Position numbers and translations under genes: made by a program
The notes under the pieces: generated by a model
Seen by the model: the letters and a program-made list of their open reading frames with translations, nothing else
Database searches by the model: none
What the model was told of the DNA's origin: nothing
Shown: piece by piece, positions 1 through 64,000 of the stretch
Numbering within the stretch: position 1 is the first letter of the stretch
Layout of the letters: every line of letters begins with the position of its first letter
Origin: Patescibacteria group bacterium
GTDB taxonomy: Bacteria; Patescibacteriota; UBA1384; JBAYJO01
Length of the DNA stretch: 64,000 nucleotides
Assembly: GCA_041665085.1 (NCBI GenBank)
Contig: JBAYJO010000002.1
Span: 83,413-147,412 of the forward strand
Direction: 5' to 3'

Positions 1-685
1 AATCGAAGATCATTTTGATTATAATTTTGAGCTCGAAATGAGGCTGTCTGAAAGTGGTAAAGACGAGGAGTTAAAACAGATTCGCGCCATATCTGATATG
101 TGCAAATTTGTCTATGTTCGTCAAAAAGAACAAAAAGGGACAGGACACGCGATACTTTGCGCTAAAGATGTGGTCGGAAATGAACCTTTTGTAGTTCTTT
201 GGGGAGATGATTTTTTCTACACAAAAGGAAAAGTGCATTGTCAGCAACTGATTGATGTATACAATAAAAATGGCGGATCTGTCCTGTCGGTTGTAGAACG
301 AGCAGAAAAAGAAGATAGTTATAAATACGGCTTTATTAAACACGGCGAACAAAAAGATGATATAATAAAAGTCGAGGCATTAGTGGAAAAACCCGGTCCG
401 GAAGCTCAACCATCAAAACTCGCGACCATGTCCGGATTTCTGCTTTCTCCTCAAATTTTTGATATTTTGGAAAAACAAGAACCGGGAAAAGGGGGCGAAA
501 TCTGGCTTTCGGATGCTATAAATCGTCTCTGTCAAATTGATGATGTTTTTGCAAAAAAAATTGACGGTAAGCATTATGATTGCGGCAATAAGCTAAGCTA
601 TGTAATTGCAAATATCGAAATGGCTTTAGAAAGAGAAGAATTTAACGGAAAATTGGTGAATTATTTAAAATCATTGCAAAATTAA
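1..685 (+). CDS. galU: UTP--glucose-1-phosphate uridylyltransferase, 5' end outside window (partial)
   Basis: ORF 38..685 stays open in the same frame back to position 2. Motifs KGTGHAILCA, VVLWGDD and C-terminal EIWLSDAI...YDCGNKLSY are typical of GalU. The N-terminal GxGTRxLP region is missing, so the gene is truncated by the window edge. Confidence 0.7.
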   Translation, partial: IEDHFDYNFELEMRLSESGKDEELKQIRAISDMCKFVYVRQKEQKGTGHAILCAKDVVGNEPFVVLWGDDFFYTKGKVHCQQLIDVYNKNGGSVLSVVERAEKEDSYKYGFIKHGEQKDDIIKVEALVEKPGPEAQPSKLATMSGFLLSPQIFDILEKQEPGKGGEIWLSDAINRLCQIDDVFAKKIDGKHYDCGNKLSYVIANIEMALEREEFNGKLVNYLKSLQN

Positions 686-694
686 CAAATTAAT

Positions 695-778
695 TGAAGC
701 GTCCGCCTTCGCTTCGCCTTCGGCGAGCTACGGCGAGACTTCCTGTTCTCCGCTTCGCGGAAACAGGAGCGGAGGGAT
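695..778. repeat. GC-rich hairpin-containing repeat upstream of the lipoprotein gene
   Basis: About 60% GC in an AT-rich background. Stem TCCTGTT..AACAGGA, and the string 'gaagcgtccgc' is shared with the repeat array at 3919-3930. It ends in 'aggagcggaggg' just before the ATG. Confidence 0.4.
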
Positions 779-2134
779 ATGAAAAAATTAATTTATTCAG
801 GTTTAGCACTAGTAGCGATTATAGGATCGGGTTTACTACTTAGCGGATGCGGATCGACAACTACAACCACGACTCAAACTCCGACTATTTCAATGACAAG
901 ACCAACTGGAGATGAAGATTTTTTTAAAGGAGTTATCGCTGGTTTTAAAGAAAGTAATAGTAGTGCCACTATAAATTACAAAGAAGTTCCATTTGAAGAC
1001 TACGAACTTAACACTCTTAACACGCTGGCTGCTCAAACCGGTCCTGATATTTGGACAATTAGAAATGACTGGGTAAGCAAGCATTACGATAAATTATTGC
1101 CAATACCTGATTCTTTTTTCAAGGTTGATAAAAATGACAAATCAACAGCGGTAGATTATTTTAAGGCAAATTTCGGTGAAAATGTTGCGAATGATGTAAT
1201 TGTAAATAATAAAGTTTATGGCATCCCGCTGGCAATGGACACAATGGTAATTTATTACAACTCAAAGTTAATCAATGAAGCGATTGATGCTTACAATACG
1301 GTTGCCGATGAAAATAAAACTGAAGGAATTGATGGTATTCCTCAAACTTGGGATAGTTTTTTAAATTTTGTACCATACGCAACAAAAAGAGACGGCAGTA
1401 ATATTACCCAAGCCGGTATTGCAATGGGAACGGCAAATAATGTCAATCGAGCAACTGATATTTTATATCTTTTAATGCTTCAAAATGGCGCTCAAATGGT
1501 TTCGCCGGACAATCTAACAGCAACATTTAATTTAGACACAAAAACATCAGCTGGCGGATCAGCCAACCCCGGTCTTTCGGCGCTTGATTTTTATACCAGC
1601 TTTAGCAATAGTTCAAAACCAAATTATTCATGGAATAGCTCAATGCCGGATTCAATCCAGGCATTTGTTGACGGTAAGGTAGCGATGATTTTTGGATATG
1701 GTTATATGGCAAACACAATCAAACAGCTAGCTCCGGATCTTAACTACAAAACTGCAAAAGTACCGCAAATTTCAAAAACAGCAGAGCCGGTTAATTTTGC
1801 CAGCTACTGGGTAGAAACAGTTACCAAAAGCAGCAAAGGAAGTTCTCTGGTTTTTCAATTTTTAAAAAGCTATGCTAATAAAAATACAAGTGCTGATTAC
1901 GCAACCCTAAAAAACTCTTCTAATGCATACATGCAAAATTATGACAAAACAGACGAAAATCCAAAAAATTCTCAACCTGCCAATGTAAAAACATTTAACA
2001 AAGGCAAACAACCGGAAAAATTTGACTCATTAATTGTTGATATGATTTCAAATGCAACAAGTGGAACAAGCCACCAAAAAACACTTGATGAAACAGCAAC
2101 AAAAATTACAAATCTTTTAAGAGAAAAAGAATGA
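779..2134 (+). CDS. lipoprotein, extracellular solute-binding protein family (sugar ABC-type SBP-like)
   Basis: Signal peptide with lipobox LLLSGC, followed by a Thr-rich linker. The overall pattern is SBP_bac_1-like. No permease genes are adjacent. Confidence 0.5.
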   Translation: MKKLIYSGLALVAIIGSGLLLSGCGSTTTTTTQTPTISMTRPTGDEDFFKGVIAGFKESNSSATINYKEVPFEDYELNTLNTLAAQTGPDIWTIRNDWVSKHYDKLLPIPDSFFKVDKNDKSTAVDYFKANFGENVANDVIVNNKVYGIPLAMDTMVIYYNSKLINEAIDAYNTVADENKTEGIDGIPQTWDSFLNFVPYATKRDGSNITQAGIAMGTANNVNRATDILYLLMLQNGAQMVSPDNLTATFNLDTKTSAGGSANPGLSALDFYTSFSNSSKPNYSWNSSMPDSIQAFVDGKVAMIFGYGYMANTIKQLAPDLNYKTAKVPQISKTAEPVNFASYWVETVTKSSKGSSLVFQFLKSYANKNTSADYATLKNSSNAYMQNYDKTDENPKNSQPANVKTFNKGKQPEKFDSLIVDMISNATSGTSHQKTLDETATKITNLLREKE

Positions 2135-2409
2135 TTGGAAAAGTTTTTGCCGCCAATACAATTAATACCCAGTTCGGCAATGTTACAACTGTTCCGGAAT
2201 ACATTGCAGCTATTTACAGCTGGATACTTGGTTTTGGAGTAAGCATTGCAGTTGTCTGGATTATTGTTTCGGGATATATTTTAATGACCAGCCAAGGCAG
2301 TCCGGATGCAGTCAGCAATGCCAAAAAAAATATTATCGAGTCTTTGTCTGGTATTGCCCTTTTATTTTTAGCAAAATTAGTAATCGATAGCATATGGAAA
2401 CCATTTTAA
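2131..2409 (+). CDS. TrbC/VirB2-like T4SS pilin family protein (paralog 1 of 6)
   Basis: ATGA overlap with the upstream stop. Two hydrophobic helices are separated by a conserved loop G-S-P-D...AKK. The second helix starts with I..SLSGI, like its paralogs. Confidence 0.5.
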   Translation: MIGKVFAANTINTQFGNVTTVPEYIAAIYSWILGFGVSIAVVWIIVSGYILMTSQGSPDAVSNAKKNIIESLSGIALLFLAKLVIDSIWKPF

Positions 2410-2729
2410 ATTTTATAAAACTTAGTATTCCCCGAGCAATGGCCAGCGCTGCAACTGAAATTAACATTTCTTCTCCCGGCAAATGGACCACGGCTGAAGC
2501 ACTTATAAATGATATTTTTAGATATTTCACTCTGATCGCGGCATCAACATGTTTTATAATATTTGCAATCGGCGGGCTGCATTACATCTACAGCACAGGG
2601 AGTCCAGATCAAGTAAATAAAGCAAAAGATACAATGATCTGGTCAGCAATCGGATTTTTCGTTTTTGTTGCCGGATACGCAATTGTAAGATTAGTAGGAG
2701 GGTGGTTCGGATATGACAAAATTTTTTAA
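2394..2729 (+). CDS. TrbC/VirB2-like T4SS pilin family protein (paralog 2)
   Basis: Motif TGSPDQVNKAKDTMIWSAIGF lies between two TM helices. It overlaps its neighbours by 16-17 nt. Confidence 0.55.
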   Translation: METILNFIKLSIPRAMASAATEINISSPGKWTTAEALINDIFRYFTLIAASTCFIIFAIGGLHYIYSTGSPDQVNKAKDTMIWSAIGFFVFVAGYAIVRLVGGWFGYDKIF

Positions 2730-3048
2730 AAAAATAGTAAATAAAATTAATCCTAGAAATGTTTTGTATGCCTTGATTATTCCGGAAAGCTGGAAAACCA
2801 GTGCACCGATTAATCTTAGCGATTTAAATGATTTTGTTTCCGGCACAATTGTCGGCCTGGCTTTAAATTTAGCTGGCTTTGTAGCATTATTTTTTGTTTT
2901 TTTAGGTGGGTATATGTGGATAACTTCAAGCGGAGACACCGGAAAAATCGAACAGGGCAAAAAAACTTTAATTTACGCGCTAGCCGGTTTTGTTTTGGTT
3001 CTTGTTTCAGGTTCGCTTGTTAAAATTGTGGTTAATTTATTAACATAA
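2713..3048 (+). CDS. TrbC/VirB2-like T4SS pilin family protein (paralog 3)
   Basis: Motif SSGDTGKIEQGKKTLIYALAGF lies between two TM helices. Confidence 0.55.
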   Translation: MTKFFKKIVNKINPRNVLYALIIPESWKTSAPINLSDLNDFVSGTIVGLALNLAGFVALFFVFLGGYMWITSSGDTGKIEQGKKTLIYALAGFVLVLVSGSLVKIVVNLLT

Positions 3049-3122
3049 CTTTAAAAAAACTGTAAAATAATAATATAGATTGAAAAAAATAAAGGGTCGA
3101 TGAAAATTAAGAAAGGAGAGAT

Positions 3123-3518
3123 ATGAAATTAAGCAAACCGATAAAAATATTATTGACTGTATTGCCACTAATGATTGCTGCTTTAGTAATGTTCACACCT
3201 GTTGGATCATTGGCAGCTATAAGCGAACCTTATAAAGATACGACAAAATTAAATAACGTTGAAAACATTATCAGTTTTATATTAAAAGTTGTGATCACTA
3301 TTGCTGCGGTTGTGGTTTTTGTATTATTTGCTGTTGCCGGCATCACATATGTAACTGGTGCTGGTAATGAAGAACAAACCGGAAAAGCCAAGAAGATGAT
3401 GATTGATGCAGCAATTGGACTTGCAATTACGGTAGCCGCTTATGCACTAGGTAAATACGTTATTGTTCTTATTGTTGGAAAAGACGCAACAAGTAGCATT
3501 TCTAGTGTGACTTTCTAA
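3123..3518 (+). CDS. TrbC/VirB2-like T4SS pilin family protein (paralog 4)
   Basis: SD aaaggagag precedes the ATG. Signal peptide (..GSLAA), then a TM helix, loop GAGNEEQTGKAKKMMIDAAIGL, and a second TM helix. Confidence 0.6.
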   Translation: MKLSKPIKILLTVLPLMIAALVMFTPVGSLAAISEPYKDTTKLNNVENIISFILKVVITIAAVVVFVLFAVAGITYVTGAGNEEQTGKAKKMMIDAAIGLAITVAAYALGKYVIVLIVGKDATSSISSVTF

Positions 3519-3534
3519 AAACAGAGAAAAATAA

Positions 3535-3906
3535 ATGGAAGCCATTTTAAAGATTATTTTGAAATTCAGTGATATTTCTAAAGCTTTTGCTTATGATTTG
3601 AGCAATAACCCGGTTTTAAACACGGTGAATGGTTATGCCACAAATACTCCGAGCTCAATTACAGAATATATAAACAAAGCTTTAGAGATTATCATGATTA
3701 TTGGAACAACAGGTGTCTTTATTATGGCTTCCGTTGGCGCTTTTATCTTTTTAAATAGTGCGGGAGATCCTGAAGTTGCTAAAAAAGGTCAAAACACGAT
3801 GATAAATGCCGGCATAGGATTTGCTTTGCTTGTTGCAACATATGCAATCGTAGTTTGGTATCTGAAAATCACAACCGGCGCCAGTACAATTAATATTAAT
3901 ATTTAG
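3535..3906 (+). CDS. TrbC/VirB2-like T4SS pilin family protein (paralog 5)
   Basis: N-terminus MEAIL.. resembles paralog 2 (METIL..). Motif SAGDPEVAKKGQNTMINAGIGF lies between two TM helices. Confidence 0.55.
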   Translation: MEAILKIILKFSDISKAFAYDLSNNPVLNTVNGYATNTPSSITEYINKALEIIMIIGTTGVFIMASVGAFIFLNSAGDPEVAKKGQNTMINAGIGFALLVATYAIVVWYLKITTGASTININI

Positions 3907-4250
3907 TTGCTGTCATCGCGAAGCGTCCGCGCTGTGGCGATCTACATCCTGTCATCGCGAGGTCATCCGCGGCGATCTATGAAAAGATTGCGGAGCCTGT
4001 CCCGAAGTATTGAGGGATCTCGACTTCTCGTAATGACAAAGTAGAATACATTCGCAATGACAGATGGATCTGACTCCTCGAACGACAGTATTTTATCATT
4101 CCAGACTCGATCCAATATATTCCACCTTGTCATTCCAGACTGAAAGCGAAGCGCTTCAGATCTGGAATCCAGTACTATTTGATTATTATTTACTCTGGAT
4201 CCCAGCCTGCGCTGGGATGACAAAATGAAAAAGCTGGAATGACGGAGAAA
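3907..4250. repeat. Composite array of GC-rich hairpin repeats (GTCATYCCAG..CTGGRATGAC family and the 'tcatcgcgaggtcatccgcggcgatcta' subfamily)
   Basis: Multiple hairpins: 3912-3945, 3951-3980, 4128-4173 (ATTCCAGA..TCTGGAAT with a nested stem) and 4193-4221 (ATCCCAGC-ctgc-GCTGGGAT). The same units recur at 5611, 37217, 41237, 47614, 51217, 57198, 59836 and 62841. Confidence 0.7.
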
Positions 4251-4252
4251 AA

Positions 4253-4621
4253 ATGATGAAAATTTTAAAAAAAATTATTTTGCCAATTTACTCAATTATT
4301 TTTTTGTTTGCATTATTTATTCCAAATACTTCTCATGCATTAATCAAACTTCAAGATCCGATTAAAAATGCTTTCGGCTCATCAAAAGTACATACAACAG
4401 ATGATGCCATAAACATGGTTCTTTCGATTCTATTTTATTTGGGGGCAATTTCTGTTTTTATATATGGAGCGATCGGTGGTATAATGTATTTTTTTGCAGT
4501 TGGAAACCAAGATCAAGCCAAAAAAGCGCAGGCAATGATTTATTACGCAGCAATCGGTTTTGTAATGTTGGTATCTGCTTATGCTCTTGCCGAATGGGCA
4601 ATTAATTATGTGCTAAGTTAA
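4253..4621 (+). CDS. TrbC/VirB2-like T4SS pilin family protein (paralog 6)
   Basis: Signal peptide, then a TM helix, loop VGNQDQAKKAQAMIYYAAIGF, and a second TM helix. Confidence 0.55.
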   Translation: MMKILKKIILPIYSIIFLFALFIPNTSHALIKLQDPIKNAFGSSKVHTTDDAINMVLSILFYLGAISVFIYGAIGGIMYFFAVGNQDQAKKAQAMIYYAAIGFVMLVSAYALAEWAINYVLS

Positions 4622-4644
4622 AATATTATTTGATAGAAATGTTA

Positions 4645-4678
4645 AAGGGCAGCTCGCAAGCGAGCCGCCCTTTGGTAT
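4645..4678. terminator. Bidirectional rho-independent terminator between convergent genes
   Basis: GC stem aagggcagctcg-caag-cgagccgccctt followed by TTT on the plus strand. On the minus strand the same hairpin is followed by T-rich sequence. Confidence 0.5.
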
Positions 4679-4688
4679 GTCATGCCAC

Positions 4689-6482
4689 CTATTCAGCGAC
4701 ATCTTTGATGGGGATAAAGATCATCCCCGCCGCCACATCTGTGGCGGTGCCCGACCAGTAAGCGTACTTACCGATCGGGTAGTTCTGCCCGCCAATCTCG
4801 GGGCTTACCCCATATTGACTGGCGACAGTTGCGTTCTGGTTGAATGCAACCACCTTAACCCGACCGATCAAGCGGCCTAAACTGCCACTCTCAAGGGACG
4901 AGTCTCTATTTGAGTAGACAGCCAGAACCTGCCCGATCTGGGCATTTCGTACTCCACGAAGGAGGACGAAACTGTCGGTTTTGGCCGCTACCGGCACCTG
5001 TTTGGGCAGTCTGCTGTAGGCCTTCTTCAGGCCATCGGCAGCACTGGCCGCCCAGAATCGCCAAGCCTTATCTGTGGTGACCTGTTCGAAGTCACCGCCA
5101 GTGCCAATCGACACCTCGACACCGGGGATGCGCACATTGGTCTCCGATCCGGAGACAACCTCTTCACTGTACCCAGTAGCGCTTACTGGCTCAACCGCCA
5201 GTTCGCGATAACTGGTTGCGGAAACTGTACCCGTCACGCGGGCATAGAATTTCCGCACTCTGCGCGAGCCAGCGGTTTCGATCCTCTCAATACCACCAGC
5301 TATGCCGGATTCGGAATAGCCATCAACACACGATGCATTGACGGTTATTTCGCCGGTGGCGCCGAAGTACTTATCGTATTCCGGACGAGTGGCAGGATCA
5401 ACACCTTCGAGCTCTTGCTCGGCTCTGGCACGATCATATCGCTCATCGCGAGCAACGATCGTTATGCCCGAGCCTTTGAGCCCGTCATTGATCCAACCAG
5501 CCAGCTCGGCTGCTCCGCCGGTGAACTCTCTTCCTTCCATCTGATTGATGACAAGCACCAACCTGACTTCGGGAATTGCGGGTTTCTGTAGGGCAGTTGC
5601 AGAATTGCTCTGGATCCCAGCCTGCGCTGGGATGACAGAAGGGTCGATTGAGACTGTCGGAGGTGCCGGAAGATTAATCTCCGGCGGATTCTCCGTCAGC
5701 CTTTTGTCAAGATGGCCAATCCGATCCACGAAACGTGGGTGATCGGCGGCGATTTCTCCAAGCTTAGAAATCTCGCCCTCGCTCTCACTCAACAGTTTTA
5801 ACGAGCGTGCCATCGCCTTCGGATCACGGCCAGTGACAGCAAGAGATTCAAGACCGAATTGATCGGCCTGAAGCTCCTGCGTTCGGCTATACTTTGCACT
5901 TCTTACCATACTAAGCACGCCGGCCGCAACCTGAATAGTCTGGTTGGCCTCGGTTCCTCCGAGGATAGTGGACAGAAGAACATTGGAAGCCAATGCATCT
6001 GACCACGCTTTCTTAGAGTCGCCGTTTTGGATGTGGCCACATTCGTGGCCAACAACACCGGCAACATCATCCTGCCACCCAAGCGGGTCTTTCGACTTAA
6101 AGAACTCAATCAACCCTTCGGTCACAAAGATGTGTCCGCCTTGCGTGCCTGGCACGCAAAAAGCGTTCAGCACAGCCTTGCTGGCCTCGTCCCTCTGGTC
6201 TACAACCAGAATTTTGGGAACATCGGCCATTTTCTTTGCTTGAGCAATCGACGAAACGACCGCGTCTAGCATCGGATCGGAATTGGTGCGGTATTCACTC
6301 CGCACCTTAAGTGCCATGTCATCGCCGGCTAGGGCGACATTCTTGGCAGTAGGGCGATTTACGATCGCAGTCAGAGCCCCATTTAGGATGGCTCTTTTCC
6401 ACGAGTCGCTGTCTGCGTTTGCCACAGAAGCAAAAACAGACATCACAACTACCAGAGCTACTAGCGAAACAAAGCGTTTCAT
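4689..6482 (-). CDS. Secreted M48-family zinc metallopeptidase (HExxH = HECGH) fused to a C-terminal CsgG/LpoB-like domain; GC-rich foreign gene
   Basis: Signal peptide MKRFVSLVALVVVMSVFASVANA. VVGHECGHIQNGD is an M48 signature. The C-terminal half (LVLVINQMEGREFTGGAAELAGWINDGL...IVARDERYDRARAEQELEG) resembles CsgG-like lipoprotein domains. GC is about 57% against about 33% in surrounding DNA. A strong SD (aggagagg) lies upstream. Hairpin repeat 5611-5637 sits in-frame at the domain junction. Confidence 0.6.
   Translation of the reverse strand: MKRFVSLVALVVVMSVFASVANADSDSWKRAILNGALTAIVNRPTAKNVALAGDDMALKVRSEYRTNSDPMLDAVVSSIAQAKKMADVPKILVVDQRDEASKAVLNAFCVPGTQGGHIFVTEGLIEFFKSKDPLGWQDDVAGVVGHECGHIQNGDSKKAWSDALASNVLLSTILGGTEANQTIQVAAGVLSMVRSAKYSRTQELQADQFGLESLAVTGRDPKAMARSLKLLSESEGEISKLGEIAADHPRFVDRIGHLDKRLTENPPEINLPAPPTVSIDPSVIPAQAGIQSNSATALQKPAIPEVRLVLVINQMEGREFTGGAAELAGWINDGLKGSGITIVARDERYDRARAEQELEGVDPATRPEYDKYFGATGEITVNASCVDGYSESGIAGGIERIETAGSRRVRKFYARVTGTVSATSYRELAVEPVSATGYSEEVVSGSETNVRIPGVEVSIGTGGDFEQVTTDKAWRFWAASAADGLKKAYSRLPKQVPVAAKTDSFVLLRGVRNAQIGQVLAVYSNRDSSLESGSLGRLIGRVKVVAFNQNATVASQYGVSPEIGGQNYPIGKYAYWSGTATDVAAGMIFIPIKDVAE
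5611..5637. repeat. Hairpin repeat copy (ATCCCAGC-ctgc-GCTGGGAT) embedded in-frame within the CDS
   Basis: Identical to the units at 4193-4221 and 37217-37245. It encodes VIPAQAGIQ in the linker between the M48 and CsgG-like domains. Confidence 0.7.
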
Positions 6483-6631
6483 GATGTCCTCTCCTTTGAT
6501 ATTGAAATGTTAAGCCGCTAAGTTCGCGGCTTTCCGCTTTACTTATTACCCGTTACTATAGCATAAAAAGCCGCTTTTGTCAAGTTTGGTTAGGTAAAAA
6601 AAGTAGAATAACTAAAATATAGTAAAGGACT

Positions 6632-6650
6632 GTCCTTTACAATATTTTAG
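6632..6650 (-). terminator. Putative terminator hairpin for gene 6662..8113
   Basis: Perfect 9-bp stem GTAAAGGAC-tg-GTCCTTTAC. It is followed by a T-run on the minus strand, just after the stop at 6662. Confidence 0.4.
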
Positions 6651-6661
6651 TATATTTTAGT

Positions 6662-8113
6662 TTATTTTTTTATTTTATAGATCACGGCCAAGTCATCGCT
6701 GTAGATTTCTTGCCAATTGGAATTATTTTTAAGATATTCAACCAATTTATCATCTCTATCTTTATTTAATAGAAATAAATTAATATTATACTTTTTAATT
6801 AAATCTTCTCTTTTGTCAGCTTTTTTAACAATCGCACCATACCCGTCTCTGGCAAAATAATTATTTTTTTCAAACCAAGCTGACATCCGTCCATCAATAA
6901 ACACTTTTTCTTCCGGTAAATAATAAATTAAATATCCGCCCCAACCATAATTGTTAAATATTCTGTCATCTTGCATGCGATTTTGCCTGATAAAATCTAC
7001 CGCCTTATTTGGAAAGACAAAATTCATAGATGAAGCAAAAGATACCAACAGGAGAAAAATTATAATTTGAGCGAAAACCACCCATATAATTATTCTTTTT
7101 TTAAAGTTTTCAACAATACTAAATCCGGGCGATTCACTAAATTTATCCCATGCCAGCATTAAAATATATGGCGATAAAACTAAAAAAATCGGGGCAAATT
7201 TTTGCACTATAAGAGATAAGAAGGAGATGTAGACAACTGACGCCCATTCAAAAGGCAGTTTTTTAAAAACAACGATTGATAAAGACAAAACAATGACATA
7301 AGGAAAAACAAAGATAAATTCAGACTGGGGAAGCCATTCGCCAATTCCAGCAAGCGGGGACATAAAAGTATAAAAAACTTCGCGGAAAAGGTGGATTCCG
7401 TAAGGATTTATCAAAGTTGCAAGAAAAGAAAGTAGAAAAAATAAGCTAAATATAAATTTTTCTTTATTATTAAAAACCGAGTAATAGATATATTTTTTAA
7501 GAAAAAATTTTCCTTGGAATATTTTAATAAAAACCAGATAGAAAAAAATTGCCAAACCTACAAAAAACCCACCGTGTAAATTTGCCCAGAGAACGAAAAT
7601 AAATGGAATTGGAATTAAATAACGAATTTTCTTGAATTTGATATATCTGATTAGCAGGCTAAAAACAAGGGCTGTATTAAAAAAAGTAAAAGTTTGAGGT
7701 CTAAATCCCCAGAGATAAAGATTCAGATAAAGCGCCATAAAAATTATGAAACGCCAATATTTTTTAATATGTTTTTTCTCAAGAGGGATTAAAACGGCAG
7801 AAGTAGCTAAAATTGAGCTTAAAAGAACTAAAAACCAATGACCAATATGATTTTGTACCTCATACATAAAAACACCTGAAAGCCACTCATGAAAAACCCA
7901 AGGATATGACGACATGGTATATGACCAAATATCCGCGTGAGGTATAGTGTGATTTTGAACAATCCACTCCCCTCCTTTGACGATCCAAAAAAAATCTGTT
8001 TCTACCCTGTTAAAATTCGTGATAAATAAAGTAAGAGTTAGAACAAAAAATAACCCGATCACAAATAGGTTATTTTTTAATTTACTCTGTTTATTCACTA
8101 ATAACCCTTTCAA
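6662..8113 (-). CDS. Polytopic integral membrane protein, putative ArnT/PMT-like (GT39/GT83-type) glycosyltransferase
   Basis: About 12 predicted TM segments and a very hydrophobic composition. Its start overlaps the pilB stop by 23 nt. Confidence 0.35.
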   Translation of the reverse strand: MKGLLVNKQSKLKNNLFVIGLFFVLTLTLFITNFNRVETDFFWIVKGGEWIVQNHTIPHADIWSYTMSSYPWVFHEWLSGVFMYEVQNHIGHWFLVLLSSILATSAVLIPLEKKHIKKYWRFIIFMALYLNLYLWGFRPQTFTFFNTALVFSLLIRYIKFKKIRYLIPIPFIFVLWANLHGGFFVGLAIFFYLVFIKIFQGKFFLKKYIYYSVFNNKEKFIFSLFFLLSFLATLINPYGIHLFREVFYTFMSPLAGIGEWLPQSEFIFVFPYVIVLSLSIVVFKKLPFEWASVVYISFLSLIVQKFAPIFLVLSPYILMLAWDKFSESPGFSIVENFKKRIIIWVVFAQIIIFLLLVSFASSMNFVFPNKAVDFIRQNRMQDDRIFNNYGWGGYLIYYLPEEKVFIDGRMSAWFEKNNYFARDGYGAIVKKADKREDLIKKYNINLFLLNKDRDDKLVEYLKNNSNWQEIYSDDLAVIYKIKK

Positions 8114-9623
8114 CCTCCTCTTTGGTAGTTAACCCGAGTTTGACCTTTTCCATACCATCTTCGGTCATGGTTTGCATACCATCAGCTTTTGCTTTTTCAA
8201 TGACATCAGCAAGTGGCGCTTTATTGTAAATTAATTTTTCTAAATCAGGAGTTGGCTTTAAAGTTTCTGAAATTACAATTCTGCCTTTGTAACCTGTAAA
8301 ATTACACGCGTCGCATCCTTTGCCGCCGCATTCTTGGTGGACTTTTCTTACAAGTCTTTGAGCAATAATAAGATTAATTGATCCTTGAAGTAAGAATGGT
8401 TCAAGCCCCATATCAACCAAACGAAGATAAGCAGCAGGAGCATTATTGGTGTGAAGAGTCGAGAGAACAAGATGACCGGTCATGGCCGAACGAATCGCAA
8501 TATCAGCAGTATCAAGATCTCGAATTTCACCAACCATAATAATATCCGGATCTTGTCTTAAAATAGATCGTAACCCTGAAGAAAATGTCATCCCTCCCTT
8601 AACTTCTTCTCCACTGACCTGAACCTGTTCTATTCCTGATAAACGATATTCAATTGGATTTTCAAGAGTAATAATTTTTACTCCTGGTTTGTTTAATAAA
8701 CTTAAAAGAGCATAAAGAGTGGTAGTTTTACCTGAACCTGTTGGACCGGTGTTCAGAATCATACCATTTGGCTTTTTGATGGCATCTAAAATATTTTTTT
8801 TAGACATTTCGGAAAAACCCAGATCATCCAAATTTAAAAAATTCCCATTTTGAGAAAGAAGTCTCATAACAATAGCTTCGCCATAATTAGTTGGAAGAGT
8901 CGATACTCTGACATCAACCTGCTCTCCACCAATGTTGTAGGAAAAGCGACCATCTTGCGGTTCTTTTTTTTGGTCCATCTTTAAACCTGATAGGAATTTA
9001 ATTCGGGAATTTAGTGCTTGATAAGCTGAATTGGGCAAATTAACAATATCCTGAAGTACTCCGTCAATTCTATATCTAATGCGGCAATCTGTTTCAGTTG
9101 GCTCGACATGAATATCTGATGCTTGAGTTTTTTTGGCTCCGGTAAACACAACATCAACTATTTGAGTAGTGGAGACATTTTTTATTTTCTCCCTTAAATC
9201 CATTAAATTTTGAATTTCTTGCTCAAAATTAGTAGTTGAGGAGCTGGTATTTAGAGCTAATTTTGCCTTTTCTTCATCAAGTGTAATCTTTTCGTACAAA
9301 GATAAAGCATAATTAAAACTAGTTTCTGAAACAGCGGATATGCTTGCTTCAATATTTTTTTCTTTAGCAATTTGCGAAAGATAATTAAAAAGTTCGGGAT
9401 TTTCAGGACGCGAGGTTGCAAATCTTACTCGCCTACCAAGCCTGATATAGGGAATAATAAAATTTAATTTTACTTGATCAAGCGGCAAAATTTTCATAAC
9501 ATCAGGAGCAATTGGGTAATTTACTAAATTGATATATGGAATATTAAAAATAGATGCAGACTCCCGCGCCTGTTGTTCCTCTTGGGTGCGTTTAATATTT
9601 TCTAGAGTTTTATCGATATCCAT
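8091..9623 (-). CDS. pilB: Type IV pilus / type II secretion assembly ATPase (PilB/GspE family)
   Basis: Walker A GPTGSGKTTT, GspE-type N-terminal domain, and a C-terminal Cys cluster (CGGKGCDACNFTGYKGR). Confidence 0.8.
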   Translation of the reverse strand: MDIDKTLENIKRTQEEQQARESASIFNIPYINLVNYPIAPDVMKILPLDQVKLNFIIPYIRLGRRVRFATSRPENPELFNYLSQIAKEKNIEASISAVSETSFNYALSLYEKITLDEEKAKLALNTSSSTTNFEQEIQNLMDLREKIKNVSTTQIVDVVFTGAKKTQASDIHVEPTETDCRIRYRIDGVLQDIVNLPNSAYQALNSRIKFLSGLKMDQKKEPQDGRFSYNIGGEQVDVRVSTLPTNYGEAIVMRLLSQNGNFLNLDDLGFSEMSKKNILDAIKKPNGMILNTGPTGSGKTTTLYALLSLLNKPGVKIITLENPIEYRLSGIEQVQVSGEEVKGGMTFSSGLRSILRQDPDIIMVGEIRDLDTADIAIRSAMTGHLVLSTLHTNNAPAAYLRLVDMGLEPFLLQGSINLIIAQRLVRKVHQECGGKGCDACNFTGYKGRIVISETLKPTPDLEKLIYNKAPLADVIEKAKADGMQTMTEDGMEKVKLGLTTKEEVERVISE

Positions 9624-9688
9624 AATTATTTTAAATTAAAAAAGAGTTTCTAATTTAATTATAGCATAAAATTACAAGGAAGTGAGTC

Positions 9689-9717
9689 ATTATAGCCCTT
9701 CGATAAACTCTCTTCAA
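9689..9717 (-). promoter_or_regulatory. Sigma70-like promoter for pilB (TTGAAG-N17-TATAAT on the minus strand)
   Basis: On the minus strand: TTGAAGagagtttatcgaagggcTATAAT, about 65 nt upstream of the pilB ATG. Confidence 0.45.
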
Positions 9718-9827
9718 GTCGAGCCTGAGGGCTCTTCCTTCAGAGTCGTTGACAGGGCATTCGACTTCTAGCTTCATGGTCGGAGACCATGAGCGCTCCG
9801 TCCACTTTGAGTGGACAGGAAGTCGTA

Positions 9828-9916
9828 TGGCGGAGAGGGTGGGATTCGGACCCACGATCCCTTGCGGGATACCGGTTTTCGAGACCAGCGCACTAGACCA
9901 ACTATGCGACCTCTCC
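9828..9916 (-). tRNA. tRNA-Ser (anticodon CGA) with long variable arm and encoded CCA
   Basis: Reverse complement is GGAGAGGTCGCATAGTTGGTCTAGTGCGCTGGTCTCGAAAACCGGTATCCCGCAAGGGATCGTGGGTCCGAATCCCACCCTCTCCGCCA. It has a 7-bp acceptor stem, anticodon loop CTCGAAA and a 16-nt variable arm. The T-loop reads TCCGAAT, so position 55 is C. Confidence 0.75.
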
Positions 9917-9963
9917 CTGTTGGATAGCTTGATTATAAAATATAGACTAGAGATAAACAATAA

Positions 9964-10416
9964 TTAACTTTGAACCTTAATAATAATTTTGCGATCTTGA
10001 CCCTCGCCGGTCGATTCACTTGTAATACCATCAATTGGCTGGCAAAGAGTGTGAACTATTTTTCTTTCCGAGGGATTTAAAGATTCAAATTCAACATTTT
10101 TTTGATCTTTTTTAATTTGAGTTACTGCTTTTTTAACCATATCTTCAAGCATACTTTTTCGTTTGTTTTTATAATCTGCAACATCAAGATTGATATAAAC
10201 AAAGTCCTCTTGGTTTTTATTGGCAAGTAGACGAACAACATGCTCTAAAGCATATAGATTTTGACCATTATAGCCGATCATTAAAGATGGGTCACTGCTT
10301 ATGATATTTATTTTAACTCCATCTCCTTCTTCAAGCACCATTACTTCAGCATTGTATTTAAGAAGATCTATAATATCTTTGGTAATTTGTTTGATGTCTT
10401 TAATTTTATTTTGCAT
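9964..10416 (-). CDS. jag: KH/R3H-domain RNA-binding protein Jag (KhpB)
   Basis: Conserved position after yidC. A KH-like region followed by an R3H-like C-terminus. The internal ATG (MQNKIK..) was chosen because the longer ORF overlaps yidC by 53 nt. Confidence 0.6.
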   Translation of the reverse strand: MQNKIKDIKQITKDIIDLLKYNAEVMVLEEGDGVKINIISSDPSLMIGYNGQNLYALEHVVRLLANKNQEDFVYINLDVADYKNKRKSMLEDMVKKAVTQIKKDQKNVEFESLNPSERKIVHTLCQPIDGITSESTGEGQDRKIIIKVQS

Positions 10417-10423
10417 TTTTCCT

Positions 10424-11167
10424 TTAATTATTTTTTTGTCTGATTTTAACAGAAACACTCGATTTATCAGAACCATTATTATTCATGATTAATTTTTGCT
10501 GAACAATGGTGAATATTGTGGTAATAACCCAGTAAAGGGCGAGGGACGAAGGAAGCCTTAAGGCAATAATTATAGTCATAAGCGGCATAATATACATAGT
10601 TTGATTCTGCATTACATCTTGGAAATCCGATTGTTTTGTTTTGTGTTTTGGAGGCATAATCTGTCTGGCTTGGATAAACTGCAAAAGTCCGGCAATAACC
10701 GGTAAAATATAAAATTTATCAGGTAGACTTAAATCGAGCCACAAAAATCCGGTTGTAAAAGTGGAAAGATGAGGGGTAAAAGAGTAAAGCAGCTCGTCGT
10801 ATCTTGCTGTTGTAAGACCGGTTCTGAAAACATAATATAAAACAAAAAAAACAGGAATTTGAATCAAAAGAGGAAGACAACCGCTTAATGGATTAATTTT
10901 ATTGATCTTATAAAACTCCATGATTTGCTTGGATTGTTCTTGTTTGTCAGGATATTTTTTCTTAATTGCCTCAAGTTCCGGGTTTAAATCTCTAATTCTT
11001 TTTTGAGCCTGAATCGCGTGTTTTGAAGAAGGAATTAGGGCCAATCTGATCAACATGGTAAGAATAATAATTGCCACTCCGATGCTGTGACCGGGAATTA
11101 TAAATATTAAAAAAGCCAAGATATTAAACAATGGCTGATATAAAATTACTTTGAGAAAATTTTTCAT
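10424..11167 (-). CDS. yidC: Membrane protein insertase YidC (short Gram-positive/CPR-type)
   Basis: Five TM segments in a YidC/Oxa1-like pattern. It sits between yidD and jag. Confidence 0.75.
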   Translation of the reverse strand: MKNFLKVILYQPLFNILAFLIFIIPGHSIGVAIIILTMLIRLALIPSSKHAIQAQKRIRDLNPELEAIKKKYPDKQEQSKQIMEFYKINKINPLSGCLPLLIQIPVFFVLYYVFRTGLTTARYDELLYSFTPHLSTFTTGFLWLDLSLPDKFYILPVIAGLLQFIQARQIMPPKHKTKQSDFQDVMQNQTMYIMPLMTIIIALRLPSSLALYWVITTIFTIVQQKLIMNNNGSDKSSVSVKIRQKNN

Positions 11168-11171
11168 ATAA

Positions 11172-11408
11172 TTATTTTAAAGGGTCGTTTCCACCACTTT
11201 GGAAAGGATTGCAACGACTGATTCTCTTGACTCCTAAATATGATCCCTTAATTACTCCGTATTTATTAATTGCTTGGTAAGTATATTCTGAACAGGTCGG
11301 GTGGAAACGGCATACTCCATGTTTGTAAAGATGTCTTAATGGGCCGTGATCCAACGATAAGGTGTGTTGATATAAACGAATTAGAAATAAAGCGATTTTT
11401 TTAAACAT
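11172..11408 (-). CDS. yidD: Membrane protein insertion efficiency factor YidD
   Basis: Motif [22 protein letters not shown]. Confidence 0.8.
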
Positions 11409-11751
11409 TCTTCTTTAATATTTTGGCATGAATCATTAATTCTTCCAAATCTTGGTGAATTTCTGAAAATGGTATCTCTTTTTTAAAATGCTTCAAACTG
11501 ATTACAATATTTACCTTCCCAATCATTCTATCATAAAGAGACGAGATAATACTCTTTATTCTTCTTTTGGCGAGATTTCTAACTGTCGCGCGATTTGAGA
11601 TCTTCTTGCTTACAATAATAGCAAATCGAGAGATATCATTGACATTGGGAGCAATGCGCAAAATCATAAATCTGCCTCGGTAAACTCGGCCATTTTTAAA
11701 GATATAATCAAAATCTTTTTGTTTGGAAATGCGAGTTTTTTTTGCCAACAT
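11401..11751 (-). CDS. rnpA: Ribonuclease P protein component
   Basis: Basic 116-aa protein located between rpmH and yidD, with an RnpA-like sequence. Confidence 0.8.
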
Positions 11752-11755
11752 AAAG

Positions 11756-11890
11756 TTACACCGTTAATTTATGGCGACCTTTTAACCTTCTAAGTTTAAC
11801 AACTCTACGACCGCCTTCTGAAGACATTCTGGCAAAAAAACCATGAATCTTCACTCGATGATTCTTTTTTGGCTGATAAGTTCTTTTCAT
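11756..11890 (-). CDS. rpmH: 50S ribosomal protein L34
   Basis: Not in the ORF track because it is below the size cut-off. Reverse-strand translation is [44 protein letters not shown]. Confidence 0.85.
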
Positions 11891-11989
11891 TTCAAACTTT
11901 CATTTAGTTAATACATACTATAATGTTGATACAGAATAATTATACCCCTAAAAATACCGTTTGGTCAACCCTATTGTGCATTTTCTTGC

Positions 11990-12003
11990 TTGCTGTGGAT
12001 AAC
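11990..12003. promoter_or_regulatory. DnaA box (TGTGGATAA) upstream of dnaA
   Basis: 'ctgtggataac' matches the consensus TTATCCACA on the complementary strand. Confidence 0.5.
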
Positions 12004-12056
12004 TTTGTTATATTTAACTCGGACCTGATTAATACTTAGATTAAGGTAGGAGGAAG

Positions 12057-13421
12057 ATGGATTTGGAAAAAATTTGGAATACAGCACTGGGAGAACTTGA
12101 AGTTGTCCTGTCAAAGGCAAACTATATCACTTGGTTTAAAGACACTTTTATTGTCTCAAGTGAAGACGGAAAAATAGTGATTGGAGTTCCTAATGGATTT
12201 GCCGAAGAATGGCTAAGTAAAAAATTCCACCCTCAAATTTTTGATACTTTAAAAAAAACTATTTCCGATTTGAAAGAAATAGAATATAAAATTATCCCTA
12301 ATAAAAATCAATTCGAAGCCAAAACATCTGTTAGTATTGATCGAGATGAAATTGAAAATAAACGAACAAGCGTTTCAAATACTAAATCAACTGACAATAA
12401 TCTAAATCCAAAATATGTTTTTGAAAATTTTATCGTAAGCAACACCAACCGCCTTGCTCAAGCCAGTTCAATTGCAGTGGCCAATAACCCCGGCATGGTT
12501 TACAATCCACTCTTTATTTACGGAGGGGTAGGACTAGGGAAAACCCATCTTTTGCATGGGATCGGACACGAAATATTAAGAAAGTGGCCGGAAAAGAAAG
12601 TTGTTTATCTTTCCTGTGAAAAATTTACAAATGAATTTATCCACTCGATTTCCACAGGTAAAATTAATGAGTTTAAAAAGACTTATCGAAATGTTGATGT
12701 CCTGCTTGTTGATGATATTCAATTCCTTTCTAATAAAGAAGGTTTTCAAGAAGAATTTTTTCATACATTTAATTCCCTGCACCAGACTAATCGCCAGATA
12801 GTAATGACTGCTGATAGAATGCCAAAAGCCATTCCTGCTCTTGAGGAAAGATTATCTTCAAGATTTGGTTGGGGTTTAATTGCCGATATCCAATCTCCTA
12901 ATTTTGAAACTCGAATGGCCATCCTGCAAGCTAAGTGTAAAGAAAAAGGACACATTCTTGATGAAGAAGTTTTGAAATATATTGCACAAAATGTAAACTC
13001 AAATATCAGAGAACTTGAGGGTTGTTTGAACCGATTGATTACTTCTTCTGAACTGACTAATGTGGAAATTAATCTAAAAAACGCTGAAAGTATTTTAGCG
13101 GATTTTGTAAACAGCCCTTTAAATGCCAATATTTCAATTAATAAGGTATTTAAAATTATCAGTGATTATTATGAAATAAAAATCGAAGAAATTATGAGCG
13201 AAAAGAGAAATAAAGAATTAGTCAGGCCAAGACAAGTAATTATGTATATATTAAGAAATGAATTAAACTTATCTTATCCAAAAATTGCAAAAGAGTTGAA
13301 CGGTAAAGATCACACAACCATTATGTATGGAGTTTCAAAAATTAAAAAAGAATTAGCAAGAGACGAAACTTTGAAAAAAGACTTAGTTAATATAAAAGAA
13401 AAGCTTTACTCTATTGCCTAG
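12057..13421 (+). CDS. dnaA: Chromosomal replication initiator protein DnaA
   Basis: SD aggaggaag upstream. AAA+ Walker A GGVGLGKTHL and a C-terminal DNA-binding domain. Confidence 0.9.
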   Translation: MDLEKIWNTALGELEVVLSKANYITWFKDTFIVSSEDGKIVIGVPNGFAEEWLSKKFHPQIFDTLKKTISDLKEIEYKIIPNKNQFEAKTSVSIDRDEIENKRTSVSNTKSTDNNLNPKYVFENFIVSNTNRLAQASSIAVANNPGMVYNPLFIYGGVGLGKTHLLHGIGHEILRKWPEKKVVYLSCEKFTNEFIHSISTGKINEFKKTYRNVDVLLVDDIQFLSNKEGFQEEFFHTFNSLHQTNRQIVMTADRMPKAIPALEERLSSRFGWGLIADIQSPNFETRMAILQAKCKEKGHILDEEVLKYIAQNVNSNIRELEGCLNRLITSSELTNVEINLKNAESILADFVNSPLNANISINKVFKIISDYYEIKIEEIMSEKRNKELVRPRQVIMYILRNELNLSYPKIAKELNGKDHTTIMYGVSKIKKELARDETLKKDLVNIKEKLYSIA

Positions 13422-13664
13422 TTGTGGATAAAATGTGGATAAAATAAGCTTTATAAACATCATTGACAATTAAAACATACACCGCTTAATAATTATCCCA
13501 TACTAATCCACAGAAAAAGTTGATTTATACCTGTTATTATCCCCCATTAATCCACCACCCAATGAGGTTAAATCCACAATATTCACACCCCTTATTATTA
13601 CAGTTATTATTTATATATATGTATATATTATTAAAACAAATGTGGAAAACAATTAAAGAAAAGG
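13422..13664. promoter_or_regulatory. oriC-like region: DnaA-box cluster plus AT-rich unwinding element between dnaA and dnaN
   Basis: Two perfect TGTGGATAA boxes at 13424-13447. Near-consensus boxes follow: TAATCCACA (about 13506), TTAATCCAC, TAAATCCACA and TGTGGAAAA. An AT tract tatttatatatatgtatatattattaaaa lies at 13603-13635. Confidence 0.7.
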
Positions 13665-14777
13665 ATGGTAAGAATGAATTTTTCTTGTAAGCAACAAAAT
13701 ATATCTAAAGCATTAAATATTGTATCTAGATTTTCAGGAACAAAAACAACAACACTTCCAATACTTAATAATATTTTAATATCTACTGATAAAGGAAGAT
13801 TAAAGTTTTCAGCAACAAATTTAGAAATTGGGATTAACACTTGGATAGGGGCAAAAGTTGAAGAAGAAGGATCTTATACAATTCCTTCAAAATTATTTAT
13901 TGATTTTATAAATACTAATAATGATGAAACAATTAATTTTAAATTAAAAGATGATTCATTAATTTTAAAAAGTGATAAATATAACGGTAAAATTAAAGGA
14001 ATTGTTGCATCTGAATTTCCATTAATTCCTTCGATTAAAAATAAAGAAGTTTTTTATATTTCTGCTGAAGAATTTAAAACAGCTATAATTGAAACTGCTT
14101 TTGCTTGTGCAATTGATGAAACAAGACCGATTTTAGCCGGTGTTTATATGAAAGTTGAAAAAGATATGGCAACCTTTGTTTCAACTGATAGTTATAGATT
14201 GGCTGAAAAACAGGTTAAATTAAATAAATCAATTGAAGGTGAAATTAATATTATCATCCCCTCTCGAGTGTTAAGTGAACTTGCTCGAATTATTACAAAT
14301 GAAAAAGAAATTGGAATATTATGCGATGATAACCAAATTCAATTCAATTTTGGTGAAATTGAAGTTATTTCAAGATTGATTGAAGGAAAATTTCCTGATT
14401 ATAAACAATTGATTGCAAATAATTTTTCAACAGAAGTTGTGATTAAAAATAATGATTTAAAAAATGCTATTAAAATGGCATCGTATTTTGTTAGAGATGG
14501 AGCTAATAATATCAGAGTAAAAGTTGACGCTAAAGGAATGATAATTTCATCTTATTCTGCCGAAGTTGGTGATAGTGAAAGTAAATTGAATTGTGAAGTT
14601 AAAGGCGTAGGAATAGAAATTACATTTAATGCTAAATATATTCTTGATGCTCTAAATGTAATTGGATCAGATATGATCGAGTTTAAATTTAATGATAAAT
14701 TAAACCCCGGTTTTATTTCAACATCAGAAGATAAAAATTATAAATATATAATAATGCCCTTAAGGATTGAAGAGTGA
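13665..14777 (+). CDS. dnaN: DNA polymerase III beta subunit (sliding clamp)
   Basis: Conserved position after dnaA. Three-domain beta-clamp pattern, about 370 aa. Confidence 0.85.
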   Translation: MVRMNFSCKQQNISKALNIVSRFSGTKTTTLPILNNILISTDKGRLKFSATNLEIGINTWIGAKVEEEGSYTIPSKLFIDFINTNNDETINFKLKDDSLILKSDKYNGKIKGIVASEFPLIPSIKNKEVFYISAEEFKTAIIETAFACAIDETRPILAGVYMKVEKDMATFVSTDSYRLAEKQVKLNKSIEGEINIIIPSRVLSELARIITNEKEIGILCDDNQIQFNFGEIEVISRLIEGKFPDYKQLIANNFSTEVVIKNNDLKNAIKMASYFVRDGANNIRVKVDAKGMIISSYSAEVGDSESKLNCEVKGVGIEITFNAKYILDALNVIGSDMIEFKFNDKLNPGFISTSEDKNYKYIIMPLRIEE

Positions 14778-15826
14778 TATTAAAACTAAAGTTATTTAAC
14801 TTTAGAAATTACAGGGAAGTAGAATATAAATTTGGAAAACAAACTGTTATCTGTGGTAAAAATGGAGCTGGTAAAACTAATCTTCTGGAAGCAATTGGCA
14901 TATGTTCTACTACCAAATCATTTAGAGGATCAGGTGATAATGATTTAGTTAATTGGGACGAGAATTATTATAGGCTTGAAGCAACAATTAAAAACAAAAA
15001 TAAAGGAACAGATTTTCTTGAGTTGATTTTTCAGAAAGAAGCTCAAGGACCTAAAAAAATTGCCAAGATTAATAAAGTAAAGACAGGTTTGTCTAATTTT
15101 ATTGGAAAATTAAAAGTTGTTGAATACTCTTTTGAAAGCAATGATCTGATTCTGGATGGTCCGGCCAAGAGAAGAAGATTTTTAGATAGTTCGCTTTGTC
15201 AGCTTTTTCCGGAATATACTTTAAATCTGATAAAGTTTATGCGAATAATTAAAAATAGAAATCATTTGTTATACAAAATCAGAGAACGGATGGCAGGTGT
15301 TGATGAGCTTGATTTTTGGGATGAGGGGCTTATTTCATTAGGACTTGAAATTGTTAAATATCGTAAAGAATTTATTGTTTTTATTAATAAAAATATAAAT
15401 AGTTTCTACTCTTATTTATCGGATGATGATAAAAAAATTGAATTAAAATATCATTTAAGTGGGTTTGATAGTTTAAATGATTTAAGAAGTAAAAGAGAGC
15501 AAGAAATTAGAGCGGGATTAAGTTTGTATGGACCGCATCGAGATGATTTGTTATTTTTTTCAGATCATCATAAAGTGGAAGATTCTCTTTCAAGAGGAGA
15601 GATAAAATCACTTCTTTTTGTCTTAAAAAAATGTGAGGCTGAATATATTTTTGATAAGTCGAGTGAACGGCCGGTGATACTTTTTGATGATATTTTAGCT
15701 GAGCTTGATGAGAATAGGAGAAAAAAATTGGAACAGTTTATTGAAGATAATCAGATAATTATTTCTTCAACTGAAAAGACAGAGTTAGAGGGTTTGTTTG
15801 GAAATAGTGAGTTTATTAATTTATGA
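14774..15826 (+). CDS. recF: DNA replication and repair protein RecF
   Basis: ATGA overlap with dnaN. Walker A GKNGAGKTNLLEAI and an SMC-like signature near the C-terminus. Confidence 0.85.
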   Translation: MILKLKLFNFRNYREVEYKFGKQTVICGKNGAGKTNLLEAIGICSTTKSFRGSGDNDLVNWDENYYRLEATIKNKNKGTDFLELIFQKEAQGPKKIAKINKVKTGLSNFIGKLKVVEYSFESNDLILDGPAKRRRFLDSSLCQLFPEYTLNLIKFMRIIKNRNHLLYKIRERMAGVDELDFWDEGLISLGLEIVKYRKEFIVFINKNINSFYSYLSDDDKKIELKYHLSGFDSLNDLRSKREQEIRAGLSLYGPHRDDLLFFSDHHKVEDSLSRGEIKSLLFVLKKCEAEYIFDKSSERPVILFDDILAELDENRRKKLEQFIEDNQIIISSTEKTELEGLFGNSEFINL

Positions 15827-15830
15827 AAAC

Positions 15831-15898
15831 TGCGAAGCATTGTCAAAATTACTTAGCACCGGCGGACCTTTATGCGTAATTTTAACAATGCTTCGCAT
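15831..15898. promoter_or_regulatory. Long inverted repeat / stem-loop between recF and the DUF721 gene
   Basis: 21-bp arms tgcgaagcattgtcaaaatta / taattttaacaatgcttcgca with 1 mismatch, and a 26-nt loop. Confidence 0.55.
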
Positions 15899-15933
15899 TA
15901 ACGAATTTATAAAGTTCATAAGATTTATTTTAA

Positions 15934-16221
15934 TTGGAAGGTGTGATGGAAAAGATTGATAAGATTATAAATAAAAGATTAAAACAAGGTGATTTTAAAA
16001 AACCAATGAAGGCGGCAATGGTATGTATGATAGTGCAAAAAATCATACCAGAGTGCCGTGTGGTGTCGTTTGATGGGGGTTTACTTAGACTTTGGGCGCT
16101 TGATTATCCTACTGCAAACACAATTATTATGAATCAAATAAATCTTATAAAAGAAATCAATAAAGAACTCAAATTTGAAAGAGTAAAAGGAATTAGAGTA
16201 AGAGTTAAGAACTATTCTTAA
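15934..16221 (+). CDS. DUF721/DciA-like small protein (conserved partner of the dnaA-dnaN-recF cluster)
   Basis: 95 aa. Position and pattern (..VVSFDGGLLRLWALDYPTANTIIMNQ..) are typical of DUF721 proteins. An alternative ATG lies at 15946. Confidence 0.45.
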   Translation: MEGVMEKIDKIINKRLKQGDFKKPMKAAMVCMIVQKIIPECRVVSFDGGLLRLWALDYPTANTIIMNQINLIKEINKELKFERVKGIRVRVKNYS

Positions 16222-19200
16222 TAACCAACATGGACATGATCAACTAAAAGATCATTTGCCCATACGCCGCTATATCCTCTTTCAGAGATTGAACCATAAA
16301 GATCTGTGATTCTTTCCGCTTCTTCTTCAACAGAAGTAAAATTATACATAATTACTTGAGTTGGCCTTAGATACTCGTCGCCGGTAATATCCTGAATACC
16401 TAAAGCATCTTGCATTATTTGTTTTGATTTATAGGTTGCAGCTGCTTTTAATCCGTCTTGATAAGATACATCATTGGTTGGATCAAAGTCAGGCAAAGTG
16501 CAGCTTTCGTCAGCATTATCGAGCATCGGTTTTTTACCGATTTTATTACTATTAAATTTCTTTCGGAAAAAATTAGCTGCGTCTTTGGTAATGCCTGCCG
16601 CGATAGTATAGTCCTTACCCATATTTGGATAATAGCCGCAAGCTGAACACCTGTAGTCGACACTTTTTATTCTCATGCCGAATAAATTAATAACCAGTAC
16701 TATGGCAAGTCCTATTAATGGGTTTGTTCCAAATGCCCACCCAATTAATGATCCGGCAATACCTGAAGTTGAGCCTGGCATCAATCCCCATTTTTCATCT
16801 AGCTCGGCAAATTGTTTTTTGAAAATTGTTTGAACAACAAAAGACACTACAGCTCCTTCTACTTGTTTCATGTCTGATGAGGCATCGGCTTGAGCTTTTG
16901 TGTCATTGGCTGCTTTTGCGGCGATATAGGCTTTATGAGCTGCGTCGTATGCCTTGTACATCGTGTAAACTTGATAAGCTGTGCCTATATCCAGCTTCAA
17001 CCATTCGTCAACTTTGCTCATAAGCGAACTCCAAACATAATCTTTCATTACATCTTGGAATGATTGGCCGATATCGGTTCCATTTACATCACGAGTGTCT
17101 GTATTCCAGTGATTTTGACTAGCTGCAAAAAGAGATAGAGTAAATCCTGGTGGAGGAAAACCTTTGTTTCCAAAAACTTCAACATTTAGATAATTATCAA
17201 TAGTATCGCAAATTGCTGAATTTTTTATTGCATTAAAATCTCTTTTGTCAGGCGATGTTGAAAAATAATTAATCAATGTAGGAAGCGTGCCGCCGGTTGC
17301 AAGAGCTTGAATTAGTTTGTTGTCCGGGTTATTTTCTTTAAGCGTTAATTCAATAACTCCTCCCATTGCCATCATTCGATCAACAGTGTTTCCTTCAATC
17401 ATTGATCTTGTAAAACCATGAGGGATGTTTGGATTATTTTTCCATAACATACTGTCTGATAATTTATAAAATGGTTCGGTTTTCCAGTATTTTTTTTGTT
17501 TTAAGACTGCTTCGTCTCCTATTTCTGTTGCATATTCAAGTTGGTTTGTTGCGTATGTTGCTCTGTCTGCAGTGATGGCATCAACATCGCTTGCCGGAAT
17601 ACCTCCAAGTAAGGCTTGTTGTCTTAAATTTTCTTCTGCAATTACACTGCTATTAATATCTAATGTGTCAGGTGGTAATGTTTGATAATAAGATATATCG
17701 GAATTTAAATCAGCCCCGTCACCCTTTAATGCTGAAAGTGTGAGAGTAGCATCGTTTGGCGGAGGAAAATAAGCTTGTCCATCACCCGTGCCAACACTTT
17801 GACTATAACCATAGATTTTGCTGGCAGTTGCTTCAGGATCGTTGATAATTATTCTGTCACTTAAAGAACTAGTGGTTCCAGGTGGTAGTATTGTAGTTGG
17901 CGGATATAGCTTTTCGTATTCTTTAGCTCCAAGCGCTTGGGCTCTTTTTCTTATTTCGCTTTCAGTTTCAGCGTTTCCTTCTATTGCATATTTAAAATCA
18001 TTGTAAGTAAATTTGTAATCGTCAGGCAAATTAGGAATACCGGCAGACAGTTGGTTCCCGGCATATTCAGCAAATTTTACATAAGCAAATATTTTATAAT
18101 CTCCTCTGATTAATCTGTGAGCGTCTTCTTGAGGAATCAGTATTCCACTTGATGATCCGATTTTTTCAATTACTTTTAATTCAACGCCGCTTTCAATTAT
18201 TCCCATGGCCGCTCTACCGGTAGCAGTCGTTGCTTGCTTACGGCATGACGAAGGATCTACCGGATTTTCACATGTTATATCATATTGTGTTTGATAAGCA
18301 TTAAATAATTTTTGCGTAAATCCGTTGAATCCATATTTACTTAAATCAGAACAAGAATCATCCTTTTCGCAGTCCGGTCCCAGCCCAAGCAAAGAGTCGA
18401 TTTTTATAAAACCTTGATTTAACATTATATTTTTTGCTTCGGCCGGATTTAAAATTATGCTTTTGATTGTTCCTGGTGTAAAACTGGCGGTTTGGTCTAA
18501 ATCTATTGAAAAAGCAGCACTGAAATTATCATATAATTGAGCTGTTCCGATTCTTTGTTTTGCCGGATCACTGCTTGTTAAGTTATTGTAGGTTGCAACA
18601 AGACCATGGTCCGGGTCAGCTAGGGAAATATTATATTTATTCTCGAGGTTTAAAAGTTGATCTAATTTGGTTGCCGCAAGATTTGTAAATACTTGTTTTG
18701 AAGTTTTACTTCGATATTCTTTAGGAGTAATTTCTCCTTTTAACATTTTTGCGGTTGTTCCGGTAACAAGAGAAAGATTGCGATCTATTTCTGCAAGTCG
18801 GTACTGAAAATTTCTTGCTTCATTCATCAGTTTTTCTGAATAATGTTGAGCTCTCAATTTATCAAGCGGTAAATATAAATAATTATCTGTATAATATGTG
18901 TCCGGATCTGTTATTTTTGTCATCGGTGCAATAGCTTCTTTAACCCAAGTGACAATTTGCGTTTTATCATTTATAGCTTGTTGAAATTTTTTGTAAGTCG
19001 GACTGTTTAGATTCTGATCAACAATATCTATTCTTAGTTGATCCCAATCAATGTCGATTTTATTTTTTAAAATATTTGGTAAACCAAAACCGGTAATAAA
19101 AGCATAAGTATTTTTTGAAATTGTTTCATCTAAATTATCGGAAAATGAGTCAGAGATTAACCCGATCGTGCCTTCAAGGTGAGCATTTCCAACGCTATTT

Positions 19201-22200
19201 ACTAGATCAGATGGATTTAAGCTAGATAAATTGATTGGACGATCAACACCTAGTAAATTTGACAGTTTAATTCCGCCGATTTCAGCAAGCAAGTACTTTC
19301 TTTCATCATTACTTTTTGCTGTTACTAATTTATATCCATAATCTTCCGGAAGGCCAAATTTATCTTCGATTCTTTTTCCACCGATTTTTGCAAATGGATC
19401 AAGCGAGCGGCCAATTAATATATTGTAAAGATCTTCTGTGGTCAGTTTTTGTCCCATGAAGTTTACATTGCTATCGTACAAGGAATCAGAGATTTTAAAT
19501 CCAAGTTGATATGCTCCAACTTTTTGGCAATATTCTGTAACTGTTATTTTTCCCGAAAGCATTTTTTGAGTTGTTCCATGTTCGATGGAAAGTTTGTCAT
19601 CGATTTCATTAAGGTTTGACGCATAGTCCTCCCAGAAGAGATCTTCGCTTAGTTGAATTAAATTCCACAGGAGAGGTGGCTTTCCAGCAGTAAGTTCATA
19701 AGGCATATTGAAGATTTCTGATACTCGTTTTTCAGTTTCTTGATCTGTTTCGCCGGTTGGTCTTGTTGCAACAAAAGCTGATTCAAGTTTCATCAAAAGC
19801 CCCATTGATTTATCTTGGTAGCTAGCAGTAGATACAAAACTTCCTGCCGGGAGATCCAGTTTTTCTTCGATAGCTGCTTGTCCAACAGATTGTTTTAGTG
19901 TGTCTTGGCTTTTAGTTGTTGCGGCCATGAAATATTGCAGAGAATTGGTAGGCATTTTTAAGGATTGTTCAGTTTTTCTGGCGGCAATAGTTTTGGCAAA
20001 ATTTTTAATTTCTTTTGGGTTTTTTGCTAAATATATTAAATCTTTTTTAGTGATAAGAGTTGTCGAATTATCCGGGGTTGATTGTGTACTCGGGTCAGAA
20101 TCAATAGCGTCATAGTTTTCTTCAATCTCTTCTCCTTTAACTATTTCTTTGATGTCTTTATTGATTACTTTTACATCTTCTTTTGTTTGATTTTTTATAC
20201 TTTCATTTTCCGGTTTATCAAGTTCTGCCTGAAATTTTTGCCAATTTTCTGTGATTCTTCCAACAGTTGGGCTAACTTGATTTATTGCCATATGTTTTGA
20301 AAGCAGATCAAATTCTTGTCTGATGTTTTTTACATAATCTTTCAAAACTGTTTTAGAGGAGTCGATTGAATTTATGTTTTTTTCTATATTTTCAGTACGC
20401 GACCGGATATCATTAACTCTTGTAGTATAGAAATTAATATCATTGTTAATTTTTATAAGTTTTTGAACCGAAGAACTGTCATTTAATTTTGTTTGTAATT
20501 TTTGACCAACTGTACTGTTCTTCAGTCCTTCGAATAAATAATGTTGACCTTCTTGTTTGAAGACATCGGATGTATTTCCAAATAAAAATATTTTATTTAT
20601 ATCTCCTGATTCTACGGTATAAAATTTCGATGTAAATTCATTTTCGTCTATGCTTGTCTTCTTGAATGCTTCGCTTAGTTTAAAATCAGGATTTGTTTTG
20701 ATATCAAATTGAGGTAGATGAAATGGATCATTGCTATACATAGATATTGATTCTATCGGTTCAATTTTGTTTATAAATACAAGATCTTTAGTCATTGTAT
20801 CTTTATATTGAAGGAGCCAGTGATAAAGTATTTCCCTTTGATCATCAGCGGTTGAAAGTACTTTAGATATTTCGTAAGCACCAATTGTTTCTAATTTTGA
20901 TCTATCTCCAGCTAAAAGCGGATCTATGCTTCCTTCAGGAATATCCAATGCTTCATCTCTTTTATTTCCTTGCGGCACTCCGCCTTCTTCTGTTGTGGCA
21001 GAATCACTAGGGTTTTTCGTACCAGCTGCAACATTCCAAGGATAATTTTTATATTGTTCAATTGTGCTTGCTTTTAACTCGTTTGTTATTTGTTCTTTAA
21101 GCCAAGCTACATTATGGTTGTTCAAAAAATTTGCTGTTGTATCTGTTTTGACTCCAAATCTTTCATCAGCAAGATATGGATTTGCTCTGATCCAATCTGC
21201 TCTTTCTTTTCCCATTGCAGTCATAAATTTATCAAAATCATTTGTTGCAAGGCTGTTTTCTTCAAGATATAGATTACCTTCAAGCAGTCTTTGTGCAATT
21301 CTTTCATTTAAACTAGCTGCCGATGTAATTTTGTCATAATCAAAAGTTCTAATTGGAAGATTTAATTCTTTTTCAATTTTTCGGGCACCTGCATTTCTTA
21401 AAATTTCAAGATTATTTTTTCCACTCAAACTTCCTGTTGGAAGTCCGAGCGATTGTTCGATGTAATACTGACCAATTGATGTTTCAAGTTCGTTAGTGTC
21501 ATTTCCCTGGATTGTTTGTCTTGGAACGCCAAGTTGATCGGCAATAATGGCGCGTCCGAGATTATCCATTATGTCGTCAAAATTTGTTCCTTGCCAACTA
21601 TGAGATGGGCTTTGAATGACTTGTTCAAATATTCCCCGTCCGATAAAGGTGGCGACATTAGATAGATTAATGGTGCTACTAAATTCATCTGAAGAATATT
21701 CATCTTGACTAATTCCAAGCTGATCAAGCAATTCTAAAAAGCTTACATTTGTAAGAGAATTTGCAAGCGCGTTGATTGATATTCCCAATGTTTCTTCGGA
21801 GCTGCCAAATTTGCCGCCTTGCCAGGAAATTTTGATTGCGCTTGGATTCATAGCTGTTGTTTCTGTTTTGGTAGTTCCAACCCAGTTTTTTTTAACTACT
21901 TTTACAGAACATCTCAAGTAGTCTACTGTTGCGACGTCAACTGCTTGGGAAAAACCCGAATCAGGATAAGCGTGCGAAAGAATTGAAGGTTCGGTCGATT
22001 TATTTACATCACTGTCTGATGCTACAATTTGTGATATTTGTATAAGCTCATGTCCGGCACCTCCCCTGTCTTTTGGTGTGACAAGATAAATTATAAAAGC
22101 CTTGACTCTTCGATCAACTTTATTTTGACGAATTGCTTCTAAGTCTTTTTGAGTAATAATCAATTTTTGCGTTTTATTGGCATAGTTCCAATAGGAATCA

Positions 22201-22541
22201 AAATATGATGTTGCAGCTCCATTAAAATCAGCATCAGCAAACACTCCTTGCCATTCTGGCGGGAATTCAATTACTCCGGAAATAGAGGTTTTGGTTAGTA
22301 TTGCTTGCATCTGGGAAAGTCGTTCACCGGTAAATGTAACCATTGCTGATTTATTTTTTTCACCGGGTTCGGCAATTCCGCCGGAAAGAGCAAGTTTGTC
22401 TTTTTCATTTAATAATTCTTCGCCAACATTTTCCGCTTGAGCCTTTTTTGCATTGTAAAAGTCACTAAAACCGGCAAAACTTGGTGTTAGAAGCGCGATG
22501 ATCATGTATGTAATTGTAATTTTTTGCCAATGCCTAAGCAT
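16218..22541 (-). CDS. Giant (2107 aa) secreted/surface protein with C-terminal TM anchor; last gene of the T4SS-like operon
   Basis: Signal peptide MLRHWQKITITYMIIALLTPSFAGFS. A single TM helix near the C-terminus (LIGLAIVLVINLF), followed by a Cys-containing tail. No recognisable catalytic motifs. Confidence 0.6.
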   Translation of the reverse strand: MLRHWQKITITYMIIALLTPSFAGFSDFYNAKKAQAENVGEELLNEKDKLALSGGIAEPGEKNKSAMVTFTGERLSQMQAILTKTSISGVIEFPPEWQGVFADADFNGAATSYFDSYWNYANKTQKLIITQKDLEAIRQNKVDRRVKAFIIYLVTPKDRGGAGHELIQISQIVASDSDVNKSTEPSILSHAYPDSGFSQAVDVATVDYLRCSVKVVKKNWVGTTKTETTAMNPSAIKISWQGGKFGSSEETLGISINALANSLTNVSFLELLDQLGISQDEYSSDEFSSTINLSNVATFIGRGIFEQVIQSPSHSWQGTNFDDIMDNLGRAIIADQLGVPRQTIQGNDTNELETSIGQYYIEQSLGLPTGSLSGKNNLEILRNAGARKIEKELNLPIRTFDYDKITSAASLNERIAQRLLEGNLYLEENSLATNDFDKFMTAMGKERADWIRANPYLADERFGVKTDTTANFLNNHNVAWLKEQITNELKASTIEQYKNYPWNVAAGTKNPSDSATTEEGGVPQGNKRDEALDIPEGSIDPLLAGDRSKLETIGAYEISKVLSTADDQREILYHWLLQYKDTMTKDLVFINKIEPIESISMYSNDPFHLPQFDIKTNPDFKLSEAFKKTSIDENEFTSKFYTVESGDINKIFLFGNTSDVFKQEGQHYLFEGLKNSTVGQKLQTKLNDSSSVQKLIKINNDINFYTTRVNDIRSRTENIEKNINSIDSSKTVLKDYVKNIRQEFDLLSKHMAINQVSPTVGRITENWQKFQAELDKPENESIKNQTKEDVKVINKDIKEIVKGEEIEENYDAIDSDPSTQSTPDNSTTLITKKDLIYLAKNPKEIKNFAKTIAARKTEQSLKMPTNSLQYFMAATTKSQDTLKQSVGQAAIEEKLDLPAGSFVSTASYQDKSMGLLMKLESAFVATRPTGETDQETEKRVSEIFNMPYELTAGKPPLLWNLIQLSEDLFWEDYASNLNEIDDKLSIEHGTTQKMLSGKITVTEYCQKVGAYQLGFKISDSLYDSNVNFMGQKLTTEDLYNILIGRSLDPFAKIGGKRIEDKFGLPEDYGYKLVTAKSNDERKYLLAEIGGIKLSNLLGVDRPINLSSLNPSDLVNSVGNAHLEGTIGLISDSFSDNLDETISKNTYAFITGFGLPNILKNKIDIDWDQLRIDIVDQNLNSPTYKKFQQAINDKTQIVTWVKEAIAPMTKITDPDTYYTDNYLYLPLDKLRAQHYSEKLMNEARNFQYRLAEIDRNLSLVTGTTAKMLKGEITPKEYRSKTSKQVFTNLAATKLDQLLNLENKYNISLADPDHGLVATYNNLTSSDPAKQRIGTAQLYDNFSAAFSIDLDQTASFTPGTIKSIILNPAEAKNIMLNQGFIKIDSLLGLGPDCEKDDSCSDLSKYGFNGFTQKLFNAYQTQYDITCENPVDPSSCRKQATTATGRAAMGIIESGVELKVIEKIGSSSGILIPQEDAHRLIRGDYKIFAYVKFAEYAGNQLSAGIPNLPDDYKFTYNDFKYAIEGNAETESEIRKRAQALGAKEYEKLYPPTTILPPGTTSSLSDRIIINDPEATASKIYGYSQSVGTGDGQAYFPPPNDATLTLSALKGDGADLNSDISYYQTLPPDTLDINSSVIAEENLRQQALLGGIPASDVDAITADRATYATNQLEYATEIGDEAVLKQKKYWKTEPFYKLSDSMLWKNNPNIPHGFTRSMIEGNTVDRMMAMGGVIELTLKENNPDNKLIQALATGGTLPTLINYFSTSPDKRDFNAIKNSAICDTIDNYLNVEVFGNKGFPPPGFTLSLFAASQNHWNTDTRDVNGTDIGQSFQDVMKDYVWSSLMSKVDEWLKLDIGTAYQVYTMYKAYDAAHKAYIAAKAANDTKAQADASSDMKQVEGAVVSFVVQTIFKKQFAELDEKWGLMPGSTSGIAGSLIGWAFGTNPLIGLAIVLVINLFGMRIKSVDYRCSACGYYPNMGKDYTIAAGITKDAANFFRKKFNSNKIGKKPMLDNADESCTLPDFDPTNDVSYQDGLKAAATYKSKQIMQDALGIQDITGDEYLRPTQVIMYNFTSVEEEAERITDLYGSISERGYSGVWANDLLVDHVHVGY

Positions 22542-22553
22542 ATCCCTCTTTAT

Positions 22554-23828
22554 TTAAAATGTTGAAATTTCCCCTTGAACTTGTTGAGTCGAACTATCGC
22601 TGCTTTTTCCAAGCAAAAATAATTGCATCTCAAGCCAAAAACTTAAGTCGGATTCGAGTTGATATGACCTGCTAAATCTTTCACCCCCGGTGCTTAATTG
22701 AAAGTGTAATTGTCCTTCTGAAGGTATATCAGAAATGGTGCCGATTTGATCTCCTGCATTTACATTGAAACGATCCTCTGGTTTACTGGTTTTAATACCG
22801 GCAAGTATGACTGAAGCATTTGTTGTTGTGTCTCCGCTCTCTGCACTAGTTTCATCAGCATTGTTATTTGAAATAATTTCAATTCTTTCTTGGTCTGTCC
22901 CTCTGCCGTAAACATAGGCAATACCGGAAAGAGGCGCCCAAACAGGGCTGCCTTTTGCAATAGCTATATCAACGGCATCATTATATCTACCCAGATCACC
23001 AAAGTCGGGATTGAAAATTGATTTGTATACATTGTGATCTGCAACAGCACCGTTGTTGAATGCTGAAAATCCGTGTAAAGTTTTTCCATAACCAGTAATT
23101 AAAGTTGGATTGATCGGAAGAGTTGTTGTGGTGGAAAATGCCGATGTTTCAGAATCGGTTTTTGTTAATACTTTTCCATTAAAATTGTAAATTAATTGAA
23201 CCAAATATACAGATAAACTATCCGAGAGGTTGGATATTACGGTGTTGTTAGTGGCACTTGATCCTTGAGCAAGCACTATTTGATCAATTGTTGGAAGAAT
23301 TTTATTATTAATTAAATCATCACCATTTCGTAATTGTTGTTTTTTTCCTTCATCTGTTTCGGTTTCAAGTTTATTTTGAATTTCTTTACTAACTTTCTGA
23401 ACAGCTGTGCTGATTGAGCTTCCTTTGTTGGCAATTAATTCGGCATTCTTTTTTGGATCAGCTAAAGCCTCAATTTCTAAGGTATTTTTTTTATCTTCTA
23501 TTGTTCCGGTTGGGGTATCCGGACTGCATCTACCGCCATTACAACTTAATGCTGCAGCAAAAAAAGCAATTGCAATTGCTATTATGGCTATTATTATTAC
23601 AATTGGAATCCAATAAGGAGAAAGTGCAGCCCACGCAGCAGTTGCTGCTGCTTTTATTCCCGATTTCCAGATAGTTTCTACTATAAATTTCTTAAATCTA
23701 TCTTTGAGAATAGCTTTAGCTTTTTCTGCAGCTTGCTCTTTGAGATTATTAACAACACCCGGCCCTGTTCCTTTGTTGTTGTTTTCTATCTCTTGGTTGT
23801 CCTCTTGTGGTTGTCCTAAGTCTGCCAT
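22554..23828 (-). CDS. Membrane-anchored protein with degenerate LytM/M23 peptidase-like domain
   Basis: Has GSPVWAPLSGIAYV and AGDQIGTIS...GQLHFQL. The expected HxxxD motif reads YNDAVD and HLHFE reads QLHFQ. The catalytic histidines therefore appear substituted. Confidence 0.45.
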   Translation of the reverse strand: MADLGQPQEDNQEIENNNKGTGPGVVNNLKEQAAEKAKAILKDRFKKFIVETIWKSGIKAAATAAWAALSPYWIPIVIIIAIIAIAIAFFAAALSCNGGRCSPDTPTGTIEDKKNTLEIEALADPKKNAELIANKGSSISTAVQKVSKEIQNKLETETDEGKKQQLRNGDDLINNKILPTIDQIVLAQGSSATNNTVISNLSDSLSVYLVQLIYNFNGKVLTKTDSETSAFSTTTTLPINPTLITGYGKTLHGFSAFNNGAVADHNVYKSIFNPDFGDLGRYNDAVDIAIAKGSPVWAPLSGIAYVYGRGTDQERIEIISNNNADETSAESGDTTTNASVILAGIKTSKPEDRFNVNAGDQIGTISDIPSEGQLHFQLSTGGERFSRSYQLESDLSFWLEMQLFLLGKSSDSSTQQVQGEISTF

Positions 23829-23829
23829 T

Positions 23830-24981
23830 TTAATTCCACCCTGTTAATAAATCGATTTCATAAAAATTATTATTAGCTATGTAGTAAGCTTTGTTGCTAT
23901 CTATTACGATAATTTGTGAAATAGCACCTAATACGGTTGTTTGAAACGGAATCATTTTTGATTGGGTTAAATCTATTAAATATAATGTATTATTATCAAA
24001 AGCTACCAATTTATTGCTTTCTTTAATCCAACTTATTTGTTTGACATTTGATTTTGCAGATAAATTATAAACCAATTCACCATTAAATTTTATAATTTTT
24101 AAATTATTGTCAGTATTATTAACTATTATGTATTCATTTTCAGGCGAAGGAAGAAAGTCAGAGACTTGTTCGGCAATTTTTTTGGTTTCAAGCGTGGTTA
24201 AATCAAGTAAATATAAATCATTTTCAGCGATTAGGACTTTTAAACCATCAGGTGTGAACATAAGTTTTGGGTTATTTAAATTTAGACTTTTCAGGTTCAA
24301 AATTATTTTTGAATTTTGCCCATTGTTATCAGAGAGAATTAATAATTTTTCTCCGCTGTCAGGATATGAAGTATAGGCTATTTTGTCTTGATCCGGGGAA
24401 AGAGCAAAATCATTTATTTTAGTTGCAATGGATTTTTGAGTCTGATTGACAAGATCATATCGTCTAAATTCATAGAAAAATAATTCATTTCCTCTTTGGA
24501 CCAAACAATTTTGTTCATCCGGAAAAAAAACAATTTTTGAAGCGTTGCCAAAGTTTTCGGATGTTATTTTTTGATCTTGGTTATTTATGTGTTTGTAAAG
24601 AGCGCCATTTGAAAGATAGTAAATATTGTCTTTGTATTTTGTTACATATGCGGCATTTTTTGCAATTTCTATAGGTTTTGGCAATTCCGCAAGAATTGGC
24701 GAAATGGTTGTTGTAATTCCCGGGTTTATTTTAATATTTCTAAAAAAAGAAACAAAACCATCTTTTGCAACTTTAATTATATAATTACCGGTTTTAAGTT
24801 TTGCGTTTAAAGTAATAGGTTTTTCATTAGCATAAACAGTTACCTCTTTAGGGGTTGATTCGATATTTAAAGTTCCTTTGGAAAAGAAATAGATATACCC
24901 GAGAGTTACAAAAATTAGCAAACCTAAAACTAAAGGGATTGCTTTGATTTTTGCAGATAATCTAAACTTGGAGAACGCCAA
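23830..24981 (-). CDS. N-terminally anchored PEGA-domain / TolB-like beta-propeller protein
   Basis: TM helix, then a PEGA-like segment (VTVYANEKPITLNAKLKTGNYIIKVAKDGF), then a repetitive beta-strand-rich region. Confidence 0.4.
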   Translation of the reverse strand: MAFSKFRLSAKIKAIPLVLGLLIFVTLGYIYFFSKGTLNIESTPKEVTVYANEKPITLNAKLKTGNYIIKVAKDGFVSFFRNIKINPGITTTISPILAELPKPIEIAKNAAYVTKYKDNIYYLSNGALYKHINNQDQKITSENFGNASKIVFFPDEQNCLVQRGNELFFYEFRRYDLVNQTQKSIATKINDFALSPDQDKIAYTSYPDSGEKLLILSDNNGQNSKIILNLKSLNLNNPKLMFTPDGLKVLIAENDLYLLDLTTLETKKIAEQVSDFLPSPENEYIIVNNTDNNLKIIKFNGELVYNLSAKSNVKQISWIKESNKLVAFDNNTLYLIDLTQSKMIPFQTTVLGAISQIIVIDSNKAYYIANNNFYEIDLLTGWN

Positions 24982-25137
24982 TTTGTCCCCTCCTCACCAT
25001 TAATCTTCTTCTTGATTATATATTTTAATAACTCTTTTGTAAAAGTGTGGAAATCATTTTTAGTTTGTTGATACGTCTCTTGATTTTTTAACCAAATCGG
25101 TATAAAATATAGCCATCTGATTTCTGGAGGAGATAGG

Positions 25138-25914
25138 ATGAAAACAGTTACTCTGGTATTGTTGGTTTGTTTGTCATTGGTGTCGGTGGCTCATGCGGAC
25201 AAAGTCTTGATGAAAGCCGATCTGAACAAGGACGGCAAACAGGAGAGTGTCATCAAGACAGATTACTCATATGGAAGTGGCGGGAGCTTCTATTTCATTT
25301 ATGTCAAAGCAGGATCTAAGGATCTGTTTTACCAAGGGTTCTGCTTGGGCAACGGCGATTTCCTTGTCCGCGATGTCAATCCTCGTTATCCGGGCAAGGA
25401 GATTGTGGTGTGGTATAAGTCTGATGAGAAGCCCTACCGCTTCGAAATCACTTGGTGGGGTTGGGATAAGACAATTGGGCACTACTCAATGTATAGTGCG
25501 GTGCTTTCGAAGAAGACTACTTGGCAAGCGGCGCTGAAGGAGTATGAAGGAAAAGAAGAGAAGATCCCGTTTTGCCAGATGATTGCTCGAGCTAGAATCT
25601 TGCTCTCATCGTTGAAGAATAAGGATATTTCGGCTGTTGATCGTGCGCTGGGTCCTGGTATGGAAGGAACTTACGAGAAGTATAACGATCAGATGTGGCC
25701 GGAACCGGGCTCGACTGCCTTTCAAAACCAGTTTTTCTGTAAGTTGATAGATTGGCCTCAAGGTAAAGGCAACGACTGGTTTTGTAGTGTTGTTTTCGAG
25801 GGGATAGAACCTAGAAAAGGATGGGATAGCGGCTATTCTATACAGATAAACTACATATCCGAGTCCCACCATCAATATCCTCGCGACTGGGAACCTTGGA
25901 CACCGGGAGGATAA
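25138..25914 (+). CDS. Secreted hypothetical protein, GC-rich (about 47%) foreign-composition gene on the opposite strand within the operon
   Basis: Signal peptide MKTVTLVLLVCLSLVSVAHA. Own promoter-like TTGATT-N17-TATAAA and SD ggaggag. No recognisable domains. Confidence 0.55.
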   Translation: MKTVTLVLLVCLSLVSVAHADKVLMKADLNKDGKQESVIKTDYSYGSGGSFYFIYVKAGSKDLFYQGFCLGNGDFLVRDVNPRYPGKEIVVWYKSDEKPYRFEITWWGWDKTIGHYSMYSAVLSKKTTWQAALKEYEGKEEKIPFCQMIARARILLSSLKNKDISAVDRALGPGMEGTYEKYNDQMWPEPGSTAFQNQFFCKLIDWPQGKGNDWFCSVVFEGIEPRKGWDSGYSIQINYISESHHQYPRDWEPWTPGG

Positions 25915-25956
25915 TAGAAAACTGGTGTACGGGCGAATAGTTCATGCACATACACT

Positions 25957-25979
25957 TCGGGCCCCGCTTCGCGGGGCCC
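25957..25979. other. GC-rich perfect hairpin (cgggccccgc-ttc-gcggggcccg) downstream of the GC-rich gene
   Basis: 10-bp perfect stem with no U-tract on either strand. Confidence 0.4.
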
Positions 25980-25995
25980 GAACTATTATATATAT

Positions 25996-27042
25996 TTAAT
26001 TGAATTTATAAAGATAATTATTTGAAAGAAAATAAATCAAATTATTGCTGTCCAGCAGGATAGTGGTTGGATCTAAATTTTCTCCTATAAATTGTTTTTG
26101 TTCAATTGTGTTGGTCTTGGTGTCGGCGATAAATATATTATCCTCTGAAGTGACCTTATTATTTAAGCTATAATAAAGTTTATCGCTAATTAGATTAAAT
26201 TTATCTAGATTTTGGTTGTTTGTAATATTGTTGATTTTAAAGATTGATCCGTCGGTTGTATTGATTATTTCAAAAATATTATTATCTTCTTTTTTATACT
26301 GAATCAATATTTTTTGTTCTGACGGGTATATTTTTTCAGTTATAAAAACATTTTCATAAAGAATATCCTTTTTTTTACTTTTCAGGTTTAATCTTACAAA
26401 GTCAACTAACATATCTTCTTTGACGTTTTCACAATAAATATCTTGAGTATCGGGGTTGTAATATTTGAATTCATCACAATTTTCCGGGTCGCTGATTTTT
26501 TGAAAGTTAGTTCCGTCCCAATCAGATTGGTTAATAGATACTTTACTAACATCTAAATATTCATAAATTAATTTATCGTCTGACCAGTAAGGATCGAAAA
26601 TATTTTCATTTAATTTACTAAGCTTTTCCTGTTCTAAATTGTAAGTATAAAAAATTTCAAGATTATTTATCTGATCAGTAGTGTTCATTAAAATGAGTTT
26701 TTTGTCATTTGACCAACTAACATAATTAATATAAGGAACATCTATAGGATAATTCTTAATGGTTGTTTTGTCTTTTAAAGAATATTTAATAATTGCTTGT
26801 TCCTTTCCAGCGATATATAATAGTTCCGAATTTTCATTTATAGTGGGAAAAAATATAGTATCATTTAAAATTTGTTTAGCATTTGTAGTTTTTGTTGAAT
26901 TAGTATTATTGTTATTTTTGTTTTTATTTAGAAGTAAAAACATAATTAAAAGTCCAAAAAATAAGATTATGATTGTGATAATTAATATTATTTTTTTTCG
27001 ATTATTTAACATGTTTTCCTTTCTATTAAGGGCAGACAGCAC
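25996..27042 (-). CDS. N-terminally anchored beta-propeller-like protein (hypothetical)
   Basis: TM helix, an Asn/Thr-rich linker, and a repetitive beta-rich region. Overlaps the upstream gene by 17 nt. Confidence 0.45.
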   Translation of the reverse strand: MLSALNRKENMLNNRKKIILIITIIILFFGLLIMFLLLNKNKNNNNTNSTKTTNAKQILNDTIFFPTINENSELLYIAGKEQAIIKYSLKDKTTIKNYPIDVPYINYVSWSNDKKLILMNTTDQINNLEIFYTYNLEQEKLSKLNENIFDPYWSDDKLIYEYLDVSKVSINQSDWDGTNFQKISDPENCDEFKYYNPDTQDIYCENVKEDMLVDFVRLNLKSKKKDILYENVFITEKIYPSEQKILIQYKKEDNNIFEIINTTDGSIFKINNITNNQNLDKFNLISDKLYYSLNNKVTSEDNIFIADTKTNTIEQKQFIGENLDPTTILLDSNNLIYFLSNNYLYKFN

Positions 27043-28207
27043 CTTTGCTTTTTAAATAATAAATATGACTACCAAGAAAAGCAGAAGGATTTAATAAAGA
27101 TGCAATTGGGTAGATTGGATTGCGATTCATGGGATCAGCTAAAATAAAATTTGTATTATCCGGACTAACTCCTATTATTAGCACTCTATGCGCGCTACTT
27201 GTAAACGATTTTCTTCCTGGAATGTTGGCTGTTGTGTTTGCTCCAATGACTACTGGGATTTGTTGGTTTAAATAACATTTTATTTTTTCTAGTGTCGGCG
27301 GGCGTTTAGCAGAACCAAGTGGTACATATTTTATTTTTCCAGACAATTCTGTTGGTGTTGAGGTTGGAAGTCCCCATGACATATTATTGCCTCCCGGTGT
27401 GTATAAATCCCAAACTGTATCAGGAATAATGATTTGTTTCTGCATGGCATAATTTACTGCCATGCAAACCGAAGTGACAGCGCATCCAACTCTTCGAACC
27501 AAAGGATTGCTTGCCTCTGTTTGATATAGTCTGTAAGGATTAAAATTAGCAAGGCTTCCAGCAATAATATTTTCGATTTCATAGAAATATTGGTATGCTT
27601 CTATTACTCTCCCAACATAAGGCCTTGTTTCTTTGAATGTTTGGCCAACAGACCATGGTTTGCCCGAATTGTATCTTGAGGCTGCATCGCGTAATTTATC
27701 TAAATCAGTTGTATTTCCACCCGCACCATTCATAGCGCATAGATGTGCGGCAGCGAAGGCCGAATCCCAGATATTTTGTATTTCCATTCGTCCATCACCG
27801 TTACCATCTTGTTTGTGACCTTCCCATGTTATTGGCATAAATTGAAATGGTCCGCTTGCTCCGACTGTAGATGATGCCCAAGGTCCTGTAATGTCCGGCC
27901 AAGGAATACTTGGATTAAAATGAAAATCTGAATGGCCTCCTCCATGTTCCCCACCCATGAACATCGCGGCAATAAAAGCAGGTTGTACTTTCCATTTTTC
28001 TCCTGCTGCTGAAAACACTTTCGCATATTCTTCAGGAATATTTTTGAGTCCACCCTCGGCAAACATCTCAGCGGTTTTGCCGGGATTGTCGCTTTGGTTT
28101 CCGGCAAATAGGCCAAGAGCAAACATTGCTCCGATTGCAACAAAAACTACAACAATAATTATAATTACAATTTGAATAAATCCTTGATTTTTCTTTTCGC
28201 TTTTCAT
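27026..28207 (-). CDS. Bifunctional cell-wall hydrolase: lytic transglycosylase (SLT) domain plus C-terminal CHAP/C39-like cysteine peptidase domain (VirB1/PrgK/TcpG-like)
   Basis: N-terminal TM helix. SLT motif GASGPFQFMPITW. C-terminal RVGCAVTSVCMAVNY ... HRVLIIGV suggests a Cys/His peptidase. Located immediately downstream of VirB4. Confidence 0.55.
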   Translation of the reverse strand: MKSEKKNQGFIQIVIIIIVVVFVAIGAMFALGLFAGNQSDNPGKTAEMFAEGGLKNIPEEYAKVFSAAGEKWKVQPAFIAAMFMGGEHGGGHSDFHFNPSIPWPDITGPWASSTVGASGPFQFMPITWEGHKQDGNGDGRMEIQNIWDSAFAAAHLCAMNGAGGNTTDLDKLRDAASRYNSGKPWSVGQTFKETRPYVGRVIEAYQYFYEIENIIAGSLANFNPYRLYQTEASNPLVRRVGCAVTSVCMAVNYAMQKQIIIPDTVWDLYTPGGNNMSWGLPTSTPTELSGKIKYVPLGSAKRPPTLEKIKCYLNQQIPVVIGANTTANIPGRKSFTSSAHRVLIIGVSPDNTNFILADPMNRNPIYPIASLLNPSAFLGSHIYYLKSKGAVCP

Positions 28208-30066
28208 GAGCTTGATGATGTTGTTGACTGCGAGGCGAGTTCTCTTGCCGCTAGGATTTCTTTTGGATCGGTGGTAATAAGTTGATCTTCAGTGTATGAC
28301 GCGATCATTTTAATGGCAACATGATTCATGCCGGCAAAGAAAATACCCTCTCCTACTCCTGATTCAAGGAGAAGCATTTTTTCACCCTCGGTTAGATTGA
28401 ATACTTCAACGACTTTATCAATTGCTGAAGTGGATTGCTTAAGAAGGATCTGCATTGCCGCATTAGAGATAACACTTCTACCGTATTTTGAATCCAAAAA
28501 ATCTTCAACATCTTGACTGATAATACTGACTCCAAGATAATATTTTCTTGCTCTTTTAACGAGCGAGTAAAGGAATTTTGCCGAGTCTTCATATTGCATC
28601 ATCCACCATGCCTCATCAATAATTAGCAGTCTTCTTTTTAATTTAAATCTGATTTGACTCCAAATGTAAGTTAAAATCATATACATTCCAATTGGACGAA
28701 GTTCATCTTCAAGATCTCGAACCGAGAAACAAACGAATTTATTGCTTAAATCAAAATTGGTTGGTTTGGTAAATAGTCCGGCAAAACTTCCTTCGGTGTA
28801 TTTTTGCAATTTCTTAACCATATTTTCTGCGCCGTTCATATTGGTTAAAATGCTTTGAAGATCTGTTATTAATGGTGCGGGGTTTTTTTGACTTTCCGGG
28901 TCGATGGTAATATCTTTTAAGGCATAAGTTTCATATAAAGCCTTATCCATAATGCCGTCTTCTTCAGGTGTTAATCCTTGCAACATCAAACCAAGAAGGC
29001 CATGTAAGGTTGCGATAGTTGTTCTTAAGTTGTCTTCACCTGATTCACCATCCATAACTGCCGGAAGATCAAACGGGTTAATTCTGGTATCAGAGTTAAG
29101 TGAAAGGTTTAGATAACTTCCACCAACTGCTTCGCAAAGTTGTTTGTATTCATTTTCAGGGTCGATAATAATTACATCAGTATCAAGCATCAGATATCTG
29201 ACAGCTTCGAGCTTGATTGTGTAAGATTTACCGGCACCGGTAGTAGCGAAAATTACAGAGTTAGCGTTTTCTAAATTAAATCTATCAAATAAGACCAGTG
29301 AATTATTATGTCTGTTTAGTCCGTATAATATTCCTTCATTTGAGGTTAAAGTGGCGGAAGTGAATGGGAATGTGGTTGAAAGCGATCCCGTATCAAGATT
29401 TCTAGCTACATTTAATTGATCATGGAAAAGTGGAAGAGTAGCGGTAAAGCCTTGTTCCATCTGAAGAAGAGCCTGTTTTGTATAAATCAGCATTCCGCCA
29501 AGGGTTGATTCAAGCTGTTTTGAAACAGTATCAAGATCTTTGACCGAATCGGCATAAATTGTAAAATAAAGGGCAAATTGGAAAAGTCTGACCTCTCCTC
29601 TTTGCAGGACATCTCGCAATTCTTCAATATCTGAAATTGCGGTTTGGAGTTCAGGGTCTCGGATAATTCCTTTTTCCCGTTGGATTGATTCAGTTGATTC
29701 CAGCTGTGTAGCTTTTCTTCTTAAATTATTCATAACTTCATTAGATTTCAAAGGCATAATATTCATAGCGATATCTAAAGTTACATCGAAATCAATAATT
29801 GGTGAGATCCAATTAGTTTGAATGTAGCGCGGATAAGTGAAAACAAATAATGTGCGAGCAAATTTGTTGCCTATTTGAACATAATTTGGCTTGACCATAA
29901 AAGCAGCTGGAGCAATAAGATCAAGTACATTACTTAAACCTTGTTTGAATGTCATTTCCAGATTGCTGTTTGCTATTCCCGCGGCTTTATTTTCTTGTTT
30001 GGTGGGAGCAGGACTTTGCGGGGCAGTATTATTTTTATTTTCTATAGGATTATTTTGTGGTGGCAT
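28204..30066 (-). CDS. virB4: VirB4/TrbE/CagE-family T4SS ATPase, ATPase portion (C-terminal 620 aa of a split VirB4)
   Basis: Walker A ATTGAGKSYT, Walker B LLIIDEAW, and an FVFTYPRY region. Own SD GGAAGGAGAAA directly before the ATG. Confidence 0.75.
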   Translation of the reverse strand: MPPQNNPIENKNNTAPQSPAPTKQENKAAGIANSNLEMTFKQGLSNVLDLIAPAAFMVKPNYVQIGNKFARTLFVFTYPRYIQTNWISPIIDFDVTLDIAMNIMPLKSNEVMNNLRRKATQLESTESIQREKGIIRDPELQTAISDIEELRDVLQRGEVRLFQFALYFTIYADSVKDLDTVSKQLESTLGGMLIYTKQALLQMEQGFTATLPLFHDQLNVARNLDTGSLSTTFPFTSATLTSNEGILYGLNRHNNSLVLFDRFNLENANSVIFATTGAGKSYTIKLEAVRYLMLDTDVIIIDPENEYKQLCEAVGGSYLNLSLNSDTRINPFDLPAVMDGESGEDNLRTTIATLHGLLGLMLQGLTPEEDGIMDKALYETYALKDITIDPESQKNPAPLITDLQSILTNMNGAENMVKKLQKYTEGSFAGLFTKPTNFDLSNKFVCFSVRDLEDELRPIGMYMILTYIWSQIRFKLKRRLLIIDEAWWMMQYEDSAKFLYSLVKRARKYYLGVSIISQDVEDFLDSKYGRSVISNAAMQILLKQSTSAIDKVVEVFNLTEGEKMLLLESGVGEGIFFAGMNHVAIKMIASYTEDQLITTDPKEILAARELASQSTTSSSS

Positions 30067-30748
30067 TTTCTCCTTCCTTGGTTGAGATTAATGCACTTTC
30101 TAAAACATTAACATCAGCTAATTTTTCTTCTGATGATTCTTCAGGGTTATAAATTTCATAAAATAATTCAACTAATTCTTGGGTTGATAACATTGCAGCC
30201 CGAAGTCCAAGACTGGCAAGTCCGGAGACGATCACACCTGTTCTTTCTGTTATTAGGGATTTGTATTGCAACAGTTGTTTTTCATCAATATTAATAGTTT
30301 GCTGCGATTTGTTTCCAAAAAGACCTGAAAATAAACCTCCGCCCGGTTTATTTAAGACCGGTGGCGAGTAAGGGACAACGACGAAAAATTGTTTATCCAT
30401 AATGTTTGCGATATTGATCAGTCTTTGAACATATTCAATATAATCAGCGATCTGGATACTCATAAGTTCATTTTCTTCAGCTTCTAACTTTTTCTTTAAT
30501 TGATTGATATAAGGTGTCAAATCGAGTTTTTTTGACCTGACAATAATTTGGATAGGAAATTCAAGAGAGTTTAAAAAACCTTGATAGGAAAAGATTAAGG
30601 CATTTTGTTCTCGCTCTGATTTTAATGCAAAGTTGACCGAGCTTACCAAAAGAACAGCACGAAAATCACCTGTTTTTAAAATGACTAATTCGTCGCGAAT
30701 CTCGGCGATGTCAAGATGTTGTTGTGTGCTGGACTGTTTCTGTGCCAA
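30050..30748 (-). CDS. VirB4 N-terminal domain protein (CagE_TrbE_VirB-like), separate ORF
   Basis: DIAEIRDELVILKTGDFRAVLLVSSVNFALKSEREQNALIFSYQGFLNSLEFPIQIIV matches the VirB4/TraC N-terminal consensus. Its TAA stop lies 14 nt after the ATG of the ATPase ORF. Confidence 0.6.
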   Translation of the reverse strand: MAQKQSSTQQHLDIAEIRDELVILKTGDFRAVLLVSSVNFALKSEREQNALIFSYQGFLNSLEFPIQIIVRSKKLDLTPYINQLKKKLEAEENELMSIQIADYIEYVQRLINIANIMDKQFFVVVPYSPPVLNKPGGGLFSGLFGNKSQQTINIDEKQLLQYKSLITERTGVIVSGLASLGLRAAMLSTQELVELFYEIYNPEESSEEKLADVNVLESALISTKEGENATTK

Positions 30749-31436
30749 GATTTCCTCCAGTTAAATTATTTGGCGCAATTGGTTGGTTATTTATTGGTGT
30801 TTGCCCGGTAGGCGGGGCTTGATTTGGTAGAGGAGTAGAAGCTGTTGGTTTGGCTGATTTCATATTGGATATATCTGTTATTGGTGCAGGGGCTGACATT
30901 GTTTGTAATTCTTTTGCCTGTTTCATTTGTTCGACTTGCATTGATTCAGTTGTGTGAGGGGTTTCAACTTTTTCGAGTGATTTCCATCCCCCGCTGTCTA
31001 ATGTCTGTGCTAATTTCTGCAATTCGGATTTGCTAATTTTCTTTTTAGGTAAAGTTGGTTCAACGCGTTTTTCCTTGTGAGGAAGAATTATAGCTTCTTG
31101 CATTGAACCTTTTTGCCATACTCTTTCGCGCGGCTTGGTAATAAATGAAATTAAAGCAAGAATAAAATGTGAAAATGGTTGATCTTGAGGTTTGTAGAAA
31201 GTAAAAGCCAAGATAAGAATTGCTGTTGGTAATCCGGTCGCAATAAAAAGAGGCATTGGTAAAGTCGTTAGGAGAATATAGATAATAGAGCCTCCGATTG
31301 CAACAAAAATAAATTGCTTCAGCGTAAGAGGTCCGACAATTTTATCCTCCATATCTATGTTTTGCGGTACTCGGTATTGCACTTCCCTCCTTAGAGAATG
31401 TTTGGCTCTGCGTCTTGTCAGCAGACCTATTGTCAT
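30711..31436 (-). CDS. VirB3/PrgI-like small membrane protein with Pro/Gln-rich C-terminal tail (start uncertain)
   Basis: Two TM helices (FIFVAIGGSIIYILLTTLPMPLFIATGLPTAILILAFTF) directly upstream of VirB4. Alternative starts: GTG after SD AAGGAGG (about 31382) or ATG at 31352. Confidence 0.4.
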   Translation of the reverse strand: MTIGLLTRRRAKHSLRREVQYRVPQNIDMEDKIVGPLTLKQFIFVAIGGSIIYILLTTLPMPLFIATGLPTAILILAFTFYKPQDQPFSHFILALISFITKPRERVWQKGSMQEAIILPHKEKRVEPTLPKKKISKSELQKLAQTLDSGGWKSLEKVETPHTTESMQVEQMKQAKELQTMSAPAPITDISNMKSAKPTASTPLPNQAPPTGQTPINNQPIAPNNLTGGNLGTETVQHTTTS

Positions 31437-31503
31437 TATTAAGTATATAGCGTGAAAAATAAAAAATCAAAATTTTGAATTTTTCATATTATAAAATATT
31501 TGA

Positions 31504-31836
31504 TTAAACAGATGCGGTATTATCTTGAATCAGCTTTTGAGCTGCTTCCTTTAATTCTTGGTAAAGCTCAACTATAGCGTTTGAAAGCTTTCCTTTAAAA
31601 TCAGGAATTGTGGTTGAAATTTCTTGAATAATTTCTTCTTCGGTTTTATTTTCCATCATTTTTTCTAAATCATCGGGATTAGAGTCTGGGAGGTTAGCTA
31701 AAATAACTTCCATGGTTTTTTGAGCTACTCGTTCTCTAATAAGTTCTATTAATTCTGATTTGGTTGGATCGGCTAGATTTTCAAGTCCCAAATCTTTTAA
31801 GATTTGATCTGCTAATTCAGTTGGTTCGCTATTCAT
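31504..31836 (-). CDS. Small acidic hypothetical protein
   Basis: 110-aa Glu/Asp-rich ORF in the operon with no recognisable motifs. Confidence 0.4.
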   Translation of the reverse strand: MNSEPTELADQILKDLGLENLADPTKSELIELIRERVAQKTMEVILANLPDSNPDDLEKMMENKTEEEIIQEISTTIPDFKGKLSNAIVELYQELKEAAQKLIQDNTASV

Positions 31837-31875
31837 GGTTCCTCCGATTTATTATTTTTTTAAATATAATTAAAC

Positions 31876-33186
31876 CTATAATTTTGGAGTTTGACCTTCA
31901 AATAAGAATGTCCAAACCTGTTCAAAGGCAGTTTTTCCTCCTCCGCCGCCATATCCTTCGCCACCAGAACTATTTGTTCCAAAACCAAATTCTGATTCAT
32001 AATATGGCATACCCTGGTCAATTTGATTTTCATCACCTAATAAAGAATCGAATTGCTCTTTATTAATTCCGGCCAGTTTTTTAAATTTATAAAAACAGGC
32101 TTCGTGTGAGTCTAAATAACTGTTAATCTTTCCGGTCTGATCTAGTGAGGCACTTGCTTTAAAAGATTGGTATTTTTGTTCATTGGTAATTTCTTGGTTT
32201 GCTAAAAGTTCTTGAAGTTGGGGTATAAGTTCAGGAGCAACATTTCCTGCTTCAAATTGTGTAATAATTGCATCACTTTCTTTGCAATTTATTTTAGAGA
32301 GAAATTTTGACCAATAATCGGATTTTGTGCCGTCGCTAGCTAAATAGCAAGCTAATCTATCTGTAATAAGTTCTTCGGCTATTTGTTTAAGCTGATGATT
32401 TTGAAATTGTTCATAACTGTCCGGTTTGGTTATTCCTTTGGCTAAATATTTCTCATATAATAATTCCATTTGAGTTTTACCCTCGTCGTTTTTTTCACCC
32501 GAAAATCGACTGATTAGACCTTGAATATGATAAGTTTCACCTGATGCGGCTTTGGGGTCTTGAAGTCCGGCTCGAATTGTTTCAAGAGAGTAAGCGAATT
32601 CTGGAGGTAAACTTGAGGAATCAATTGTTTCACCTGAATTTAGATTTGCTGCATGATCTAGATATTGTGTTAACTCATTTGATTCATAAATCATTCCACT
32701 ATGAATAAGACCATGAGATATTTCGTGTTGGAGAGTGTATTCTGTATCTATATTTTCAATTGTACTTGTGCCATTGAAAAATTCCGGTGAGATATAAAGT
32801 GTTTCTTGATCAAAACACATTATCGGATCATTTGGATCTCCTTCGTAAAGATCTGTTGATAGTATCACTTTAGAAATAACTGTTTCTGTGATTTCTTGAG
32901 CTAGTTCAGGATTTACAATATGTCTTTCGGCAAGTCCTTTTGTAATTTGATTATATAATTCTTGAAACTTTTTTTTATAAGATTCTCTTTTAGTTCTTTC
33001 TTCATCCGTTAATTTTTCATCAGTTTCCCCAAACAATAATTCTTGATTTGTTGTTGTTGGGGCTTGTTCGTCTTGCTCGGTTTGCTGACCTGATGGATTT
33101 GGAGGCGCAAAAACTGAACCCGCTGTTTGAGTTGGCTCGGTTTGAGATTGAGGTGTTTCTGTTTCTGTTTCAGGAAGATCAAACAT
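31876..33186 (-). CDS. Hypothetical protein with HExxH zinc-metallopeptidase-like motif and low-complexity termini
   Basis: HEISH within TLQHEISHGLIHSGM. The N-terminus is Q/T/E-rich and the C-terminus is Gly-rich (GGEGYGGGGGK). Confidence 0.4.
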   Translation of the reverse strand: MFDLPETETETPQSQTEPTQTAGSVFAPPNPSGQQTEQDEQAPTTTNQELLFGETDEKLTDEERTKRESYKKKFQELYNQITKGLAERHIVNPELAQEITETVISKVILSTDLYEGDPNDPIMCFDQETLYISPEFFNGTSTIENIDTEYTLQHEISHGLIHSGMIYESNELTQYLDHAANLNSGETIDSSSLPPEFAYSLETIRAGLQDPKAASGETYHIQGLISRFSGEKNDEGKTQMELLYEKYLAKGITKPDSYEQFQNHQLKQIAEELITDRLACYLASDGTKSDYWSKFLSKINCKESDAIITQFEAGNVAPELIPQLQELLANQEITNEQKYQSFKASASLDQTGKINSYLDSHEACFYKFKKLAGINKEQFDSLLGDENQIDQGMPYYESEFGFGTNSSGGEGYGGGGGKTAFEQVWTFLFEGQTPKL

Positions 33187-33188
33187 AG

Positions 33189-36161
33189 CTATATAGTTCC
33201 ATTAGTTGGAGGAGGAGTTGGTTCTGATGGTGGAGGTGTCTGTTGTTCTTGGACTGGTGGAGTCGGTGCTTGTTCGGCTGGTGGTGCGGATTCTGTGTGT
33301 GGTGCCCCTGTTGGGGTTTGACCGGTGTTTTCTGCAGCAGCTTCCGTATTTATTGTAACGGCTGGGGCAGTATTTGGTGAATTTTTTGGCGTACTCTGAT
33401 TAACTCCTTGCTTAACAGCTTGACTGAAAACTCTTTTAAATTTACGGCTGGTTAGAACTGAACCTAGTTCGGCAGCAGAGCTAATAGGTTTTATGCTTGT
33501 TTGAGATGCAGCGGTTTTAAAGGCTGATTGAAGCATAGGTTTTAGGTTGTTTATGTTTTTTAAATTTTCTCCCATACCTTCAATACTTGAAGCGATTTTT
33601 TCGAGTGGTCCGGTTAGTTTTTCTTCAAGTCCTTCAAAACTGCCGTTTGATGTAGCTAAGTGTTGTTGAGTAATTGATTCGGCTTGTTTGGCGGCGTAAC
33701 CTTGTCTGTAAATTGACCGGTGATTTGCTTTTTGAAGGCTTTCTATGACCGGTAAACTTGTTTCACTAAATTCCGGTTTTTGAAATTCTTTATAAATATC
33801 CTCGCTTTTTAAGGTTTCCATTCCTTTGATAACATGCTGAATATTTCTTTTCATGGTTTCTTCATCAGGCGAGGCTTCTGCTATTGCAGGAGAAATATTC
33901 TTTAGCTCTGCGTGACGAATTTCAAAAGAACGGTTGCTTGATCCGATCTCTTCCATCTGATCCTGCACCTTGCTTAGTGTTTCTTCATTAATTTCTGTAC
34001 CGTTTAATTTAAGTTGCCTTGCAACTCCCAGCGCTTCGATACCGGCTGTTTTTTCGGTTGATTCATAAATATGGTCGGCAAATTTTTCCAGATATTTATT
34101 TTCTCTAGCCCTTTGTCCTTTGGCCGATCCTTCAAGTTCAGTCCATTGGGTGGTTGTGATATTGCGGTTTCCTCCGTATTTCGATGAGATATCTTGATAA
34201 GTGGCGCCAGAGTTTATTTCATCTAAAACCGCACTCGCGTCAACTGATTCACCTAAAATACCTTTAACTTTATCTTGATCAGCGCCCATTGAAACATCGT
34301 CATTAGTTTTTTCAGTCATGCGGTCTGTTCTTGATTGGTCGATTTCTTGTAATTTAGAAATTTCATCGGCTGTAAGATTTTGTCCGTCTTGTTTAACAAT
34401 AATTGCTCCTGCTTTTAAACCTGCCAAAGCTTTATCTGTGTCGACATCGTTGCCTAGAATTTTTTTTATTGCCGATTCTTCTTTTTGGCTTATAGCATTT
34501 TCGAGTTCATTTGCCATATCGTCAAAAGTTCGTCCGCTACCTGTTCCAGCAGCAAAAGCCGGGATAGGGCGTCCACCTCCGCCGCCAGCGCCTGCTGCAG
34601 CTTTAGCAGCAGCTGTTCTAGCCTCTTTTAATAAGTCGGCGGCTCCTTTCTTTCCTCCTGATGATCTAGTAAGTTGTATCCATCTGTTAAATTGTTGAAC
34701 TAAATCTGCTCTTTCTTCAAGTCCAAGTGCATCGAGCCCTTCTATACCGGTTTTTTTTGATGAAATTTTTGCAGGGCTTAAGGTTAGCATTTCTGTTAAC
34801 TGTTTATCTTCCAAGGTAATTCCTTTTGCGGCTAAATCAGCTTGAGTTTTATTGAATTTATCCCATACAATTTTAGGATCGTTTACAAAGCCGTTGATCT
34901 CGCCTTTTTCTTTGAGATATGCCATATAGCTTGGTTTTGATCCGGCCAGTCCACCAAAAATTCGGCCTTTTTTAGCATCTGATATTCTGGCTTTTTCTGC
35001 ATCTTCAGTTCTCATTTTCCAAGCATCTTTTGCGCCATAGAAATTTGTATTTTTAAAACCTTTTCCTACCGTGTTTTTAATCCATGCTTTTGCTCCTCTG
35101 TCAGTATCTTTGGCTTTAATGCCTGATCCTTTACTCCAAACTGATCCATAGGCTTTGCTTGCTAGTCCTCCGCCTTGTTTAAGAAGCCCGGACCAAGCTC
35201 CCATAACTCCGCCTCCCATGCTCAAAGGTATTTTTGCCGAGTAATATAAAGCGCCAATTAAGATTAAATATCTCATTAAAGCCATTCCTTGGCTTGGAGT
35301 GGCTCCTCCGCCTAAAGCATCAGCAATTGTAACGCCTATCCATATGACGAAGAAAGTTATGCAAGGCATAAATGTCCATTTAAAATACAAGTCCCACCAT
35401 TGCTTGAAATATTTCTCTGTAATTGGAAATCCAACCGAGAAGAATGCAATTGGTGAAGCGATAGTTAAAGCTATAACAACAAAATATCTGATATAGAAAA
35501 GTAAAATCAAAGCCCAGAAAAATAAAATTGGGGCAAAAAGCAAGAGTACTAGAAGAATAAATGCTCCGCATCCACCAATAAATATCCACGAAACAACAAT
35601 GCCGATTATGCCCAAACTAGCTACTCCGGAATTTGTCCATAAGCTCATACTTTCAATAGTTCCGATTCCAAGTTGTTCATAGACTTTCTCAAGCAAACCT
35701 CCTGATCCTGAACCCACGGCGGTTGCCGAACCCATTGTTAATAACCAATTTGAAAAAACAGCAGATGCTTCAAGAAGAAGTCGGCAGACTAAAAGTGAAA
35801 AGTTGGCTAAAATTGCGCCCAAAATAAGTGATGGCAGAATCTTTTTAATAGAATATGTGTCAATATTGAATCTTAAGACATTGGCTGTACCGGTAAAAAG
35901 TATAAAAATTACAAACAGTGAGTTTGACATGGCAAGTAATACTTTCCATGCACTCATAACTCCGCTTTCTACAATAGTGTCGGAAAGTTGTTTAAAATCA
36001 GGGTCAGCAGCATAGACATTTTTTATGATTGGCAGATTGTGTAATGGATTTAAAAGAGTATCAAAATCGATTTGATACAAATTTTTAAATACTATAATAC
36101 CGACAAAAATAGAAATAATTGCTGACAAGCCGATTTTTAAATAATTAAGCTTTTTTTCCAT
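33189..36161 (-). CDS. VirB6/TrbL-like polytopic membrane protein with about 650-aa hydrophilic C-terminal extension and Pro-rich tail
   Basis: At least 7 TM helices in the first 330 aa. A long K/A/G/E-rich C-terminal region ends in PTPPVQEQQTPPPSEPTPPPT. Confidence 0.5.
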   Translation of the reverse strand: MEKKLNYLKIGLSAIISIFVGIIVFKNLYQIDFDTLLNPLHNLPIIKNVYAADPDFKQLSDTIVESGVMSAWKVLLAMSNSLFVIFILFTGTANVLRFNIDTYSIKKILPSLILGAILANFSLLVCRLLLEASAVFSNWLLTMGSATAVGSGSGGLLEKVYEQLGIGTIESMSLWTNSGVASLGIIGIVVSWIFIGGCGAFILLVLLLFAPILFFWALILLFYIRYFVVIALTIASPIAFFSVGFPITEKYFKQWWDLYFKWTFMPCITFFVIWIGVTIADALGGGATPSQGMALMRYLILIGALYYSAKIPLSMGGGVMGAWSGLLKQGGGLASKAYGSVWSKGSGIKAKDTDRGAKAWIKNTVGKGFKNTNFYGAKDAWKMRTEDAEKARISDAKKGRIFGGLAGSKPSYMAYLKEKGEINGFVNDPKIVWDKFNKTQADLAAKGITLEDKQLTEMLTLSPAKISSKKTGIEGLDALGLEERADLVQQFNRWIQLTRSSGGKKGAADLLKEARTAAAKAAAGAGGGGGRPIPAFAAGTGSGRTFDDMANELENAISQKEESAIKKILGNDVDTDKALAGLKAGAIIVKQDGQNLTADEISKLQEIDQSRTDRMTEKTNDDVSMGADQDKVKGILGESVDASAVLDEINSGATYQDISSKYGGNRNITTTQWTELEGSAKGQRARENKYLEKFADHIYESTEKTAGIEALGVARQLKLNGTEINEETLSKVQDQMEEIGSSNRSFEIRHAELKNISPAIAEASPDEETMKRNIQHVIKGMETLKSEDIYKEFQKPEFSETSLPVIESLQKANHRSIYRQGYAAKQAESITQQHLATSNGSFEGLEEKLTGPLEKIASSIEGMGENLKNINNLKPMLQSAFKTAASQTSIKPISSAAELGSVLTSRKFKRVFSQAVKQGVNQSTPKNSPNTAPAVTINTEAAAENTGQTPTGAPHTESAPPAEQAPTPPVQEQQTPPPSEPTPPPTNGTI

Positions 36162-36163
36162 AT

Positions 36164-37141
36164 TTATACCACTAAATTTCTTAATCTATCGTTTGTGCCT
36201 TTGGCAAATCCGGCGATAATACTCCAAACAGCTTTGGCTACATCGCACATAACTCGTCCGATTAGAATGCCGGGAAAACCGCAATCGTTTCCGCCGATTT
36301 GCTCGATGATACTAATGTCTGCTAGTTTATGTTGAGTGTCGGAAGGAATTAGTTTTGTTTTGTCAAGAGTCATTGTTTGTTTGTAAACATTATGTTCACC
36401 AATTTTAGGCATATGGGTGTAGTCAGTTTGATTGAAATCTTTTTGAAAGAAATAGTATTGTTCTTTACCCCCATCTATAGAGATTTTTTCTGGTGTATAA
36501 ACAAATAATTGTGTTTTACCGGTATATACATCAGTATGAATTCGGGCTTGTGTATCTGTGCCTAGGCTATCATGAATTAATTTTAAATTCATTTCACCTG
36601 ATTTTAATGTTCCTTCAGCTAAAATTGGTCCATTGTTTGGCATTCGAATTTGAGCTTTAAATCCATCTGCTGGTAGGGCTATTTCAAATTCGTAATAAGT
36701 GTCATCGTTTTTGGAATGATCGGAAAAATCTGTTCCATCTTTGATTGATTGTGCAGAGGCAAGAGCAGCCCAGTTGCCACCTTTGCTAGCTGAATTATAA
36801 GTTTGGTTAATTATCAAATTATCTTCATCGGTTGTAGCATAACAAGTAGTAATCTGATCGCTTTTCCAAACATTTACCATGTATCCTGTAAAAGCGGTTG
36901 ATCTGGCTCCTGTCCATGTATAGGTGTCGGTTTCCGACAAACAAGCCGGCTCCTCAACCCCGTCAAGTCGAGTAAGTTTAAAGTCATTTGTGGATTTTTT
37001 TTCAAATTTCCAATAGTCGGCAGCATAAGCTTTTGGTGGATTTGTAAATATAAATGCAAAATTTGCCAATAATAATATTAGCATCATCAGGGCTCGGTAT
37101 TTTAATTTATTTTTAAACATTGTCCCCTCATAAGTATGCAT
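36164..37141 (-). CDS. Secreted protein with conserved pilin-like C-terminal tail (paralog A)
   Basis: Signal peptide. The C-terminus CDVAKAVWSIIAGFAKGTNDRLRNLVV is near-identical to the C-terminus of 37269..38348. Confidence 0.5.
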   Translation of the reverse strand: MHTYEGTMFKNKLKYRALMMLILLLANFAFIFTNPPKAYAADYWKFEKKSTNDFKLTRLDGVEEPACLSETDTYTWTGARSTAFTGYMVNVWKSDQITTCYATTDEDNLIINQTYNSASKGGNWAALASAQSIKDGTDFSDHSKNDDTYYEFEIALPADGFKAQIRMPNNGPILAEGTLKSGEMNLKLIHDSLGTDTQARIHTDVYTGKTQLFVYTPEKISIDGGKEQYYFFQKDFNQTDYTHMPKIGEHNVYKQTMTLDKTKLIPSDTQHKLADISIIEQIGGNDCGFPGILIGRVMCDVAKAVWSIIAGFAKGTNDRLRNLVV

Positions 37142-37216
37142 CTTAAATTATTATAACAGCTGACTTGGAATTTTGAAATTATTAAAGTTTAATCGCTAGA
37201 TGTATTTAAACCAATT

Positions 37217-37266
37217 CTCTGGATCCCAGCCTGCGCTGGGATGACAAAAGAAGTTGGGATGACAAC
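37217..37266. repeat. Hairpin repeat copy (ATCCCAGC-ctgc-GCTGGGAT plus partial second unit) between the two paralogous secreted-protein genes
   Basis: ctctggatcccagcctgcgctgggatgac is identical to 4193-4221 and 5609-5637. Confidence 0.7.
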
Positions 37267-37268
37267 TG

Positions 37269-38348
37269 TTAAACAACCAAATCCCTTAGTCGGTCGTTGG
37301 TACCTTTGGCAAAACCTGCAACTATTGACCACACTAAATTTGCAATATCACATACTATTTTATTTAAAAAGCGCCCAAGTTTGAAATTGCAGGGGTCAGG
37401 ATTGTCTGTTGGAGGGCTTGTAACGGTGTGTCCTACAACAGTGGTAATTTTCACATCAGTATCAGCCGGTTTAGAGTAATCAAATTTTGTAAAATCAATT
37501 AAAACAATATCCGAGGTTGTGCTACCGTCTTTATCATATGTTGCTGAGATTCTGTATGCAACAACATCTGTTCCGGAGACATTATGAGTAAATTTTGTTA
37601 CTGCTTTATCAACTGTGCCGACTTCTCCTAATCTGTCGTTAATATTTGTTCCCGATGCGTCGGGTGCTGTGCCTGATTCGATTTCAAATGATTTGAGATC
37701 AGTTGTGTTGGTTGGTTTGTCCCAGCTTAATTCAACTTTTGCAGCTTTATTGCTATAAGTAGAAACTTTTACTTTAAGATTAAGCGGTCTTCTTGTATCT
37801 AAAGTATCGGTTTGCCCGGATAATCCGCCTTCGGTTGTTTTTATCACGCTTCCACTTGGGGTTGTGGTTCCTTTTGTTGTCATTGTAAGTGTGCCTAGTG
37901 AAACTGTGTATCTATCAACTCCGCAAGCAACTACATTATTTGGATCATTATTTTCATCACGATCATTGTCCGGATTATATGGGTTGTCTTGCCAAGTTTT
38001 TTTACAGATTTTTGAATCACTTACTGAAAAAGACTTAGTAAAATTTTCATAACCAGTTTTTGATAGTTGCAGTTTATAGTTGCCTACAACAGGTGTGTAA
38101 ATTACAAAGCAGTTCGAATCTGTTCCCGGCTCTGAAGTAAAAGAATTGCCGGTAAAGGTGTTTTTGATCTCTTTTGTAGTGCCATCCGGATGAGTTAATT
38201 TTACATCGACTTGTCCCGGTTTTGAATCAAACTTTAAAAAAACCACATTACCTGTCATTGCAGATGCTTTTTCAATATTAATGTTTGAAAATGAAAAAAT
38301 CTGCAAGATGCAGCCTAGACAAATCATTGTACCGATAACTTTTTTCAT
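37269..38348 (-). CDS. Secreted PEGA-like / Ig-like domain protein with conserved pilin-like C-terminal tail (paralog B); first gene of the operon
   Basis: Signal peptide and a PEGA-like segment (VGNYKLQLSKTGYENF). The C-terminus CDIANLVWSIVAGFAKGTNDRLRDLVV matches the neighbouring paralog. Confidence 0.5.
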   Translation of the reverse strand: MKKVIGTMICLGCILQIFSFSNINIEKASAMTGNVVFLKFDSKPGQVDVKLTHPDGTTKEIKNTFTGNSFTSEPGTDSNCFVIYTPVVGNYKLQLSKTGYENFTKSFSVSDSKICKKTWQDNPYNPDNDRDENNDPNNVVACGVDRYTVSLGTLTMTTKGTTTPSGSVIKTTEGGLSGQTDTLDTRRPLNLKVKVSTYSNKAAKVELSWDKPTNTTDLKSFEIESGTAPDASGTNINDRLGEVGTVDKAVTKFTHNVSGTDVVAYRISATYDKDGSTTSDIVLIDFTKFDYSKPADTDVKITTVVGHTVTSPPTDNPDPCNFKLGRFLNKIVCDIANLVWSIVAGFAKGTNDRLRDLVV

Positions 38349-38372
38349 TCCCCTCCGAGTTATTTTCTTAAA

Positions 38373-38861
38373 CTATTTCTTAGAAAATCCGATAAATTTA
38401 TTATAACATTCTTCAGTTTTTTCAGCATTGCCCTGGTTTTTATAAGCGAGTGAGAGATATTTATAGGTTTCAGGATAAATTGGGTCAATTTTTTTTGCGT
38501 TTTCAAGTGCTTTGATGGCAGAGTCGGCATCATCTGTTTTAAGATAAGCAATTCCTAAGTATAACCATCCATCTCGATAGTTTTCGTCATCTGAAACGGT
38601 TTTTTCAAGAGTAATAAGTGCAAGTTCTGTTTCACCTGTGTTTAATTGTTTAATGCCTTGAATTAAGAATTCATAAGGAGTTTTGTTTTTAGATTCGATA
38701 TTGGTTTTATAGAGATTAATCGTTTCAAGTCTTGTCTGATCGTTTGAAATGATTTTTTGATTTGTGATTTTACTGGAAATAAAAAAATTAATTATAAATA
38801 AAATAAGCCCAAGAGCGATTATTTTTAATAAATTAGGGTGTTTTTGGAAAGTTGTCTTCAT
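38373..38861 (-). CDS. TPR-repeat protein with N-terminal TM anchor
   Basis: N-terminal TM helix, then TPR-like repeats (WLYLGIAYLKTDDADSAIKALENAKKIDP..YKYLSLAYKNQGN). Confidence 0.55.
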   Translation of the reverse strand: MKTTFQKHPNLLKIIALGLILFIINFFISSKITNQKIISNDQTRLETINLYKTNIESKNKTPYEFLIQGIKQLNTGETELALITLEKTVSDDENYRDGWLYLGIAYLKTDDADSAIKALENAKKIDPIYPETYKYLSLAYKNQGNAEKTEECYNKFIGFSKK

Positions 38862-38891
38862 GTTGTTAACAATTTAGTTTTATGTTGAAGA

Positions 38892-38919
38892 ATTAGAAAT
38901 TAGAAATTAGAAATTAGAA
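38892..38919. repeat. Perfect tandem heptamer repeat (attagaa x4)
   Basis: aattagaaattagaaattagaaattagaaattt lies between femAB-like and the TPR gene. A related array occurs at 51362-51404. Confidence 0.8.
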
Positions 38920-38927
38920 ATTTATGT

Positions 38928-39857
38928 TTATTTTCTTCTCATTTTTTCCACTAGTTTAAAGGCATTATAAGTGAAAGATGATAAGACCATGTCCCATCCT
39001 CCGATTAATTCTATTGTTTTCCCGCCAAATTGTCTTTTAAACTGACTTAATTTTGCGTGCTTGTGATTTTCGTTTTCAACTGGCGCAACTGCGAGCAAAT
39101 CGTAAATTTCAATTCCTTTTGCTTTTGCGTCTTGCATAATGGTCCAATGCATTAGATACGGCGCCATTGCTTGACGCATTTCATTTCCGGAAACACCATA
39201 TAAATAAGATGCGATTTTATTATAAAAAGAAACAATTTCACCGCAAATTGGTTTGTTTTGGTGATATCCAATATATAATGTTCCTATATCGTAGTCGTAA
39301 AGTGTTTTTGTGAGTTTCAAAAAATAACTAAATGGTCTGATGCTAAATTGATCTCTTTTGGCTGTGCTTTTCATTAATTCGTGAAAAGTTTTTAGATTAC
39401 TTTCAAGGTCTTCTTTTTCTATTTTATTTATTTGTATTTCATGTTTTTGGGCAACTTTAATATTGTAACGACCCTTTGGCTTCATATTCATTAAAATTTC
39501 TTCAGTTGATGGTTTTAAATCAATCCATTGCCTGTAGGATGGTTGAATATCTTCAAAGGCTCGAACCCAGTTATTTTTTTCAAATGTGGTTTTTAGCTCT
39601 TCGCTGTATAATTCCAAAGGTTCTATTCTAACAAAAATAGGTTTATATTTTTTGATAAATGGTTTGAGATTTTCGTTTAATTCTTCAAGTGATCCTTGCC
39701 AATTATGCGAAAAAGGTTCTGGAATATAAAAAAAATAGCGATTAAAATATGGTAATTTTTTAGCTAATACTAAAAATGTGCCAGCTTTGAAATAAAACCA
39801 GTCACCGGTTGACGCTTTAAAATCACCCCACTCGGAGGTTTGCAAAATGCTGTGCAT
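38928..39857 (-). CDS. FemAB-family peptidoglycan interpeptide-bridge aminoacyltransferase-like protein
   Basis: N-terminal SEWGDFK motif and a FemAB-type GNAT fold pattern, 309 aa. Confidence 0.6.
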   Translation of the reverse strand: MHSILQTSEWGDFKASTGDWFYFKAGTFLVLAKKLPYFNRYFFYIPEPFSHNWQGSLEELNENLKPFIKKYKPIFVRIEPLELYSEELKTTFEKNNWVRAFEDIQPSYRQWIDLKPSTEEILMNMKPKGRYNIKVAQKHEIQINKIEKEDLESNLKTFHELMKSTAKRDQFSIRPFSYFLKLTKTLYDYDIGTLYIGYHQNKPICGEIVSFYNKIASYLYGVSGNEMRQAMAPYLMHWTIMQDAKAKGIEIYDLLAVAPVENENHKHAKLSQFKRQFGGKTIELIGGWDMVLSSFTYNAFKLVEKMRRK

Positions 39858-39930
39858 ATATTTATTATAAAGTAGTTTGTTATTTTTCTAAAGTTAATTT
39901 TTTTTTAATTATTTTTAAATCAGTTTATGT

Positions 39931-40020
39931 AAGGGGCTAGGGGCTTCGAGTCTTGAAGCGCGCCCCTTTGCCCCTTACAAACCCCCACCCCCGCACGCCT
40001 GCCTGCCGGCGAGGCAGGCT
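39931..40020. repeat. GC-rich hairpin repeat cluster (AAGGGGC..GCCCCTT; GCCTGCC-tgccggcga-GGCAGGC)
   Basis: The core 'cctgcctgccggcgaggcaggc' is related to 'cctgcctggcggcaaggcaggc' at 41243 and 59852. Confidence 0.6.
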
Positions 40021-40048
40021 TTTCAAGGAGCGTCAATAATAATTTACT

Positions 40049-40098
40049 TTCTTGAAAAATCAAAACTCGCTAGGCTCAAACATTGATTTTTCAAGAAG
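40049..40098. promoter_or_regulatory. Perfect 15-bp inverted repeat (TTCTTGAAAAATCAA-N20-TTGATTTTTCAAGAA), candidate operator between divergent femAB-like and tsaD
   Basis: Perfect arms. A degenerate third half-site 'ccttgaaaaaatgaa' lies at 40117-40131. Confidence 0.45.
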
Positions 40099-40179
40099 CA
40101 TAAATTATTTTTTCCTTCCTTGAAAAAATGAATATTGGTTGAAATTTATGTCAAAAACAGGTATAATCTAATTACATTT

Positions 40180-41217
40180 ATGAAAATTTTAGCAATTGAA
40201 TCTAGTTGTGATGAAACTGCGGCCGCAGTTGTTGAAGAGAAAAATGGCAAAATTAATGTTTTGTCTAATTTGGTTTATTCACAAATTGAGATTCATCAAA
40301 AAACTCAAGGTGTTGTACCGGAAGTGGCTGCCAGAGCTCATATTGAAAAAATTTTACCTATAATTGATCAGGCTTTAATTAAAGCAAGTGAAACAAAAAA
40401 TAGTATAGATGCAATTGCAGTTACGTCCGGTCCGGGTCTTGTAGGCTCACTACTTGTTGGGGTTAGCACAGCAAAAGCACTTGCTTCTGTCTGGAAAAAA
40501 CCAATTTTTGGAGTAAATCATTTGGCCGGTCATTTGTACGCCTGTTTTATTGAGAATGATATAAAGTTGCCAGCCGTAGTTTTAACTGCTTCAGGTGGGC
40601 ATACTATGCTTATTTTGGTTGAAAAGATTGGCAAAATTAAAATTCTTGGTGAGACAATTGATGATGCAGCTGGCGAAGCTTTTGATAAGGTGGCGAAGCT
40701 TTTGGGTCTTGGTTATCCGGGTGGACCGGCAATTTCTAAATATGCCGATAAATTTTTGGGTAAAGAACAAAAAATTCATTTTCCGCGTCCACTTATGAAT
40801 TCCGGGGATTATAATTTTTCTTTTTCCGGTCTTAAAACTGCGGTTTTATATGCAATTAAAAAAGATTATCCCGAGATGAATAATTTAACAGATGAATATA
40901 AAGAAGAAGTTGCATATGCGTTTCAAGAAGCGGCTGTTGATGTACTTACTGAAAAAGCATTAAGAGCTGCCGGAGAATACAATGTGAAAACGATTTGTCT
41001 TTCCGGCGGAGTATCAGCCAACACAAGACTTAGAGAAAGAATGGGAGAAAAAGCAAAAGAATTTTCAAGCGATATTGAGGTAATTGTCCCGTCATTTAAA
41101 TATTGCACTGATAATGCGGCTATGATTGGTGCTGCAGCATTGCTTCAAAGAAATATAATCAAGCCAACCACGCATGAACATGTAAAAGCTGATCCAAATT
41201 TTGAGCTTGCAGAGTAG
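40180..41217 (+). CDS. tsaD: tRNA N6-adenosine threonylcarbamoyltransferase TsaD
   Basis: MKILAIESSCDETAAAVV plus conserved TsaD/Kae1 motifs. The start was moved to an internal ATG preceded by tataat (40163-40168). Confidence 0.85.
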   Translation: MKILAIESSCDETAAAVVEEKNGKINVLSNLVYSQIEIHQKTQGVVPEVAARAHIEKILPIIDQALIKASETKNSIDAIAVTSGPGLVGSLLVGVSTAKALASVWKKPIFGVNHLAGHLYACFIENDIKLPAVVLTASGGHTMLILVEKIGKIKILGETIDDAAGEAFDKVAKLLGLGYPGGPAISKYADKFLGKEQKIHFPRPLMNSGDYNFSFSGLKTAVLYAIKKDYPEMNNLTDEYKEEVAYAFQEAAVDVLTEKALRAAGEYNVKTICLSGGVSANTRLRERMGEKAKEFSSDIEVIVPSFKYCTDNAAMIGAAALLQRNIIKPTTHEHVKADPNFELAE

Positions 41218-41236
41218 TCGTAGAAATTAATTTTTA

Positions 41237-41363
41237 CGTCATCCCAGACCTGCCTGGCGGCAAGGCAGGCTTGATCTGGGATCCATCTATCTAAATTTGT
41301 ATTATAAACTCTGGATTCCAGCTTTCCGCCTAGGCTCGGCGAGACTGGTCGCTGGAATGACAA
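41237..41363. repeat. Composite hairpin repeat (GTCATCCCAGAC..GATCTGGGAT and CTGGATTCCAGC..GCTGGAATGACA)
   Basis: The first unit is identical to 59836-59880. The loop of the second unit (tttccgcctaggctcggcgagactggtcgct) occurs reverse-complemented at 51251-51290. Confidence 0.75.
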
Positions 41364-41400
41364 GATTGAATTATTAATCTAAAAGATATAAAATTTACTT

Positions 41401-43560
41401 ATGGAACTTGAAAAAGCTTACGATCCAAAAATCGTTGAAGATAAAATTTACAAAAAATGGCAAGATGGCGGATATTTTAAGCCAGAGATTAATCCGGATG
41501 GCGATCCTTTTTGTATTATTATGCCACCTCCAAATGCTAATGGCGCCCTTCATATTGGTCATGCGGTTTTTGTGACCCTTGAAGATATTATGACTCGGTA
41601 TGCAAGGATGCAAGGAAAAGCTGCGCTGTGGCTTCCGGGTGCTGATCATGCTGGTTTTGAAACTCAAGTTGTGTTTGAAAAAAAGCTTGAAAAAGAAGGA
41701 AAAAGCCGTTTTGGAATCGAGAGAGATGAACTATACAAAATGATGTATGATTTTACCCAAGAAAATAAAATTGGAATGGAAAACCAACTTCGCAAACTTG
41801 GTGCCAGTTGCGACTGGGATAGGACAAAATTTACTCTGGATGAAGATATTAAAAAAATTGTTTATAAGACATTTAAAAATTTATATGATGACGGCTTGGT
41901 TTATAGAGCCAAGAAATCAATTAATTGGTGTGTTAAACATCAAACTACGCTTTCTGATTTGGAAATAAAATATGCTCTGAAAAAAGATCCTTTATATTAC
42001 ATAAAATATGGGCCATTAACACTTGCGACTGTAAGACCAGAGACAAAATTTGGTGATACGGCTGTTGCTGTAAATCCAAATGATGCTAGATATAAAGAAT
42101 ACATTGGCAAGGAAATTGAGATTGAAACTGTTTTGGGCAAGGCAAAAATCAAGGTAATTGCAGATGATTATGTTGATCCTAAATTTGGCACAGGCGTTGT
42201 AAAAATTACACCCGCACATGATCCCAACGACTTTGAGATGGCCTTAAGACACGGTTTAGAGGTTCGGGAAGTAATTGATCAATATGGAAAAATGAACGAA
42301 AAGGCCGGTCCTTACGCTGGAATGAAAATTGACGAAGCAAGAGCAATAGTAGTTCTTGATATGCAAAAGAAGGGTCTGATCGAGAAAATTGATCAGGATT
42401 ATACTCACTCGGTTGCTACTTGTTATAAATGCGGTAGAACTATTGAGCCAAGAGTGCTTGAACAATGGTTTGTGGCAGTAAATAAAAAAGGTCAAAAAAC
42501 AGGCAAGAATCTCGCTAAAGATGCAATTCAGGCTGTTAAAGATAAAAAAGTTCAATTTGTTACTAAAAAGTTTGAGAAAATTTATAATCATTGGATGAGT
42601 AATATCAGAGATTGGTGTATCTCAAGACAGATTGTTTGGGGAATCCAAATTCCTGCCTATTACTGTGATTCATGCGGTAAGGACAATCCGATTGTTTCAG
42701 AAATAAAACCTTCAAAATGTCCAAAATGTGGATCTTCAAACCTGACTCAAGACAGTGATGTTTTTGATACCTGGTTTTCTTCTGGTCAGTGGCCATTCGC
42801 TGCTCTTAAAACAACTGGAGATTTTGATAAATTTTATCCAACACAAATTATGGAAACTGCTTGGGATATTTTATTTTTCTGGGTAGCGAGAATGATAATG
42901 ATTGGTTTGTATGAAACTGATAAAGTTCCATTTGAAAAAGTTTATATTCATGGTTTGGTCAGGGATCAGGATAGACAAAAAATGAGTAAATCTAAAGGCA
43001 ATGTAATTGATCCGCTTGGAATTGCAGAGCAGTACGGAACTGATGCGGTTAGAATGGCACTTGTTTTTGGTTCATCAGCTGGAAATGATACTTCTATTTC
43101 TGAAGATAAAATTCGAGGAATGAGAAATTTCGCCAATAAATTGTGGAACATTAGCCGTTTTGTGCTAATTGCACAAAACGAAAACTCAAAACTCAAAACT
43201 CAAAACTCAAAATCACAACTTATAATTCAAAACCTTACAGATAAGGATGCGTGGATTTTAAAGGAGTTAGATCATACGGTAAAAAAAGTAACCAAATATT
43301 TTGATAATTTTAAATATTCTCAAGCAGGTGAAGAAATTTATGAGTTTGTTTGGCACAAATTTGCTGACATCTATCTTGAGAAAGCTAAAGATCAACTGGC
43401 CAATGAGAAGTTAAAAGAAAATACCCAGGCAATATTATTATCAGTTTTGAAAGATACATTAAAAATACTCCACCCTATCATGCCGTTTGTAACTGAAGAA
43501 ATTTGGTCTAAATTACCGGGAAACAAAGAAATGTTAATTGTCGAAAGTTGGAAAAAATGA
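41401..43560 (+). CDS. valS: Valine--tRNA ligase (compact form)
   Basis: PPPNANGALHIGHA (the ValRS-type HIGH region) and KMSKSKGN. 719 aa. Contains an in-frame 7-bp tandem repeat at 43181-43215. Confidence 0.8.
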   Translation: MELEKAYDPKIVEDKIYKKWQDGGYFKPEINPDGDPFCIIMPPPNANGALHIGHAVFVTLEDIMTRYARMQGKAALWLPGADHAGFETQVVFEKKLEKEGKSRFGIERDELYKMMYDFTQENKIGMENQLRKLGASCDWDRTKFTLDEDIKKIVYKTFKNLYDDGLVYRAKKSINWCVKHQTTLSDLEIKYALKKDPLYYIKYGPLTLATVRPETKFGDTAVAVNPNDARYKEYIGKEIEIETVLGKAKIKVIADDYVDPKFGTGVVKITPAHDPNDFEMALRHGLEVREVIDQYGKMNEKAGPYAGMKIDEARAIVVLDMQKKGLIEKIDQDYTHSVATCYKCGRTIEPRVLEQWFVAVNKKGQKTGKNLAKDAIQAVKDKKVQFVTKKFEKIYNHWMSNIRDWCISRQIVWGIQIPAYYCDSCGKDNPIVSEIKPSKCPKCGSSNLTQDSDVFDTWFSSGQWPFAALKTTGDFDKFYPTQIMETAWDILFFWVARMIMIGLYETDKVPFEKVYIHGLVRDQDRQKMSKSKGNVIDPLGIAEQYGTDAVRMALVFGSSAGNDTSISEDKIRGMRNFANKLWNISRFVLIAQNENSKLKTQNSKSQLIIQNLTDKDAWILKELDHTVKKVTKYFDNFKYSQAGEEIYEFVWHKFADIYLEKAKDQLANEKLKENTQAILLSVLKDTLKILHPIMPFVTEEIWSKLPGNKEMLIVESWKK
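43181..43215 (+). repeat. Tandem heptamer repeat (aaaactc x4 plus one degenerate copy) inside the valS coding sequence
   Basis: gaaaactcaaaactcaaaactcaaaactcaaaatca encodes NENSKLKTQNSKSQ. Confidence 0.8.
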
Positions 43561-44858
43561 AAACAATAAAACGTTTTTTTAAAAAATTTATTTCAAGAGA
43601 TTTTTTAATCTGGACACATAAGTTGAGAGGTGCTGTTGCGGCTGCAATGTATAATTTTCCAGCCAAATCAATGATTGTAATCGGAGTTACCGGAACTGCA
43701 GGAAAAACTACCACATGTAATTTAATTGCTGATATTTTGTCAAAATCAGGTAAATCTGTAGCCATGGCTACAACAGTGAACTTTCGAATTGGCGATAAGA
43801 TTTGGCCAAACAATACCAAAATGACAACTGTGTCTCCAATGGCTTTGCAATCATTTATAGCTAAAGCCGTATCTCAAAAATGTGAGTATTTAGTGCTTGA
43901 AACAAGTTCTCATGCTATCGATCAGTATCGTAACTGGGGCATATCTTATCACACTGTATTATTTACTAATTTATCTCATGAGCATTTGGATTATCATCAC
44001 AGCATGCAGGAATATAAAGAAGTTAAAGGGCGACTTTTTGCAAACAATCCTGAAACGATAATTGTAAATGCCGATGATAAGGTTTCAGATTATTTTTTAG
44101 ATTTTAAAGCAAAACATAAAATTACATATGGTTTGAATAAAGCGGATGTAAGTGCTAAAAAAATACTCTCTGATGCTAAGAGCAGTTTATTTACTCTGGT
44201 TGCTTCAGATTCGCAAATTGCGATTGAGCTGCCGCTTACTGGTAAGTTTAATATTTACAACGCAATTGCTGCTGCTTCAGTTGGATTGTCGTTTAATATT
44301 AGTTTAAATGATATTAAGTCTGCACTTGAAGCAACTGGTGGCGTGTCCGGTAGGATGGAGCGGGTTGATATGGGTCAAAACTTTGAGGTTATAGTTGATT
44401 TTGCTCATACGCCTGATGAACTTCAAAATGTTTATGAAACATTAAAGAGTGTTTGTAGATCAGAAATGATTGCTGTTCTTGGATCAATGGGTGAAAGAGA
44501 TAGGACTAAAAGACCGGTGATGGGAGCTTTGGCAGGAAGATTTGCCAATACTGTAATTATTACAAATGAAGATCCAGTTAATGAAGATCCAATTCAAATT
44601 ATTGAAGAAGTGGCAAAAGGAGTGCCAAGGGGTGCGAGCAAGGATCATCCTATGGTGGAGAATAAAAATTTCTTTAAAATCGTTGATAGAAGAGAAGCGA
44701 TTGCAAAAGCATTTTCACTTGCAAAGGCAAGAGATATTGTTATTTTAACAGGTAAGGGCGGTGAACATGTGATGGCAATTGGTGATGAAAAAATCCCATG
44801 GGATGAGGTTGAGATTGTTCGAGAGGAACTTAAAAAACTGTTAGGCAAAACGAGATGA
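43557..44858 (+). CDS. murE: Mur ligase family protein, MurE-like UDP-MurNAc-tripeptide synthetase (short N-terminus)
   Basis: GVTGTAGKTTT P-loop and LETSSHAIDQYR...FTNLSHEHLDYHHSMQEYKEVKGRLF. ATGA overlap with the valS stop. The ORF track start at 43548 is a TTG. Confidence 0.6.
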   Translation: MKTIKRFFKKFISRDFLIWTHKLRGAVAAAMYNFPAKSMIVIGVTGTAGKTTTCNLIADILSKSGKSVAMATTVNFRIGDKIWPNNTKMTTVSPMALQSFIAKAVSQKCEYLVLETSSHAIDQYRNWGISYHTVLFTNLSHEHLDYHHSMQEYKEVKGRLFANNPETIIVNADDKVSDYFLDFKAKHKITYGLNKADVSAKKILSDAKSSLFTLVASDSQIAIELPLTGKFNIYNAIAAASVGLSFNISLNDIKSALEATGGVSGRMERVDMGQNFEVIVDFAHTPDELQNVYETLKSVCRSEMIAVLGSMGERDRTKRPVMGALAGRFANTVIITNEDPVNEDPIQIIEEVAKGVPRGASKDHPMVENKNFFKIVDRREAIAKAFSLAKARDIVILTGKGGEHVMAIGDEKIPWDEVEIVREELKKLLGKTR

Positions 44859-47596
44859 AGAAAAATAAACTATTAATTATTGACGGCAATGCCCTGCTTC
44901 ATCGCACTTTCCATGCTATACCGCCAATGATTACTCGAAGTGGTGAACATACCAATGCGGTTTATGGTTTTATAACTATATTTTTTAAGGCATTGTCAGA
45001 AATAAAGCCTGATCTTTGCGTAATTTGTTGGGATGAGGGAAAGAAAACTTTTAGACACAAAGAATATAAAGAATATAAAGCCACGCGAGTTAAACAAGCT
45101 GATGAACTCTATTCGCAGCTTAGTAGAACTCGCGAAATTATGGATTTAATGGATATTCCAAATTATTCCTCTCCTGATTTTGAAGCTGATGATCTTATTG
45201 CAACATTAACCGAGCAAGCTAAATTGAAAAATATTGAAACCATAATTTTAACCGGAGATTTGGATTCTCTGCAGCTGGTTGAAGATGATAAGGTTAAAAT
45301 TTACACAATGCGAAAAGGTATTTCAGATATTGTAATTTACAATGAGGCAGCGGTTAAGGAAAGATATGGTGGACTTGGACCGGAAAAGATGATTGAGTAT
45401 AAAGCTATGAGGGGCGATCCGTCTGATAATATTAAAGGACTTGCGGGAATTGGCGAAAAAACTGCTATTACTCTTTTGGCTGAATATGGCGATATTGAAA
45501 ATATTTATGAAAATCTTGATAAATTAGCTCCAAAAACCAGAGAAATATTTGCTCAAAATAAAGAAACCTTAGAGGAAAATAAATATCTTGTAACAATGGT
45601 TAAAGATGCACCGGTAACATTTGACGAAAAAAAATCTGAACTTCGTAAATTTGATCGAGAAAAAGTGGCAAAATTGTTTCAAGAACTTGAGTTTAAAACT
45701 TTGCTTTCTCGCCTGCCCTATTTTGAAACTAAAAATGCTGATCAAATCGGACTTTTTTCTGAAAAAAAAGAAAGCAGTGAGAATAAAGTTATTAATAAAA
45801 ATTATGAGTTAGTTGCAAATATTGATGATTTAGTTACAAAATTAGAAGCGCAAGATCTTATTTGTTTTGATACGGAAACCAATGATCTCTATGGTGAGCT
45901 TGTTGGGATATCCTTTGCTTTTAAAGAAGATTCAGCATTTTATGTCCCAACTCTTGAGCATAAACAGGAAATTTTAGATAAATTGAGACCGATTTTCAGC
46001 AGCAGCAAAATCAAAAAAGTGGGCCATAATTTGAAGTATGATTATAAGGTAATGAAGCAAGAAGGAGTTGAGGTTGAGTCTCTCTATTTTGATTCAATGA
46101 TTGCGTCTTATGTTTTGCATCCGCATTATAATTCTCATTCAATGGATAACCTTGCTTTTACTGAACTGGGATATGAAACTATGCCTCTTTCTGCTCTTTT
46201 TGATATGGGTGATGGCAAAAAGGCAAAAATTGGAGATATGAGAAAAGTTGATTTGGACTTAATTTCTCAATATTCTTGTGAGGACGCTGATATTACTTTA
46301 AGGTTGGTTAATAGATTTAATAAAGAATTAGATGAGCATCCAAAGCTAAAGAAGTTGTTTTTTGAGGTTGAAATGCCTCTTGTTAAAATACTTTCTGATA
46401 TTGAGCTTCAAGGAATTAAAATTGATGTTGATTTACTAAAGAAAATGAGCAAAGAAATGCACTTCGAGCTTGGAAAAATCGAATTGGATATTTATGATAT
46501 AGCCGGTCGAAAGTTCAATATTAATTCAACCCAGCAGCTTAAAGATGTGCTTTTTAATACTTTGTGTATCAATTCCAACCAGATGAAAAAAACAAAAACC
46601 GGTATTTCAACAGCTGCATCTGAACTTGAGAAATTACGAGGTCAGCATCCAATTATTGAGCAGATTTTTCGTTATCGCGAACTTTCAAAATTAACCAATA
46701 CTTATATTGATGCTTTACCGGAACTGGTTGATAAAAACGACAGAGTTCATACAAGTTTTAATCAGACTCTGACATCAACCGGAAGGTTTTCATCAAGCGA
46801 ACCAAATCTGCAAAATATTCCGATTAGAACTGATGAGGGAAAGAAAATTAGGTCGGCTTTTATTGCCGATAATGGTTATAAATTGATTTCTGCTGATTAT
46901 TCTCAAATTGAACTTCGGGTTGCTGCTGCCATGTCAGGAGATAAAGAAATGATTAAAGCGTTCAAATCAGGTAAAGATTTTCATGCCATTACAGCTTCAG
47001 AAGTACTGGATGTGCCCCTTGAAATGGTTGATCAAGAGATGCGTCGTAGGGCAAAAGCAATAAATTTTGGTATGATTTACGGTCAGTCCCCGCATGGATT
47101 ATCTGAAGCAACAGAGATGACGCATGAAGAAGCAAGAGATTATATTGATAAATATTTTGTTCATTTTCATGAACTTAAGAAATTTTTAGATAATTGCGTT
47201 GAAGAGGCGCATAAGAAGGGTTATACAGAAACTTTTTTAGGTAGAAGACGATATGTGCCGGAGATAAATTCAAGTATTTTTCCTATCAGAAGTGCAGCTG
47301 AAAGAGTGGCGCTTAATACTCCGCTTCAGGGAACAGCGGCTGATATTATTAAGATCGCAATGGTTAAATCTTATGACTTTATTTCAAATAATTCGGATTT
47401 TAAGGATGTGAAGTTATTGCTTACGGTTCATGATGAACTTGTTTTTGAATGTCCTGAATCTCGAGTAAAAAATTTTGTTCCTGAAATTAAGAGAATTATG
47501 GAAAATGCACTTGATCTGGGTGTTTCACTTGATGCAGAGGTGAAGGTTGGGCGTGATTGGGGGACGTTAGAGTCCATAAAGTTAGAAAGTTTATAA
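44855..47596 (+). CDS. polA: DNA polymerase I
   Basis: ATGA overlap with murE. 5'-3' exonuclease N-terminus, 3'-5' exonuclease domain, and polymerase motifs (DYSQIELR, TVHDELVFE). Confidence 0.9.
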   Translation: MKKNKLLIIDGNALLHRTFHAIPPMITRSGEHTNAVYGFITIFFKALSEIKPDLCVICWDEGKKTFRHKEYKEYKATRVKQADELYSQLSRTREIMDLMDIPNYSSPDFEADDLIATLTEQAKLKNIETIILTGDLDSLQLVEDDKVKIYTMRKGISDIVIYNEAAVKERYGGLGPEKMIEYKAMRGDPSDNIKGLAGIGEKTAITLLAEYGDIENIYENLDKLAPKTREIFAQNKETLEENKYLVTMVKDAPVTFDEKKSELRKFDREKVAKLFQELEFKTLLSRLPYFETKNADQIGLFSEKKESSENKVINKNYELVANIDDLVTKLEAQDLICFDTETNDLYGELVGISFAFKEDSAFYVPTLEHKQEILDKLRPIFSSSKIKKVGHNLKYDYKVMKQEGVEVESLYFDSMIASYVLHPHYNSHSMDNLAFTELGYETMPLSALFDMGDGKKAKIGDMRKVDLDLISQYSCEDADITLRLVNRFNKELDEHPKLKKLFFEVEMPLVKILSDIELQGIKIDVDLLKKMSKEMHFELGKIELDIYDIAGRKFNINSTQQLKDVLFNTLCINSNQMKKTKTGISTAASELEKLRGQHPIIEQIFRYRELSKLTNTYIDALPELVDKNDRVHTSFNQTLTSTGRFSSSEPNLQNIPIRTDEGKKIRSAFIADNGYKLISADYSQIELRVAAAMSGDKEMIKAFKSGKDFHAITASEVLDVPLEMVDQEMRRRAKAINFGMIYGQSPHGLSEATEMTHEEARDYIDKYFVHFHELKKFLDNCVEEAHKKGYTETFLGRRRYVPEINSSIFPIRSAAERVALNTPLQGTAADIIKIAMVKSYDFISNNSDFKDVKLLLTVHDELVFECPESRVKNFVPEIKRIMENALDLGVSLDAEVKVGRDWGTLESIKLESL

Positions 47597-47662
47597 AGTT
47601 TGTAAAGTTGATGACCAGATTTGTCATTCCAGACAGGAAGTGGAACGCTCCTGATCTGGAAT
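47574..47662. repeat. 9-mer 'ATAAAGT' periodic repeat array followed by a GTCATTCCAGAC..CTGGAATC hairpin
   Basis: ccATAAAGTtaGAAAGTttATAAAGTttGTAAAGTtgatgacc starts inside the last codons of polA. It is followed by the hairpin ATTCCAG-N22-CTGGAAT. Confidence 0.65.
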
Positions 47663-47740
47663 CTATATTATAATTTTATAATTTTTTTTATTTTCTGAAA
47701 AAGGTCAAAATAAATAATGTTTTAAATATGGAAAGGGCGG

Positions 47741-47773
47741 GAAGATTAGATCTTCCCGCCCTTTGTCGTGCGG
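47741..47773. terminator. Bidirectional terminator hairpin (aagggcgggaag-attagat-cttcccgccctt)
   Basis: Perfect 12-bp GC-rich stem followed by TTT. Lies between the convergent polA and PEP-CTERM genes. Confidence 0.55.
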
Positions 47774-47776
47774 TTG

Positions 47777-48343
47777 TTACCGCTTGCGACGCCACGTGGC
47801 GCCTGCGAGTCCGATGAAGCCGGTTAGGAGTGTTACGATGTTCCCCGGCTCCGGAACAGGATTGGCGAAGATGTCGAGGGTATATGGCTTGTCTGATGGA
47901 ATACTGATGCTCCCTGCTTTCGTCAGATCAAGCCATATAGTCGTTGATCCTTGATCTATCTCGCCATAAACACTGAATTGCGGCCATAGGTCGCCTTCTT
48001 GGTAGAAGTAGACTGGTTGCCAATTGTATGTCTTCCAAGACAGGATGAACTGTGACGGAGCGCTTGGAATTGGCGTGATTGACATTGTCTCTGTGAATGG
48101 CGCCGTCGATCCGTAATGGATCTGTGCGCCGAATCCACCTTCGAGTGAAGCGTTCACGCTTCCCGTGATAGGAAGTATGTGAAATCCGTAGGCGTAGTCG
48201 TTACCACCAACGGTAACTTTGCCGGATGAACAGTTGATCGTGAAATCGACTGCCCAGCCCTTGTAGGAAGGTTCGCCAGCGAAAGCCGGCATGGAAATGA
48301 GACTGATGAGAAGAACGACGAGAACTGTGAATCTGGTTTTCAA
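47777..48343 (-). CDS. Secreted PEP-CTERM-anchored protein, GC-rich (about 52%) foreign-composition gene
   Basis: Signal peptide MKTRFTVLVVLLISLISMPAFA. The C-terminus VPEPGNIVTLLTGFIGLAGATWRRKR is a PEP motif, a TM helix and an Arg/Lys cluster, the canonical PEP-CTERM/exosortase sorting signal. Confidence 0.6.
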   Translation of the reverse strand: MKTRFTVLVVLLISLISMPAFAGEPSYKGWAVDFTINCSSGKVTVGGNDYAYGFHILPITGSVNASLEGGFGAQIHYGSTAPFTETMSITPIPSAPSQFILSWKTYNWQPVYFYQEGDLWPQFSVYGEIDQGSTTIWLDLTKAGSISIPSDKPYTLDIFANPVPEPGNIVTLLTGFIGLAGATWRRKR

Positions 48344-48528
48344 TGTATCCTCCTTGAGCCTCGGGCTTTAAGCCCCGCAGGCGCGCTCCCAAACTTCAGA
48401 GCTAAACTGCCGGCAATTAGAGCTTTCACTCTTAGAGTTCGTTGTCGGCAAATTAGCTCCTTGTTTAAGTAACGGTTTAATATACCATATCTTTATGCTT
48501 TTGTCAAGACAGTGTAAGATAAAATAGT

Positions 48529-48610
48529 CCATAAAGTTTGTAAAGCGCCTCGTTGGCGCTCGCCGTAGAGGCGAGTTCATAAAGTGGAAAGTTTTTAGTT
48601 TAAGTTATGG
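48529..48610. repeat. 'ATAAAGT' 9-mer repeats flanking two small GC hairpins
   Basis: ccATAAAGTttGTAAAG-gcgcctcgttggcgc-tcgccgtagaggcgag-ttcATAAAGTggAAAGTtttTAGTTTAAGTTATGG. The ends are roughly inverted (ccataa...ttatgg). Confidence 0.5.
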
Positions 48611-48646
48611 TTTTAAGATTAAAGTTTTAATTTTTGAGTTATATTT

Positions 48647-49630
48647 ATGGTTTATTTGATTTACGGTGAAGACAATTACAGGAGCGGAAAAAAACTCGAA
48701 GCAATAAAAGAAAAATATCGCTCTACTTGCGGCGATATGAATTTGGTTGAGATCGACGCAACCGAAGCAAATTATGATTTTCTGATTAATCAGATATCGG
48801 CCTCTCCTTTTTTAGCAAATAAGAGGTTGGTTATTATTAAATATTTATCTAGATCAGATCCAAAACTCAAGGAGAGGCTATTGGCTCATCTGAAAAAGAT
48901 ACCAGATTCAACAGTTCTGTTTTTTTATGAAGAATCAATTGATCGGCGCACGAATTTTTTAGATATTTTCATTAAGGCAAAGATTCCAATAGAAGAATTT
49001 ACTGCTTTAAGTCAAATTAAATTAAAAAATTGGATTAAATCAGAGTTTGAACCATCGGGTGTAAATATTACTTCTAGCGCGCTTGAGAAATTAATTTCAT
49101 CTTCAGGCAGCAATCTTTGGAATATGGGGGAAGATATTAAAAAAATAATTAATTATAAGGTGGGACAAAAACATTTTAAGACTGCAGAAAGTTTAGATGT
49201 GACAGAAAAAGATGTTTCTTTGCTGGTAAAGGAAACGATCGAAGTTAATGTATTTCATTATGTTGATTTTTTAATTTCAGGAGATTTGAAAAAATCACTC
49301 GATTATTTGCAGGTATTGCTTTCAAGCAAAGAGGAGCCGATTAGACTTCTCGGTTTAATTGTAAGTCAATTTAGAAGTTTGATTATGATTAAAGATTTAT
49401 TAGATAATAATTCGGGAATAACTTCCGGTATGGTTGCGAAACAAACCGGAATAAATCCTTATGTGGTTTCAAAATTTGTTGGGCGTGCAAAAATGGTTCA
49501 GATGAAATCATTAAAGGAAAAATATAACAGATTATATGAGTGTGATAAGGCAATGAAGACTGGTAAAATCGAGCCGAATTTGGCATTATATTTGCTCACA
49601 GTGCGTCTCTGTGATAATTTTAATAAGTAA
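48647..49630 (+). CDS. holA: DNA polymerase III delta subunit
   Basis: YLIYGEDNYRSGKKLEAIKE N-terminus and a HolA-like domain pattern, 327 aa. Confidence 0.7.
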   Translation: MVYLIYGEDNYRSGKKLEAIKEKYRSTCGDMNLVEIDATEANYDFLINQISASPFLANKRLVIIKYLSRSDPKLKERLLAHLKKIPDSTVLFFYEESIDRRTNFLDIFIKAKIPIEEFTALSQIKLKNWIKSEFEPSGVNITSSALEKLISSSGSNLWNMGEDIKKIINYKVGQKHFKTAESLDVTEKDVSLLVKETIEVNVFHYVDFLISGDLKKSLDYLQVLLSSKEEPIRLLGLIVSQFRSLIMIKDLLDNNSGITSGMVAKQTGINPYVVSKFVGRAKMVQMKSLKEKYNRLYECDKAMKTGKIEPNLALYLLTVRLCDNFNK

Positions 49631-49665
49631 GAAAGATTTTAAATCGCGAGCTATCAAGGAGCGGG

Positions 49666-51186
49666 ATGGATTTTTGGCAAGCACTAAAAATTGTAATTAA
49701 GCAGTCGGGCTTTTATAAAAAGCAGATGATTTTTACTTCATTTGTTTTTTTGTTTGTTTTTGGCGGAATTATTTTTTTCAGAAGCCAATCATTTAATGCG
49801 GCTGAACTTATGAATGATAATAAAACTGATTCTATGTATGGTGAAAGTAATTTTCATTTAACTGTTGAAAAAAATGGCAATGTTTTAGCTGAAGGAAAAA
49901 AATTTAAGAAAATTAATGTTCAGGAAGATTCAGATGTTTTTCATTGGGAGGTTTTAACCGGTAGTAATGAATATATTAGTCGAATGAATATTTATATGGC
50001 ATTACCGGACAATATTTTAGCAAGTGAAGTGAAGCCAAGAATAATTGATCTAAATTATACCAGTAATTCAGGGACGAAAAACTTGGATGATCATACGGTA
50101 TTGTATTATTTTGATGGGATTGGGATGAATAGTAACTTAACTATAGAAATGGAAATTCCAAAAGGAAAGATTAATTATCCATTTACTCAAGTGGCATATA
50201 ATTATCTTTTTGTTCAGAATGTTAACTGGTGGCTTTACGCTAGTGCTATATTGGCAATAATATCTTTCATCCTTATTACTATTTTGTTGCAAAGAAGAGT
50301 TTTGCTAAATAGATCGGATGCTCCGCGTTACGCATTGGATCATTTGCCTTCAGATCTTCCTCCAGCAGTAGTTTCAGTGCTTAAGAATGGTAGGGTGGGT
50401 TCACGAGATATTGCCGCAACTCTGGTTGATTTGGCGCAAAGAGGGTTTATCAATATTTATTCAAGAGGTGCTGATACTTTTACTTTTGGAAAAAGCAGCA
50501 AGCTCGGTTCGGCTAACCCGGTTGGACTTAGAAATTATGAACAAGTGCTTTTAAGTAAAATATTTAGCGAAAGTTACAAAAGTACCAAAGAAGATATTCA
50601 GATGAGGATTGGAAGACATATTTTTTCGCGTAAAATTGCGGAGGTTTATTTTTTGATTTACGAATCAGCAATGAGTTATGGTTTTTTTGAGGAAAATCCC
50701 CAACTGATACATAGAAAATACAAATTGGGTGGGATTTTGATTTTCTTTTTCTCAATGTTTGGGTTTATTGCGACTTTGTTTTTAGATATGGCGCCGGAGT
50801 ATAGCATGTTTGCATGGTTTGCGATTATGGTTTGCGCAATGTACATTGTTAAACTGTCCAGTAAGGTTATGCCTCGAAGAACCAGTCTCGGCAATACTGT
50901 CAGAAAAGAGTGGTTGGCTTATGAAAATTATATCTGTGAGAAGAAACCAATCCCGTTTAATCAGGATTTGACAGCGCTGTTTTCCAAGAATTTACCTTAT
51001 GCGATTATCTTGGGAAAAGAAGTTGAATGGACAGAAAGATTTCTTTCTTATCCTTTCTGTTTGCCTTCGTGGCTTGATTCAACCGAGCAGATAATAAGTT
51101 TAGATCAATTTGTAAATCATCTATTTCCATTGGTTGGATATGTCGGTATCTCTTTAGATGAGGTTCACGAACCAACAGTTGATTAA
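49666..51186 (+). CDS. Predicted membrane protein (DUF2207-like topology)
   Basis: N-terminal TM helix, then an extracytoplasmic domain of about 180 aa, then TM helices around residues 200, 370 and 395. Confidence 0.35.
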   Translation: MDFWQALKIVIKQSGFYKKQMIFTSFVFLFVFGGIIFFRSQSFNAAELMNDNKTDSMYGESNFHLTVEKNGNVLAEGKKFKKINVQEDSDVFHWEVLTGSNEYISRMNIYMALPDNILASEVKPRIIDLNYTSNSGTKNLDDHTVLYYFDGIGMNSNLTIEMEIPKGKINYPFTQVAYNYLFVQNVNWWLYASAILAIISFILITILLQRRVLLNRSDAPRYALDHLPSDLPPAVVSVLKNGRVGSRDIAATLVDLAQRGFINIYSRGADTFTFGKSSKLGSANPVGLRNYEQVLLSKIFSESYKSTKEDIQMRIGRHIFSRKIAEVYFLIYESAMSYGFFEENPQLIHRKYKLGGILIFFFSMFGFIATLFLDMAPEYSMFAWFAIMVCAMYIVKLSSKVMPRRTSLGNTVRKEWLAYENYICEKKPIPFNQDLTALFSKNLPYAIILGKEVEWTERFLSYPFCLPSWLDSTEQIISLDQFVNHLFPLVGYVGISLDEVHEPTVD

Positions 51187-51216
51187 ATCTAGAGTTTGTA
51201 TATTTTAATAATTTTT

Positions 51217-51344
51217 TTTGTCATTCCAGACTCCTATTTCGTCATCCTAGCGACCAGTCTCGCCGAGCCTAGGCGGAAAGCTGGGATCCAGAGAGTTTGT
51301 TTGTTTTTTATACTTCTAGATTCCAGCCTGCGCTGGAATGACAC
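51217..51344. repeat. Composite hairpin repeat (reverse-orientation copy of the 41237-41363 element, plus ATTCCAGC-ctgc-GCTGGAAT)
   Basis: tttgtcattccagac..., then agcgaccagtctcgccgagcctaggcggaaagct (reverse complement of 41321-41354), then ttccagcctgcgctggaatgacacc. Confidence 0.75.
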
Positions 51345-51361
51345 CAATTCTATAATGACTT

Positions 51362-51404
51362 TTAGAAATTAGTTAGAAATTAGGGCAATTAGAAATTAGA
51401 AATT
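51362..51404. repeat. Degenerate tandem repeat of ttagaaatt units
   Basis: ttagaaattagttagaaattagggcaattagaaattagaaattc is related to the heptamer array at 38892-38919. It lies just 3' of lepB. Confidence 0.6.
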
Positions 51405-51407
51405 CAT

Positions 51408-51965
51408 CTAGTACTCTGATTTAAAATGTTCAACAAGACCTATTTTTTCAATTGGCCAAATTCGTAGATATGCGCGGCCAACAATATTTTTTCTTGGAAC
51501 AGTACCCCATTTTCTAGAGTCGGACGATACACCTCTATTGTCTCCCATCACAAAATACTGATCTTGCGCAATTGTAACATCAACATAATCATTTTGTTCT
51601 AAGTATAAAGGTAGATAATCTTCAGTGTATTTTTTTCCATCAATAAATACATTTTTTCCAGTAATTTTGATATGTTCACCGGGTAGGCCGACAATTCTTT
51701 TGATAAATTTCTTCTTTGTTGGTTGCCCGGGGAATTTTAAACCTATAACATCGCCTCTTTGAGGAATTCCAAAAGTGTAACGAGTTCGGTCCACAATTAC
51801 CAATTCACCATCTTTGTAGTTCGGTTCCATGCTCGTTCCCCTGACGATTAAAAATGTGGCAAAAAAATAATTAATAATAATTAATATTGCAGCAAAAAAA
51901 ATAACACCTTTGATTAATTCATAAAGGCATCCGCTGTATAGAAATAGTTTTTTAACAGATTCTAT
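51408..51965 (-). CDS. lepB: Signal peptidase I (S26), 5'-extended relative to the ORF track; no canonical start codon in frame
   Basis: The tracked ORF (51408..51830) starts after the catalytic Ser box. The frame stays open upstream, encoding a TM anchor (VIFFAAILIIINYFFATFLIV) plus RGTSMEP. This corresponds to the conserved SPase I Ser motif (SGSMxPT). An upstream in-frame TAA lies at 51975-51977. No ATG, GTG or TTG lies between that stop and the motif. SD aggagg is followed by ATA at 51965. Confidence 0.55.
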   Translation of the reverse strand: MESVKKLFLYSGCLYELIKGVIFFAAILIIINYFFATFLIVRGTSMEPNYKDGELVIVDRTRYTFGIPQRGDVIGLKFPGQPTKKKFIKRIVGLPGEHIKITGKNVFIDGKKYTEDYLPLYLEQNDYVDVTIAQDQYFVMGDNRGVSSDSRKWGTVPRKNIVGRAYLRIWPIEKIGLVEHFKSEY

Positions 51966-51983
51966 TTCCCCTCCTTATTTTTT

Positions 51984-52286
51984 TTATTTCTTTTTAGAAG
52001 CAGTTTTCTTAGCACCGGTTTTTTTAGTCGATTTTTTAACTAATTTTTTTGTAACCGCTGTTCCCTCTTTTAAAGATTTTGCAATTCTGGATTTAATTCT
52101 TGCCGCTTTGTTTTTTGAAATAATGTTATTTTTTACAGCTTTATCAATTTCTTTTTGGGTATTAGGCATTGTTTCTGTAGTTGATTCTTTTATCGCTTTT
52201 TTGTAAGCAACTTTAAGAGAAGTATTTCTTTTATTGCGAACAATTGATTGTTTTAATGCTTTTTTGGCTGATTTGATAATTGGCAA
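51984..52286 (-). CDS. rpsT: 30S ribosomal protein S20 with Lys-rich C-terminal extension
   Basis: PIIKSAKKALKQSIVRNKRN..ISKNKAARIKSRIAKSL matches S20. The start was re-assigned to a TTG at 52286, 5 nt after SD GGAG. The tracked ORF begins upstream. Confidence 0.65.
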   Translation of the reverse strand: MPIIKSAKKALKQSIVRNKRNTSLKVAYKKAIKESTTETMPNTQKEIDKAVKNNIISKNKAARIKSRIAKSLKEGTAVTKKLVKKSTKKTGAKKTASKKK

Positions 52287-52496
52287 TTTAGCTCCTACAT
52301 AGATTAAAAATGTTTTTGATGTTTTAAATATACCAGATAAAATGTTTTTGGTCAATATTAGCAAGACTCGATGGCTATGTTGGGTTAAGATATGAAAAAA
52401 TGGAGCACACTATTGACTTTTTAACCGAATCGTACTAATATTGTTTAGATGTTGTAAGATATACAGTTCTGAACTCTGGACAGGAGGATTTCAGTT

Positions 52497-52949
52497 ATGT
52501 CAAAGCTAGAAGCACTTACCACCCTTCCGACAATGGTTTTACTGAAGTTTATTGAGAACTTTCGGTTTGACAAGCGAAAGGATGGTTGGGGACTCGAAGA
52601 GGATGTTGTCACCCTTGCGACTCTGAGACTGGACTCTCTCCTTCGGGAGGGTGAGTCCAGTTTGGCCGGGTACACGATAAGAGAACGAGACAAAGAGGAC
52701 GCCGAGGAAAAAGGCGTTTGTGCTGGGCAGCTCCAGGCCGAATGGATGCTTGAGCATCAGGACAAGATACCTGTTGAATGGCGGAGCTTTTATCTGGTGT
52801 TTACTGGCACCGTATGGTGTAGTCCGGGCGGTAATCCCTATGTCTCATATATGTTTTGGGGTAGCGGCGAGTGGCATCTACGCTGGGTCTCTTTCGGTCG
52901 TCGCGACCGGTATGACGACAACTTTTGTCTGGTGCGCCTCGGCAAGTAA
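52497..52949 (+). CDS. Hypothetical cytoplasmic protein, GC-rich (about 50%) foreign-composition gene
   Basis: 150 aa with no signal peptide. SD ggagg upstream. Trp- and Arg-rich C-terminus with no recognisable motif. Confidence 0.45.
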   Translation: MSKLEALTTLPTMVLLKFIENFRFDKRKDGWGLEEDVVTLATLRLDSLLREGESSLAGYTIRERDKEDAEEKGVCAGQLQAEWMLEHQDKIPVEWRSFYLVFTGTVWCSPGGNPYVSYMFWGSGEWHLRWVSFGRRDRYDDNFCLVRLGK

Positions 52950-53294
52950 CGTTTTGGCGCTTGGGAATTTGGGTTTTTTAGATCCTTTGACCCTTGTGTT
53001 CTTATTCTGACCCTCGCTTGGTATAAATACTAGGCGGGGGCGCTTTTTAATTTTTTTCTTTTTTCGTCTCTTGGTATAAATTTTCGAGCTTCGATTTTAA
53101 TTTTAGTATTGTCCCATGTTTTATGAGTTTCAAATAAGACTGTCTGGTTGTTTTATTCGGAGACATAACAATTCTCTTAAATATTATCCTTTTTGTCACT
53201 GTTCGCAAAATTCGCCAAAGCCTTGAACATGGGTGTATTGATCTGCCACCTGTTTTTATAGTGCCGCATTTATTAAATTTTGATTAGTTAATTC

Positions 53295-53322
53295 TTGACT
53301 GAACCGGTTTTTTTGTTATACT
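53295..53322 (+). promoter_or_regulatory. Near-consensus sigma70 promoter (TTGACT-N16-TATACT) for nrnA
   Basis: ttcTTGACTgaaccggtttttttgtTATACTgaat. The 5' UTR contains the hairpin GGACTgtaaatAGTCC. Confidence 0.5.
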
Positions 53323-53393
53323 GAATATGTCATGAGGGGCAATTAAGGACTGTAAATAGTCCGGATAGCCTCTTTTTTTAACTAAATTTATAT

Positions 53394-54587
53394 ATGGAAA
53401 CAACTCTAAATACAAAACAACAGGTTTCAGAGCTGATAAAGCACAGCCAAAAGATTTTGATTCTCACCCATACTGATCCGGATGGCGACGCGATTGGATC
53501 TCTTTTAGCGTTGACTTTAATTCTTAAACAAATGGGAAAAGATGTTACTGCTGCTTACGGAGGGCTTTTATCTCCAGCTTATTCTTATTTGCCTCTTACA
53601 CATGTGACCAATAACTTTGTTGTAAATAAAGATTTTATTATTAAAATTGATACTGAAAATACAAAAATTGATCGGATATCTTATCGAGAGTCAGAAGAAA
53701 AAAAAGATCAACTAAATTTGGTAATTACTCCGACTCAAGGTAGATTTGAAGCTAAAAATATTAGTTTTGAAGAAGGTAAGGCTAAATATGATTTGATTTG
53801 TTTGCTTGATTGCTCTGAAGAAAGTCGTACTGGAGCTATTTATCGGGAAAATCCGGAATTATTTGAAGAAACCCCAATTGTAAATATTGATCATCATCTT
53901 ACTAATACTCATTTTGGCAAAGCAAATTTACACGATCTAAATGCAACTTCAACCTGTGAAATTTTAGTGTCTTTGGCTGAATCATTAAGCAGGGAGAAAA
54001 ATTTGGTTAACGCCGAGATCGCAACATGTCTTCTTACCGGTTTGATTACCGATACGGATAGTTTTCAAAATGATAATACAACACCAAAATCATTTACTGT
54101 GGCAGCTCAATTGGTTGCGGCCGGGGCAGATCAGCAGAAAATTATTCAAAAAGTTTATATGTCCAAATCTTTCCCTGTTCTTAAGGTGTGGGGTAAAATT
54201 CTTTCCAGTTTGACTGAAGAAGAAGAGAACTTTGTATGGGCAAAAATTAATCAAATAGAACTAAAAGAATGCGGTGCAGATAGTACCGCAGTAGAAGGGG
54301 TAAACAATGAGCTTTTAAGAACTGTTCCAGAATCAGATTTTTCCCTTTTACTTACTGAAAGAGAAGATCAAAAAGTTTATGGCAGTTTAAGGTCAATTAA
54401 TAAAAGTTTTAATGTGTCAGAAGTAGCAAAAATTTTCAATGGAGGCGGACATGCTGTTGCTTCGGGATTTCATATAGATAAGCCTTTTAATCAGGCATGC
54501 GAAGAAGCTATCTCGTCAATTAAAGAATATCTTGTAAAATTGAAAAAAGATACTCGAGTCGGAGAAAATAATATTAATGAAATCTAG
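53394..54587 (+). CDS. nrnA: DHH-family phosphoesterase (NrnA-like bifunctional oligoribonuclease/pAp phosphatase)
   Basis: LILTHTDPDGDAIGS and DHH (IDHH) motifs. DHHA1 C-terminal GGGHAVASGF. Confidence 0.7.
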   Translation: METTLNTKQQVSELIKHSQKILILTHTDPDGDAIGSLLALTLILKQMGKDVTAAYGGLLSPAYSYLPLTHVTNNFVVNKDFIIKIDTENTKIDRISYRESEEKKDQLNLVITPTQGRFEAKNISFEEGKAKYDLICLLDCSEESRTGAIYRENPELFEETPIVNIDHHLTNTHFGKANLHDLNATSTCEILVSLAESLSREKNLVNAEIATCLLTGLITDTDSFQNDNTTPKSFTVAAQLVAAGADQQKIIQKVYMSKSFPVLKVWGKILSSLTEEEENFVWAKINQIELKECGADSTAVEGVNNELLRTVPESDFSLLLTEREDQKVYGSLRSINKSFNVSEVAKIFNGGGHAVASGFHIDKPFNQACEEAISSIKEYLVKLKKDTRVGENNINEI

Positions 54588-54588
54588 T

Positions 54589-54618
54589 TTGGTAGAACTT
54601 ATTTGGTAGAACTATTGC
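54589..54618 (+). promoter_or_regulatory. Tandem 13-bp direct repeat (atttggtagaact x2) upstream of rpsO
   Basis: gtttggtagaacttatttggtagaactatt, followed by promoter-like TTGCAA-N17-TACAAT. Confidence 0.35.
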
Positions 54619-54673
54619 AAAATATTTTAATCTATGATACAATTCTAATTGTTAAACATTAAGTACTAAAAAA

Positions 54674-54955
54674 GTGAAAAAAACAGAAGAAAAACAAGAA
54701 AATCAGAAAAAAAATTTAGTAGAGCAAGTTCGCTCTCATAAAAATGATACCGGTTCTACAACGGTTCAAATTGCTTTAATCAGCGATCGAATTACAGAAC
54801 TCGCTAAACATTTACAAAAACACGCAAAGGATTTTGATTCTAAACGCGGTCTTTTAATGATGATTGGTAAGAGAAGAAGACTGCTTAATTACCTACAAAG
54901 AACTAGTGTTAAAGATTACGCTAAGTTGATTAGCGAATTAAAATTAAAAAAATAA
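54674..54955 (+). CDS. rpsO: 30S ribosomal protein S15
   Basis: GTG start. HKNDTGSTTVQIALISDRITELAKHLQKHAKDFDSKRGLLMMIGKRRRLLNYL is typical of S15. Confidence 0.85.
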   Translation: MKKTEEKQENQKKNLVEQVRSHKNDTGSTTVQIALISDRITELAKHLQKHAKDFDSKRGLLMMIGKRRRLLNYLQRTSVKDYAKLISELKLKK

Positions 54956-55022
54956 TAAACAATATTTAATTGGACTCATTCGTTTTTAAAACGGTTCTCA
55001 AAGTTCAGAAAGGGTTTTAAGT

Positions 55023-57134
55023 ATGACCGAGAAAGATACTAAAGGATTAAAGCAGTACGAAATTGGCTTTAACGGAGAAAAGGTTTTTATTGAATCTGGA
55101 AAAATGGCAAAACTAGCCAATGGCAGTGTGACTGTAAGATATGGTGATACTGTTATTTTGGCAACTGCTGTTGTTTCTAAGACTCCAAGAGAAGAAATAG
55201 ATTTCTTTCCTCTTTTGGTTGATTATGAAGAAAGACTTTATGCAGCAGGTAAAATTTCCGGTTCAAGATTTATTAAAAGAGAAACAAGACCATCGGATCA
55301 GGCAATTTTAACCTGTCGTTTAATTGATAGGCCGCTTAGACCGCTTTTTCCAAAAAATTATTATAATGATGTCCAAATTATTATTACAGTTCTATCATTC
55401 GACGGAGTCCATGATCCTGACATTTTATCTATTATCGGTGCTTCAGCTGCTTTGTGCCAAACAGAAGCTCCGTTTGAAGGACCAATTGCAGCTGCCAGAG
55501 TTGGAATGATTGATGGTAAATTAGTTGTAAATCCTGATTTGTCAGTTGCAACAAATTTAACCTTAGATTTGGTTATTGCCGGAACAAAGGATAAAGTATT
55601 AATGATTGAAACTTCATCTAATCAGGTTGACGAGAAAACAATAGTTGATGCTATTAAATTAGCACAAGAAACATATGCTCCTTTAATTGATATCCAAAAT
55701 CAAATCAGAGAAGATTCTGTTTCTGCTATCGTAGTTCCTTCAGAAGAAGCAAAACCAATTGAAATTGAACTTAAGAAATATATTGGTGATAGAGTTGCCG
55801 AAGTTGTTCTGCTTGAAGAAAATACTAGAAAAGAAAAAATTGATGAATTTGAAAAAGAGATTTTATCTAATTTCGAAGGTAATTATAAACAAGTTGATCT
55901 AAAATCAACCTTTGGAAAAATGATTGAAAAAGAAGTTAGAAAAACAATTTTAGAAAAAGGTCAAAGGCCAGACGGAAGAAATGAAGATGAGATCAGGCCA
56001 ATCAGTTGCGAGGTGGGACTACTTCCTCGAACTCATGGTTCAGCTTTATTTACTCGTGGTCAAACGCAGGCATTAACTATTGCAACGCTTGGTTCTCCCG
56101 GTTCAGAGCAGATTATTGATACCATGGAATTTGATGGAACTAAGAAATTTATGCATCATTATAATTTTCCGCCATTTTCAACAGGTGAAGTAAAACCGCT
56201 GCGAGGTGCTTCAAGAAGAGAAATTGGACATGGTGCACTTGCTGAAAAAGCTATTGTCAAAATCGTTCCCGATGAGGATAAATTTCCATATACTATTCGC
56301 TTGGTTTCTGAAATATTATCTTCAAATGGTTCCAGCTCAATGGCTGCAACTTGCGGTTCAACCTTAGCATTAATGGATGCCGGAGTACCAATTAAATCTC
56401 CTGTTTCCGGTATTGCTATGGGTATGGTTTCAGGTGGAGATAATTTCGAAAAATATCGAATATTAACAGATATTGCCGGTATTGAAGATTTTGGTGGAGA
56501 TATGGATTTCAAAGTTACCGGTACAAGAGATGGCATTACTGCTATTCAGCTTGATACTAAAACAAAAGGTTTGCCAATGCATATTATTGAGGAAACCTTG
56601 GAAAAAGCAAAAATTGCTAGAAATAAAATTTTGGATATTATGCTTCAGGCAATTTCTGCCCCAAGAGAAGAGATGTCAAAATATGCTCCAAGAATTATTT
56701 CCTATAAGATTAATCCGGAAAAAATTAGAGATATAATCGGTTCCGGTGGTAAAACTATTAATAAATTAATTAATGATGCCGGTGGTTCAGAGGCGGTTAG
56801 TATTGATATTGAAGATGACGGTCTTGTTATGGTTACTTCAAGTGATACCAATGTTGCAAATGGTGTTTTAGAAAAGATTAAAGCGATGACCAAAGAAGCA
56901 CAAGTTGGCGAAATTTATGAAGGAGAGGTTGTAAGAATTCTTGATTTTGGTGCTTTTGTTGAGCTTTGGCCAGGACAAGATGGTATGGTTCATATTTCTG
57001 AACTTGCTCCTGAAAGAGTAAATAAGGTTACAGATGTTCTTAAAGTTGGCGATAAAATTAAAGTAAAAGTTATTCAAATTGATGATCAGGGTAGAATTAA
57101 TTTAAGCAAGAAGAGGGTTGAAGATAATAGTTAA
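55023..57134 (+). CDS. pnp: Polyribonucleotide nucleotidyltransferase (PNPase)
   Basis: Two RNase PH domains, a KH domain and a C-terminal S1 domain (GEIYEGEVVRILDFGAFVEL). Located after rpsO. Confidence 0.9.
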   Translation: MTEKDTKGLKQYEIGFNGEKVFIESGKMAKLANGSVTVRYGDTVILATAVVSKTPREEIDFFPLLVDYEERLYAAGKISGSRFIKRETRPSDQAILTCRLIDRPLRPLFPKNYYNDVQIIITVLSFDGVHDPDILSIIGASAALCQTEAPFEGPIAAARVGMIDGKLVVNPDLSVATNLTLDLVIAGTKDKVLMIETSSNQVDEKTIVDAIKLAQETYAPLIDIQNQIREDSVSAIVVPSEEAKPIEIELKKYIGDRVAEVVLLEENTRKEKIDEFEKEILSNFEGNYKQVDLKSTFGKMIEKEVRKTILEKGQRPDGRNEDEIRPISCEVGLLPRTHGSALFTRGQTQALTIATLGSPGSEQIIDTMEFDGTKKFMHHYNFPPFSTGEVKPLRGASRREIGHGALAEKAIVKIVPDEDKFPYTIRLVSEILSSNGSSSMAATCGSTLALMDAGVPIKSPVSGIAMGMVSGGDNFEKYRILTDIAGIEDFGGDMDFKVTGTRDGITAIQLDTKTKGLPMHIIEETLEKAKIARNKILDIMLQAISAPREEMSKYAPRIISYKINPEKIRDIIGSGGKTINKLINDAGGSEAVSIDIEDDGLVMVTSSDTNVANGVLEKIKAMTKEAQVGEIYEGEVVRILDFGAFVELWPGQDGMVHISELAPERVNKVTDVLKVGDKIKVKVIQIDDQGRINLSKKRVEDNS

Positions 57135-57375
57135 AAGTTCATAAAGTCCGTAAAGTTTGTAAAGTCGAGAAAGACTATGTCTGCTAAATAATTTATATTA
57201 TCGCGAGGTCATCCGTGACGATCTATATGATAGATTGCTTTGTGAATACACTCGCAATGACCAAGAGATATTGTAGTTGTAAAGACAATCTATAAGTATC
57301 CCATTAATACTGGAAAATTTCTATATGTTCTTACTTTATAAACTTTTAACTTTATAAACTTTATAAACTCTTCTA
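57131..57375. mobile_element. MITE-like element: inverted arrays of 9-bp 'NTAAAGTNN' repeats flanking an about 150-bp core with a family hairpin
   Basis: Left array 57131-57176 (ttaAAAGTTcATAAAGTccGTAAAGTttGTAAAGTcgaGAAAGac). Right array 57332-57370 is the reverse complement (ACTTTATAA x4). Internal hairpin 57198-57225 (tcgcgaggtcatccgtgacgatcta) belongs to the 3951-3980 subfamily. Confidence 0.45.
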
Positions 57376-57929
57376 TGTCTCCAGATGAACTCGCTCAAAA
57401 AATAACTAATTGTAACAATTGTTCACTTGCAAAATCCAGAAGAAACGCAGTTGTTGGTGAAGGCGATATAAATTCCGATATCTTGTTTATCGGTGAGGCA
57501 CCGGGAGAAAATGAGGATAAGTTAGGTCGTCCGTTTGTTGGTCCTGCAGGCGAGCTTTTGACAAAAATGTTGCATAAGAACAATTTAGATCGTTCATTAA
57601 TTTACATTACAAATGTTGTGAAATGTCGTCCGCAGTTTAATAGGGATCCATTGCCAGACGAGGTGCAAGCATGTGCTTTTTGGCTTAATGAACAACTAAA
57701 GTTAATTCAGCCCAAAATAATCGTTACGCTTGGCCGCCACGCTCTAGAGAAATTTTTACCGGGGATTGGAAGAATTTCTCAAGTGCATGGCCGGTTGTTT
57801 AAAAAAGGTAACTATTATGTATTGCCTTTCTATCATCCTGCAGCTTGTTTGCACCAAATAAGTCTATTGTCTGAATTTGAAGAAGACTTTGAAAAACTAA
57901 ATGATATATTGAATTCTATTAATAATTAA
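57375..57929 (+). CDS. udg: Uracil-DNA glycosylase, family 4
   Basis: GEAPGENED and PFVGPAGELL motifs with an N-terminal Cys cluster (CNNCSLAKSRRNAV). Confidence 0.8.
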   Translation: MSPDELAQKITNCNNCSLAKSRRNAVVGEGDINSDILFIGEAPGENEDKLGRPFVGPAGELLTKMLHKNNLDRSLIYITNVVKCRPQFNRDPLPDEVQACAFWLNEQLKLIQPKIIVTLGRHALEKFLPGIGRISQVHGRLFKKGNYYVLPFYHPAACLHQISLLSEFEEDFEKLNDILNSINN

Positions 57930-57972
57930 TCGCAGATCGTGAACTAATTGACGATTTGCAAAGAAAGGAAAA

Positions 57973-59793
57973 ATGGAAACAGTTAGACTTGCTCCAAGAC
58001 TTAATTCTCCAGCTATTACAACAACGGCAAAGGTGAAAATTATACCTTTGGGTGGTTTGGGAGAAATAGGTAAAAATTTAATGGTATATGAATACAAAGA
58101 CGAAATTATGATCGTTGATATTGGAATTGCATTTCCAGGTAAGGATTTACTTGGCATTGATTCTGTTATTCCAGATATCAAATATTTAGAGGATAACAAA
58201 CAAAAAATAAGAGGAATAGTATTAACACATGGCCACGAAGATCATATTGGCTCACTGCCTCTTCTGTGGCCTAAACTTGGTTGTCCTATCTTTGCAACTA
58301 CTTTAACAGCAGGACTTTTGCAAAACAAATTTGAAGAACACGGTATCCATCCTAAAGTAACAATTATTAAAGCCGGAGATATTTTACCAATTGGTCCGTT
58401 TAAGGTTGAATTTATTGCTATAACGCATAGTGTGCCTGATGCACTTATTTTGGCTATTAATTCTCCGTCTGGCATGATTATGCATGCAACAGACTGGAAA
58501 ATTGATCATACACCAGTAAATGGTAAGGTTGGCGATTGGGGTAGAATTGCCGAACTTGGCAAAAAAGGTGTAAATTTGCTTCTTTCGGAGTCAACCAATG
58601 TTGAGCGACCAGGTTACACAGTTAGTGAGAGCGTGATTGGAGAATCTTTGGATATGATTTTTAAAAATGCCAAAGGACGAGTAATTGTAACTTCGTTCGG
58701 GTCATTAATTAATCGTATCCAACAGGTTATCGATGCTTCTGCCAATTATCGCAGAAAAATTGCTATTGCAGGTCGTAGCATGGAAAATAATGTTGAGATC
58801 GCGGCTAAACTTGGATTTTTAAGACTACCTCAAAACACATTAGTTGATATTAGAAAACTTGGTAAATTGCCTGATGATGAGGTTACGATTATGTGTACTG
58901 GCAGTCAAGGAGAAGAGTTCTCTGCCTTAACCAGAATGGCTGCTGGTGAACATCGTCATGTTCAAATAAAAAGAGGCGATACAATTATAATTTCCGCATC
59001 CCCTATTCCAGGAAATGAAGCAGCTATTGCTAAAACAATTGATAACTTATTTAGACAAGGCGCGGATGTTATTTACGGAAAAGATTATGACGTGCATGTT
59101 TCAGGTCATGCTAGCCAAGAAGAGCTTAAAATGATGATCGATATAGTTAAGCCTAAATTCTTTATGCCGATCCATGGTGATTATAGATTTTTAGTAAAAC
59201 ATTGCCAGTTAGCACAGAGTTTGGGCATTCCTGAAAAGAATACCTTTGTACTTGAAAATGGAGATGTGCTAGAACTTTCACCTAATGAAGCTAAGAAAGC
59301 AGGATATCGCGTTCCAGCAGGTGAAATCTTAGTAGATGGTTCTGGAATCGGCGATGTTGGTAATATTGTCCTGCGCGATCGTCAGGCCATGAGTAAAGAT
59401 GGATTTTTTGTTGTTATTTTAACAGTTGATCACACAACGAAAAAAACATTGACTTCCCCTGATATTATCTCAAGAGGTTTTGTGTATATGAGAGAAGTAG
59501 AAGAACTTATTAAAGAAGCCAGAAAACTAGTTGTTCCAATGTTTAATAAGCTAAGTATTAAATATAGGGACGATTGGGCTCGAGTTAAACAGGAAATTAG
59601 AGATCAGATGGGAAATTTCTTGTTTGAAAGAACTCAAAGAAAACCAATGGTTATTCCTGTGATAATTGAAGTTGGAAAACCAAAAATTGGCAATGGAAAT
59701 ATTACTCAACAACCAATAGTTAGTCCAAGTCCTAGATCTACCAATCCAACAGTTTATGGACCGGATGTAACTGTAAGAAGTTTTGGGGAATAA
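57973..59793 (+). CDS. rnj: Ribonuclease J (beta-CASP metallo-beta-lactamase)
   Basis: Motif LTHGHEDHIGSLP and beta-CASP motifs. 606 aa including a Pro-rich C-terminal extension. Confidence 0.85.
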   Translation: METVRLAPRLNSPAITTTAKVKIIPLGGLGEIGKNLMVYEYKDEIMIVDIGIAFPGKDLLGIDSVIPDIKYLEDNKQKIRGIVLTHGHEDHIGSLPLLWPKLGCPIFATTLTAGLLQNKFEEHGIHPKVTIIKAGDILPIGPFKVEFIAITHSVPDALILAINSPSGMIMHATDWKIDHTPVNGKVGDWGRIAELGKKGVNLLLSESTNVERPGYTVSESVIGESLDMIFKNAKGRVIVTSFGSLINRIQQVIDASANYRRKIAIAGRSMENNVEIAAKLGFLRLPQNTLVDIRKLGKLPDDEVTIMCTGSQGEEFSALTRMAAGEHRHVQIKRGDTIIISASPIPGNEAAIAKTIDNLFRQGADVIYGKDYDVHVSGHASQEELKMMIDIVKPKFFMPIHGDYRFLVKHCQLAQSLGIPEKNTFVLENGDVLELSPNEAKKAGYRVPAGEILVDGSGIGDVGNIVLRDRQAMSKDGFFVVILTVDHTTKKTLTSPDIISRGFVYMREVEELIKEARKLVVPMFNKLSIKYRDDWARVKQEIRDQMGNFLFERTQRKPMVIPVIIEVGKPKIGNGNITQQPIVSPSPRSTNPTVYGPDVTVRSFGE

Positions 59794-59835
59794 TAAAGTT
59801 TCGACTTATCGTTGTTATTCTATGCTTTTTCTTCT

Positions 59836-59924
59836 TGTCATCCCAGACCTGCCTGGCGGCAAGGCAGGCTTGATCTGGGATCCAGAAACTATCTACCTAG
59901 ATTCCAGTTTTCACTGGAATGACA
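59836..59924. repeat. Composite hairpin repeat (copy of the 41237 unit plus ATTCCAG-ttttca-CTGGAAT)
   Basis: tgtcatcccagacctgcctggcggcaaggcaggcttgatctgggatcc is identical to 41238-41285. Confidence 0.75.
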
Positions 59925-60068
59925 AATGAAATTGGTATAATAAAAATGTGTAGTCTTAATCAATCATTCTACTTTTTGCTCTAGCTATTATGATGTATAA
60001 TAAATATATCAAATCTCAAGCGGTTTATTCGTAGAGGTAAAGTTGTATTTGCCTATTAAGGAGGGTGT

Positions 60069-62108
60069 TTGGCTTTCATGCGCAAGAAAAAAAGAAAATA
60101 TCATAGACGGGCAAAAGAAAACTCGTTTATGTCGAGTTTGGATTGGACATTGGATGCCAAAACAGGCCGCGATATTTTAATTGTTCTATTCTTTATCTTA
60201 GGTGGACTTTCCTTGCTGTCGCTTTTCGGTTTGGCAGGAAAAGTCGGAATCTCGGTTTTTCAGAGCATACAATATGTTTTTGGCGCCATGGCATATATTT
60301 TTCCGTTTATAATAATTGCAATCGGGGTTGAGCTTATTAGAGATGATGAAGGTATTAATCTCACTCCTCTTATTTCAACAATTTTGGGACTTTGTTTTCT
60401 TTCAGCCATTTTTTATCCATTTGGAGGGGTTGTTGGAGATACAATAGCCGGGCTCTTGCGCCAAAATATTGGTTTTTTTGGATCTTATTTAATACTTCTT
60501 GCATTGTTTTTAGTTTCTTTTTCTCTTGCAACAAATATTTCTATCCTTCAAATGATACCGAACATAAAAAACTATTTTACTAAGTTTAATTATAAAATTA
60601 ATCTTCCCAAAGCTCGAGTTTTTACAACAATGGGACAGGGTAAAAATGATAAACCAGCTGAAAATGTTCAATCTATTCATTTAAACGATGGCGACTTTGA
60701 ATATCCTTCGCTTAATTTGCTTGAAATTTCAACAACAAAAGCCTCTGCGGGAAATATTGCTAAAAATATATTAACTATAGAAAAAGCTTTGAAAGACTTT
60801 AATATTAAAGTTGCAATGCAAGAGGTTAATATCGGACCTGCAGTTACGCAGTATACATTTAAGCCGGATGAGGGTGTTAAATTGGCTGCAATTACTGCTA
60901 GAACAAACGACCTTGCTCTTGCATTAGCTGCCCACCCTATTCGCGTAGAGGCTCCAATCCCGGGTAAATCAGCTGTTGGTGTTGAAGTCCCAAATAAGCA
61001 GGCGGCAATTATTACATTAAGAGATGTGATGGAATCAGATGAAATGAAAGGATCGAAGTTCCCTCTTGCAATTCCGCTAGGTAGAGATGTTGCAGGCAAG
61101 GCAACAACTATTGATCTTGAAAAAATGCCTCATTTATTAATTGCCGGTTCAACCGGCAGTGGTAAATCAGTTTGTATCAATGGCATAATCACCTCTTTTA
61201 TAATGAAAAACTCTCCGGCAGATTTAAGACTTTTATTAGTTGATCCGAAAAGAGTTGAATTTACAATGTATAATAACATTCCTCATTTGCTTTGTCCTGT
61301 AATTAATGATGCCGATAAAACGGTTAATGCTTTAAAATGGATGGTTGGTGAAATGGAAAGAAGATATAAAATATTGCAAGAATTTAATAAAAGAAATATA
61401 AATGAATACAACTCATCTAATCCGCCTGACGGAAAAATGCCTTATATTGTGGTTGTTGTAGATGAATTGGCTGATTTAATGAGTCAAGCTGCAAATGAAA
61501 TCGAAGGTGTGATTGTAAGACTTGCTCAAATGGCGCGTGCTGTTGGAATCCACTTAATTGTTGCAACGCAAAGGCCATCAGTTAATGTTATTACAGGTTT
61601 AATTAAAGCCAATATTAATGCCAGAATTGCATTTGCCGTTGCTAGTCAAATTGATTCAAGAACAATTATAGATCAATCCGGCGCGGAAAAACTTCTTGGA
61701 AATGGTGATCTTCTCTTTATCGGAGGAGAGGTTGTTAAACCAAAAAGAGTTCAAGGTGTGCTTGCTTCTTCTTTGGATGTGAAATCTGTTACTGATTTCT
61801 TGAAGCAAAAAGGCGGCGATTTACATTATGATGAATCTATTCTTACCTATAAAACAGGTTCAAAAATGGGTAATGGCGAAGCCGGCTCAATTGGCGGCGA
61901 TGATGATCTTTATGATGAAGCCAAAACTCTTGTTATCCAATCAGGCAAGGCTTCGGCTTCCCTACTCCAGCGAAGACTTCGTGTTGGATATGCCAGAGCC
62001 GCCAGACTGTTAGATTTGCTTGAGCAAAATAATGTTATTGGTCCTCCTGATGGTGCTAAGCCGCGGGATGTATTAGTTGATATGGGTTCGGATTATTCAG
62101 TTGATTGA
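60069..62108 (+). CDS. ftsK: DNA translocase FtsK/SpoIIIE
   Basis: Four N-terminal TM helices, Walker A AGSTGSGKSV and a C-terminal gamma-domain. Confidence 0.85.
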   Translation: MAFMRKKKRKYHRRAKENSFMSSLDWTLDAKTGRDILIVLFFILGGLSLLSLFGLAGKVGISVFQSIQYVFGAMAYIFPFIIIAIGVELIRDDEGINLTPLISTILGLCFLSAIFYPFGGVVGDTIAGLLRQNIGFFGSYLILLALFLVSFSLATNISILQMIPNIKNYFTKFNYKINLPKARVFTTMGQGKNDKPAENVQSIHLNDGDFEYPSLNLLEISTTKASAGNIAKNILTIEKALKDFNIKVAMQEVNIGPAVTQYTFKPDEGVKLAAITARTNDLALALAAHPIRVEAPIPGKSAVGVEVPNKQAAIITLRDVMESDEMKGSKFPLAIPLGRDVAGKATTIDLEKMPHLLIAGSTGSGKSVCINGIITSFIMKNSPADLRLLLVDPKRVEFTMYNNIPHLLCPVINDADKTVNALKWMVGEMERRYKILQEFNKRNINEYNSSNPPDGKMPYIVVVVDELADLMSQAANEIEGVIVRLAQMARAVGIHLIVATQRPSVNVITGLIKANINARIAFAVASQIDSRTIIDQSGAEKLLGNGDLLFIGGEVVKPKRVQGVLASSLDVKSVTDFLKQKGGDLHYDESILTYKTGSKMGNGEAGSIGGDDDLYDEAKTLVIQSGKASASLLQRRLRVGYARAARLLDLLEQNNVIGPPDGAKPRDVLVDMGSDYSVD

Positions 62109-62162
62109 TTGTAAATAATCTGTTTAACTAGGATGGATACTATATATAGTTAGGATTACTAA

Positions 62163-62828
62163 ATGACAGGTTTTAGAACAAAAAATATTGAATCAGGCGG
62201 GTTTGGCTCGATTCTTAAGAAAGCTCGTCAAAAACAAAAGTTTACTCTTGAAGCTATTGAAACAGAAACTACTGTTAGACGTAAATATCTCAAGGCTTTT
62301 GAAGAAGAAAAATTTCAAGATTTGCCTGATAGTGTTTATGCCGCTGGCTATCTTAAAAAATATTGTGATTTTTTAGCTGTTCCATCTGATATGATACTTG
62401 AAGAATTTAAAAATGCTCAAACCTTCAAAAAAAATCAATCAGATATGATTAATCCTAAAAAAATTAATGACATTAAATTCATTTTTACTCCTCGTATTCT
62501 ATTTATTGCCGGTATTAGCATGTCAGCTATGATTTTTTTAGGTTATATATGGTTTCAATTTAAGCTATTTACTTCTGCTCCTCCTCTTACAATAATCACT
62601 CCTTATGATCAGGCATTGGTTACAGAGGAGAGTATTAATATTTCCGGGTTAACAGATGAAGGGGCTAAACTGACTATCAATAATGAACCTATCAGGATAG
62701 ATGAGTCAGGTAAGTTTGAGACAGAAATTAAGCTTCAGGACGGTTTAAATAAGATTGAAGTTGTATCTGAAAATAAGGTTAAAAAGCAATCTAAGAAAAC
62801 ATTGACAGTACTCGCAAGACTTAAGTAG
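62163..62828 (+). CDS. RodZ-like HTH (XRE-family) membrane protein
   Basis: N-terminal HTH (GFGSILKKARQKQKFTLEAIETETTVRRKYLKAFEEEKFQDLPDSVYAAGYLKKY), a single TM helix, and a C-terminal beta-rich domain. Confidence 0.45.
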   Translation: MTGFRTKNIESGGFGSILKKARQKQKFTLEAIETETTVRRKYLKAFEEEKFQDLPDSVYAAGYLKKYCDFLAVPSDMILEEFKNAQTFKKNQSDMINPKKINDIKFIFTPRILFIAGISMSAMIFLGYIWFQFKLFTSAPPLTIITPYDQALVTEESINISGLTDEGAKLTINNEPIRIDESGKFETEIKLQDGLNKIEVVSENKVKKQSKKTLTVLARLK

Positions 62829-62840
62829 TATTCCTACTTC

Positions 62841-62917
62841 GTCATCCCAGTGCAGGTTGGGATCTAGCTTTTTAAAATAATAATGTAATTTATAGATTCC
62901 TGCTTTCGCGGGAATGA
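62841..62917. repeat. Hairpin repeat pair (ATCCCA-gtgcaggt-TGGGAT and ATTCC-tgctttcgcg-GGAATGAC)
   Basis: The family termini GTCATCCCAG.. and ..GGGAATGAC are present. Confidence 0.6.
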
Positions 62918-63015
62918 CTTGATAGTATGCAATTTGGCTATCAAATTGGGATGTTTTTGTGATATAAATAGTATGGTAATCAAATGATTAATAAGTATGG
63001 GGAAAAAGGAGAGAC

Positions 63016-64000
63016 GTGGCAAAAGAAAAAGGGCAAGAAAAAGAATATAGTTCAGGACGGAAAGAGGCCTTAGAAGCTGCAGTACATCAAATTGAAAAAC
63101 AATTTGGTCAAGGCGCGATAATGAAATATGGTCAGCTAGGTGGTTTAGCAGTATCCGTTATACCGTCTGGGTCTTTGTCGCTTGATTTAGCGCTTGGGGT
63201 AGGCGGCGTGCCGAGAGGAAGGATTATTGAAATATACGGACCCGAATCGTCTGGTAAAACAACGCTTGCTATGCACATTATTGCCGAAGCGCAAAAAAAG
63301 GGAGGCCTATGTGCCTTTGTTGATGCTGAACATGCCTTTGACCCTGAATACGCCAAAAATATTGGTTTAAAATTGGAAGATTTACTTATATCTCAACCGG
63401 ATAATGGAGAACAAGCGCTTGAAATTACAGAAACGCTAGTCAGATCTAACGCGGTTGATGTGCTTGTAATAGATTCGGTTGCAGCATTGGTTCCTCGAGC
63501 GGAAATTGAAGGCGAGATGGGAGATGCGCAAATGGGACTTCATGCTAGACTGATGAGCCAAGCCTTAAGAAAGCTAACAGGCATTACATCAAAATCTAAG
63601 ACCTGCGTGATTTTCATTAATCAAATCAGAATGAAAATCGGCGTAATGTTTGGTAATCCGGAAACTACAACCGGCGGCATGGCTTTAAAATTTTATTCTT
63701 CGATTAGAATGGAAATTCGCCGCAGCGAGCAGCTTAAGGATGGAGATAAGATGATCGGAAATCGTGTTAAGGTTAAAATTGTTAAAAATAAGGTTGCTCC
63801 CCCATTTAAGGTTGCTGAATTTGATATTATGTTTGGCAGCGGAATATCTCGCGAGGGTGATATTCTTGATACGGCAGTTTCAAATGACATAATCGATAAA
63901 TCCGGCGCATGGTTTAATTATGGCGATCAAAAATTAGGACAAGGACGCGAAGCTGCTAAGAAATTTTTAAAAGAAAATCCAAAAATCACGGAAGAAGTTG
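63016..64000 (+). CDS. recA: Recombinase RecA, 3' end outside window (partial)
   Basis: Not in the ORF track because no stop lies within the window. GTG start after SD aaaggagag. [11 protein letters not shown] Walker A and core RecA motifs. Confidence 0.9.

Follow-up and report, generated by a model that had tools for sequence, protein, structure and literature searches.

The gene cluster that lies beside the replication origin of this Patescibacteria chromosome is very probably a T4SS of the Patescibacteria type, derived from monoderm MPF-FATA machinery without its DNA-processing module and likely used for host-directed transport or attachment. A sequence-only reading of the window (the 64-kb stretch of DNA analysed here) had already taken the region for a monoderm/CPR-style T4SS serving secretion or attachment rather than conjugation, and this reading was borne out by the recovery of the core signatures and by the lack of mobility genes. 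The cluster itself is a rediscovery, and every interpretive point has been published (Wang 2023, PMC10633639; Quinonero-Coronel 2025, PMC12102498). What may be new concerns accessory parts only, namely the family of the giant protein (about 200 clusters), the PEGA/propeller protein and a lipoprotein gene linked to the pilins.

Extent of the cluster and its conserved core

The cluster spans 38348 to 16218 with thirteen ORFs, all on the minus strand, in agreement with the public gene call of the contig (Table 1). All cluster genes are open, and their GC content differs little from the values of the window and the genome. Neighbouring genes overlap by up to 38 nt or are separated by at most 127 nt, with the exception of one gap of 1014 nt. 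The opposite-strand gene gX, located between g10 and g11, has a counterpart in the closest relative (locus L082) which is 36% identical and keeps both position and orientation. A 12-bp GC hairpin is present 3′ of gX (25956-25982), and of the promoter-like sites in the region the best one lies upstream of g11. Given the opposite-strand gX, the hairpin and the promoter-like site, the cluster comprises at least two transcription units. Thus, the description of a 22-kb single-strand operon of 13 tightly spaced genes stands for the minus-strand ORFs but not for their continuity, which is broken by gX. The gene of the TPR membrane protein may belong to the transcription unit of g01, and a weak homologue of this protein occurs upstream of VirB6 in locus L010.

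Table 1 Features of the T4SS cluster, the pilin array and the probable origin (positions in the window)
Feature	Coordinates	Strand	Characteristics
Six VirB2-like T4SS pilin genes	2131..4621	+	92-131 aa; Pfam T4SS_pilin 8e-12 to 6e-6, all six
DnaA-box cluster, probable oriC	13423..13649		dnaA-dnaN spacer; 2.6 kb from cluster end
g13, giant surface protein	16218..22541	-	2107 aa; N-terminal signal peptide, C-terminal TM anchor
g12, bitopic membrane protein, degenerate M23/LytM domain	22554..23828	-	Pfam M23 1e-3, below cut-off
g11, TM anchor + PEGA + TolB/WD40-like beta-propeller	23830..24981	-	Pfam PEGA 2.9e-7, propeller families
gX	25138..25914	+	258 aa; signal peptide; GC 0.465; between g10 and g11
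g10, bitopic membrane protein, propeller-like	25996..27042	-	348 aa; GC 0.25; g11 superfamily
g09, VirB1-like bifunctional hydrolase	27026..28207	-	TM anchor + SLT_2 + papain-like cysteine peptidase C39_2
g08, VirB4 ATPase	28204..30066	-	620 aa; Walker A GAGKS, Walker B IIDEAW intact
g07, TrsD/TraD-type protein	30050..30748	-	NCBIfam TrsD NF041427 2.2e-10; equals N-terminal VirB4 segment
g06, VirB3-type membrane protein, PrgI family	30711..31436	-	Pfam PrgI 3.4e-12
g05, acidic helical protein	31504..31836	-	110 aa; weak DUF5663 match; 59% identical in L082
g04, cytoplasmic protein	31876..33186	-	436 aa; conserved HExxHxxxH motif; no TM segment
g03, VirB6/TrbL-type channel subunit, extended	33189..36161	-	990 aa; polytopic; long hydrophilic C-terminal half
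g02, protein with signal peptide	36164..37141	-	325 aa; only C-terminal module common to g01
g01, orphan with signal peptide	37269..38348	-	359 aa; last 40 residues are the module common to g02
TPR membrane protein gene	38373..38861	-	24 nt upstream of g01

The protein encoded by g08 matched the NCBIfam CD1110-family VirB4 model with 367 bits (cut-off 325) and the Pfam families P-loop_TraG (4e-29) and CagE_TrbE_VirB (2e-6), and its Walker motif residues are invariant in the VirB4 alignment. More than 8000 homologues were found; the best 120 are 63-87% identical, and those with a named source belong to Patescibacteria or Berkelbacteria. The best species-level VirB4 matches reach 63-68%, and CPR MAGs make up nearly all of the 80 best species loci. 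Since g07 covers positions 3-171 and g08 positions 181-734 of VirB4 models, tiling successive parts, the "split VirB4" of the sequence-only reading is a fair name for a known arrangement; g07 is publicly annotated as TraC-like PF26593. The genes for PrgI, TrsD and VirB4 overlap or abut one another. Across the 80 Patescibacteria species-representative loci compared, TrsD was present in all 80 and PrgI, directly upstream of TrsD-VirB4, in 77, so the gene-neighbourhood comparison recovered the PrgI-TrsD-VirB4 core in 77-80 of the 80 loci.

The g03 product has at least five TM-like segments within residues 1-283. The profile search gave no Pfam match for g03 itself, while Pfam TrbL was matched by 7 of 31 positional homologues (best 2.5e-7) and TrbL_3 by the L082 orthologue; homologues of g03 are located upstream of PrgI in 41 of the 80 loci. 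Through these homologues only, g03 is predicted to be VirB6. The profile searches thus recovered the signatures expected for VirB4, VirB6 (via homologues) and SLT, and the VirB3-like and VirB6/TrbL-like assignments were upheld together with them. A VirB8-like (NTF2) component was not recognised in the 64-kb window.

The six-gene pilin array, which was absent from the earlier reading, belongs to the T4SS; pilin arrays of this kind have been described for Patescibacteria T4SS. It is situated 11.6 kb from the cluster, on the far side of the origin, and its six pilins share pairwise identities of 19-36% (mean 26%). A match to Mbov_0395, a Mycoplasma ICE family, was obtained for one pilin-like gene. 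A solute-binding lipoprotein gene is linked to pilin arrays, the present array has a ComFC-like gene 3.5 kb upstream, and a PilB gene was also identified. Perfect DnaA boxes occur at 11994, 13423 and 13434, the DnaA-box cluster holds two perfect boxes and two with one mismatch within 230 bp, and the cumulative GC skew has its minimum near 8-12 kb of the window. The placement of the T4SS cluster next to oriC agrees with this, and dnaA-dnaN-recF also adjoins the core in several of the 80 Patescibacteria loci.

Hydrolases and exported proteins

The N-terminal lytic transglycosylase domain of g09 was identified by SLT_2 (4.3e-6, 26.6 bits against a cut-off of 24.3) and MltB_2 (2.6e-5), and the C-terminal domain by Peptidase_C39_2 (2.5e-10), with a further match to C70. 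The profile search returned no CHAP match in g09 at E ≤ 0.01. Of the SLT plus CHAP hydrolase proposed earlier, the SLT part therefore holds, but the second domain is C39_2; as a papain-fold cysteine peptidase, it probably has a function analogous to that of CHAP. The "degenerate M23 protein" was recognised correctly: in g12 the segment with the HxxxD histidine is deleted and HxH has become QLH, while the counterpart in locus L083 retains HLHNGID and HIH. Having lost these zinc-ligand histidines, the g12 protein is probably non-catalytic, and the loss of both motifs speaks against an active M23 LytM-type endopeptidase. The family is present in 16 loci.

The PEGA and beta-propeller assignment was reproduced by the profile matches of g11. 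The g11 family is found in 61 of 82 loci, and 59 hits lie on the same strand downstream of VirB4, at a median distance of 1.2 kb. An iterated profile seeded with g10 finds g11 orthologues. The protein encoded by g04 is 39% identical to its L082 orthologue, which retains HExxHxxxH, and its family occurs in five loci between VirB6 and PrgI.

The surface location proposed for the 2107-aa protein is in keeping with the signal peptide and C-terminal anchor of g13. Homologues of g13 close the cluster in L082, L083 and eight further loci, and the family comprises 202 representative clusters, nearly all of 1400-3300 aa. No match to g13 was found in Pfam or PDB. An N-terminal motif that is invariant in the family bears some resemblance to the SxHxxGxAxD zinc site of LAS/M15 cell-wall peptidases.

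For g01, no match was obtained in Pfam, NCBIfam or PHROG, and a search of 5.8 billion proteins returned only g01 itself. The C-terminal module shared by g01 and g02 reads ...C-x11-CD[IV]A..VWSI[VI]AGFAKGTNDRLR[DN]LVV, and BLASTP gave 63% identity over the last 40 aa only (E 2e-14). This motif was not found in the rest of the window, the 80 loci or two metagenome scans. The earlier designation "two secreted paralogs" is supported by the signal peptides of both proteins but not as to paralogy, the likeness being confined to the 40-residue C-terminal module. Correcting operon continuity, the CHAP domain, this paralogy and the missed pilins leaves the T4SS interpretation unchanged. Compared with L082, the cytoplasmic parts of the cluster are 68-87% identical and the exported parts only 29-56%, as expected for surface proteins meeting a host.

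Comparison with known secretion systems

Published work regards the Patescibacteria T4SS as monoderm-type, without relaxase, located beside dnaA and probably repurposed for an epibiotic lifestyle (Wang 2023, PMC10633639; Quinonero-Coronel 2025, PMC12102498), and the T4SS cluster of Southlakia epibionticum ML1 (SEML1_0004-0019) is essential for its epibiotic growth by Tn-seq (Wang 2023, PMC10633639). The sequence features that characterise this clade were found here: VirB4, TrsD with PrgI, VirB6 via homologues, pilins, proximity to dnaA, and no relaxase or coupling protein. Like SEML1_0004-0019, the present cluster is chromosomal and beside dnaA-dnaN-recF, followed in this order by PEGA, hydrolase, VirB4, TrsD-like, PrgI and VirB6 genes on the opposite strand, with a VirB2-like six-gene pilin array nearby, neither relaxase nor coupling protein among the cluster genes, and tRNA-Ser, HSP20 and ComFC-like genes in the neighbourhood. 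Southlakia belongs to Saccharimonadia, whereas the present genome is Berkelbacteria-like. The pilin array lies across the origin here and abuts VirB6 there, and the hydrolase is of SLT plus C39-like type here and has three lysozyme-like domains there. The 2107-aa giant, the degenerate M23 protein, a second propeller, the HExxH protein, the two orphan secreted proteins and the inserted opposite-strand gene are extra in the present cluster, in which no NTF2/VirB8-like protein was recognised.

Among monoderm MPF-FATA systems, we compared pGO1/pSK41 TrsC-TrsD-TrsE, pIP501 Tra, pCF10 Prg, Clostridioides CTn2 CD1110 and the Mycoplasma ICE. The cluster shares with them a CD1110-family VirB4, a separate TrsD/TraD as in pGO1, a PrgI-type VirB3, a VirB1-like hydrolase with two lytic domains, and the lack of a VirB7/9/10 outer-membrane core. 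Unlike MPF-FATA systems, which are carried on plasmids or ICEs, it is chromosomal beside oriC and phylum-wide, has VirB2-like pilin arrays, and lacks a relaxase, a coupling protein, oriT-associated genes and a PrgB-type adhesin. With the SLT + CHAP proteins pIP501 TraG and pCF10 PrgK, g09 shares the transglycosylase but not CHAP. The absence of VirD4 and relaxase is also a trait of Bordetella Ptl, Brucella VirB and Helicobacter ComB; Ptl sends out a substrate delivered by Sec and ComB takes up DNA, which illustrates the range of machines without T4CP. These three are, however, diderm MPF-T systems with VirB7-VirB10 cores, and homology to them was seen for VirB2, VirB3, VirB4 and VirB6 only.

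Conjugation, import, attachment or host-directed transport

Profile scans of all window ORFs of at least 100 aa found no VirD4, relaxase or integrase, as the sequence-only reading had stated for VirD4 and relaxase. Neither a coupling protein nor a relaxase nor an integrase nor any att-like repeat was detected in the 64-kb window plus 9 kb to its left (about 73 of the 150 kb of the contig), so that no relaxase or T4CP, named earlier as the finding that would speak against the reading, turned up just outside on that side. The only FtsK-like protein in the window was rejected as a coupling protein, since its 4TM, alpha and gamma domains identify it as a true FtsK. It is most improbable that the region is a conjugative element or decaying ICE remnant beside the origin, with its relaxase and coupling protein outside the window or lately lost. 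Such an origin would fit a VirB4 that passes the cut-off set for CD1110 proteins of conjugative transposons, the matches of TrsD/TraD, PrgI and pilin to conjugation families, and the foreign-looking high-GC genes both within the cluster and near it. Against it, integrase, relaxase, T4CP and flanking direct or att-like repeats were not found around the cluster, the composition of the cluster equals that of the genome, the Walker motifs are intact and every gene is open, and the claim that the cluster lies outside any obvious mobile element is consistent with these observations. Moreover, the core and its site beside dnaA/recF or femAB/tsaD are kept across distant Patescibacteria lineages, which argues for long vertical inheritance under selection. 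T4CP homologues distant from virB4 are reported to be common in Patescibacteria, and this genome could have a coupling-protein gene at some other site.

We also consider it unlikely, if conceivable, that the machine imports DNA or nucleotides like Helicobacter ComB or archaeal Ced, feeding a cell unable to make nucleotides. This idea has been raised in the literature, and T4CP and relaxase are absent as in ComB; the ComFC-like gene near the pilins would suit it as well. The weak partial VirB4 similarity to the DNA-import ATPases CedB and CedD (1e-11 and 5e-8) is, however, confined to the P-loop region that they have in common, none of the cluster proteins was recognised as a DNA-binding component, and competence in Southlakia is reported to need type IV pili and ComEC; loss of ComEC leaves viability unaffected, whereas the T4SS is essential. 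Rather doubtful is a pure adhesion organelle, in which VirB2-type pili and the giant surface protein attach the cell to its host and no substrate is transported. Classical VirB systems build pili without a coupling protein, and the six-gene divergent pilin array, the giant anchored protein, the PEGA/propeller proteins and the fast divergence of exported parts are all compatible with attachment. Yet type IV pili are reported to attach Saccharibacteria already and PilB is encoded in this genome as well, and the extended VirB6 and complete ATPase set also fit a translocating system; sequence does not separate this possibility from host-directed transport or attachment by a T4SS.

In that preferred T4SS reading, VirB4, TrsD, VirB3/PrgI and the extended VirB6 form the cytoplasmic-membrane translocon and its motor, while the hydrolases would open the cell's own wall, and the pilins would form an extracellular filament or conduit. 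The host-contacting distal part may consist of the fast-evolving exported g10/g11 proteins, the giant g13 and the orphans g01/g02. Since no coupling protein or relaxase was found, the machine presumably does not conjugate DNA; most likely its cargo would be proteins or other macromolecules passing between epibiont and host bacterium, or it would hold the cells together. Attachment and DNA uptake are inferred functions here as in the literature, and essentiality and an epibiotic lifestyle in the present uncultured organism would be extrapolations from Saccharibacteria. Proximity to oriC may increase gene dosage. More tentatively, and with low confidence, the lineage-specific exported module could be an undescribed distal host-contacting T4SS assembly which replaces the VirB7/9/10 core and the adhesin, the giant protein attacking or gripping the host wall and the lipoprotein pointing to import. 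Its parts would be the degenerate M23 protein, the PEGA/propeller protein whose gene comes after VirB4 in most loci, and the C-terminally anchored family of about 2100 aa, and the solute-binding lipoprotein co-encoded with pilin arrays would favour import over export.

In the single species examined for it, the Patescibacteria T4SS proved essential, and the window gives no decisive hint at what it moves. What the present genome contributes is that the Southlakia-type layout, at the side of the origin, without relaxase or coupling protein and with pilins nearby, extends to a Berkelbacteria-like lineage. It also provides candidate accessory parts, namely the PEGA/propeller protein, the degenerate M23 protein, the giant anchored family and the pilin-linked lipoprotein, which are testable in cultivable relatives.

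Gene arrangement and transcription units

The window is taken from a 150-kb contig (ENA ERZ27249449 k141_130032; NCBI proteins MFA64230xx, locus tags WCW17_) that belongs to the MAG of an uncultured member of the Patescibacteria. Between 38348 and 16218 it has thirteen minus-strand ORFs (g01 to g13), and identical genes are present in the public gene call. Neighboring cluster genes overlap by up to 38 nt or are at most 127 nt apart, with the exception of one 1014-nt gap that contains the opposite-strand gene gX, encoding a protein with a signal peptide. The GC content of gX is 0.465 versus 0.25-0.40 in the adjoining genes. gX is a real gene, with a 36%-identical homolog located and oriented equivalently in the closest relative (locus L082); it is conserved in that relative only, where its GC content is not elevated. 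Its product is Trp/Gly-rich and has a DLNKDG motif. A perfect 12-bp hairpin with 10 GC pairs separates gX from the convergent g10, and the top promoter-like site of the region, matching 11 of 12 consensus positions, lies just 5' of g11. The total counts of the promoter and terminator scans were not above the shuffled expectation, and only these two strongest single sites were used, as hints. Because gX, the hairpin and the promoter-like site interrupt the cluster, it is predicted to consist of at least two transcription units. The sequence-only reading had described a 22-kb single-strand operon, of which the tight minus-strand packing of thirteen ORFs holds and the continuity does not.

The first unit may also include a minus-strand gene for a TPR membrane protein, whose end lies 24 nt upstream of g01. 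In L082, an 880-aa gene and two small ones of 224 and 200 aa (GC 0.49-0.51) are placed between the homologs of g04 and g05 (L082 3855-5135). No counterpart of these three genes was found in the window, and the cluster interior seems to tolerate insertion of foreign-looking genes.

Features of the gene cluster and its surroundings
Feature	Position	Strand	Description	Identity to closest relative (%)
SBP_bac_8 gene plus pilin genes	779-4621	+	solute-binding lipoprotein, 451 aa
Six VirB2-like pilin genes	2131-4621	+	all match Pfam T4SS_pilin
M48 metallopeptidase gene	4689-6482	-	secreted, 597 aa
PilB and 483-aa protein genes	6662-9623	-	PilB: T2SSE 3e-123
Perfect DnaA boxes	11994, 13423, 13434
One-mismatch DnaA boxes	13504, 13641
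Inverted repeat	15831-15897		22-nt arms, 95% complementary; between recF and DciA-like ORF
g13		-	2107 aa; N-terminal signal peptide; C-terminal membrane anchor, residues 1933-1961	50
g13 invariant block	21756-22190	-	D143, R145, P156, G161, G163, H190, A200, D202 (alignments A3, A4, A6)
g12		-	degenerate M23 domain (1e-3, under Pfam cut-off)	47
g10 and g11	23830-27042	-	propeller-type genes
g11		-	membrane anchor, PEGA (2.9e-7), TolB/WD40-like propeller	55
g10		-		44
Promoter-like site	25043-25015	-
gX	25138-25914	+	258 aa	36
Hairpin	25956-25982
g09		-	VirB1 analog; membrane anchor, SLT_2, papain-like cysteine peptidase	56
g08		-	VirB4, 620 aa; 367 bits on NCBIfam CD1110-family model (cut-off 325)	87
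g07		-	TrsD/TraD-family protein, 232 aa (2.2e-10)	69
g06		-	PrgI/VirB3 (3.4e-12)	68
g05		-		59
g04	31876-33186	-	436 aa, cytoplasmic, HExxHxxxH motif	39
g03		-	putative VirB6, 990 aa; at least five hydrophobic helices in first 283 residues	29 (tail)
g01, g02		-	signal peptides; otherwise unrelated secreted proteins
g01/g02 C-terminal module	36167-36292, 37272-37397	-	40 residues
Inverted repeat	40020-40126		44-nt arms, 73%; divergent femAB/tsaD promoter region

Core and accessory components

The VirB4 protein g08 further matched Pfam P-loop_TraG (4e-29), AAA_10 and CagE_TrbE_VirB, and an alignment with 17 relatives showed no variation in its Walker A and B residues. In the general VirB4 model, the TrsD protein g07 covers positions 3-171, and in the CD1110 model g08 starts near position 181; the two proteins align to successive parts of VirB4 models, and the earlier term "split VirB4" is a fair description. 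TrsD and the VirB4 N-terminus of this genome have no pairwise similarity, their relation being visible through family models only. TrsD together with a separate VirB4 is a known arrangement in the pGO1 subclass, which g07 and g08 share, and TrsD is reported to be the commonest T4SS-associated gene in Patescibacteria (PMC12102498). The protein proposed to be VirB3-like proved to match PrgI. For g03, proposed as VirB6/TrbL-like, the family profile scan gave no direct match. However, 41 of 80 related loci have a g03 homolog upstream of PrgI, 7 of the 31 homologs scanned matched Pfam TrbL/VirB6 (best 2.5e-7), and the L082 ortholog carries TrbL_3. Because of these matches g03 is assigned to VirB6 by transitivity. 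A word-indexed homolog search with its membrane domain returned two weak matches, and its profile gave only chance coiled-coil matches in the PDB.

The cluster also encodes two proteins related to cell wall hydrolases. The SLT_2 lytic transglycosylase match of g09 is barely over the cut-off (4.3e-6), and its second domain, first taken for CHAP, gave no CHAP match and belongs to the papain-like cysteine peptidases (Peptidase_C39_2, 2.5e-10). Compared with the intact counterpart in the related locus L083, g12 has lost the HxxxD histidine by deletion and has QLH in place of HxH, in agreement with its description as a degenerate M23 protein.

The proposed combination of PEGA and beta-propeller was recovered in g11. 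A direct paralogy of g10 and g11 was rejected, as BLASTP was not significant, and the two are connected through an iterated profile only. The GC contents of g10 (0.25) and g11 (0.29) are below the rest of the cluster (0.33-0.40); in L082, the g10 ortholog is likewise low (0.27), while that of g11 (0.33) is at the bottom of that cluster's range. The PEGA/propeller family is present in 61 of 82 loci; 59 matches follow VirB4 on the same strand, at a median distance of 1.2 kb, and the family seems to accompany this T4SS regularly. The PEGA protein of the cultivated relative Southlakia epibionticum is essential (PMC10633639), but the 2025 survey is silent on the family in its main text (PMC12102498).

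The motif of g04 is kept in its 39%-identical ortholog. Homologs of g04 were found in five loci only, each time between VirB6 and PrgI, and its single-sequence AlphaFold2 model was unusable (pLDDT 38). g04 could serve as an accessory protein of metalloprotease-like type, or be a substrate. The "two secreted paralogs" g01 and g02 are indeed both predicted to be secreted, but are not full paralogs: their 63% identity is confined to the last 40 residues, a module that contains two cysteines and ends in AGFAKGTNDRLR[DN]LVV. This module was absent from the rest of the window, 80 loci, a 5.8-billion-protein search and two metagenome scans. A widespread sorting tag was thus rejected in favor of an orphan feature, which may act as a docking or sorting tag. 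The unassigned cluster proteins had no match in PHROGs and NCBIfam.

The giant protein g13 has the signal peptide and anchor of the surface protein that it was proposed to be. Its family comprises 202 representative clusters among 1.84 billion proteins, nearly all of 1400-3300 aa. No Pfam domain was found in the 30 members scanned (11 + 19), and neither whole-protein nor domain profiles matched the PDB. The C-terminal anchor region is conserved, as is an N-terminal block with invariant residues (IDRRI..YLVTP..GGAGHERI ... NISxHxxGQAVDI ... PIKVxWQT); g13 and its closest relative have a 5-residue insertion in the NISxHxxGQAVDI consensus. This consensus resembles the zinc site of LAS/M15 peptidases; with the Pfam and PDB searches giving no match, such an identity remains a motif-level guess. 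The single-sequence AlphaFold2 model of the conserved N-terminal domain (residues 101-330) was unusable (pLDDT 36).

Origin-proximal neighborhood and pilin array

All window ORFs of 100 aa or more were scanned against Pfam. Outside the cluster, housekeeping genes were found (dnaA, dnaN, recF, a DciA-like gene, rnpA, yidC, jag, PilB, tsaD, leuS, a Mur ligase gene, polA, holA, PNPase, RNase J, signal peptidase, S20, UDG and recA), together with a complete FtsK (4TM, alpha and gamma domains), and the adjoining 9 kb on the left side likewise carry housekeeping genes. As had been proposed for VirD4 and relaxase, no VirD4/TcpA-type coupling protein, relaxase or integrase was detected among these ORFs or in the 9 kb leftward. 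ICE boundaries were not seen either: the only direct repeats around the cluster were AT-rich chance repeats, none att-like. Most cluster genes have a GC content of 0.33-0.40, like the window average (0.359); g10, g11 and gX deviate. The DnaA boxes place a probable oriC 2.6 kb from the g13 stop codon, and the cumulative GC skew agrees, in line with the proposed position next to the origin. Two inverted repeats were also observed near the cluster.

Six pilin genes, overlooked in the sequence-only reading, lie 11.6 kb from the cluster, across dnaA. Their products share 19-36% pairwise identity, two of them also weakly matching TrbC/VirB2, and the array fits the divergent VirB2-like arrays published for this system. 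The first pilin gene is overlapped by 4 nt by the SBP_bac_8 gene, homologs of which stand directly 5' of pilin genes in six loci of different lineages (L013, L015, L016, L017, L025 and L080); this linkage is not mentioned in the published accounts cited here. Between the array and PilB, the M48 gene (GC 0.545 vs 0.359 for the window) is flanked on both sides by GC-rich hairpin-like sequences. The gene appears to have been acquired recently from an organism with high GC content, an assembly chimera being less likely, and the protein is recorded for copies of the contig in NCBI, JGI, Logan and ENA. Near the origin, between the array and rnpA-yidC, the gene of the type IV pilus ATPase PilB overlaps that of a polytopic membrane protein without family match. 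ComFC-like, HSP20 and tRNA-Ser genes are found alongside the pilin array and origin (6963-8569 in locus L085; 9828-9916 in the window), as are SEML1_0020-0022 in Southlakia, which suggests that the origin-proximal neighborhood is deeply conserved across classes.

Conservation and proposed function

More than 8000 VirB4 homologs were detectable; among the best 120, at 63-87% identity, every source-named one belongs to Patescibacteria or Berkelbacteria. Comparison of gene neighborhoods in 80 species-representative genomes showed TrsD-VirB4 in 80/80 and PrgI in 77/80, in constant order, with dnaA-dnaN-recF or femAB-tsaD adjoining the cluster in several lineages. In a relative with 70% VirB4 identity, the cluster has the same kind of end, with an M23 hydrolase, a propeller-like protein and a 2095-aa giant, followed by DciA and RecF on the opposite strand. 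L082 retains all genes from g03 to g13, the opposite-strand gene included, and identity to it declines from the cytoplasmic to the exported parts.

Southlakia has an equal layout beside dnaA-dnaN-recF, with a PEGA protein, hydrolases, VirB4, a TrsD-like protein, PrgI, VirB6 and six pilins. Its cluster (SEML1_0006-0019), of Gram-positive-like composition with a pilin array and without coupling protein or relaxase, is essential for growth on the host by Tn-seq (Wang 2023, PMC10633639). In a phylum survey, the VirB4 proteins were reported to form a distinct clade with a relation to MPF-FATA, accompanied by ubiquitous TrsD, PrgI, VirB6 and VirB2 arrays. Relaxases were nearly absent, T4CP seldom occurred near virB4, and the systems were close to dnaA/dnaN, for which a gene-dosage effect was proposed (Quinonero-Coronel 2025, PMC12102498). 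A 2025 review counts the system among novel Gram-positive T4SSs.

The locus studied here encodes a complete inner-membrane motor and translocon (VirB3, TrsD with VirB4, VirB6), the two-domain wall hydrolase, the degenerate M23 protein, pilins and several anchored or secreted proteins. We consider it very probable that the cluster is a Patescibacteria-type, non-conjugative T4SS, an interpretation that the sequence-only reading had reached and that coincides with the current published view. Such a system would assemble across the monoderm envelope with a VirB2 filament or conduit, would contact host cells via its fast-evolving exported proteins, and would function in a non-conjugative manner. 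A 2024 perspective called the T4SS role "completely unknown", with effector delivery and nucleotide or DNA uptake as speculations. Sequence data alone do not separate the candidate roles, which here are transfer of effectors or macromolecules, import of DNA, and adhesion only. The Southlakia data, in which ComEC is dispensable though the T4SS is essential, speak against competence-coupled DNA uptake, but not against a different import route.

The cluster is real, with the corrections made here, its earlier interpretation is supported, and this probable non-conjugative T4SS belongs to a class already known. Its value lies in candidate accessory components and not in the cluster itself, the residual novelty being the giant protein family, the PEGA/propeller family, the SBP lipoprotein and the g01/g02 C-terminal module.

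Follow-up and report, generated by a model that had tools for sequence, protein, structure and literature searches.

Four genes in a 64-kb stretch of chromosome (the whole of the DNA analysed, referred to as the window; overall GC 0.359) constitute a distinct GC-rich codon class within an AT-rich genome. They are denoted here A (4689-6482), B (25138-25914), C (47777-48343) and D (52497-52949). These four islands probably represent separate horizontal acquisitions, in the chromosome of an ultra-small bacterium of the Patescibacteria (CPR), of single self-contained transcription units. The analysis demonstrates the composition and anatomy of the genes, their presence in independent assemblies, the synteny, an empty site for C and the family relations of B; from these we infer the direction of transfer, the donors, the transfer mechanism and the functions of the genes.

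The GC content of the four genes is 0.545 (A), 0.465 (B), 0.511 (C) and 0.517 (D), in agreement with the initial annotation, which had singled them out as GC-rich, at about 47-57%. At third codon positions (GC3) the corresponding values are 0.567, 0.533, 0.561 and 0.556, compared with 0.256 for the other 44 genes of the window (s.d. 0.041, maximum 0.325), which places A-D at z = 6.8-7.7. GC3 is high over the full length of each of these ORFs. Synonymous codon usage in the window is bimodal: in a leave-one-out analysis, the log-likelihood ratio is +0.15 to +0.24 per codon for A-D, and for native genes it has a mean of -0.26 and a maximum of -0.135, with zero overlap. That is, A-D are outliers, and the two classes separate fully. 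The codons favoured in A-D end in G and C alike (AAG, GAG, CAG, CTG, CCG, GGC). Amino-acid composition is also shifted in A and D, and GC1 and GC2 are raised in these two genes; in the dinucleotide signature (δ*), A alone lies above the native range, B, C and D being too short to judge. The native pilin genes, for which high expression is expected, keep native codons. Finally, the boundaries of the GC-rich tracts, whose maximal segments are 4647-6537, 25179-25980, 47735-48449 and 52563-53043, are those of transcription units.

Each of the four genes indeed forms a complete one-gene transcription unit, consisting of a σ70-like promoter, a Shine-Dalgarno site, the ORF and a strong stem-loop. The promoter of A (6555-6583, minus strand) comprises TTGACA, a 17-nt spacer and a TG-extended TATAGT, matching the consensus at 11 of 12 positions, and has CTTGACAAAAGC in common with that of C. 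The latter, with TTGACA at 48507-48502 and TATATT at 48484-48479, occupies the interval 48344-48508 (minus strand) together with a structured GC-rich 5' leader of ~135 nt, which folds at -49.5 kcal/mol (z = -3.7) and has no match in Rfam. The promoters of B (25080-25108, plus strand; TTGATT, 17-nt spacer, TAAAAT) and D (52413-52441, plus strand; TTGACT, 17-nt spacer, TAATAT) share the spacer motif TTTTTAACCAAATCG, and the match between them, 18 of 20, is among the five best of 1081 upstream-region pairs. The island promoters are AT-rich and native-looking, which, together with the motif shared by B and D, was counted against a foreign origin.

Downstream, every one of the four genes is followed by a perfect GC-rich stem-loop of 12-15 bp; the folding energies lie between -26 and -37 kcal/mol, and z between -4.2 and -7.3. 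These hairpins are located at 4644-4673 for A (minus strand; AAAGGGCGGCUCGC…GCGAGCUGCCCUUU, -27 kcal/mol, z = -4.6), at 25956-25982 for B (plus strand; perfect 12-bp GC stem, in an 84-nt region at -36.6 kcal/mol, z = -5.5), at 47732-47764 for C (minus strand; perfect 15-bp stem, -26 kcal/mol, z = -7.3) and at 53008-53042 for D (plus strand; followed by a U-rich tract). A clear T tract follows the stem-loop of D, whereas those of A, B and C have a weaker one. The same kind of hairpin is found behind the normal-GC homologue of B in the nearest genome, L004. Judged from these features, the hairpins that close the four units are predicted intrinsic terminators.

The gene-end hairpins are unrelated in sequence to a native family of palindromic hairpin repeats, GTCATYCYAG…CTRGRAT, which is present in 11 copies in the window, mostly far from the islands. 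The initial annotation had described several of the genes as flanked by GC-rich hairpins or family repeats. Hairpins do lie 3' of all four genes, but these are the predicted terminators, and a repeat lies directly beside C only (47623-47662, plus strand, between the polA stop codon and the terminator of C). Two other copies are ~450-560 bp from A, with a native pilin gene in between, and another is found inside A; the remaining seven are at 37.2, 41.2-41.4, 51.2-51.3 and 59.8-59.9 kb. Rickettsia palindromic elements (RPEs) and REP-like palindromes are short palindromes scattered in intergenic DNA. The repeat family resembles these elements in that it is short and intergenic, has conserved ends and has one in-frame copy in a coding sequence, that of gene A. 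It differs from them in sequence and phylum, and is a side feature of the window, not the cause of its GC islands.

Mobilisation with the repeat family was a tentative suggestion of the initial annotation; could the islands have been moved by these repeats as cassettes, in the manner of MITE, REP or integron elements? The existence of an 11-copy family, with members next to C, near A and within A, speaks for it. However, most copies are distant, no copy adjoins B or D, none of the islands lies between two copies, the pilin gene separates A from the two copies near it, and the gene-end hairpins are unlike the family and terminator-like. The window moreover has no integrase or transposase, and in ORF tables, Pfam tables and repeat scans the islands showed neither mobility genes of this kind nor a tRNA target or direct repeats at their flanks. 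We therefore regard mobilisation by the repeats as highly improbable and the family as a native intergenic element. Sharp compositional boundaries would also be expected if the islands were assembly or binning artefacts, i.e., chimeric joins with the DNA of a GC-richer organism. This explanation has next to no probability, in our assessment: the junctions of all four islands are identical in independent assemblies (SRR6484324, JGI 3300037810, SRR18595301 and ENA ERZ27249449), which match the window at 99.97-100% identity over both flanks, so that, as far as the tools used allow, a chimera is excluded. The same junctions were thus recovered independently in three or four samples or assemblers; in addition, every island consists of one gene that fits precisely into a spacer between two native neighbours, and a native repeat sits within gene A.

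A few observations concern the window as a whole. The other samples, at 99.97-100% identity, represent the same population and so provide no divergence clock. RNA genes were rejected as the source of the GC peaks; Rfam searches at the gathering and E≤1 thresholds return a tRNA-Ser alone and nothing in the islands, the island ORFs have a coding-type pattern, GC1 > GC2, and A has a Pfam match to M48. The sole tRNA of the window, at 9828-9916, adjoins no island. A phage origin of the window was likewise rejected, as megablast of 24 kb gave no match and cellular housekeeping genes are present.

Gene A (minus strand) encodes a protein of 597 aa, in which a signal peptide is followed by an M48 Zn-metallopeptidase domain; the C-terminal half, of ~300 aa, is uncharacterised. 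The signal peptides of A (…VANA/DSD), B (…VAHA/DK) and C (…PAFA/GEP) were called by eye from the translations and are putative; with D lacking one, this agrees with the three signal-peptide proteins counted earlier. The Pfam match of A to PF01435 (81 bits, cut-off 20.3; 1.2e-22) and its zinc motif HECGH (HExxH) establish it as a member of M48. In NCBIfam and PDB its closest matches are LoiP, BepA and 3c37, but with 36 bits against an equivalog cut-off of 570, and 47 against 365, it is not a BepA/LoiP equivalog. What A has in common with these soluble periplasmic M48 metalloproteases (BepA, LoiP, PDB 3c37) is the signal peptide, the M48 domain and HExxH. It differs from them in that the TPR domain of BepA is lacking (none was matched in Pfam or NCBIfam), its ~300-aa C-terminal half is unmatched, and a native repeat lies at the junction. 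A search of a large protein database returned distant M48 matches alone, with 25-39% coverage and 28-33% identity, and a scan of viral contigs gave no match. The gene is also present in SRR6484324.

The repeat within A is part of a 50-bp stretch (5590-5639, minus strand) holding one copy of the native family, with its core at 5614-5636 and the in-frame translation SVIPAQAGIQSN. This stretch is absent from a population variant (JGI contig L096), in which xCCCT direct repeats flank the gap and gene A is broken into ORFs of 315 and 283 aa. On the reading favoured here, the family is an independent native palindromic element, and a copy of it invaded A in frame after the arrival of the gene.

Gene C (minus strand) encodes 188 aa from a TTG start, which lies behind AAGGAGG. 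Besides its signal peptide, the protein has a candidate C-terminal tail of the PEP-CTERM type, consisting of VPEP, a hydrophobic helix and RRKR (VPEPGNIVTLLTGFIGLAGATWRRKR). The combination of a signal peptide with a VPEP-helix-Arg/Lys tail resembles that of PEP-CTERM/exosortase substrates such as the Zoogloea flocculation protein PepA (NF033554, TIGR02595, PF07589), and the NCBI annotation of C is that of a PEP-CTERM protein. In contrast to curated PEP-CTERM proteins, though, its HMM scores lie just under the curated cut-offs, at 14.5 bits for Pfam PF07589 (cut-off 20.7) and 15 bits for TIGR02595 (cut-off 16); floc_PepA is matched at E = 0.0016. A further difference is that C belongs to a phylum, the Patescibacteria, to which an outer membrane is generally not ascribed. 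The sole relative of C found in the limited collections searched is on contig L098, which is uniformly 51% GC; it has 27% identity to C and the same FANPVPEP tail, and adjoins a σ54-activator-type gene. A tblastn search against plasmids, scans of viral contigs and a PDB sequence search gave no match to C.

In the window, C sits between polA and holA. In two relatives (L024 and L049) these genes are directly adjacent, 2 bp apart, so an empty site exists for C; in two others (L013 and L017), polA and holA are parted by other, unrelated GC-rich genes. The direct repeats flanking C were considered and rejected as a target duplication. They belong to a 9-bp AAAGTnnnT array that is also found at 57.1 and 57.35 kb, and it is more likely that they are parts of a native spacer split by the insertion.

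Gene B (plus strand) encodes a putative secreted protein of 258 aa with the motifs DLNxDGxxE, YPGKEIVVW and WWGWD; in its structure model, the N-terminal β domain has a pLDDT of 80-93. It lies in a native T4SS-like operon of normal GC (16218-39857, minus strand), whose products include a VirB4/TraG-type ATPase, PrgI-like and TraC-like proteins, a cell-wall hydrolase and two giant proteins (2107 and 990 aa). As the initial annotation had stated, no real plus-strand gene other than B lies in this interval, but the interruption of the operon is not new, for relatives hold a member of the same family there: in the T4SS-like loci of L004, L092, L095, L099 and L100, B-family members occupy the same position and strand. 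The family is small. B alone, in a word-indexed search, finds only itself; in all, there are 10 matches besides B, of which nine are credible remote relatives, and a family-profile search yielded three proteins. The matches of B are confined to Patescibacteria-type T4SS loci. Best matches within the same lineage were among the refuting conditions named in the initial annotation, and those of B do fall there.

In L004, the syntenic homologue of B has normal GC, with a GC3 of 0.335. The proteins flanking the gene have 44-87% identity to those of L004, and B is 36% identical to its counterpart, over the N-terminal half only. In the family tree the two are not sisters (1 of 300 bootstraps), a result in favour of replacement by a remote member of the family. 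B would probably be a xenologous replacement, in which the T4SS-like locus had its conserved secreted accessory gene swapped for a distant, GC-richer member of a Patescibacteria-restricted family. As in xenologous gene displacement, position, strand and family are kept, the composition is foreign and there is no sister relation to the L004 copy. It is unlike a clear case of displacement in that the family is tiny (~10 members) and star-like, and for this reason B may instead have diverged very fast in place. In six of seven genomes the B-like gene exceeds the rest of its locus in GC3, which hints at a bias intrinsic to the family rather than at one transfer.

Gene D (plus strand) is an orphan. 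It encodes 150 aa of no recognisable family, and gave no match in Pfam, NCBIfam, PHROG, PADLOC, PDB, plasmid (tblastn) or viral collections; it is also present in SRR6484324 and in JGI contigs. The single-sequence structure model of D has a pLDDT of 39.5 and is unusable. The best matches reported alongside it are CarG, the lysozyme inhibitor PliI and integrin FG-GAP blades, each at E ≥ 0.018; they suggest, at a non-significant level, a small secreted β-domain that might act as an inhibitor of the neighbouring wall hydrolases.

As to how the islands would have arisen, more than one kind of donor was probably involved. A and C resemble envelope proteins of diderm (two-membrane) bacteria, the former as an M48 protease of BepA/LoiP-like kind, the latter by its PEP-CTERM-type tail; these two are also the most alike in promoter, terminator and third-base preference. 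The DNA would probably have entered by uptake, with type IV pili and competence as the route, or by conjugation-like transfer, and would then have been integrated by illegitimate or homology-assisted recombination. We name no donor or host, because no homologue of A-D exceeds ~35-40% identity; full large-database protein searches, over billions of sequences, were made for A and B, and limited collections were searched for C and D, the databases including the organism's own source metagenomes. PHROGs and PADLOC yielded nothing useful for a donor. The missing donor weighs against acquisition, as does the lack of mobility genes, a tRNA target or target-site duplications beside any island. The initial annotation had suggested repeated acquisition of single genes from a high-GC donor, possibly a host or partner. 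The foreign composition, the empty site for C, the diderm-like character of A and C and the 51% GC contig of C's relative support the first part of this suggestion, but no donor emerged and B is not a novel insertion. A host or partner as donor is not borne out by the searches, in which A finds distant M48 proteins, B itself, and C and D nothing in plasmid and viral collections. Single GC-rich outlier genes of unrelated functions occur in the closest relatives by polA as well. A GC-rich GATase-like gene, orthologous between L024 and L049, has a divergence at four-fold sites of 0.40, against 0.32-0.56 for its flanks, and a GC3 of 0.71 and 0.73, against 0.37-0.46. Because this gene has diverged like its flanks and kept its GC3, GC-rich islands can be old and their composition may be maintained instead of being a mere remnant, which raises the question of whether foreign composition decays at all in these genomes.

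This last result also bears on the possibility that GC-richness is actively maintained in resident, mostly secreted genes, through codon- or mRNA-level selection or a GC-biased process acting locally, so that the genes may be old and vertically inherited. Besides the L024/L049 gene, with its divergence equal to that of the flanks, the GC3-rich B-like genes, the coincidence of tract edges with transcription units and the failure to find a donor for any island would all fit. We nonetheless consider this explanation unlikely: the shift in A and D extends to GC1, GC2 and amino-acid composition, pilins use native codons despite their expected high expression, the site of C is empty in relatives, and the family tree does not pair B with its syntenic counterpart. 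Moreover, no bacterial process is known to lift the GC3 of one gene by 0.3. Alternatively, a partner-like codon dialect might be kept because a GC-richer, two-membrane host cell is where the genes act or are expressed, either because the T4SS-like machine would deliver their DNA there, much as T-DNA is delivered, or because the proteins would plug into a host exosortase or floc matrix. Consistent with this notion are the position of B within a T4SS-like operon, the tail of C, whose processing normally requires an exosortase and an outer membrane, the periplasmic BepA/LoiP type of A, promoters near the σ70 consensus and strong Shine-Dalgarno sites. However, no transfer signals, border repeats or relaxase lie beside the genes, the B homologue in the nearest relative has native composition, and the notion is entirely speculative; both versions together have, in our view, a very small chance of being correct. 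A further proposal is that the islands would be no fading relics of transfer but a maintained second codon class of host-interface genes in this CPR clade, written in the dialect of GC-richer diderm partners through repeated exchange with, action on or even expression in those partners by way of pilus, competence or T4SS-like machinery, and with the polA-holA junction as a recurrent landing site. This we hold to be distinctly improbable.

Read as separate acquisitions of single transcription units, the islands exemplify a form of horizontal transfer that is known from this phylum. In Patescibacteria, individually transferred genes and small genomic islands are documented; exchange is mostly within the phylum, with some donors from diderm phyla, many of the transferred genes are of unknown function, and uptake is thought to proceed via pili and competence (mSystems 2025, PMC12455944). 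The window resembles those cases in that single genes of foreign signature lie in a streamlined CPR genome. It differs from them in the high density of such genes, 4 of 48 in 64 kb, in that no donor is recoverable, and in the like-for-like replacement of a conserved T4SS-locus gene that B would represent.

The origin of host-contacting proteins is a question of interest in CPR bacteria, which live in attachment to other microbial cells. The window would provide four clear cases in which a single gene was gained, all within one chromosomal stretch; the products of two (C and A) are typical of two-membrane bacteria, and a third (B) would be a swapped-in variant of a secreted protein conserved in the T4SS-like locus. 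If a partner were identified, e.g., one of ~50-55% GC that bears PEP-CTERM proteins and occurs in the same samples, these genes could serve as markers for host assignment.

Four genes of the window, whose overall GC content is 35.9%, differ from the rest in composition: gene A (4689-6482, minus strand, GC 0.545), gene B (25138-25914, plus strand, 0.465), gene C (47777-48343, minus strand, 0.511) and gene D (52497-52949, plus strand, 0.517). GC at third codon positions (GC3) is 0.53-0.57 in these islands, versus 0.256±0.041 in the 44 other (native) genes, where it never exceeds 0.325. The excess spans the full length of each ORF, both G- and C-ending codons are enriched, and in A and D the amino-acid composition is shifted too. 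In a leave-one-out test, in which each island was scored on the codon usage of the remaining islands against native usage, the islands reached +0.15 to +0.24 per codon, while all native genes were negative (maximum -0.135). Likelihood-based segmentation delimits GC-rich tracts at 4647-6537, 25179-25980, 47735-48449 and 52563-53043. The initial annotation had described these genes as compositional outliers, three of them with signal peptides; GC3, codon usage and segmentation confirm the former, and signal peptides are obvious at the start of A, B and C, D having none. Independent assemblies from other samples carry all four islands with both flanks at 99.97-100% identity, which all but rules out a chimera or other assembly artefact. 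The islands are not RNA genes either, as Rfam at two thresholds yields only a tRNA-Ser across the window, and A contains a solid M48 peptidase domain.

The window also encodes, as cellular housekeeping functions, a class-I aminoacyl-tRNA synthetase, DNA polymerase I, PNPase, RNase J, FtsK, DnaA and the rpmH-rnpA-yidC cluster, as well as a type IV pilus ATPase and a series of T4SS-type pilin genes. The DNA polymerase I gene, polA, is only 47-50% identical to the nearest species representatives, which include MAGs labelled Buchananbacteria and Falkowbacteria. A T4SS-like machine is encoded by a 23.6-kb minus-strand operon (16218-39857), with VirB4/TraG-type ATPase, PrgI-like and TraC-like proteins, a wall hydrolase, and proteins of 2107 and 990 aa. 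At 11400-13500, the minus strand carries rpmH-rnpA-yidD-yidC-jag, to which dnaA (12057-13421) is divergent, and the cumulative GC skew has its minimum near 10 kb; together these features mark the replication origin. The operon is thus head-on to replication, and B is co-directional. Further short GC-rich intergenic segments (39933-40034, 699-776 and 9695-9827; GC 0.56-0.68), one of them immediately downstream of tRNA-Ser, are composed of hairpins and match no RNA family.

Judging from its signals, each island is predicted to be a complete single-gene transcription unit. The promoter of A combines TTGACA, a 17-nt spacer and a TG-extended TATAGT, and agrees with the consensus at 11 of 12 positions; that of C resembles it, with CTTGACAAAAGC common to both. 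Gene C is preceded by a GC-rich 5' leader of ~135 nt (48344-48480, minus strand), which folds at -49.5 kcal/mol (z = -3.7), has no Rfam match and could be a cis-regulatory RNA. The upstream regions of B and D (25080-25099 and 52413-52432) match at 18 of 20 positions (TTGAYTTTTTAACCRAATCG) across the -35 box and spacer. This match ranks among the five best of 1081 upstream-region pairs, the other four being repeat elements, low-complexity runs, or the B-D match itself seen from the divergent neighbours. It could reflect a regulator site used by both genes, or a shared ancestry of their upstream regions. Each motif sits between divergently oriented genes, in an intergenic region that the island shares with a native gene, and B and D are also similar in the stretch leading up to the ribosome-binding site. 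Every island is closed by a perfect GC-rich stem-loop of 12-15 bp, with a stem that is alike in A and C (AAAGGGCGG…CCCUUU). At third positions A and C favor C over G, whereas B and D favor G, and the dinucleotide distance between A and C is the smallest of any pair. The likeness of A and C in promoter, terminator, third base and dinucleotides, set against the preference of B and D for G, suggests, without proving, that the islands derive from two sources.

The product of A is a secreted M48 metalloprotease with an HECGH motif. It is closer to soluble periplasmic M48 types than to membrane HtpX; its nearest families are the LoiP, BepA and 3c37 types, at scores far below the family cut-offs, and the C-terminal half (~300 aa) is unmatched. 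Gene C ends in VPEP, a hydrophobic helix and RRKR, i.e., a PEP-CTERM pattern, which scores slightly below curated thresholds; the best NCBIfam match is the flocculation protein PepA. The JGI scan gave a single relative of gene C, at 27% identity, which has the same FANPVPEP tail and lies next to a σ54-activator-type gene on a contig that is uniformly 51% GC. Gene D has no homologue or family in Pfam, NCBIfam, PHROG, PADLOC, PDB, or plasmid and viral collections.

In two related contigs, L024 and L049, holA comes directly after polA, only 2 bp away; the window has the C island between them. In two others, L013 and L017, different, unrelated genes stand between polA and holA, GC-rich outliers among them (GC3 0.72 and 0.62, versus ~0.35-0.40). 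This is evidence that C was inserted between polA and holA, at what is possibly a hotspot. The short direct repeats flanking C are part of a 9-bp AAAGT-type array that is also found elsewhere, and are thus probably a split native spacer rather than a target duplication. The AAAGTnnnT arrays are intergenic and lie after polA (47577-47610), before holA (48516-48600), after pnp (57133-57170) and before the UDG gene (57330-57370), one of them being split by the C island. The pattern has six matches, against 0.28 expected, and the arrays may be protein-binding sites.

Gene B is, as initially annotated, the only genuine plus-strand gene within the operon. A word-indexed search found no match besides B itself. 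Some ten distant relatives emerged from an exhaustive HMMER search, one of them a false positive arising from a repeat protein. Family members carry a signal peptide and three shared motifs, D(I/L)NxDGxKE, YPGKEIVVW and WYGWD. In most contigs examined, a member lies on the opposite strand, with minus-strand genes to either side. Some of these neighbors are homologous to genes of the window's T4SS locus, and others encode wall hydrolases (SLT, CHAP, NlpC/P60, M23). The nearest genome, L004, is perfectly syntenic with the window over 20 kb, with flanking proteins 44-87% identical. Its counterpart of B has an ordinary composition (GC 0.358, GC3 0.335) and is only 36% identical to B, in the N-terminal half alone. 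The family tree is star-like, and just 1 of its 300 bootstraps places B as sister to this syntenic counterpart; identities of 45-47% are reached by true close pairs among other family members. Taken together, the occupancy of the same slot and strand elsewhere, the L004 synteny and the tree indicate that the plus-strand interruption is ancestral, contrary to the earlier view of B as a new insertion breaking the operon. For the allele itself, the favored reading is that a distant, GC-richer family member has replaced the original copy. A structural model of B, from a 10-sequence alignment, has a confident N-terminal β domain (pLDDT 80-93), with weak PDB matches to CarG, the lysozyme inhibitor PliI and integrin FG-GAP blades (all E ≥ 0.018); a single-sequence model of D was unusable. 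With hydrolases as neighbors, a reasonable but unproven guess is that B acts as an inhibitor or chaperone of the T4SS wall hydrolase.

It had also been proposed that hairpins or family repeats flank several of the GC-rich genes and that the repeat family perhaps mobilized them. This merged two different things. The stem-loops directly at the gene ends are terminators, and in L004 a hairpin of this type also follows the normal-GC homologue of B. The palindromic repeat family, GTCATYCYAG-loop-CTRGRAT(CCAGAG), with a GC-rich loop of 4-34 nt, has 11 copies (none expected by chance), mostly intergenic and often paired in opposite orientation: 4129-4168, 4199-4243, 5614-5636, 37223-37245, 41238-41282, 41315-41361, 47623-47662, 51241-51287, 51320-51342, 59837-59881 and 59901-59923. 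Seven are far from any island, none is near B or D, and no island is bracketed by a pair, all of which argues against mobilization by this family. Nor is there an integrase, transposase or tRNA target beside any island. One copy lies within A, read in frame as SVIPAQAGIQSN, which implies that A has been resident long enough to be colonized by a native element. In a variant from JGI sample 3300037810, 50 bp of A including this copy (window 5590-5639; contig L096 ~2970) are absent between xCCCT direct repeats, and the resulting frameshift splits A into two ORFs, of 315 and 283 aa. The variant could be a deletion allele, or else the 50 bp could be an insertion that fused two ORFs. In part of the population, gene A is either dispensable or in decay.

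Of the explanations for the four islands, horizontal origin has the best support, and we favor it with moderate confidence; the single high-GC host donor originally envisaged is unsupported. Probably there was more than one source, A and C being of diderm type, B a within-family xenologue, and D of no assigned source. The entry route would have been DNA uptake or conjugation-like transfer. Earlier work on Patescibacteria has documented transferred single genes and small islands, exchanged for the most part inside the phylum (PMC12455944), so the window is a further case of a known kind. However, the islands might instead form a maintained compositional class, rather than decaying foreign genes. 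The contigs closest by polA (L013, L017, L024, L049 and L070) also have single GC-rich outlier genes, functionally unrelated (GATase-like, MoxR, HD, DHDPS, unknowns). L024 and L049, which are different species with flanking proteins 82-93% identical, share a GC-rich GATase-like orthologue right after polA-holA (12480-13988 and 14276-15784, respectively; 89.6% protein identity). Its four-fold-site divergence, 0.40, equals that of the flanks (0.32-0.56), and yet its GC3 remains 0.71 and 0.73, versus 0.37-0.46 around it. By a rough F81 calculation, simple decay to the genomic value would require an ancestral GC3 of ~0.9, which leaves either very GC-rich donors or a composition that is being held. 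In six of seven genomes, moreover, the B-like gene tops its locus in GC3, usually by a small margin. These data keep the maintained-class alternative alive, as a less likely reading than horizontal origin. The leads are diderm-type envelope proteins in a CPR genome, a replaced T4SS-locus gene, a variable polA-holA junction, and whether foreign composition ever decays in such genomes.

L004 has a GC-rich single gene of its own (19786-20388, minus strand; 200 aa, GC 0.506, GC3 0.453), elsewhere in the same T4SS-like locus, with an N-terminal membrane helix and no Pfam match. Just downstream of B, an AT-rich gene carries a short indel that differs between samples, in which ~8 nt of the window (26374-26383) correspond to ~29 nt in the JGI contig L002 (5557-5587). 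Small GC-rich palindromes of a second family (TGTCATCGCGAGG…GCGATCTAT) occupy intergenic positions at 3909-3985 and 57200-57230.

What the first reader, a model, noticed from the sequence alone, without database searches (positions are those of the whole stretch)
28204..30748. VirB4 encoded as two separately translated polypeptides
The 232-aa ORF carries the characteristic VirB4/TraC N-terminal domain and ends in TAA. The 620-aa ATPase ORF starts 14 nt upstream of that stop with its own strong SD (GGAAGGAGAAA) and ATG. This looks like a genuine two-gene arrangement rather than a sequencing frameshift. A split VirB4 is unusual and may be lineage-specific.
Basis: seen in the sequence. Interest (0 to 1): 0.55.

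Follow-up and report, generated by a model that had tools for sequence, protein, structure and literature searches.

The report
Two-gene VirB4 (TrsD plus ATPase), already known
The secretion-machine motor VirB4 really is encoded here as two overlapping genes, but this TrsD-plus-ATPase layout is the published norm in Patescibacteria and in staphylococcal conjugative plasmids, so the locus is ordinary.

Summary
A 232-aa ORF (30050-30748, minus strand) overlaps a 620-aa ATPase ORF (28204-30066, minus strand) by 17 nt. The second ORF is in the +1 frame and has its own Shine-Dalgarno (SD) sequence and ATG.

It is a real two-gene arrangement, not a frameshift error:
- In 79 of 79 related genome loci with enough downstream DNA, the two genes are adjacent and never fused.
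- The junctions fall in all three relative frames, from about 119 nt of overlap to a 464-nt gap.
- The small protein matches the first ~170 positions of full-length VirB4 profiles; the large protein starts at about position 180-290.
- The small protein's predicted fold hits only R388 TrwK/VirB4 in the PDB.
- One rare natural orthologue (898 aa) is fused, with both parts collinear.

It is not unusual or new. The small protein is a TrsD/TraD homologue. The same trsD-trsE pair, broken at the same point, sits in pSK41 and in other Firmicutes and haloarchaeal plasmids. A 2025 survey (PMC12102498) reports TrsD, described as remotely homologous to the VirB4 N-terminus, as the most abundant type IV secretion system (T4SS) component in Patescibacteria: 2,272 homologues, 1,664 of them next to virB4.

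Verdict: confirmed, ordinary, already known. That the two proteins assemble physically into one VirB4 is inferred, not shown.

The parts
30050..30748 (-). ORF-A, 232 aa: soluble TrsD/TraD-like protein, equivalent to the N-proximal part of the VirB4 N-terminal domain (precomputed Pfam PF26593 'TraC-like').
   Evidence: ORF. NCBIfam: TrsD/TraD NF041427 E 2.2e-10, VirB4_plasma positions 100-228/894 E 2.1e-9, TIGR00929 positions 3-171/792 E 0.0024. The ORF-A family alignment A1 against pSK41 TrsD by hhalign gives 84.5% probability, E 7e-6. AlphaFold2 model has mean pLDDT 80.5. The top 14 Foldseek PDB hits are all R388 TrwK/VirB4 chains. No TM-like segment.
28204..30066 (-). ORF-B, 620 aa: VirB4-type ATPase lacking the first ~180-290 positions of full-length VirB4 family profiles. 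It keeps the CagE_TrbE_VirB region plus the P-loop ATPase domain.
   Evidence: Pfam: P-loop_TraG, AAA_10, DUF87, and CagE_TrbE_VirB at aa 64-213. NCBIfam: conju_CD1110 367 bits (cut-off 325) covering positions 181-734/752, TIGR00929 238-725, VirB4_plasma 292-891. BLASTP to pSK41 TrsE gives E 2e-36, aligned from residue 23 to TrsE residue 10. BLASTP to pCF10 PrgJ aligns residues 50-579 with PrgJ 227-772.
30050..30077 (-). Junction: SD GGAAGGAG (30077-30070), ORF-B ATG (30066-30064), ORF-A TAA (30052-30050). The 17-nt overlap puts ORF-B in the +1 frame, a layout typical of translational coupling.
   Evidence: Read directly from the sequence. The nearest relative, L086, has AAGGAGtcacaaaATGcaagcaacTAA with a 14-nt overlap in the same frame.
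29224..29247 (-). Walker A motif ATTGAGKS (ORF-B residues 274-281).
   Evidence: Motif scan.
28612..28629 (-). Walker B motif LLIIDE (ORF-B residues 480-485).
   Evidence: Motif scan.
30711..31436 (-). PrgI-family (VirB3-like) membrane protein, 241 aa, with two TM-like segments. Its 3' end overlaps the ORF-A start by 38 nt.
   Evidence: Pfam PrgI E 3.4e-12. TM-like segments at residues 37-55 and 63-81. ORF coordinates.
27026..28207 (-). VirB1/TrsG-like cell-wall hydrolase, 393 aa (SLT_2 plus Peptidase_C39_2). Its ATG overlaps ORF-B's stop (ATGA).
   Evidence: Pfam. ORF coordinates. The same gene order is seen in L086 and in pSK41.
33189..36161 (-). Tentative only: 990-aa protein with about 5 TM-like segments in its first 285 residues; possibly a VirB6-like translocon component.
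   Evidence: No Pfam hit. Hydropathy scan. Not tested further.

Best explanation
The region is the core of a chromosomal, monoderm-type (MPF-FATA-like) type IV secretion locus in a Patescibacteria genome. Gene order is prgI/virB3-like, trsD-like (ORF-A), virB4 ATPase (ORF-B), virB1-like hydrolase.

**Shown**
- ORF-A and ORF-B are separate, conserved genes.
- Together they are collinear with one full-length VirB4. ORF-A covers about positions 3-171 of the TIGR00929 profile. ORF-B covers the rest of the N-terminal domain plus the Walker A/B ATPase domain.
- The break point is the same as in TrsD/TrsE of pSK41 and in other Firmicutes and haloarchaeal plasmids.
- A rare natural orthologue has the two parts fused through a Pro/Ala-rich linker.

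**Inferred**
- The four genes are co-transcribed.
- ORF-B is translated from its own SD/ATG, which lies inside the 3' end of ORF-A (translational coupling).
- The two polypeptides associate non-covalently to rebuild a complete VirB4 subunit. ORF-A would supply the N-terminal surface that, in R388 TrwK, contacts VirB3 and mediates VirB4 dimerisation. The PrgI-like protein would anchor the assembled ATPase at the membrane.
For: - ORFs, junction and both SD sequences.
- Collinearity with four full-length VirB4-family profiles. TIGR00929: ORF-A 3-171, ORF-B 238-725. VirB4_plasma: ORF-A 100-228, ORF-B 292-891. CD1110: ORF-A 12-84, ORF-B 181-734 (all). Pfam TraC_F_IV: the ORF-A homologue P0240 covers 27-191 and ORF-B covers 271-351.
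- TrwK residues 11-815 map to TIGR00929 3-791. TrwK's N-terminal domain is residues 15-400 (PMC9259494). The break therefore falls inside the N-terminal domain.
- Fold: the ORF-A model has pLDDT 80.5. Its top 14 PDB hits are all TrwK/VirB4 (probability 1.00, E 1e-3 to 2e-2, TM-score normalised to the query (TMq) 0.39-0.48). The next hits drop to probability <0.4.
- Conservation of the split: 79/79 loci have an ORF-B homologue directly downstream and none is fused. Relative frames 0/1/2 occur 24/24/31 times. The first possible ORF-B start lies -119 to +464 nt from the ORF-A stop, median +9.
- Lengths: all 120 best ORF-A homologues are 222-370 aa. All 120 best ORF-B homologues are 592-770 aa and none carries PF26593. 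Of the 150 best 50%-identity representatives, 149 are 171-478 aa.
- Nearest relative (70% identity) has the same layout with a different junction sequence.
- Natural fusion P0197 (898 aa) is found identically on 5 contigs from at least 3 sequencing runs, with a PrgI gene upstream. It is 38% identical to ORF-A over residues 8-237 and 56% identical to ORF-B over residues 269-890. It aligns as one stretch, residues 3-882, to VirB4_plasma 92-893.
- pSK41 carries trsC-trsD-trsE-trsF-trsG with the same break point. The Geobacillus, Planococcus and Haloarcula plasmids do too.
- Literature: TrsD is described as a remote homologue of the VirB4 N-terminal portion. It is the most abundant T4SS component in Patescibacteria, usually next to virB4, and is listed as essential in Ca. 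S. epibionticum ML1 (PMC12102498).
- In R388, VirB3 wraps the VirB4 N-terminal domain, and that domain alone forms the VirB4 dimer interface (PMC9259494).
Against: - No direct evidence here that ORF-A and ORF-B bind each other or PrgI. A two-chain or fused structure prediction could not be run: the combined alignment misplaced the short sequences.
- ORF-A scores far below the curated TrsD cut-off (40.7 against 200 bits).
- The ORF-A profile did not detect a single PrgJ sequence or any PDB chain by sequence.
- The Foldseek TM-scores are moderate, and the tool does not print which TrwK residues are aligned.
- The SD-ATG spacing for ORF-B is short (3 nt), and Met38 is an alternative start.
Confidence: 0.85

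Rival explanations
1. Sequencing or assembly frameshift: a single virB4 gene artificially broken by a 1-nt indel near 30050-30070.
For: The two ORFs overlap and differ by one frame. One lineage, P0197, has a continuous ORF.
Against: - Identical 232-aa and 620-aa proteins occur in independent assemblies from NCBI, JGI, ENA and Logan.
- The 70%-identity relative keeps the split at a junction of different sequence.
- 79/79 loci are split, in all three relative frames and with gaps up to 464 nt.
- ORF-B has its own SD and ATG.
- The fused P0197 joins the parts through a linker of about 70 aa, not at this site.
Confidence: 0.01
2. Programmed +1 ribosomal frameshifting in the overlap produces a fused full-length VirB4 in addition to, or instead of, the two separate products.
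For: ORF-B is in the +1 frame. The overlap ends in A-rich sequence (ACA AAA TAA) next to a stop codon. The same +1 relation is seen in L086.
Against: - No conserved slippery site.
- Across 79 loci the relative frame is 0, 1 or 2 in about equal numbers, and many junctions are intergenic gaps.
- A strong SD plus ATG sits at the ORF-B start in both the window and L086.
- pSK41 trsD and trsE are separated by a 14-nt spacer.
Confidence: 0.03
3. ORF-A is an independent accessory T4SS protein. It is descended from a VirB4 N-terminus but now has a separate role, such as assembly factor or regulator. It does not form a stoichiometric, permanently bound part of the ATPase.
For: [quoted passage not shown]
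- ORF-A evolves faster than ORF-B: 45-57% against 63-72% identity among top hits.
- Some homologues carry long low-complexity extensions.
Against: - ORF-B lacks exactly the region that ORF-A supplies.
- The genes are adjacent in 79/79 loci.
- A natural re-fusion is viable and was recovered in several samples.
- In R388 the N-terminal domain is structurally integral, forming the dimer interface and the VirB3 binding site.
Confidence: 0.12

Closest known systems
TrsD/TraD + TrsE/TraE of the staphylococcal conjugative plasmids pSK41/pGO1 (the pGO1 subclass of MPF-FATA T4SS; NCBIfam NF041427 names the family TrsD/TraD)
   Same: - Same gene order: VirB3-like, TrsD, VirB4 ATPase, then a cell-wall hydrolase nearby.
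- The small protein is about 227-232 aa and the ATPase about 620-672 aa.
- The ORF-A profile aligns to pSK41 TrsD over nearly its full length (hhalign 84.5% probability, E 7e-6).
- ORF-B and TrsE align from their N-termini (residue 23 to residue 10, E 2e-36), so the break point is the same.
   Different: - Sequence is very diverged: ORF-A scores 40.7 bits against a 200-bit cut-off for NF041427.
- The locus is chromosomal and near dnaA in a Patescibacteria genome, not on a conjugative plasmid.
- The hydrolase has SLT plus a C39-like peptidase domain, not CHAP.
- The junction is an overlap, not a 14-nt spacer.
Patescibacteria T4SS as surveyed by Quinonero-Coronel et al. 2025 (PMC12102498): VirB4 clade with associated TrsD, PrgI/VirB3, VirB6 and VirB2-like genes
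   Same: This locus is an instance of it. It has TrsD next to virB4, PrgI upstream, a peptidase/lytic enzyme downstream, and lies close to dnaA.
   Different: Nothing substantive. The paper calls the small protein a TrsD homologue with remote homology to the VirB4 N-terminus and no assigned function; it does not call it a split VirB4. The fused orthologue P0197 and the fold match to TrwK are small additions made here.
Single-chain VirB4 ATPases: TrwK of R388, PrgJ of pCF10, the CD1110 family, Mycoplasma ICE VirB4
   Same: ORF-A plus ORF-B are collinear with these proteins and keep the Walker A/B ATPase domain. The ORF-A fold matches TrwK chains.
   Different: Those are one polypeptide of about 750-900 aa. 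Here the first ~170-230 residues are a separate gene product.
VirB3-VirB4 fusions in some conjugative systems (the opposite kind of rearrangement)
   Same: They show that the boundaries between the VirB3, VirB4 N-terminal and VirB4 ATPase modules are evolutionarily plastic (mentioned in PMC12102498).
   Different: That is a fusion of two proteins, whereas this is a fission. None of the ORF-A homologues with N-terminal extensions that I checked was a PrgI fusion.

Membership tests
TrsD/TraD family conjugative transfer protein (NCBIfam NF041427) | Whole-protein score at or above the curated cut-off of 200 bits. | tested here: not met
   ORF-A scores 40.7 bits, E 2.2e-10, over residues 5-125 against profile positions 12-142/201. 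pSK41 TrsD scores 227.6 bits. ORF-A is a homologue but lies outside the narrow curated subfamily.
TrsD/TraD family conjugative transfer protein (NCBIfam NF041427) | Small soluble protein encoded directly upstream of a VirB4-type ATPase that lacks its N-terminal ~180-290 positions, and downstream of a VirB3-like gene. | tested here: met
   Gene order in the window matches pSK41 trsC-trsD-trsE. The break point is the same.
Pfam PF26593 'TraC-like' domain | Significant match to the Pfam model. | tested here: inconclusive
   The precomputed annotation lists PF26593 for the identical protein P0001 and for all 120 best homologues. The local Pfam copy returned no family for ORF-A, presumably because it lacks that model.
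VirB4 family T4SS ATPase (TIGR00929 / CD1110 family NF045971) | Curated-cut-off match to a VirB4 family model. | tested here: met
   ORF-B scores 367.2 bits on NF045971 against a cut-off of 325. It is below cut-off on TIGR00929 (144.9 against 643 bits), as expected for a monoderm-type VirB4.
VirB4 family T4SS ATPase (TIGR00929 / CD1110 family NF045971) | Walker A and Walker B nucleotide-binding motifs in the C-terminal domain. | tested here: met
   ATTGAGKS at residues 274-281 and LLIIDE at residues 480-485 of ORF-B.
VirB4 family T4SS ATPase (TIGR00929 / CD1110 family NF045971) | A single polypeptide containing both the complete N-terminal domain and the ATPase domain. | tested here: not met
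   ORF-B covers only positions 181-734/752 (CD1110) or 238-725/792 (TIGR00929). The missing N-terminal part is encoded by ORF-A. The requirement is met only by the two products together.
VirB4 family T4SS ATPase (TIGR00929 / CD1110 family NF045971) | ATP hydrolysis, hexamer formation, and binding to VirB3. | not testable with these tools
   Needs biochemistry or a multimer structure.
MPF-FATA-like T4SS of Patescibacteria (PMC12102498) | virB4 with TrsD, PrgI/VirB3 and a cell-wall hydrolase clustered on the chromosome; no outer-membrane core genes; often near dnaA. | tested here: met
   PrgI, the TrsD-like protein, VirB4 and the SLT/C39 hydrolase are contiguous. dnaA lies at 12057-13421, and the Pfam scans of that flank found housekeeping genes and no relaxase. 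Absence of a relaxase or T4CP from the whole window was not tested exhaustively.

The most novel reading that the evidence does not exclude
The fission of VirB4 into a detachable N-terminal module (TrsD-like) and an ATPase body may be functional, not neutral. It could let the cell set the stoichiometry or timing of the VirB3-binding and dimerisation surface independently of the motor. For example, only some ATPase subunits might carry the module, or the module might act as an assembly checkpoint in the non-conjugative, host-interaction T4SS of Patescibacteria. The rare re-fused orthologue (P0197) would then be a natural experiment for testing this.
Probability: 0.15. Interest if true: 0.45.

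Novelty: already known. Interest (0 to 1): 0.15.

Why it matters
It matters little as a discovery. TrsD next to virB4 is documented in staphylococcal plasmids, and since 2025 across more than 2,000 Patescibacteria genomes, where it is reported as essential in the one genetically tractable species.

Three points have some value:
- For annotation, the 232-aa 'hypothetical protein' should be read as the N-terminal module of VirB4 (TrsD-like). The 620-aa 'ATP-binding protein' is an N-terminally incomplete VirB4 that needs it.
- The naturally fused orthologue and the fold match to TrwK support a concrete hypothesis for the still unassigned function of TrsD.
- Structural work on monoderm and Patescibacteria T4SSs should include TrsD when reconstituting the ATPase.

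Tried and rejected
- **Local Pfam scan of ORF-A:** no hit, although PF26593 is precomputed for the identical protein. The local copy appears to lack the model.
- **ORF-A family profile (A1) against all PDB sequences:** only a chance hit at E 0.86.
- **hhalign of the ORF-A profile against the single PrgJ sequence:** nothing. A single-sequence template is too weak, so NCBIfam full-length VirB4 profiles and Foldseek were used instead.
- **Modelling the two parts together:** I aligned the fused orthologue P0197 with both homologue sets. MAFFT spread the short ORF-A homologues over the ATPase region (17% identity instead of 38%), so no fused or complex model was run.
- **Are ORF-A homologues with N-terminal extensions VirB3(PrgI)-TrsD fusions?** No. 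The extensions are Q/P-rich low-complexity sequence with no PrgI hit.
- **Guglielmini et al. 2014 main text:** it does not contain the word TrsD. The statement about homology to the VirB4 N-terminus is therefore cited from PMC12102498.
- **Frameshift artefact and programmed frameshifting:** both considered and rejected on the junction statistics.


Full report
**1.

On the minus strand there is a 232-aa ORF (ORF-A, 30050-30748; TTG start, TAA stop) and a 620-aa ORF (ORF-B, 28204-30066; ATG start). The junction reads caaGGAAGGAGaaaATGccaccacaaaaTAAtcc.
- ORF-B's ATG (30066-30064) lies 14 nt upstream of ORF-A's stop (30052-30050).
- The ORFs overlap by 17 nt, and ORF-B is in the +1 frame.
- A GGAAGGAG Shine-Dalgarno (SD) sequence sits 3 nt upstream of the ATG.
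- ORF-A's TTG has its own GGAGG 5 nt upstream and overlaps the end of the preceding ORF by 38 nt.
- ORF-B's stop overlaps the ATG of the next ORF (ATGA).

So four genes are packed head to tail: a PrgI-family (VirB3-like) membrane protein at 30711-31436, ORF-A, ORF-B, and an SLT + Peptidase_C39_2 cell-wall hydrolase at 27026-28207.

The deposited annotation of the same sequence (a Patescibacteria metagenome-assembled genome) calls the same 232-aa and 620-aa proteins. Identical proteins occur in NCBI, JGI, ENA and Logan assemblies.

One uncertainty remains. Met38 of ORF-B is a possible alternative start, because conservation begins near residue 37-40. It would still be two genes.

**2. What the two proteins are**

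ORF-B is a VirB4-type ATPase.
- Pfam finds P-loop_TraG, AAA_10, DUF87 and CagE_TrbE_VirB.
- It passes the curated cut-off of the CD1110 VirB4 family (367 against 325 bits) but covers only profile positions 181-734 of 752.
- It carries Walker A (ATTGAGKS) and Walker B (LLIIDE) motifs.

ORF-A has no hit in the local Pfam copy. In NCBIfam it matches TrsD/TraD (E 2e-10) and the N-terminal stretch of three full-length VirB4 models.

The two ORFs are collinear and non-overlapping on every full-length model:

| Profile | ORF-A positions | ORF-B positions |
|---|---|---|
| TIGR00929 VirB4_CagE (792) | 3-171 | 238-725 |
| NF045975 VirB4_plasma (894) | 100-228 | 292-891 |
| NF045971 conju_CD1110 (752) | 12-84 | 181-734 |
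| Pfam TraC_F_IV (375) | 27-191 (via homologue P0240) | 271-351 |

(Sources.)

R388 TrwK residues 11-815 map to TIGR00929 3-791. The TrwK N-terminal domain is residues 15-400 (PMC9259494). The break therefore lies inside the N-terminal domain: ORF-A is its N-proximal part, and ORF-B carries the rest plus the ATPase domain.

An AlphaFold2 model of ORF-A built on 33 homologues has mean pLDDT 80.5. Against the PDB, its top 14 Foldseek hits are all TrwK/VirB4 chains of the R388 T4SS (probability 1.00, 180-210 aligned columns, TM-score normalised to the query (TMq) 0.39-0.48). Unrelated folds follow at probability <0.4. The tool does not print which TrwK residues are aligned, so the N-terminal placement rests on the profile coordinates.

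**3. The split is real and conserved**

- The 120 best ORF-A homologues are all 222-370 aa.
- The 120 best ORF-B homologues are all 592-770 aa, and none carries the TraC-like domain.
- A scan of one genome per species returned 80 loci with an ORF-A homologue. In all 79 with enough downstream DNA, an ORF-B homologue follows directly on the same strand, and in none are the two in one ORF.
- The relative frame is 0, 1 or 2 in 24, 24 and 31 loci. The first possible ORF-B start lies from 119 nt before to 464 nt after the end of the ORF-A stop codon (median +9; 12 overlap; 40 lie within 0-30 nt).
- The closest relative (70% and 87% identity) has the same four-gene order. Its junction has a different sequence (AAGGAGtcacaaaATGcaagcaacTAA, 14-nt overlap) that keeps the SD, ATG and stop.

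This rules out a sequencing frameshift. It also gives no support to programmed frameshifting.

**4. A natural fusion exists**

In the exhaustive search, 149 of the 150 best 50%-identity representatives are 171-478 aa. One, P0197, is 898 aa.
- It is 38% identical to ORF-A over its residues 8-237.
- It is 56% identical to ORF-B over its residues 269-890.
- A Pro/Ala-rich linker joins the two parts.
- It aligns in a single stretch (3-882) to the full-length VirB4_plasma model, positions 92-893.
- The identical protein is encoded on five contigs from at least three sequencing runs, downstream of a PrgI gene.

The one-gene and two-gene forms are thus interchangeable in evolution. This is the best available evidence that ORF-A and ORF-B work as one VirB4. 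Other long ORF-A homologues only carry Q/P-rich low-complexity extensions; they are not PrgI fusions.

**5. It is not lineage-specific**

- pSK41 has trsC (VirB3-like), trsD (227 aa), trsE (672 aa, DUF87), trsF and trsG (CHAP).
- The ORF-A profile aligns with pSK41 TrsD over almost its whole length (hhalign 84.5% probability, E 7e-6).
- ORF-B aligns with TrsE from residue 23 to residue 10 (E 2e-36), so the break point coincides.
- By contrast, ORF-B residues 50-579 align with residues 227-772 of the single-chain PrgJ of pCF10.
- tblastn of ORF-A against plasmids finds 47 records, in Bacillus, Clostridium, Paenibacillus, Planococcus (annotated TrsD), Geobacillus and haloarchaea.
- In the three I opened, a VirB4-like ATPase beginning at CD1110 position about 158-183 follows directly. 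In Geobacillus the upstream 318-aa protein covers CD1110 positions 2-174.

**6. It is already published**

Quinonero-Coronel et al. 2025 (PMC12102498) make these points:
- It was the most abundant T4SS component in Patescibacteria: 2,272 homologues in 2,221 assemblies, 1,664 of them associated with virB4. Gracilibacteria are the exception.
- The homologue in Ca. S. epibionticum ML1 is listed as essential.
- T4SS genes often lie near dnaA. In this window dnaA, dnaN and a recF-like gene sit at 12.0-15.8 kb, a few kb from the cluster.

I did not find the word TrsD in the main text of the cited 2014 paper, so I cite the 2025 paper for the homology statement.

**7. How it most likely works**

Shown:
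- Two conserved genes, jointly collinear with VirB4.
- An intact ATPase motif set in ORF-B.
- No TM-like segment in either protein; two in the PrgI-like protein.
- Tight overlap of the reading frames.

Inferred:
- The genes are co-transcribed and translationally coupled.
- The ORF-A product binds the ORF-B product non-covalently to complete the VirB4 N-terminal domain.
- The complex is held at the membrane through the PrgI/VirB3-like protein.

The inference leans on R388. There, VirB3 wraps around the VirB4 N-terminal domain, and that domain alone forms the VirB4 dimer interface (PMC9259494). No tool here could test the protein-protein contacts; my attempt to prepare a fused-chain model failed at the alignment step.

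The main rival is that TrsD has become an independent accessory factor. I give it about 0.12. Assembly artefact and programmed frameshift get 0.01 and 0.03.

**8. Verdict**

It is a routine instance of a described arrangement: TrsD plus VirB4 in the MPF-FATA-like T4SS of Patescibacteria.
- Novelty: already known.
- Interest: 0.15.
- Small additions made here: the exact break point relative to TrwK and CD1110, the fold match of the TrsD-like protein to TrwK, the junction statistics, and the naturally re-fused orthologue.

Noticed in passing
window 12057-15826 (+): dnaA, dnaN and a recF-like gene lie only a few kb from the T4SS cluster (about 16.2-38.3 kb, minus strand). The locus is therefore chromosomal and near the replication origin region, as PMC12102498 describes for Patescibacteria.
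   Followed up: partly
P0197; loci L087 3001-5697, L088 1431-4127, L089 1431-4127: A naturally fused TrsD-like + VirB4 ATPase protein of 898 aa with a Pro/Ala-rich linker. It was recovered identically from at least three sequencing runs, downstream of a PrgI gene. It is the only long protein among the 150 best representatives.
   Followed up: yes
P0261, P0214, P0140, P0253 (homologues of ORF-A): Some TrsD-like proteins carry 90-220-aa Gln/Pro-rich low-complexity N-terminal extensions of unknown role. They are not PrgI/VirB3 fusions.
   Followed up: partly
window 33189-36161 (-): A 990-aa ORF in the same gene string has about five TM-like segments in its first 285 residues and no Pfam hit. It is a possible VirB6-like translocon protein.
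   Followed up: no
window 16218-22541 (-): A 2,107-aa ORF at the downstream end of the cluster has no Pfam hit and one TM-like segment near its C-terminus. It may be a surface protein or an effector.
   Followed up: no
L083 (Haloarcula pelagica plasmid NZ_CP126164.1) 3977-7929: A haloarchaeal plasmid carries a 556-aa protein with an ORF-A-like region, followed by a 761-aa VirB4-like ATPase that starts at CD1110 position about 158. The same fission therefore also occurs in Archaea.
   Followed up: partly
window 30711-31436 (-): The PrgI-like protein is long (241 aa; the PrgI domain is residues 22-107). It has a Pro/Thr/Gln-rich C-terminal tail whose coding sequence overlaps the ORF-A start by 38 nt.
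   Followed up: no
window 30050-30748 (-): The local Pfam-A copy returns no family for ORF-A, whereas the precomputed annotation lists PF26593 (TraC-like) for the identical protein. This looks like a library-version gap, not a biological signal.
   Followed up: partly
window 8091-9623 (-): A PilB/T2SSE-type ATPase with an MshEN domain, i.e. a type IV pilus or type II secretion motor, is encoded on the other side of dnaA.
   Followed up: no
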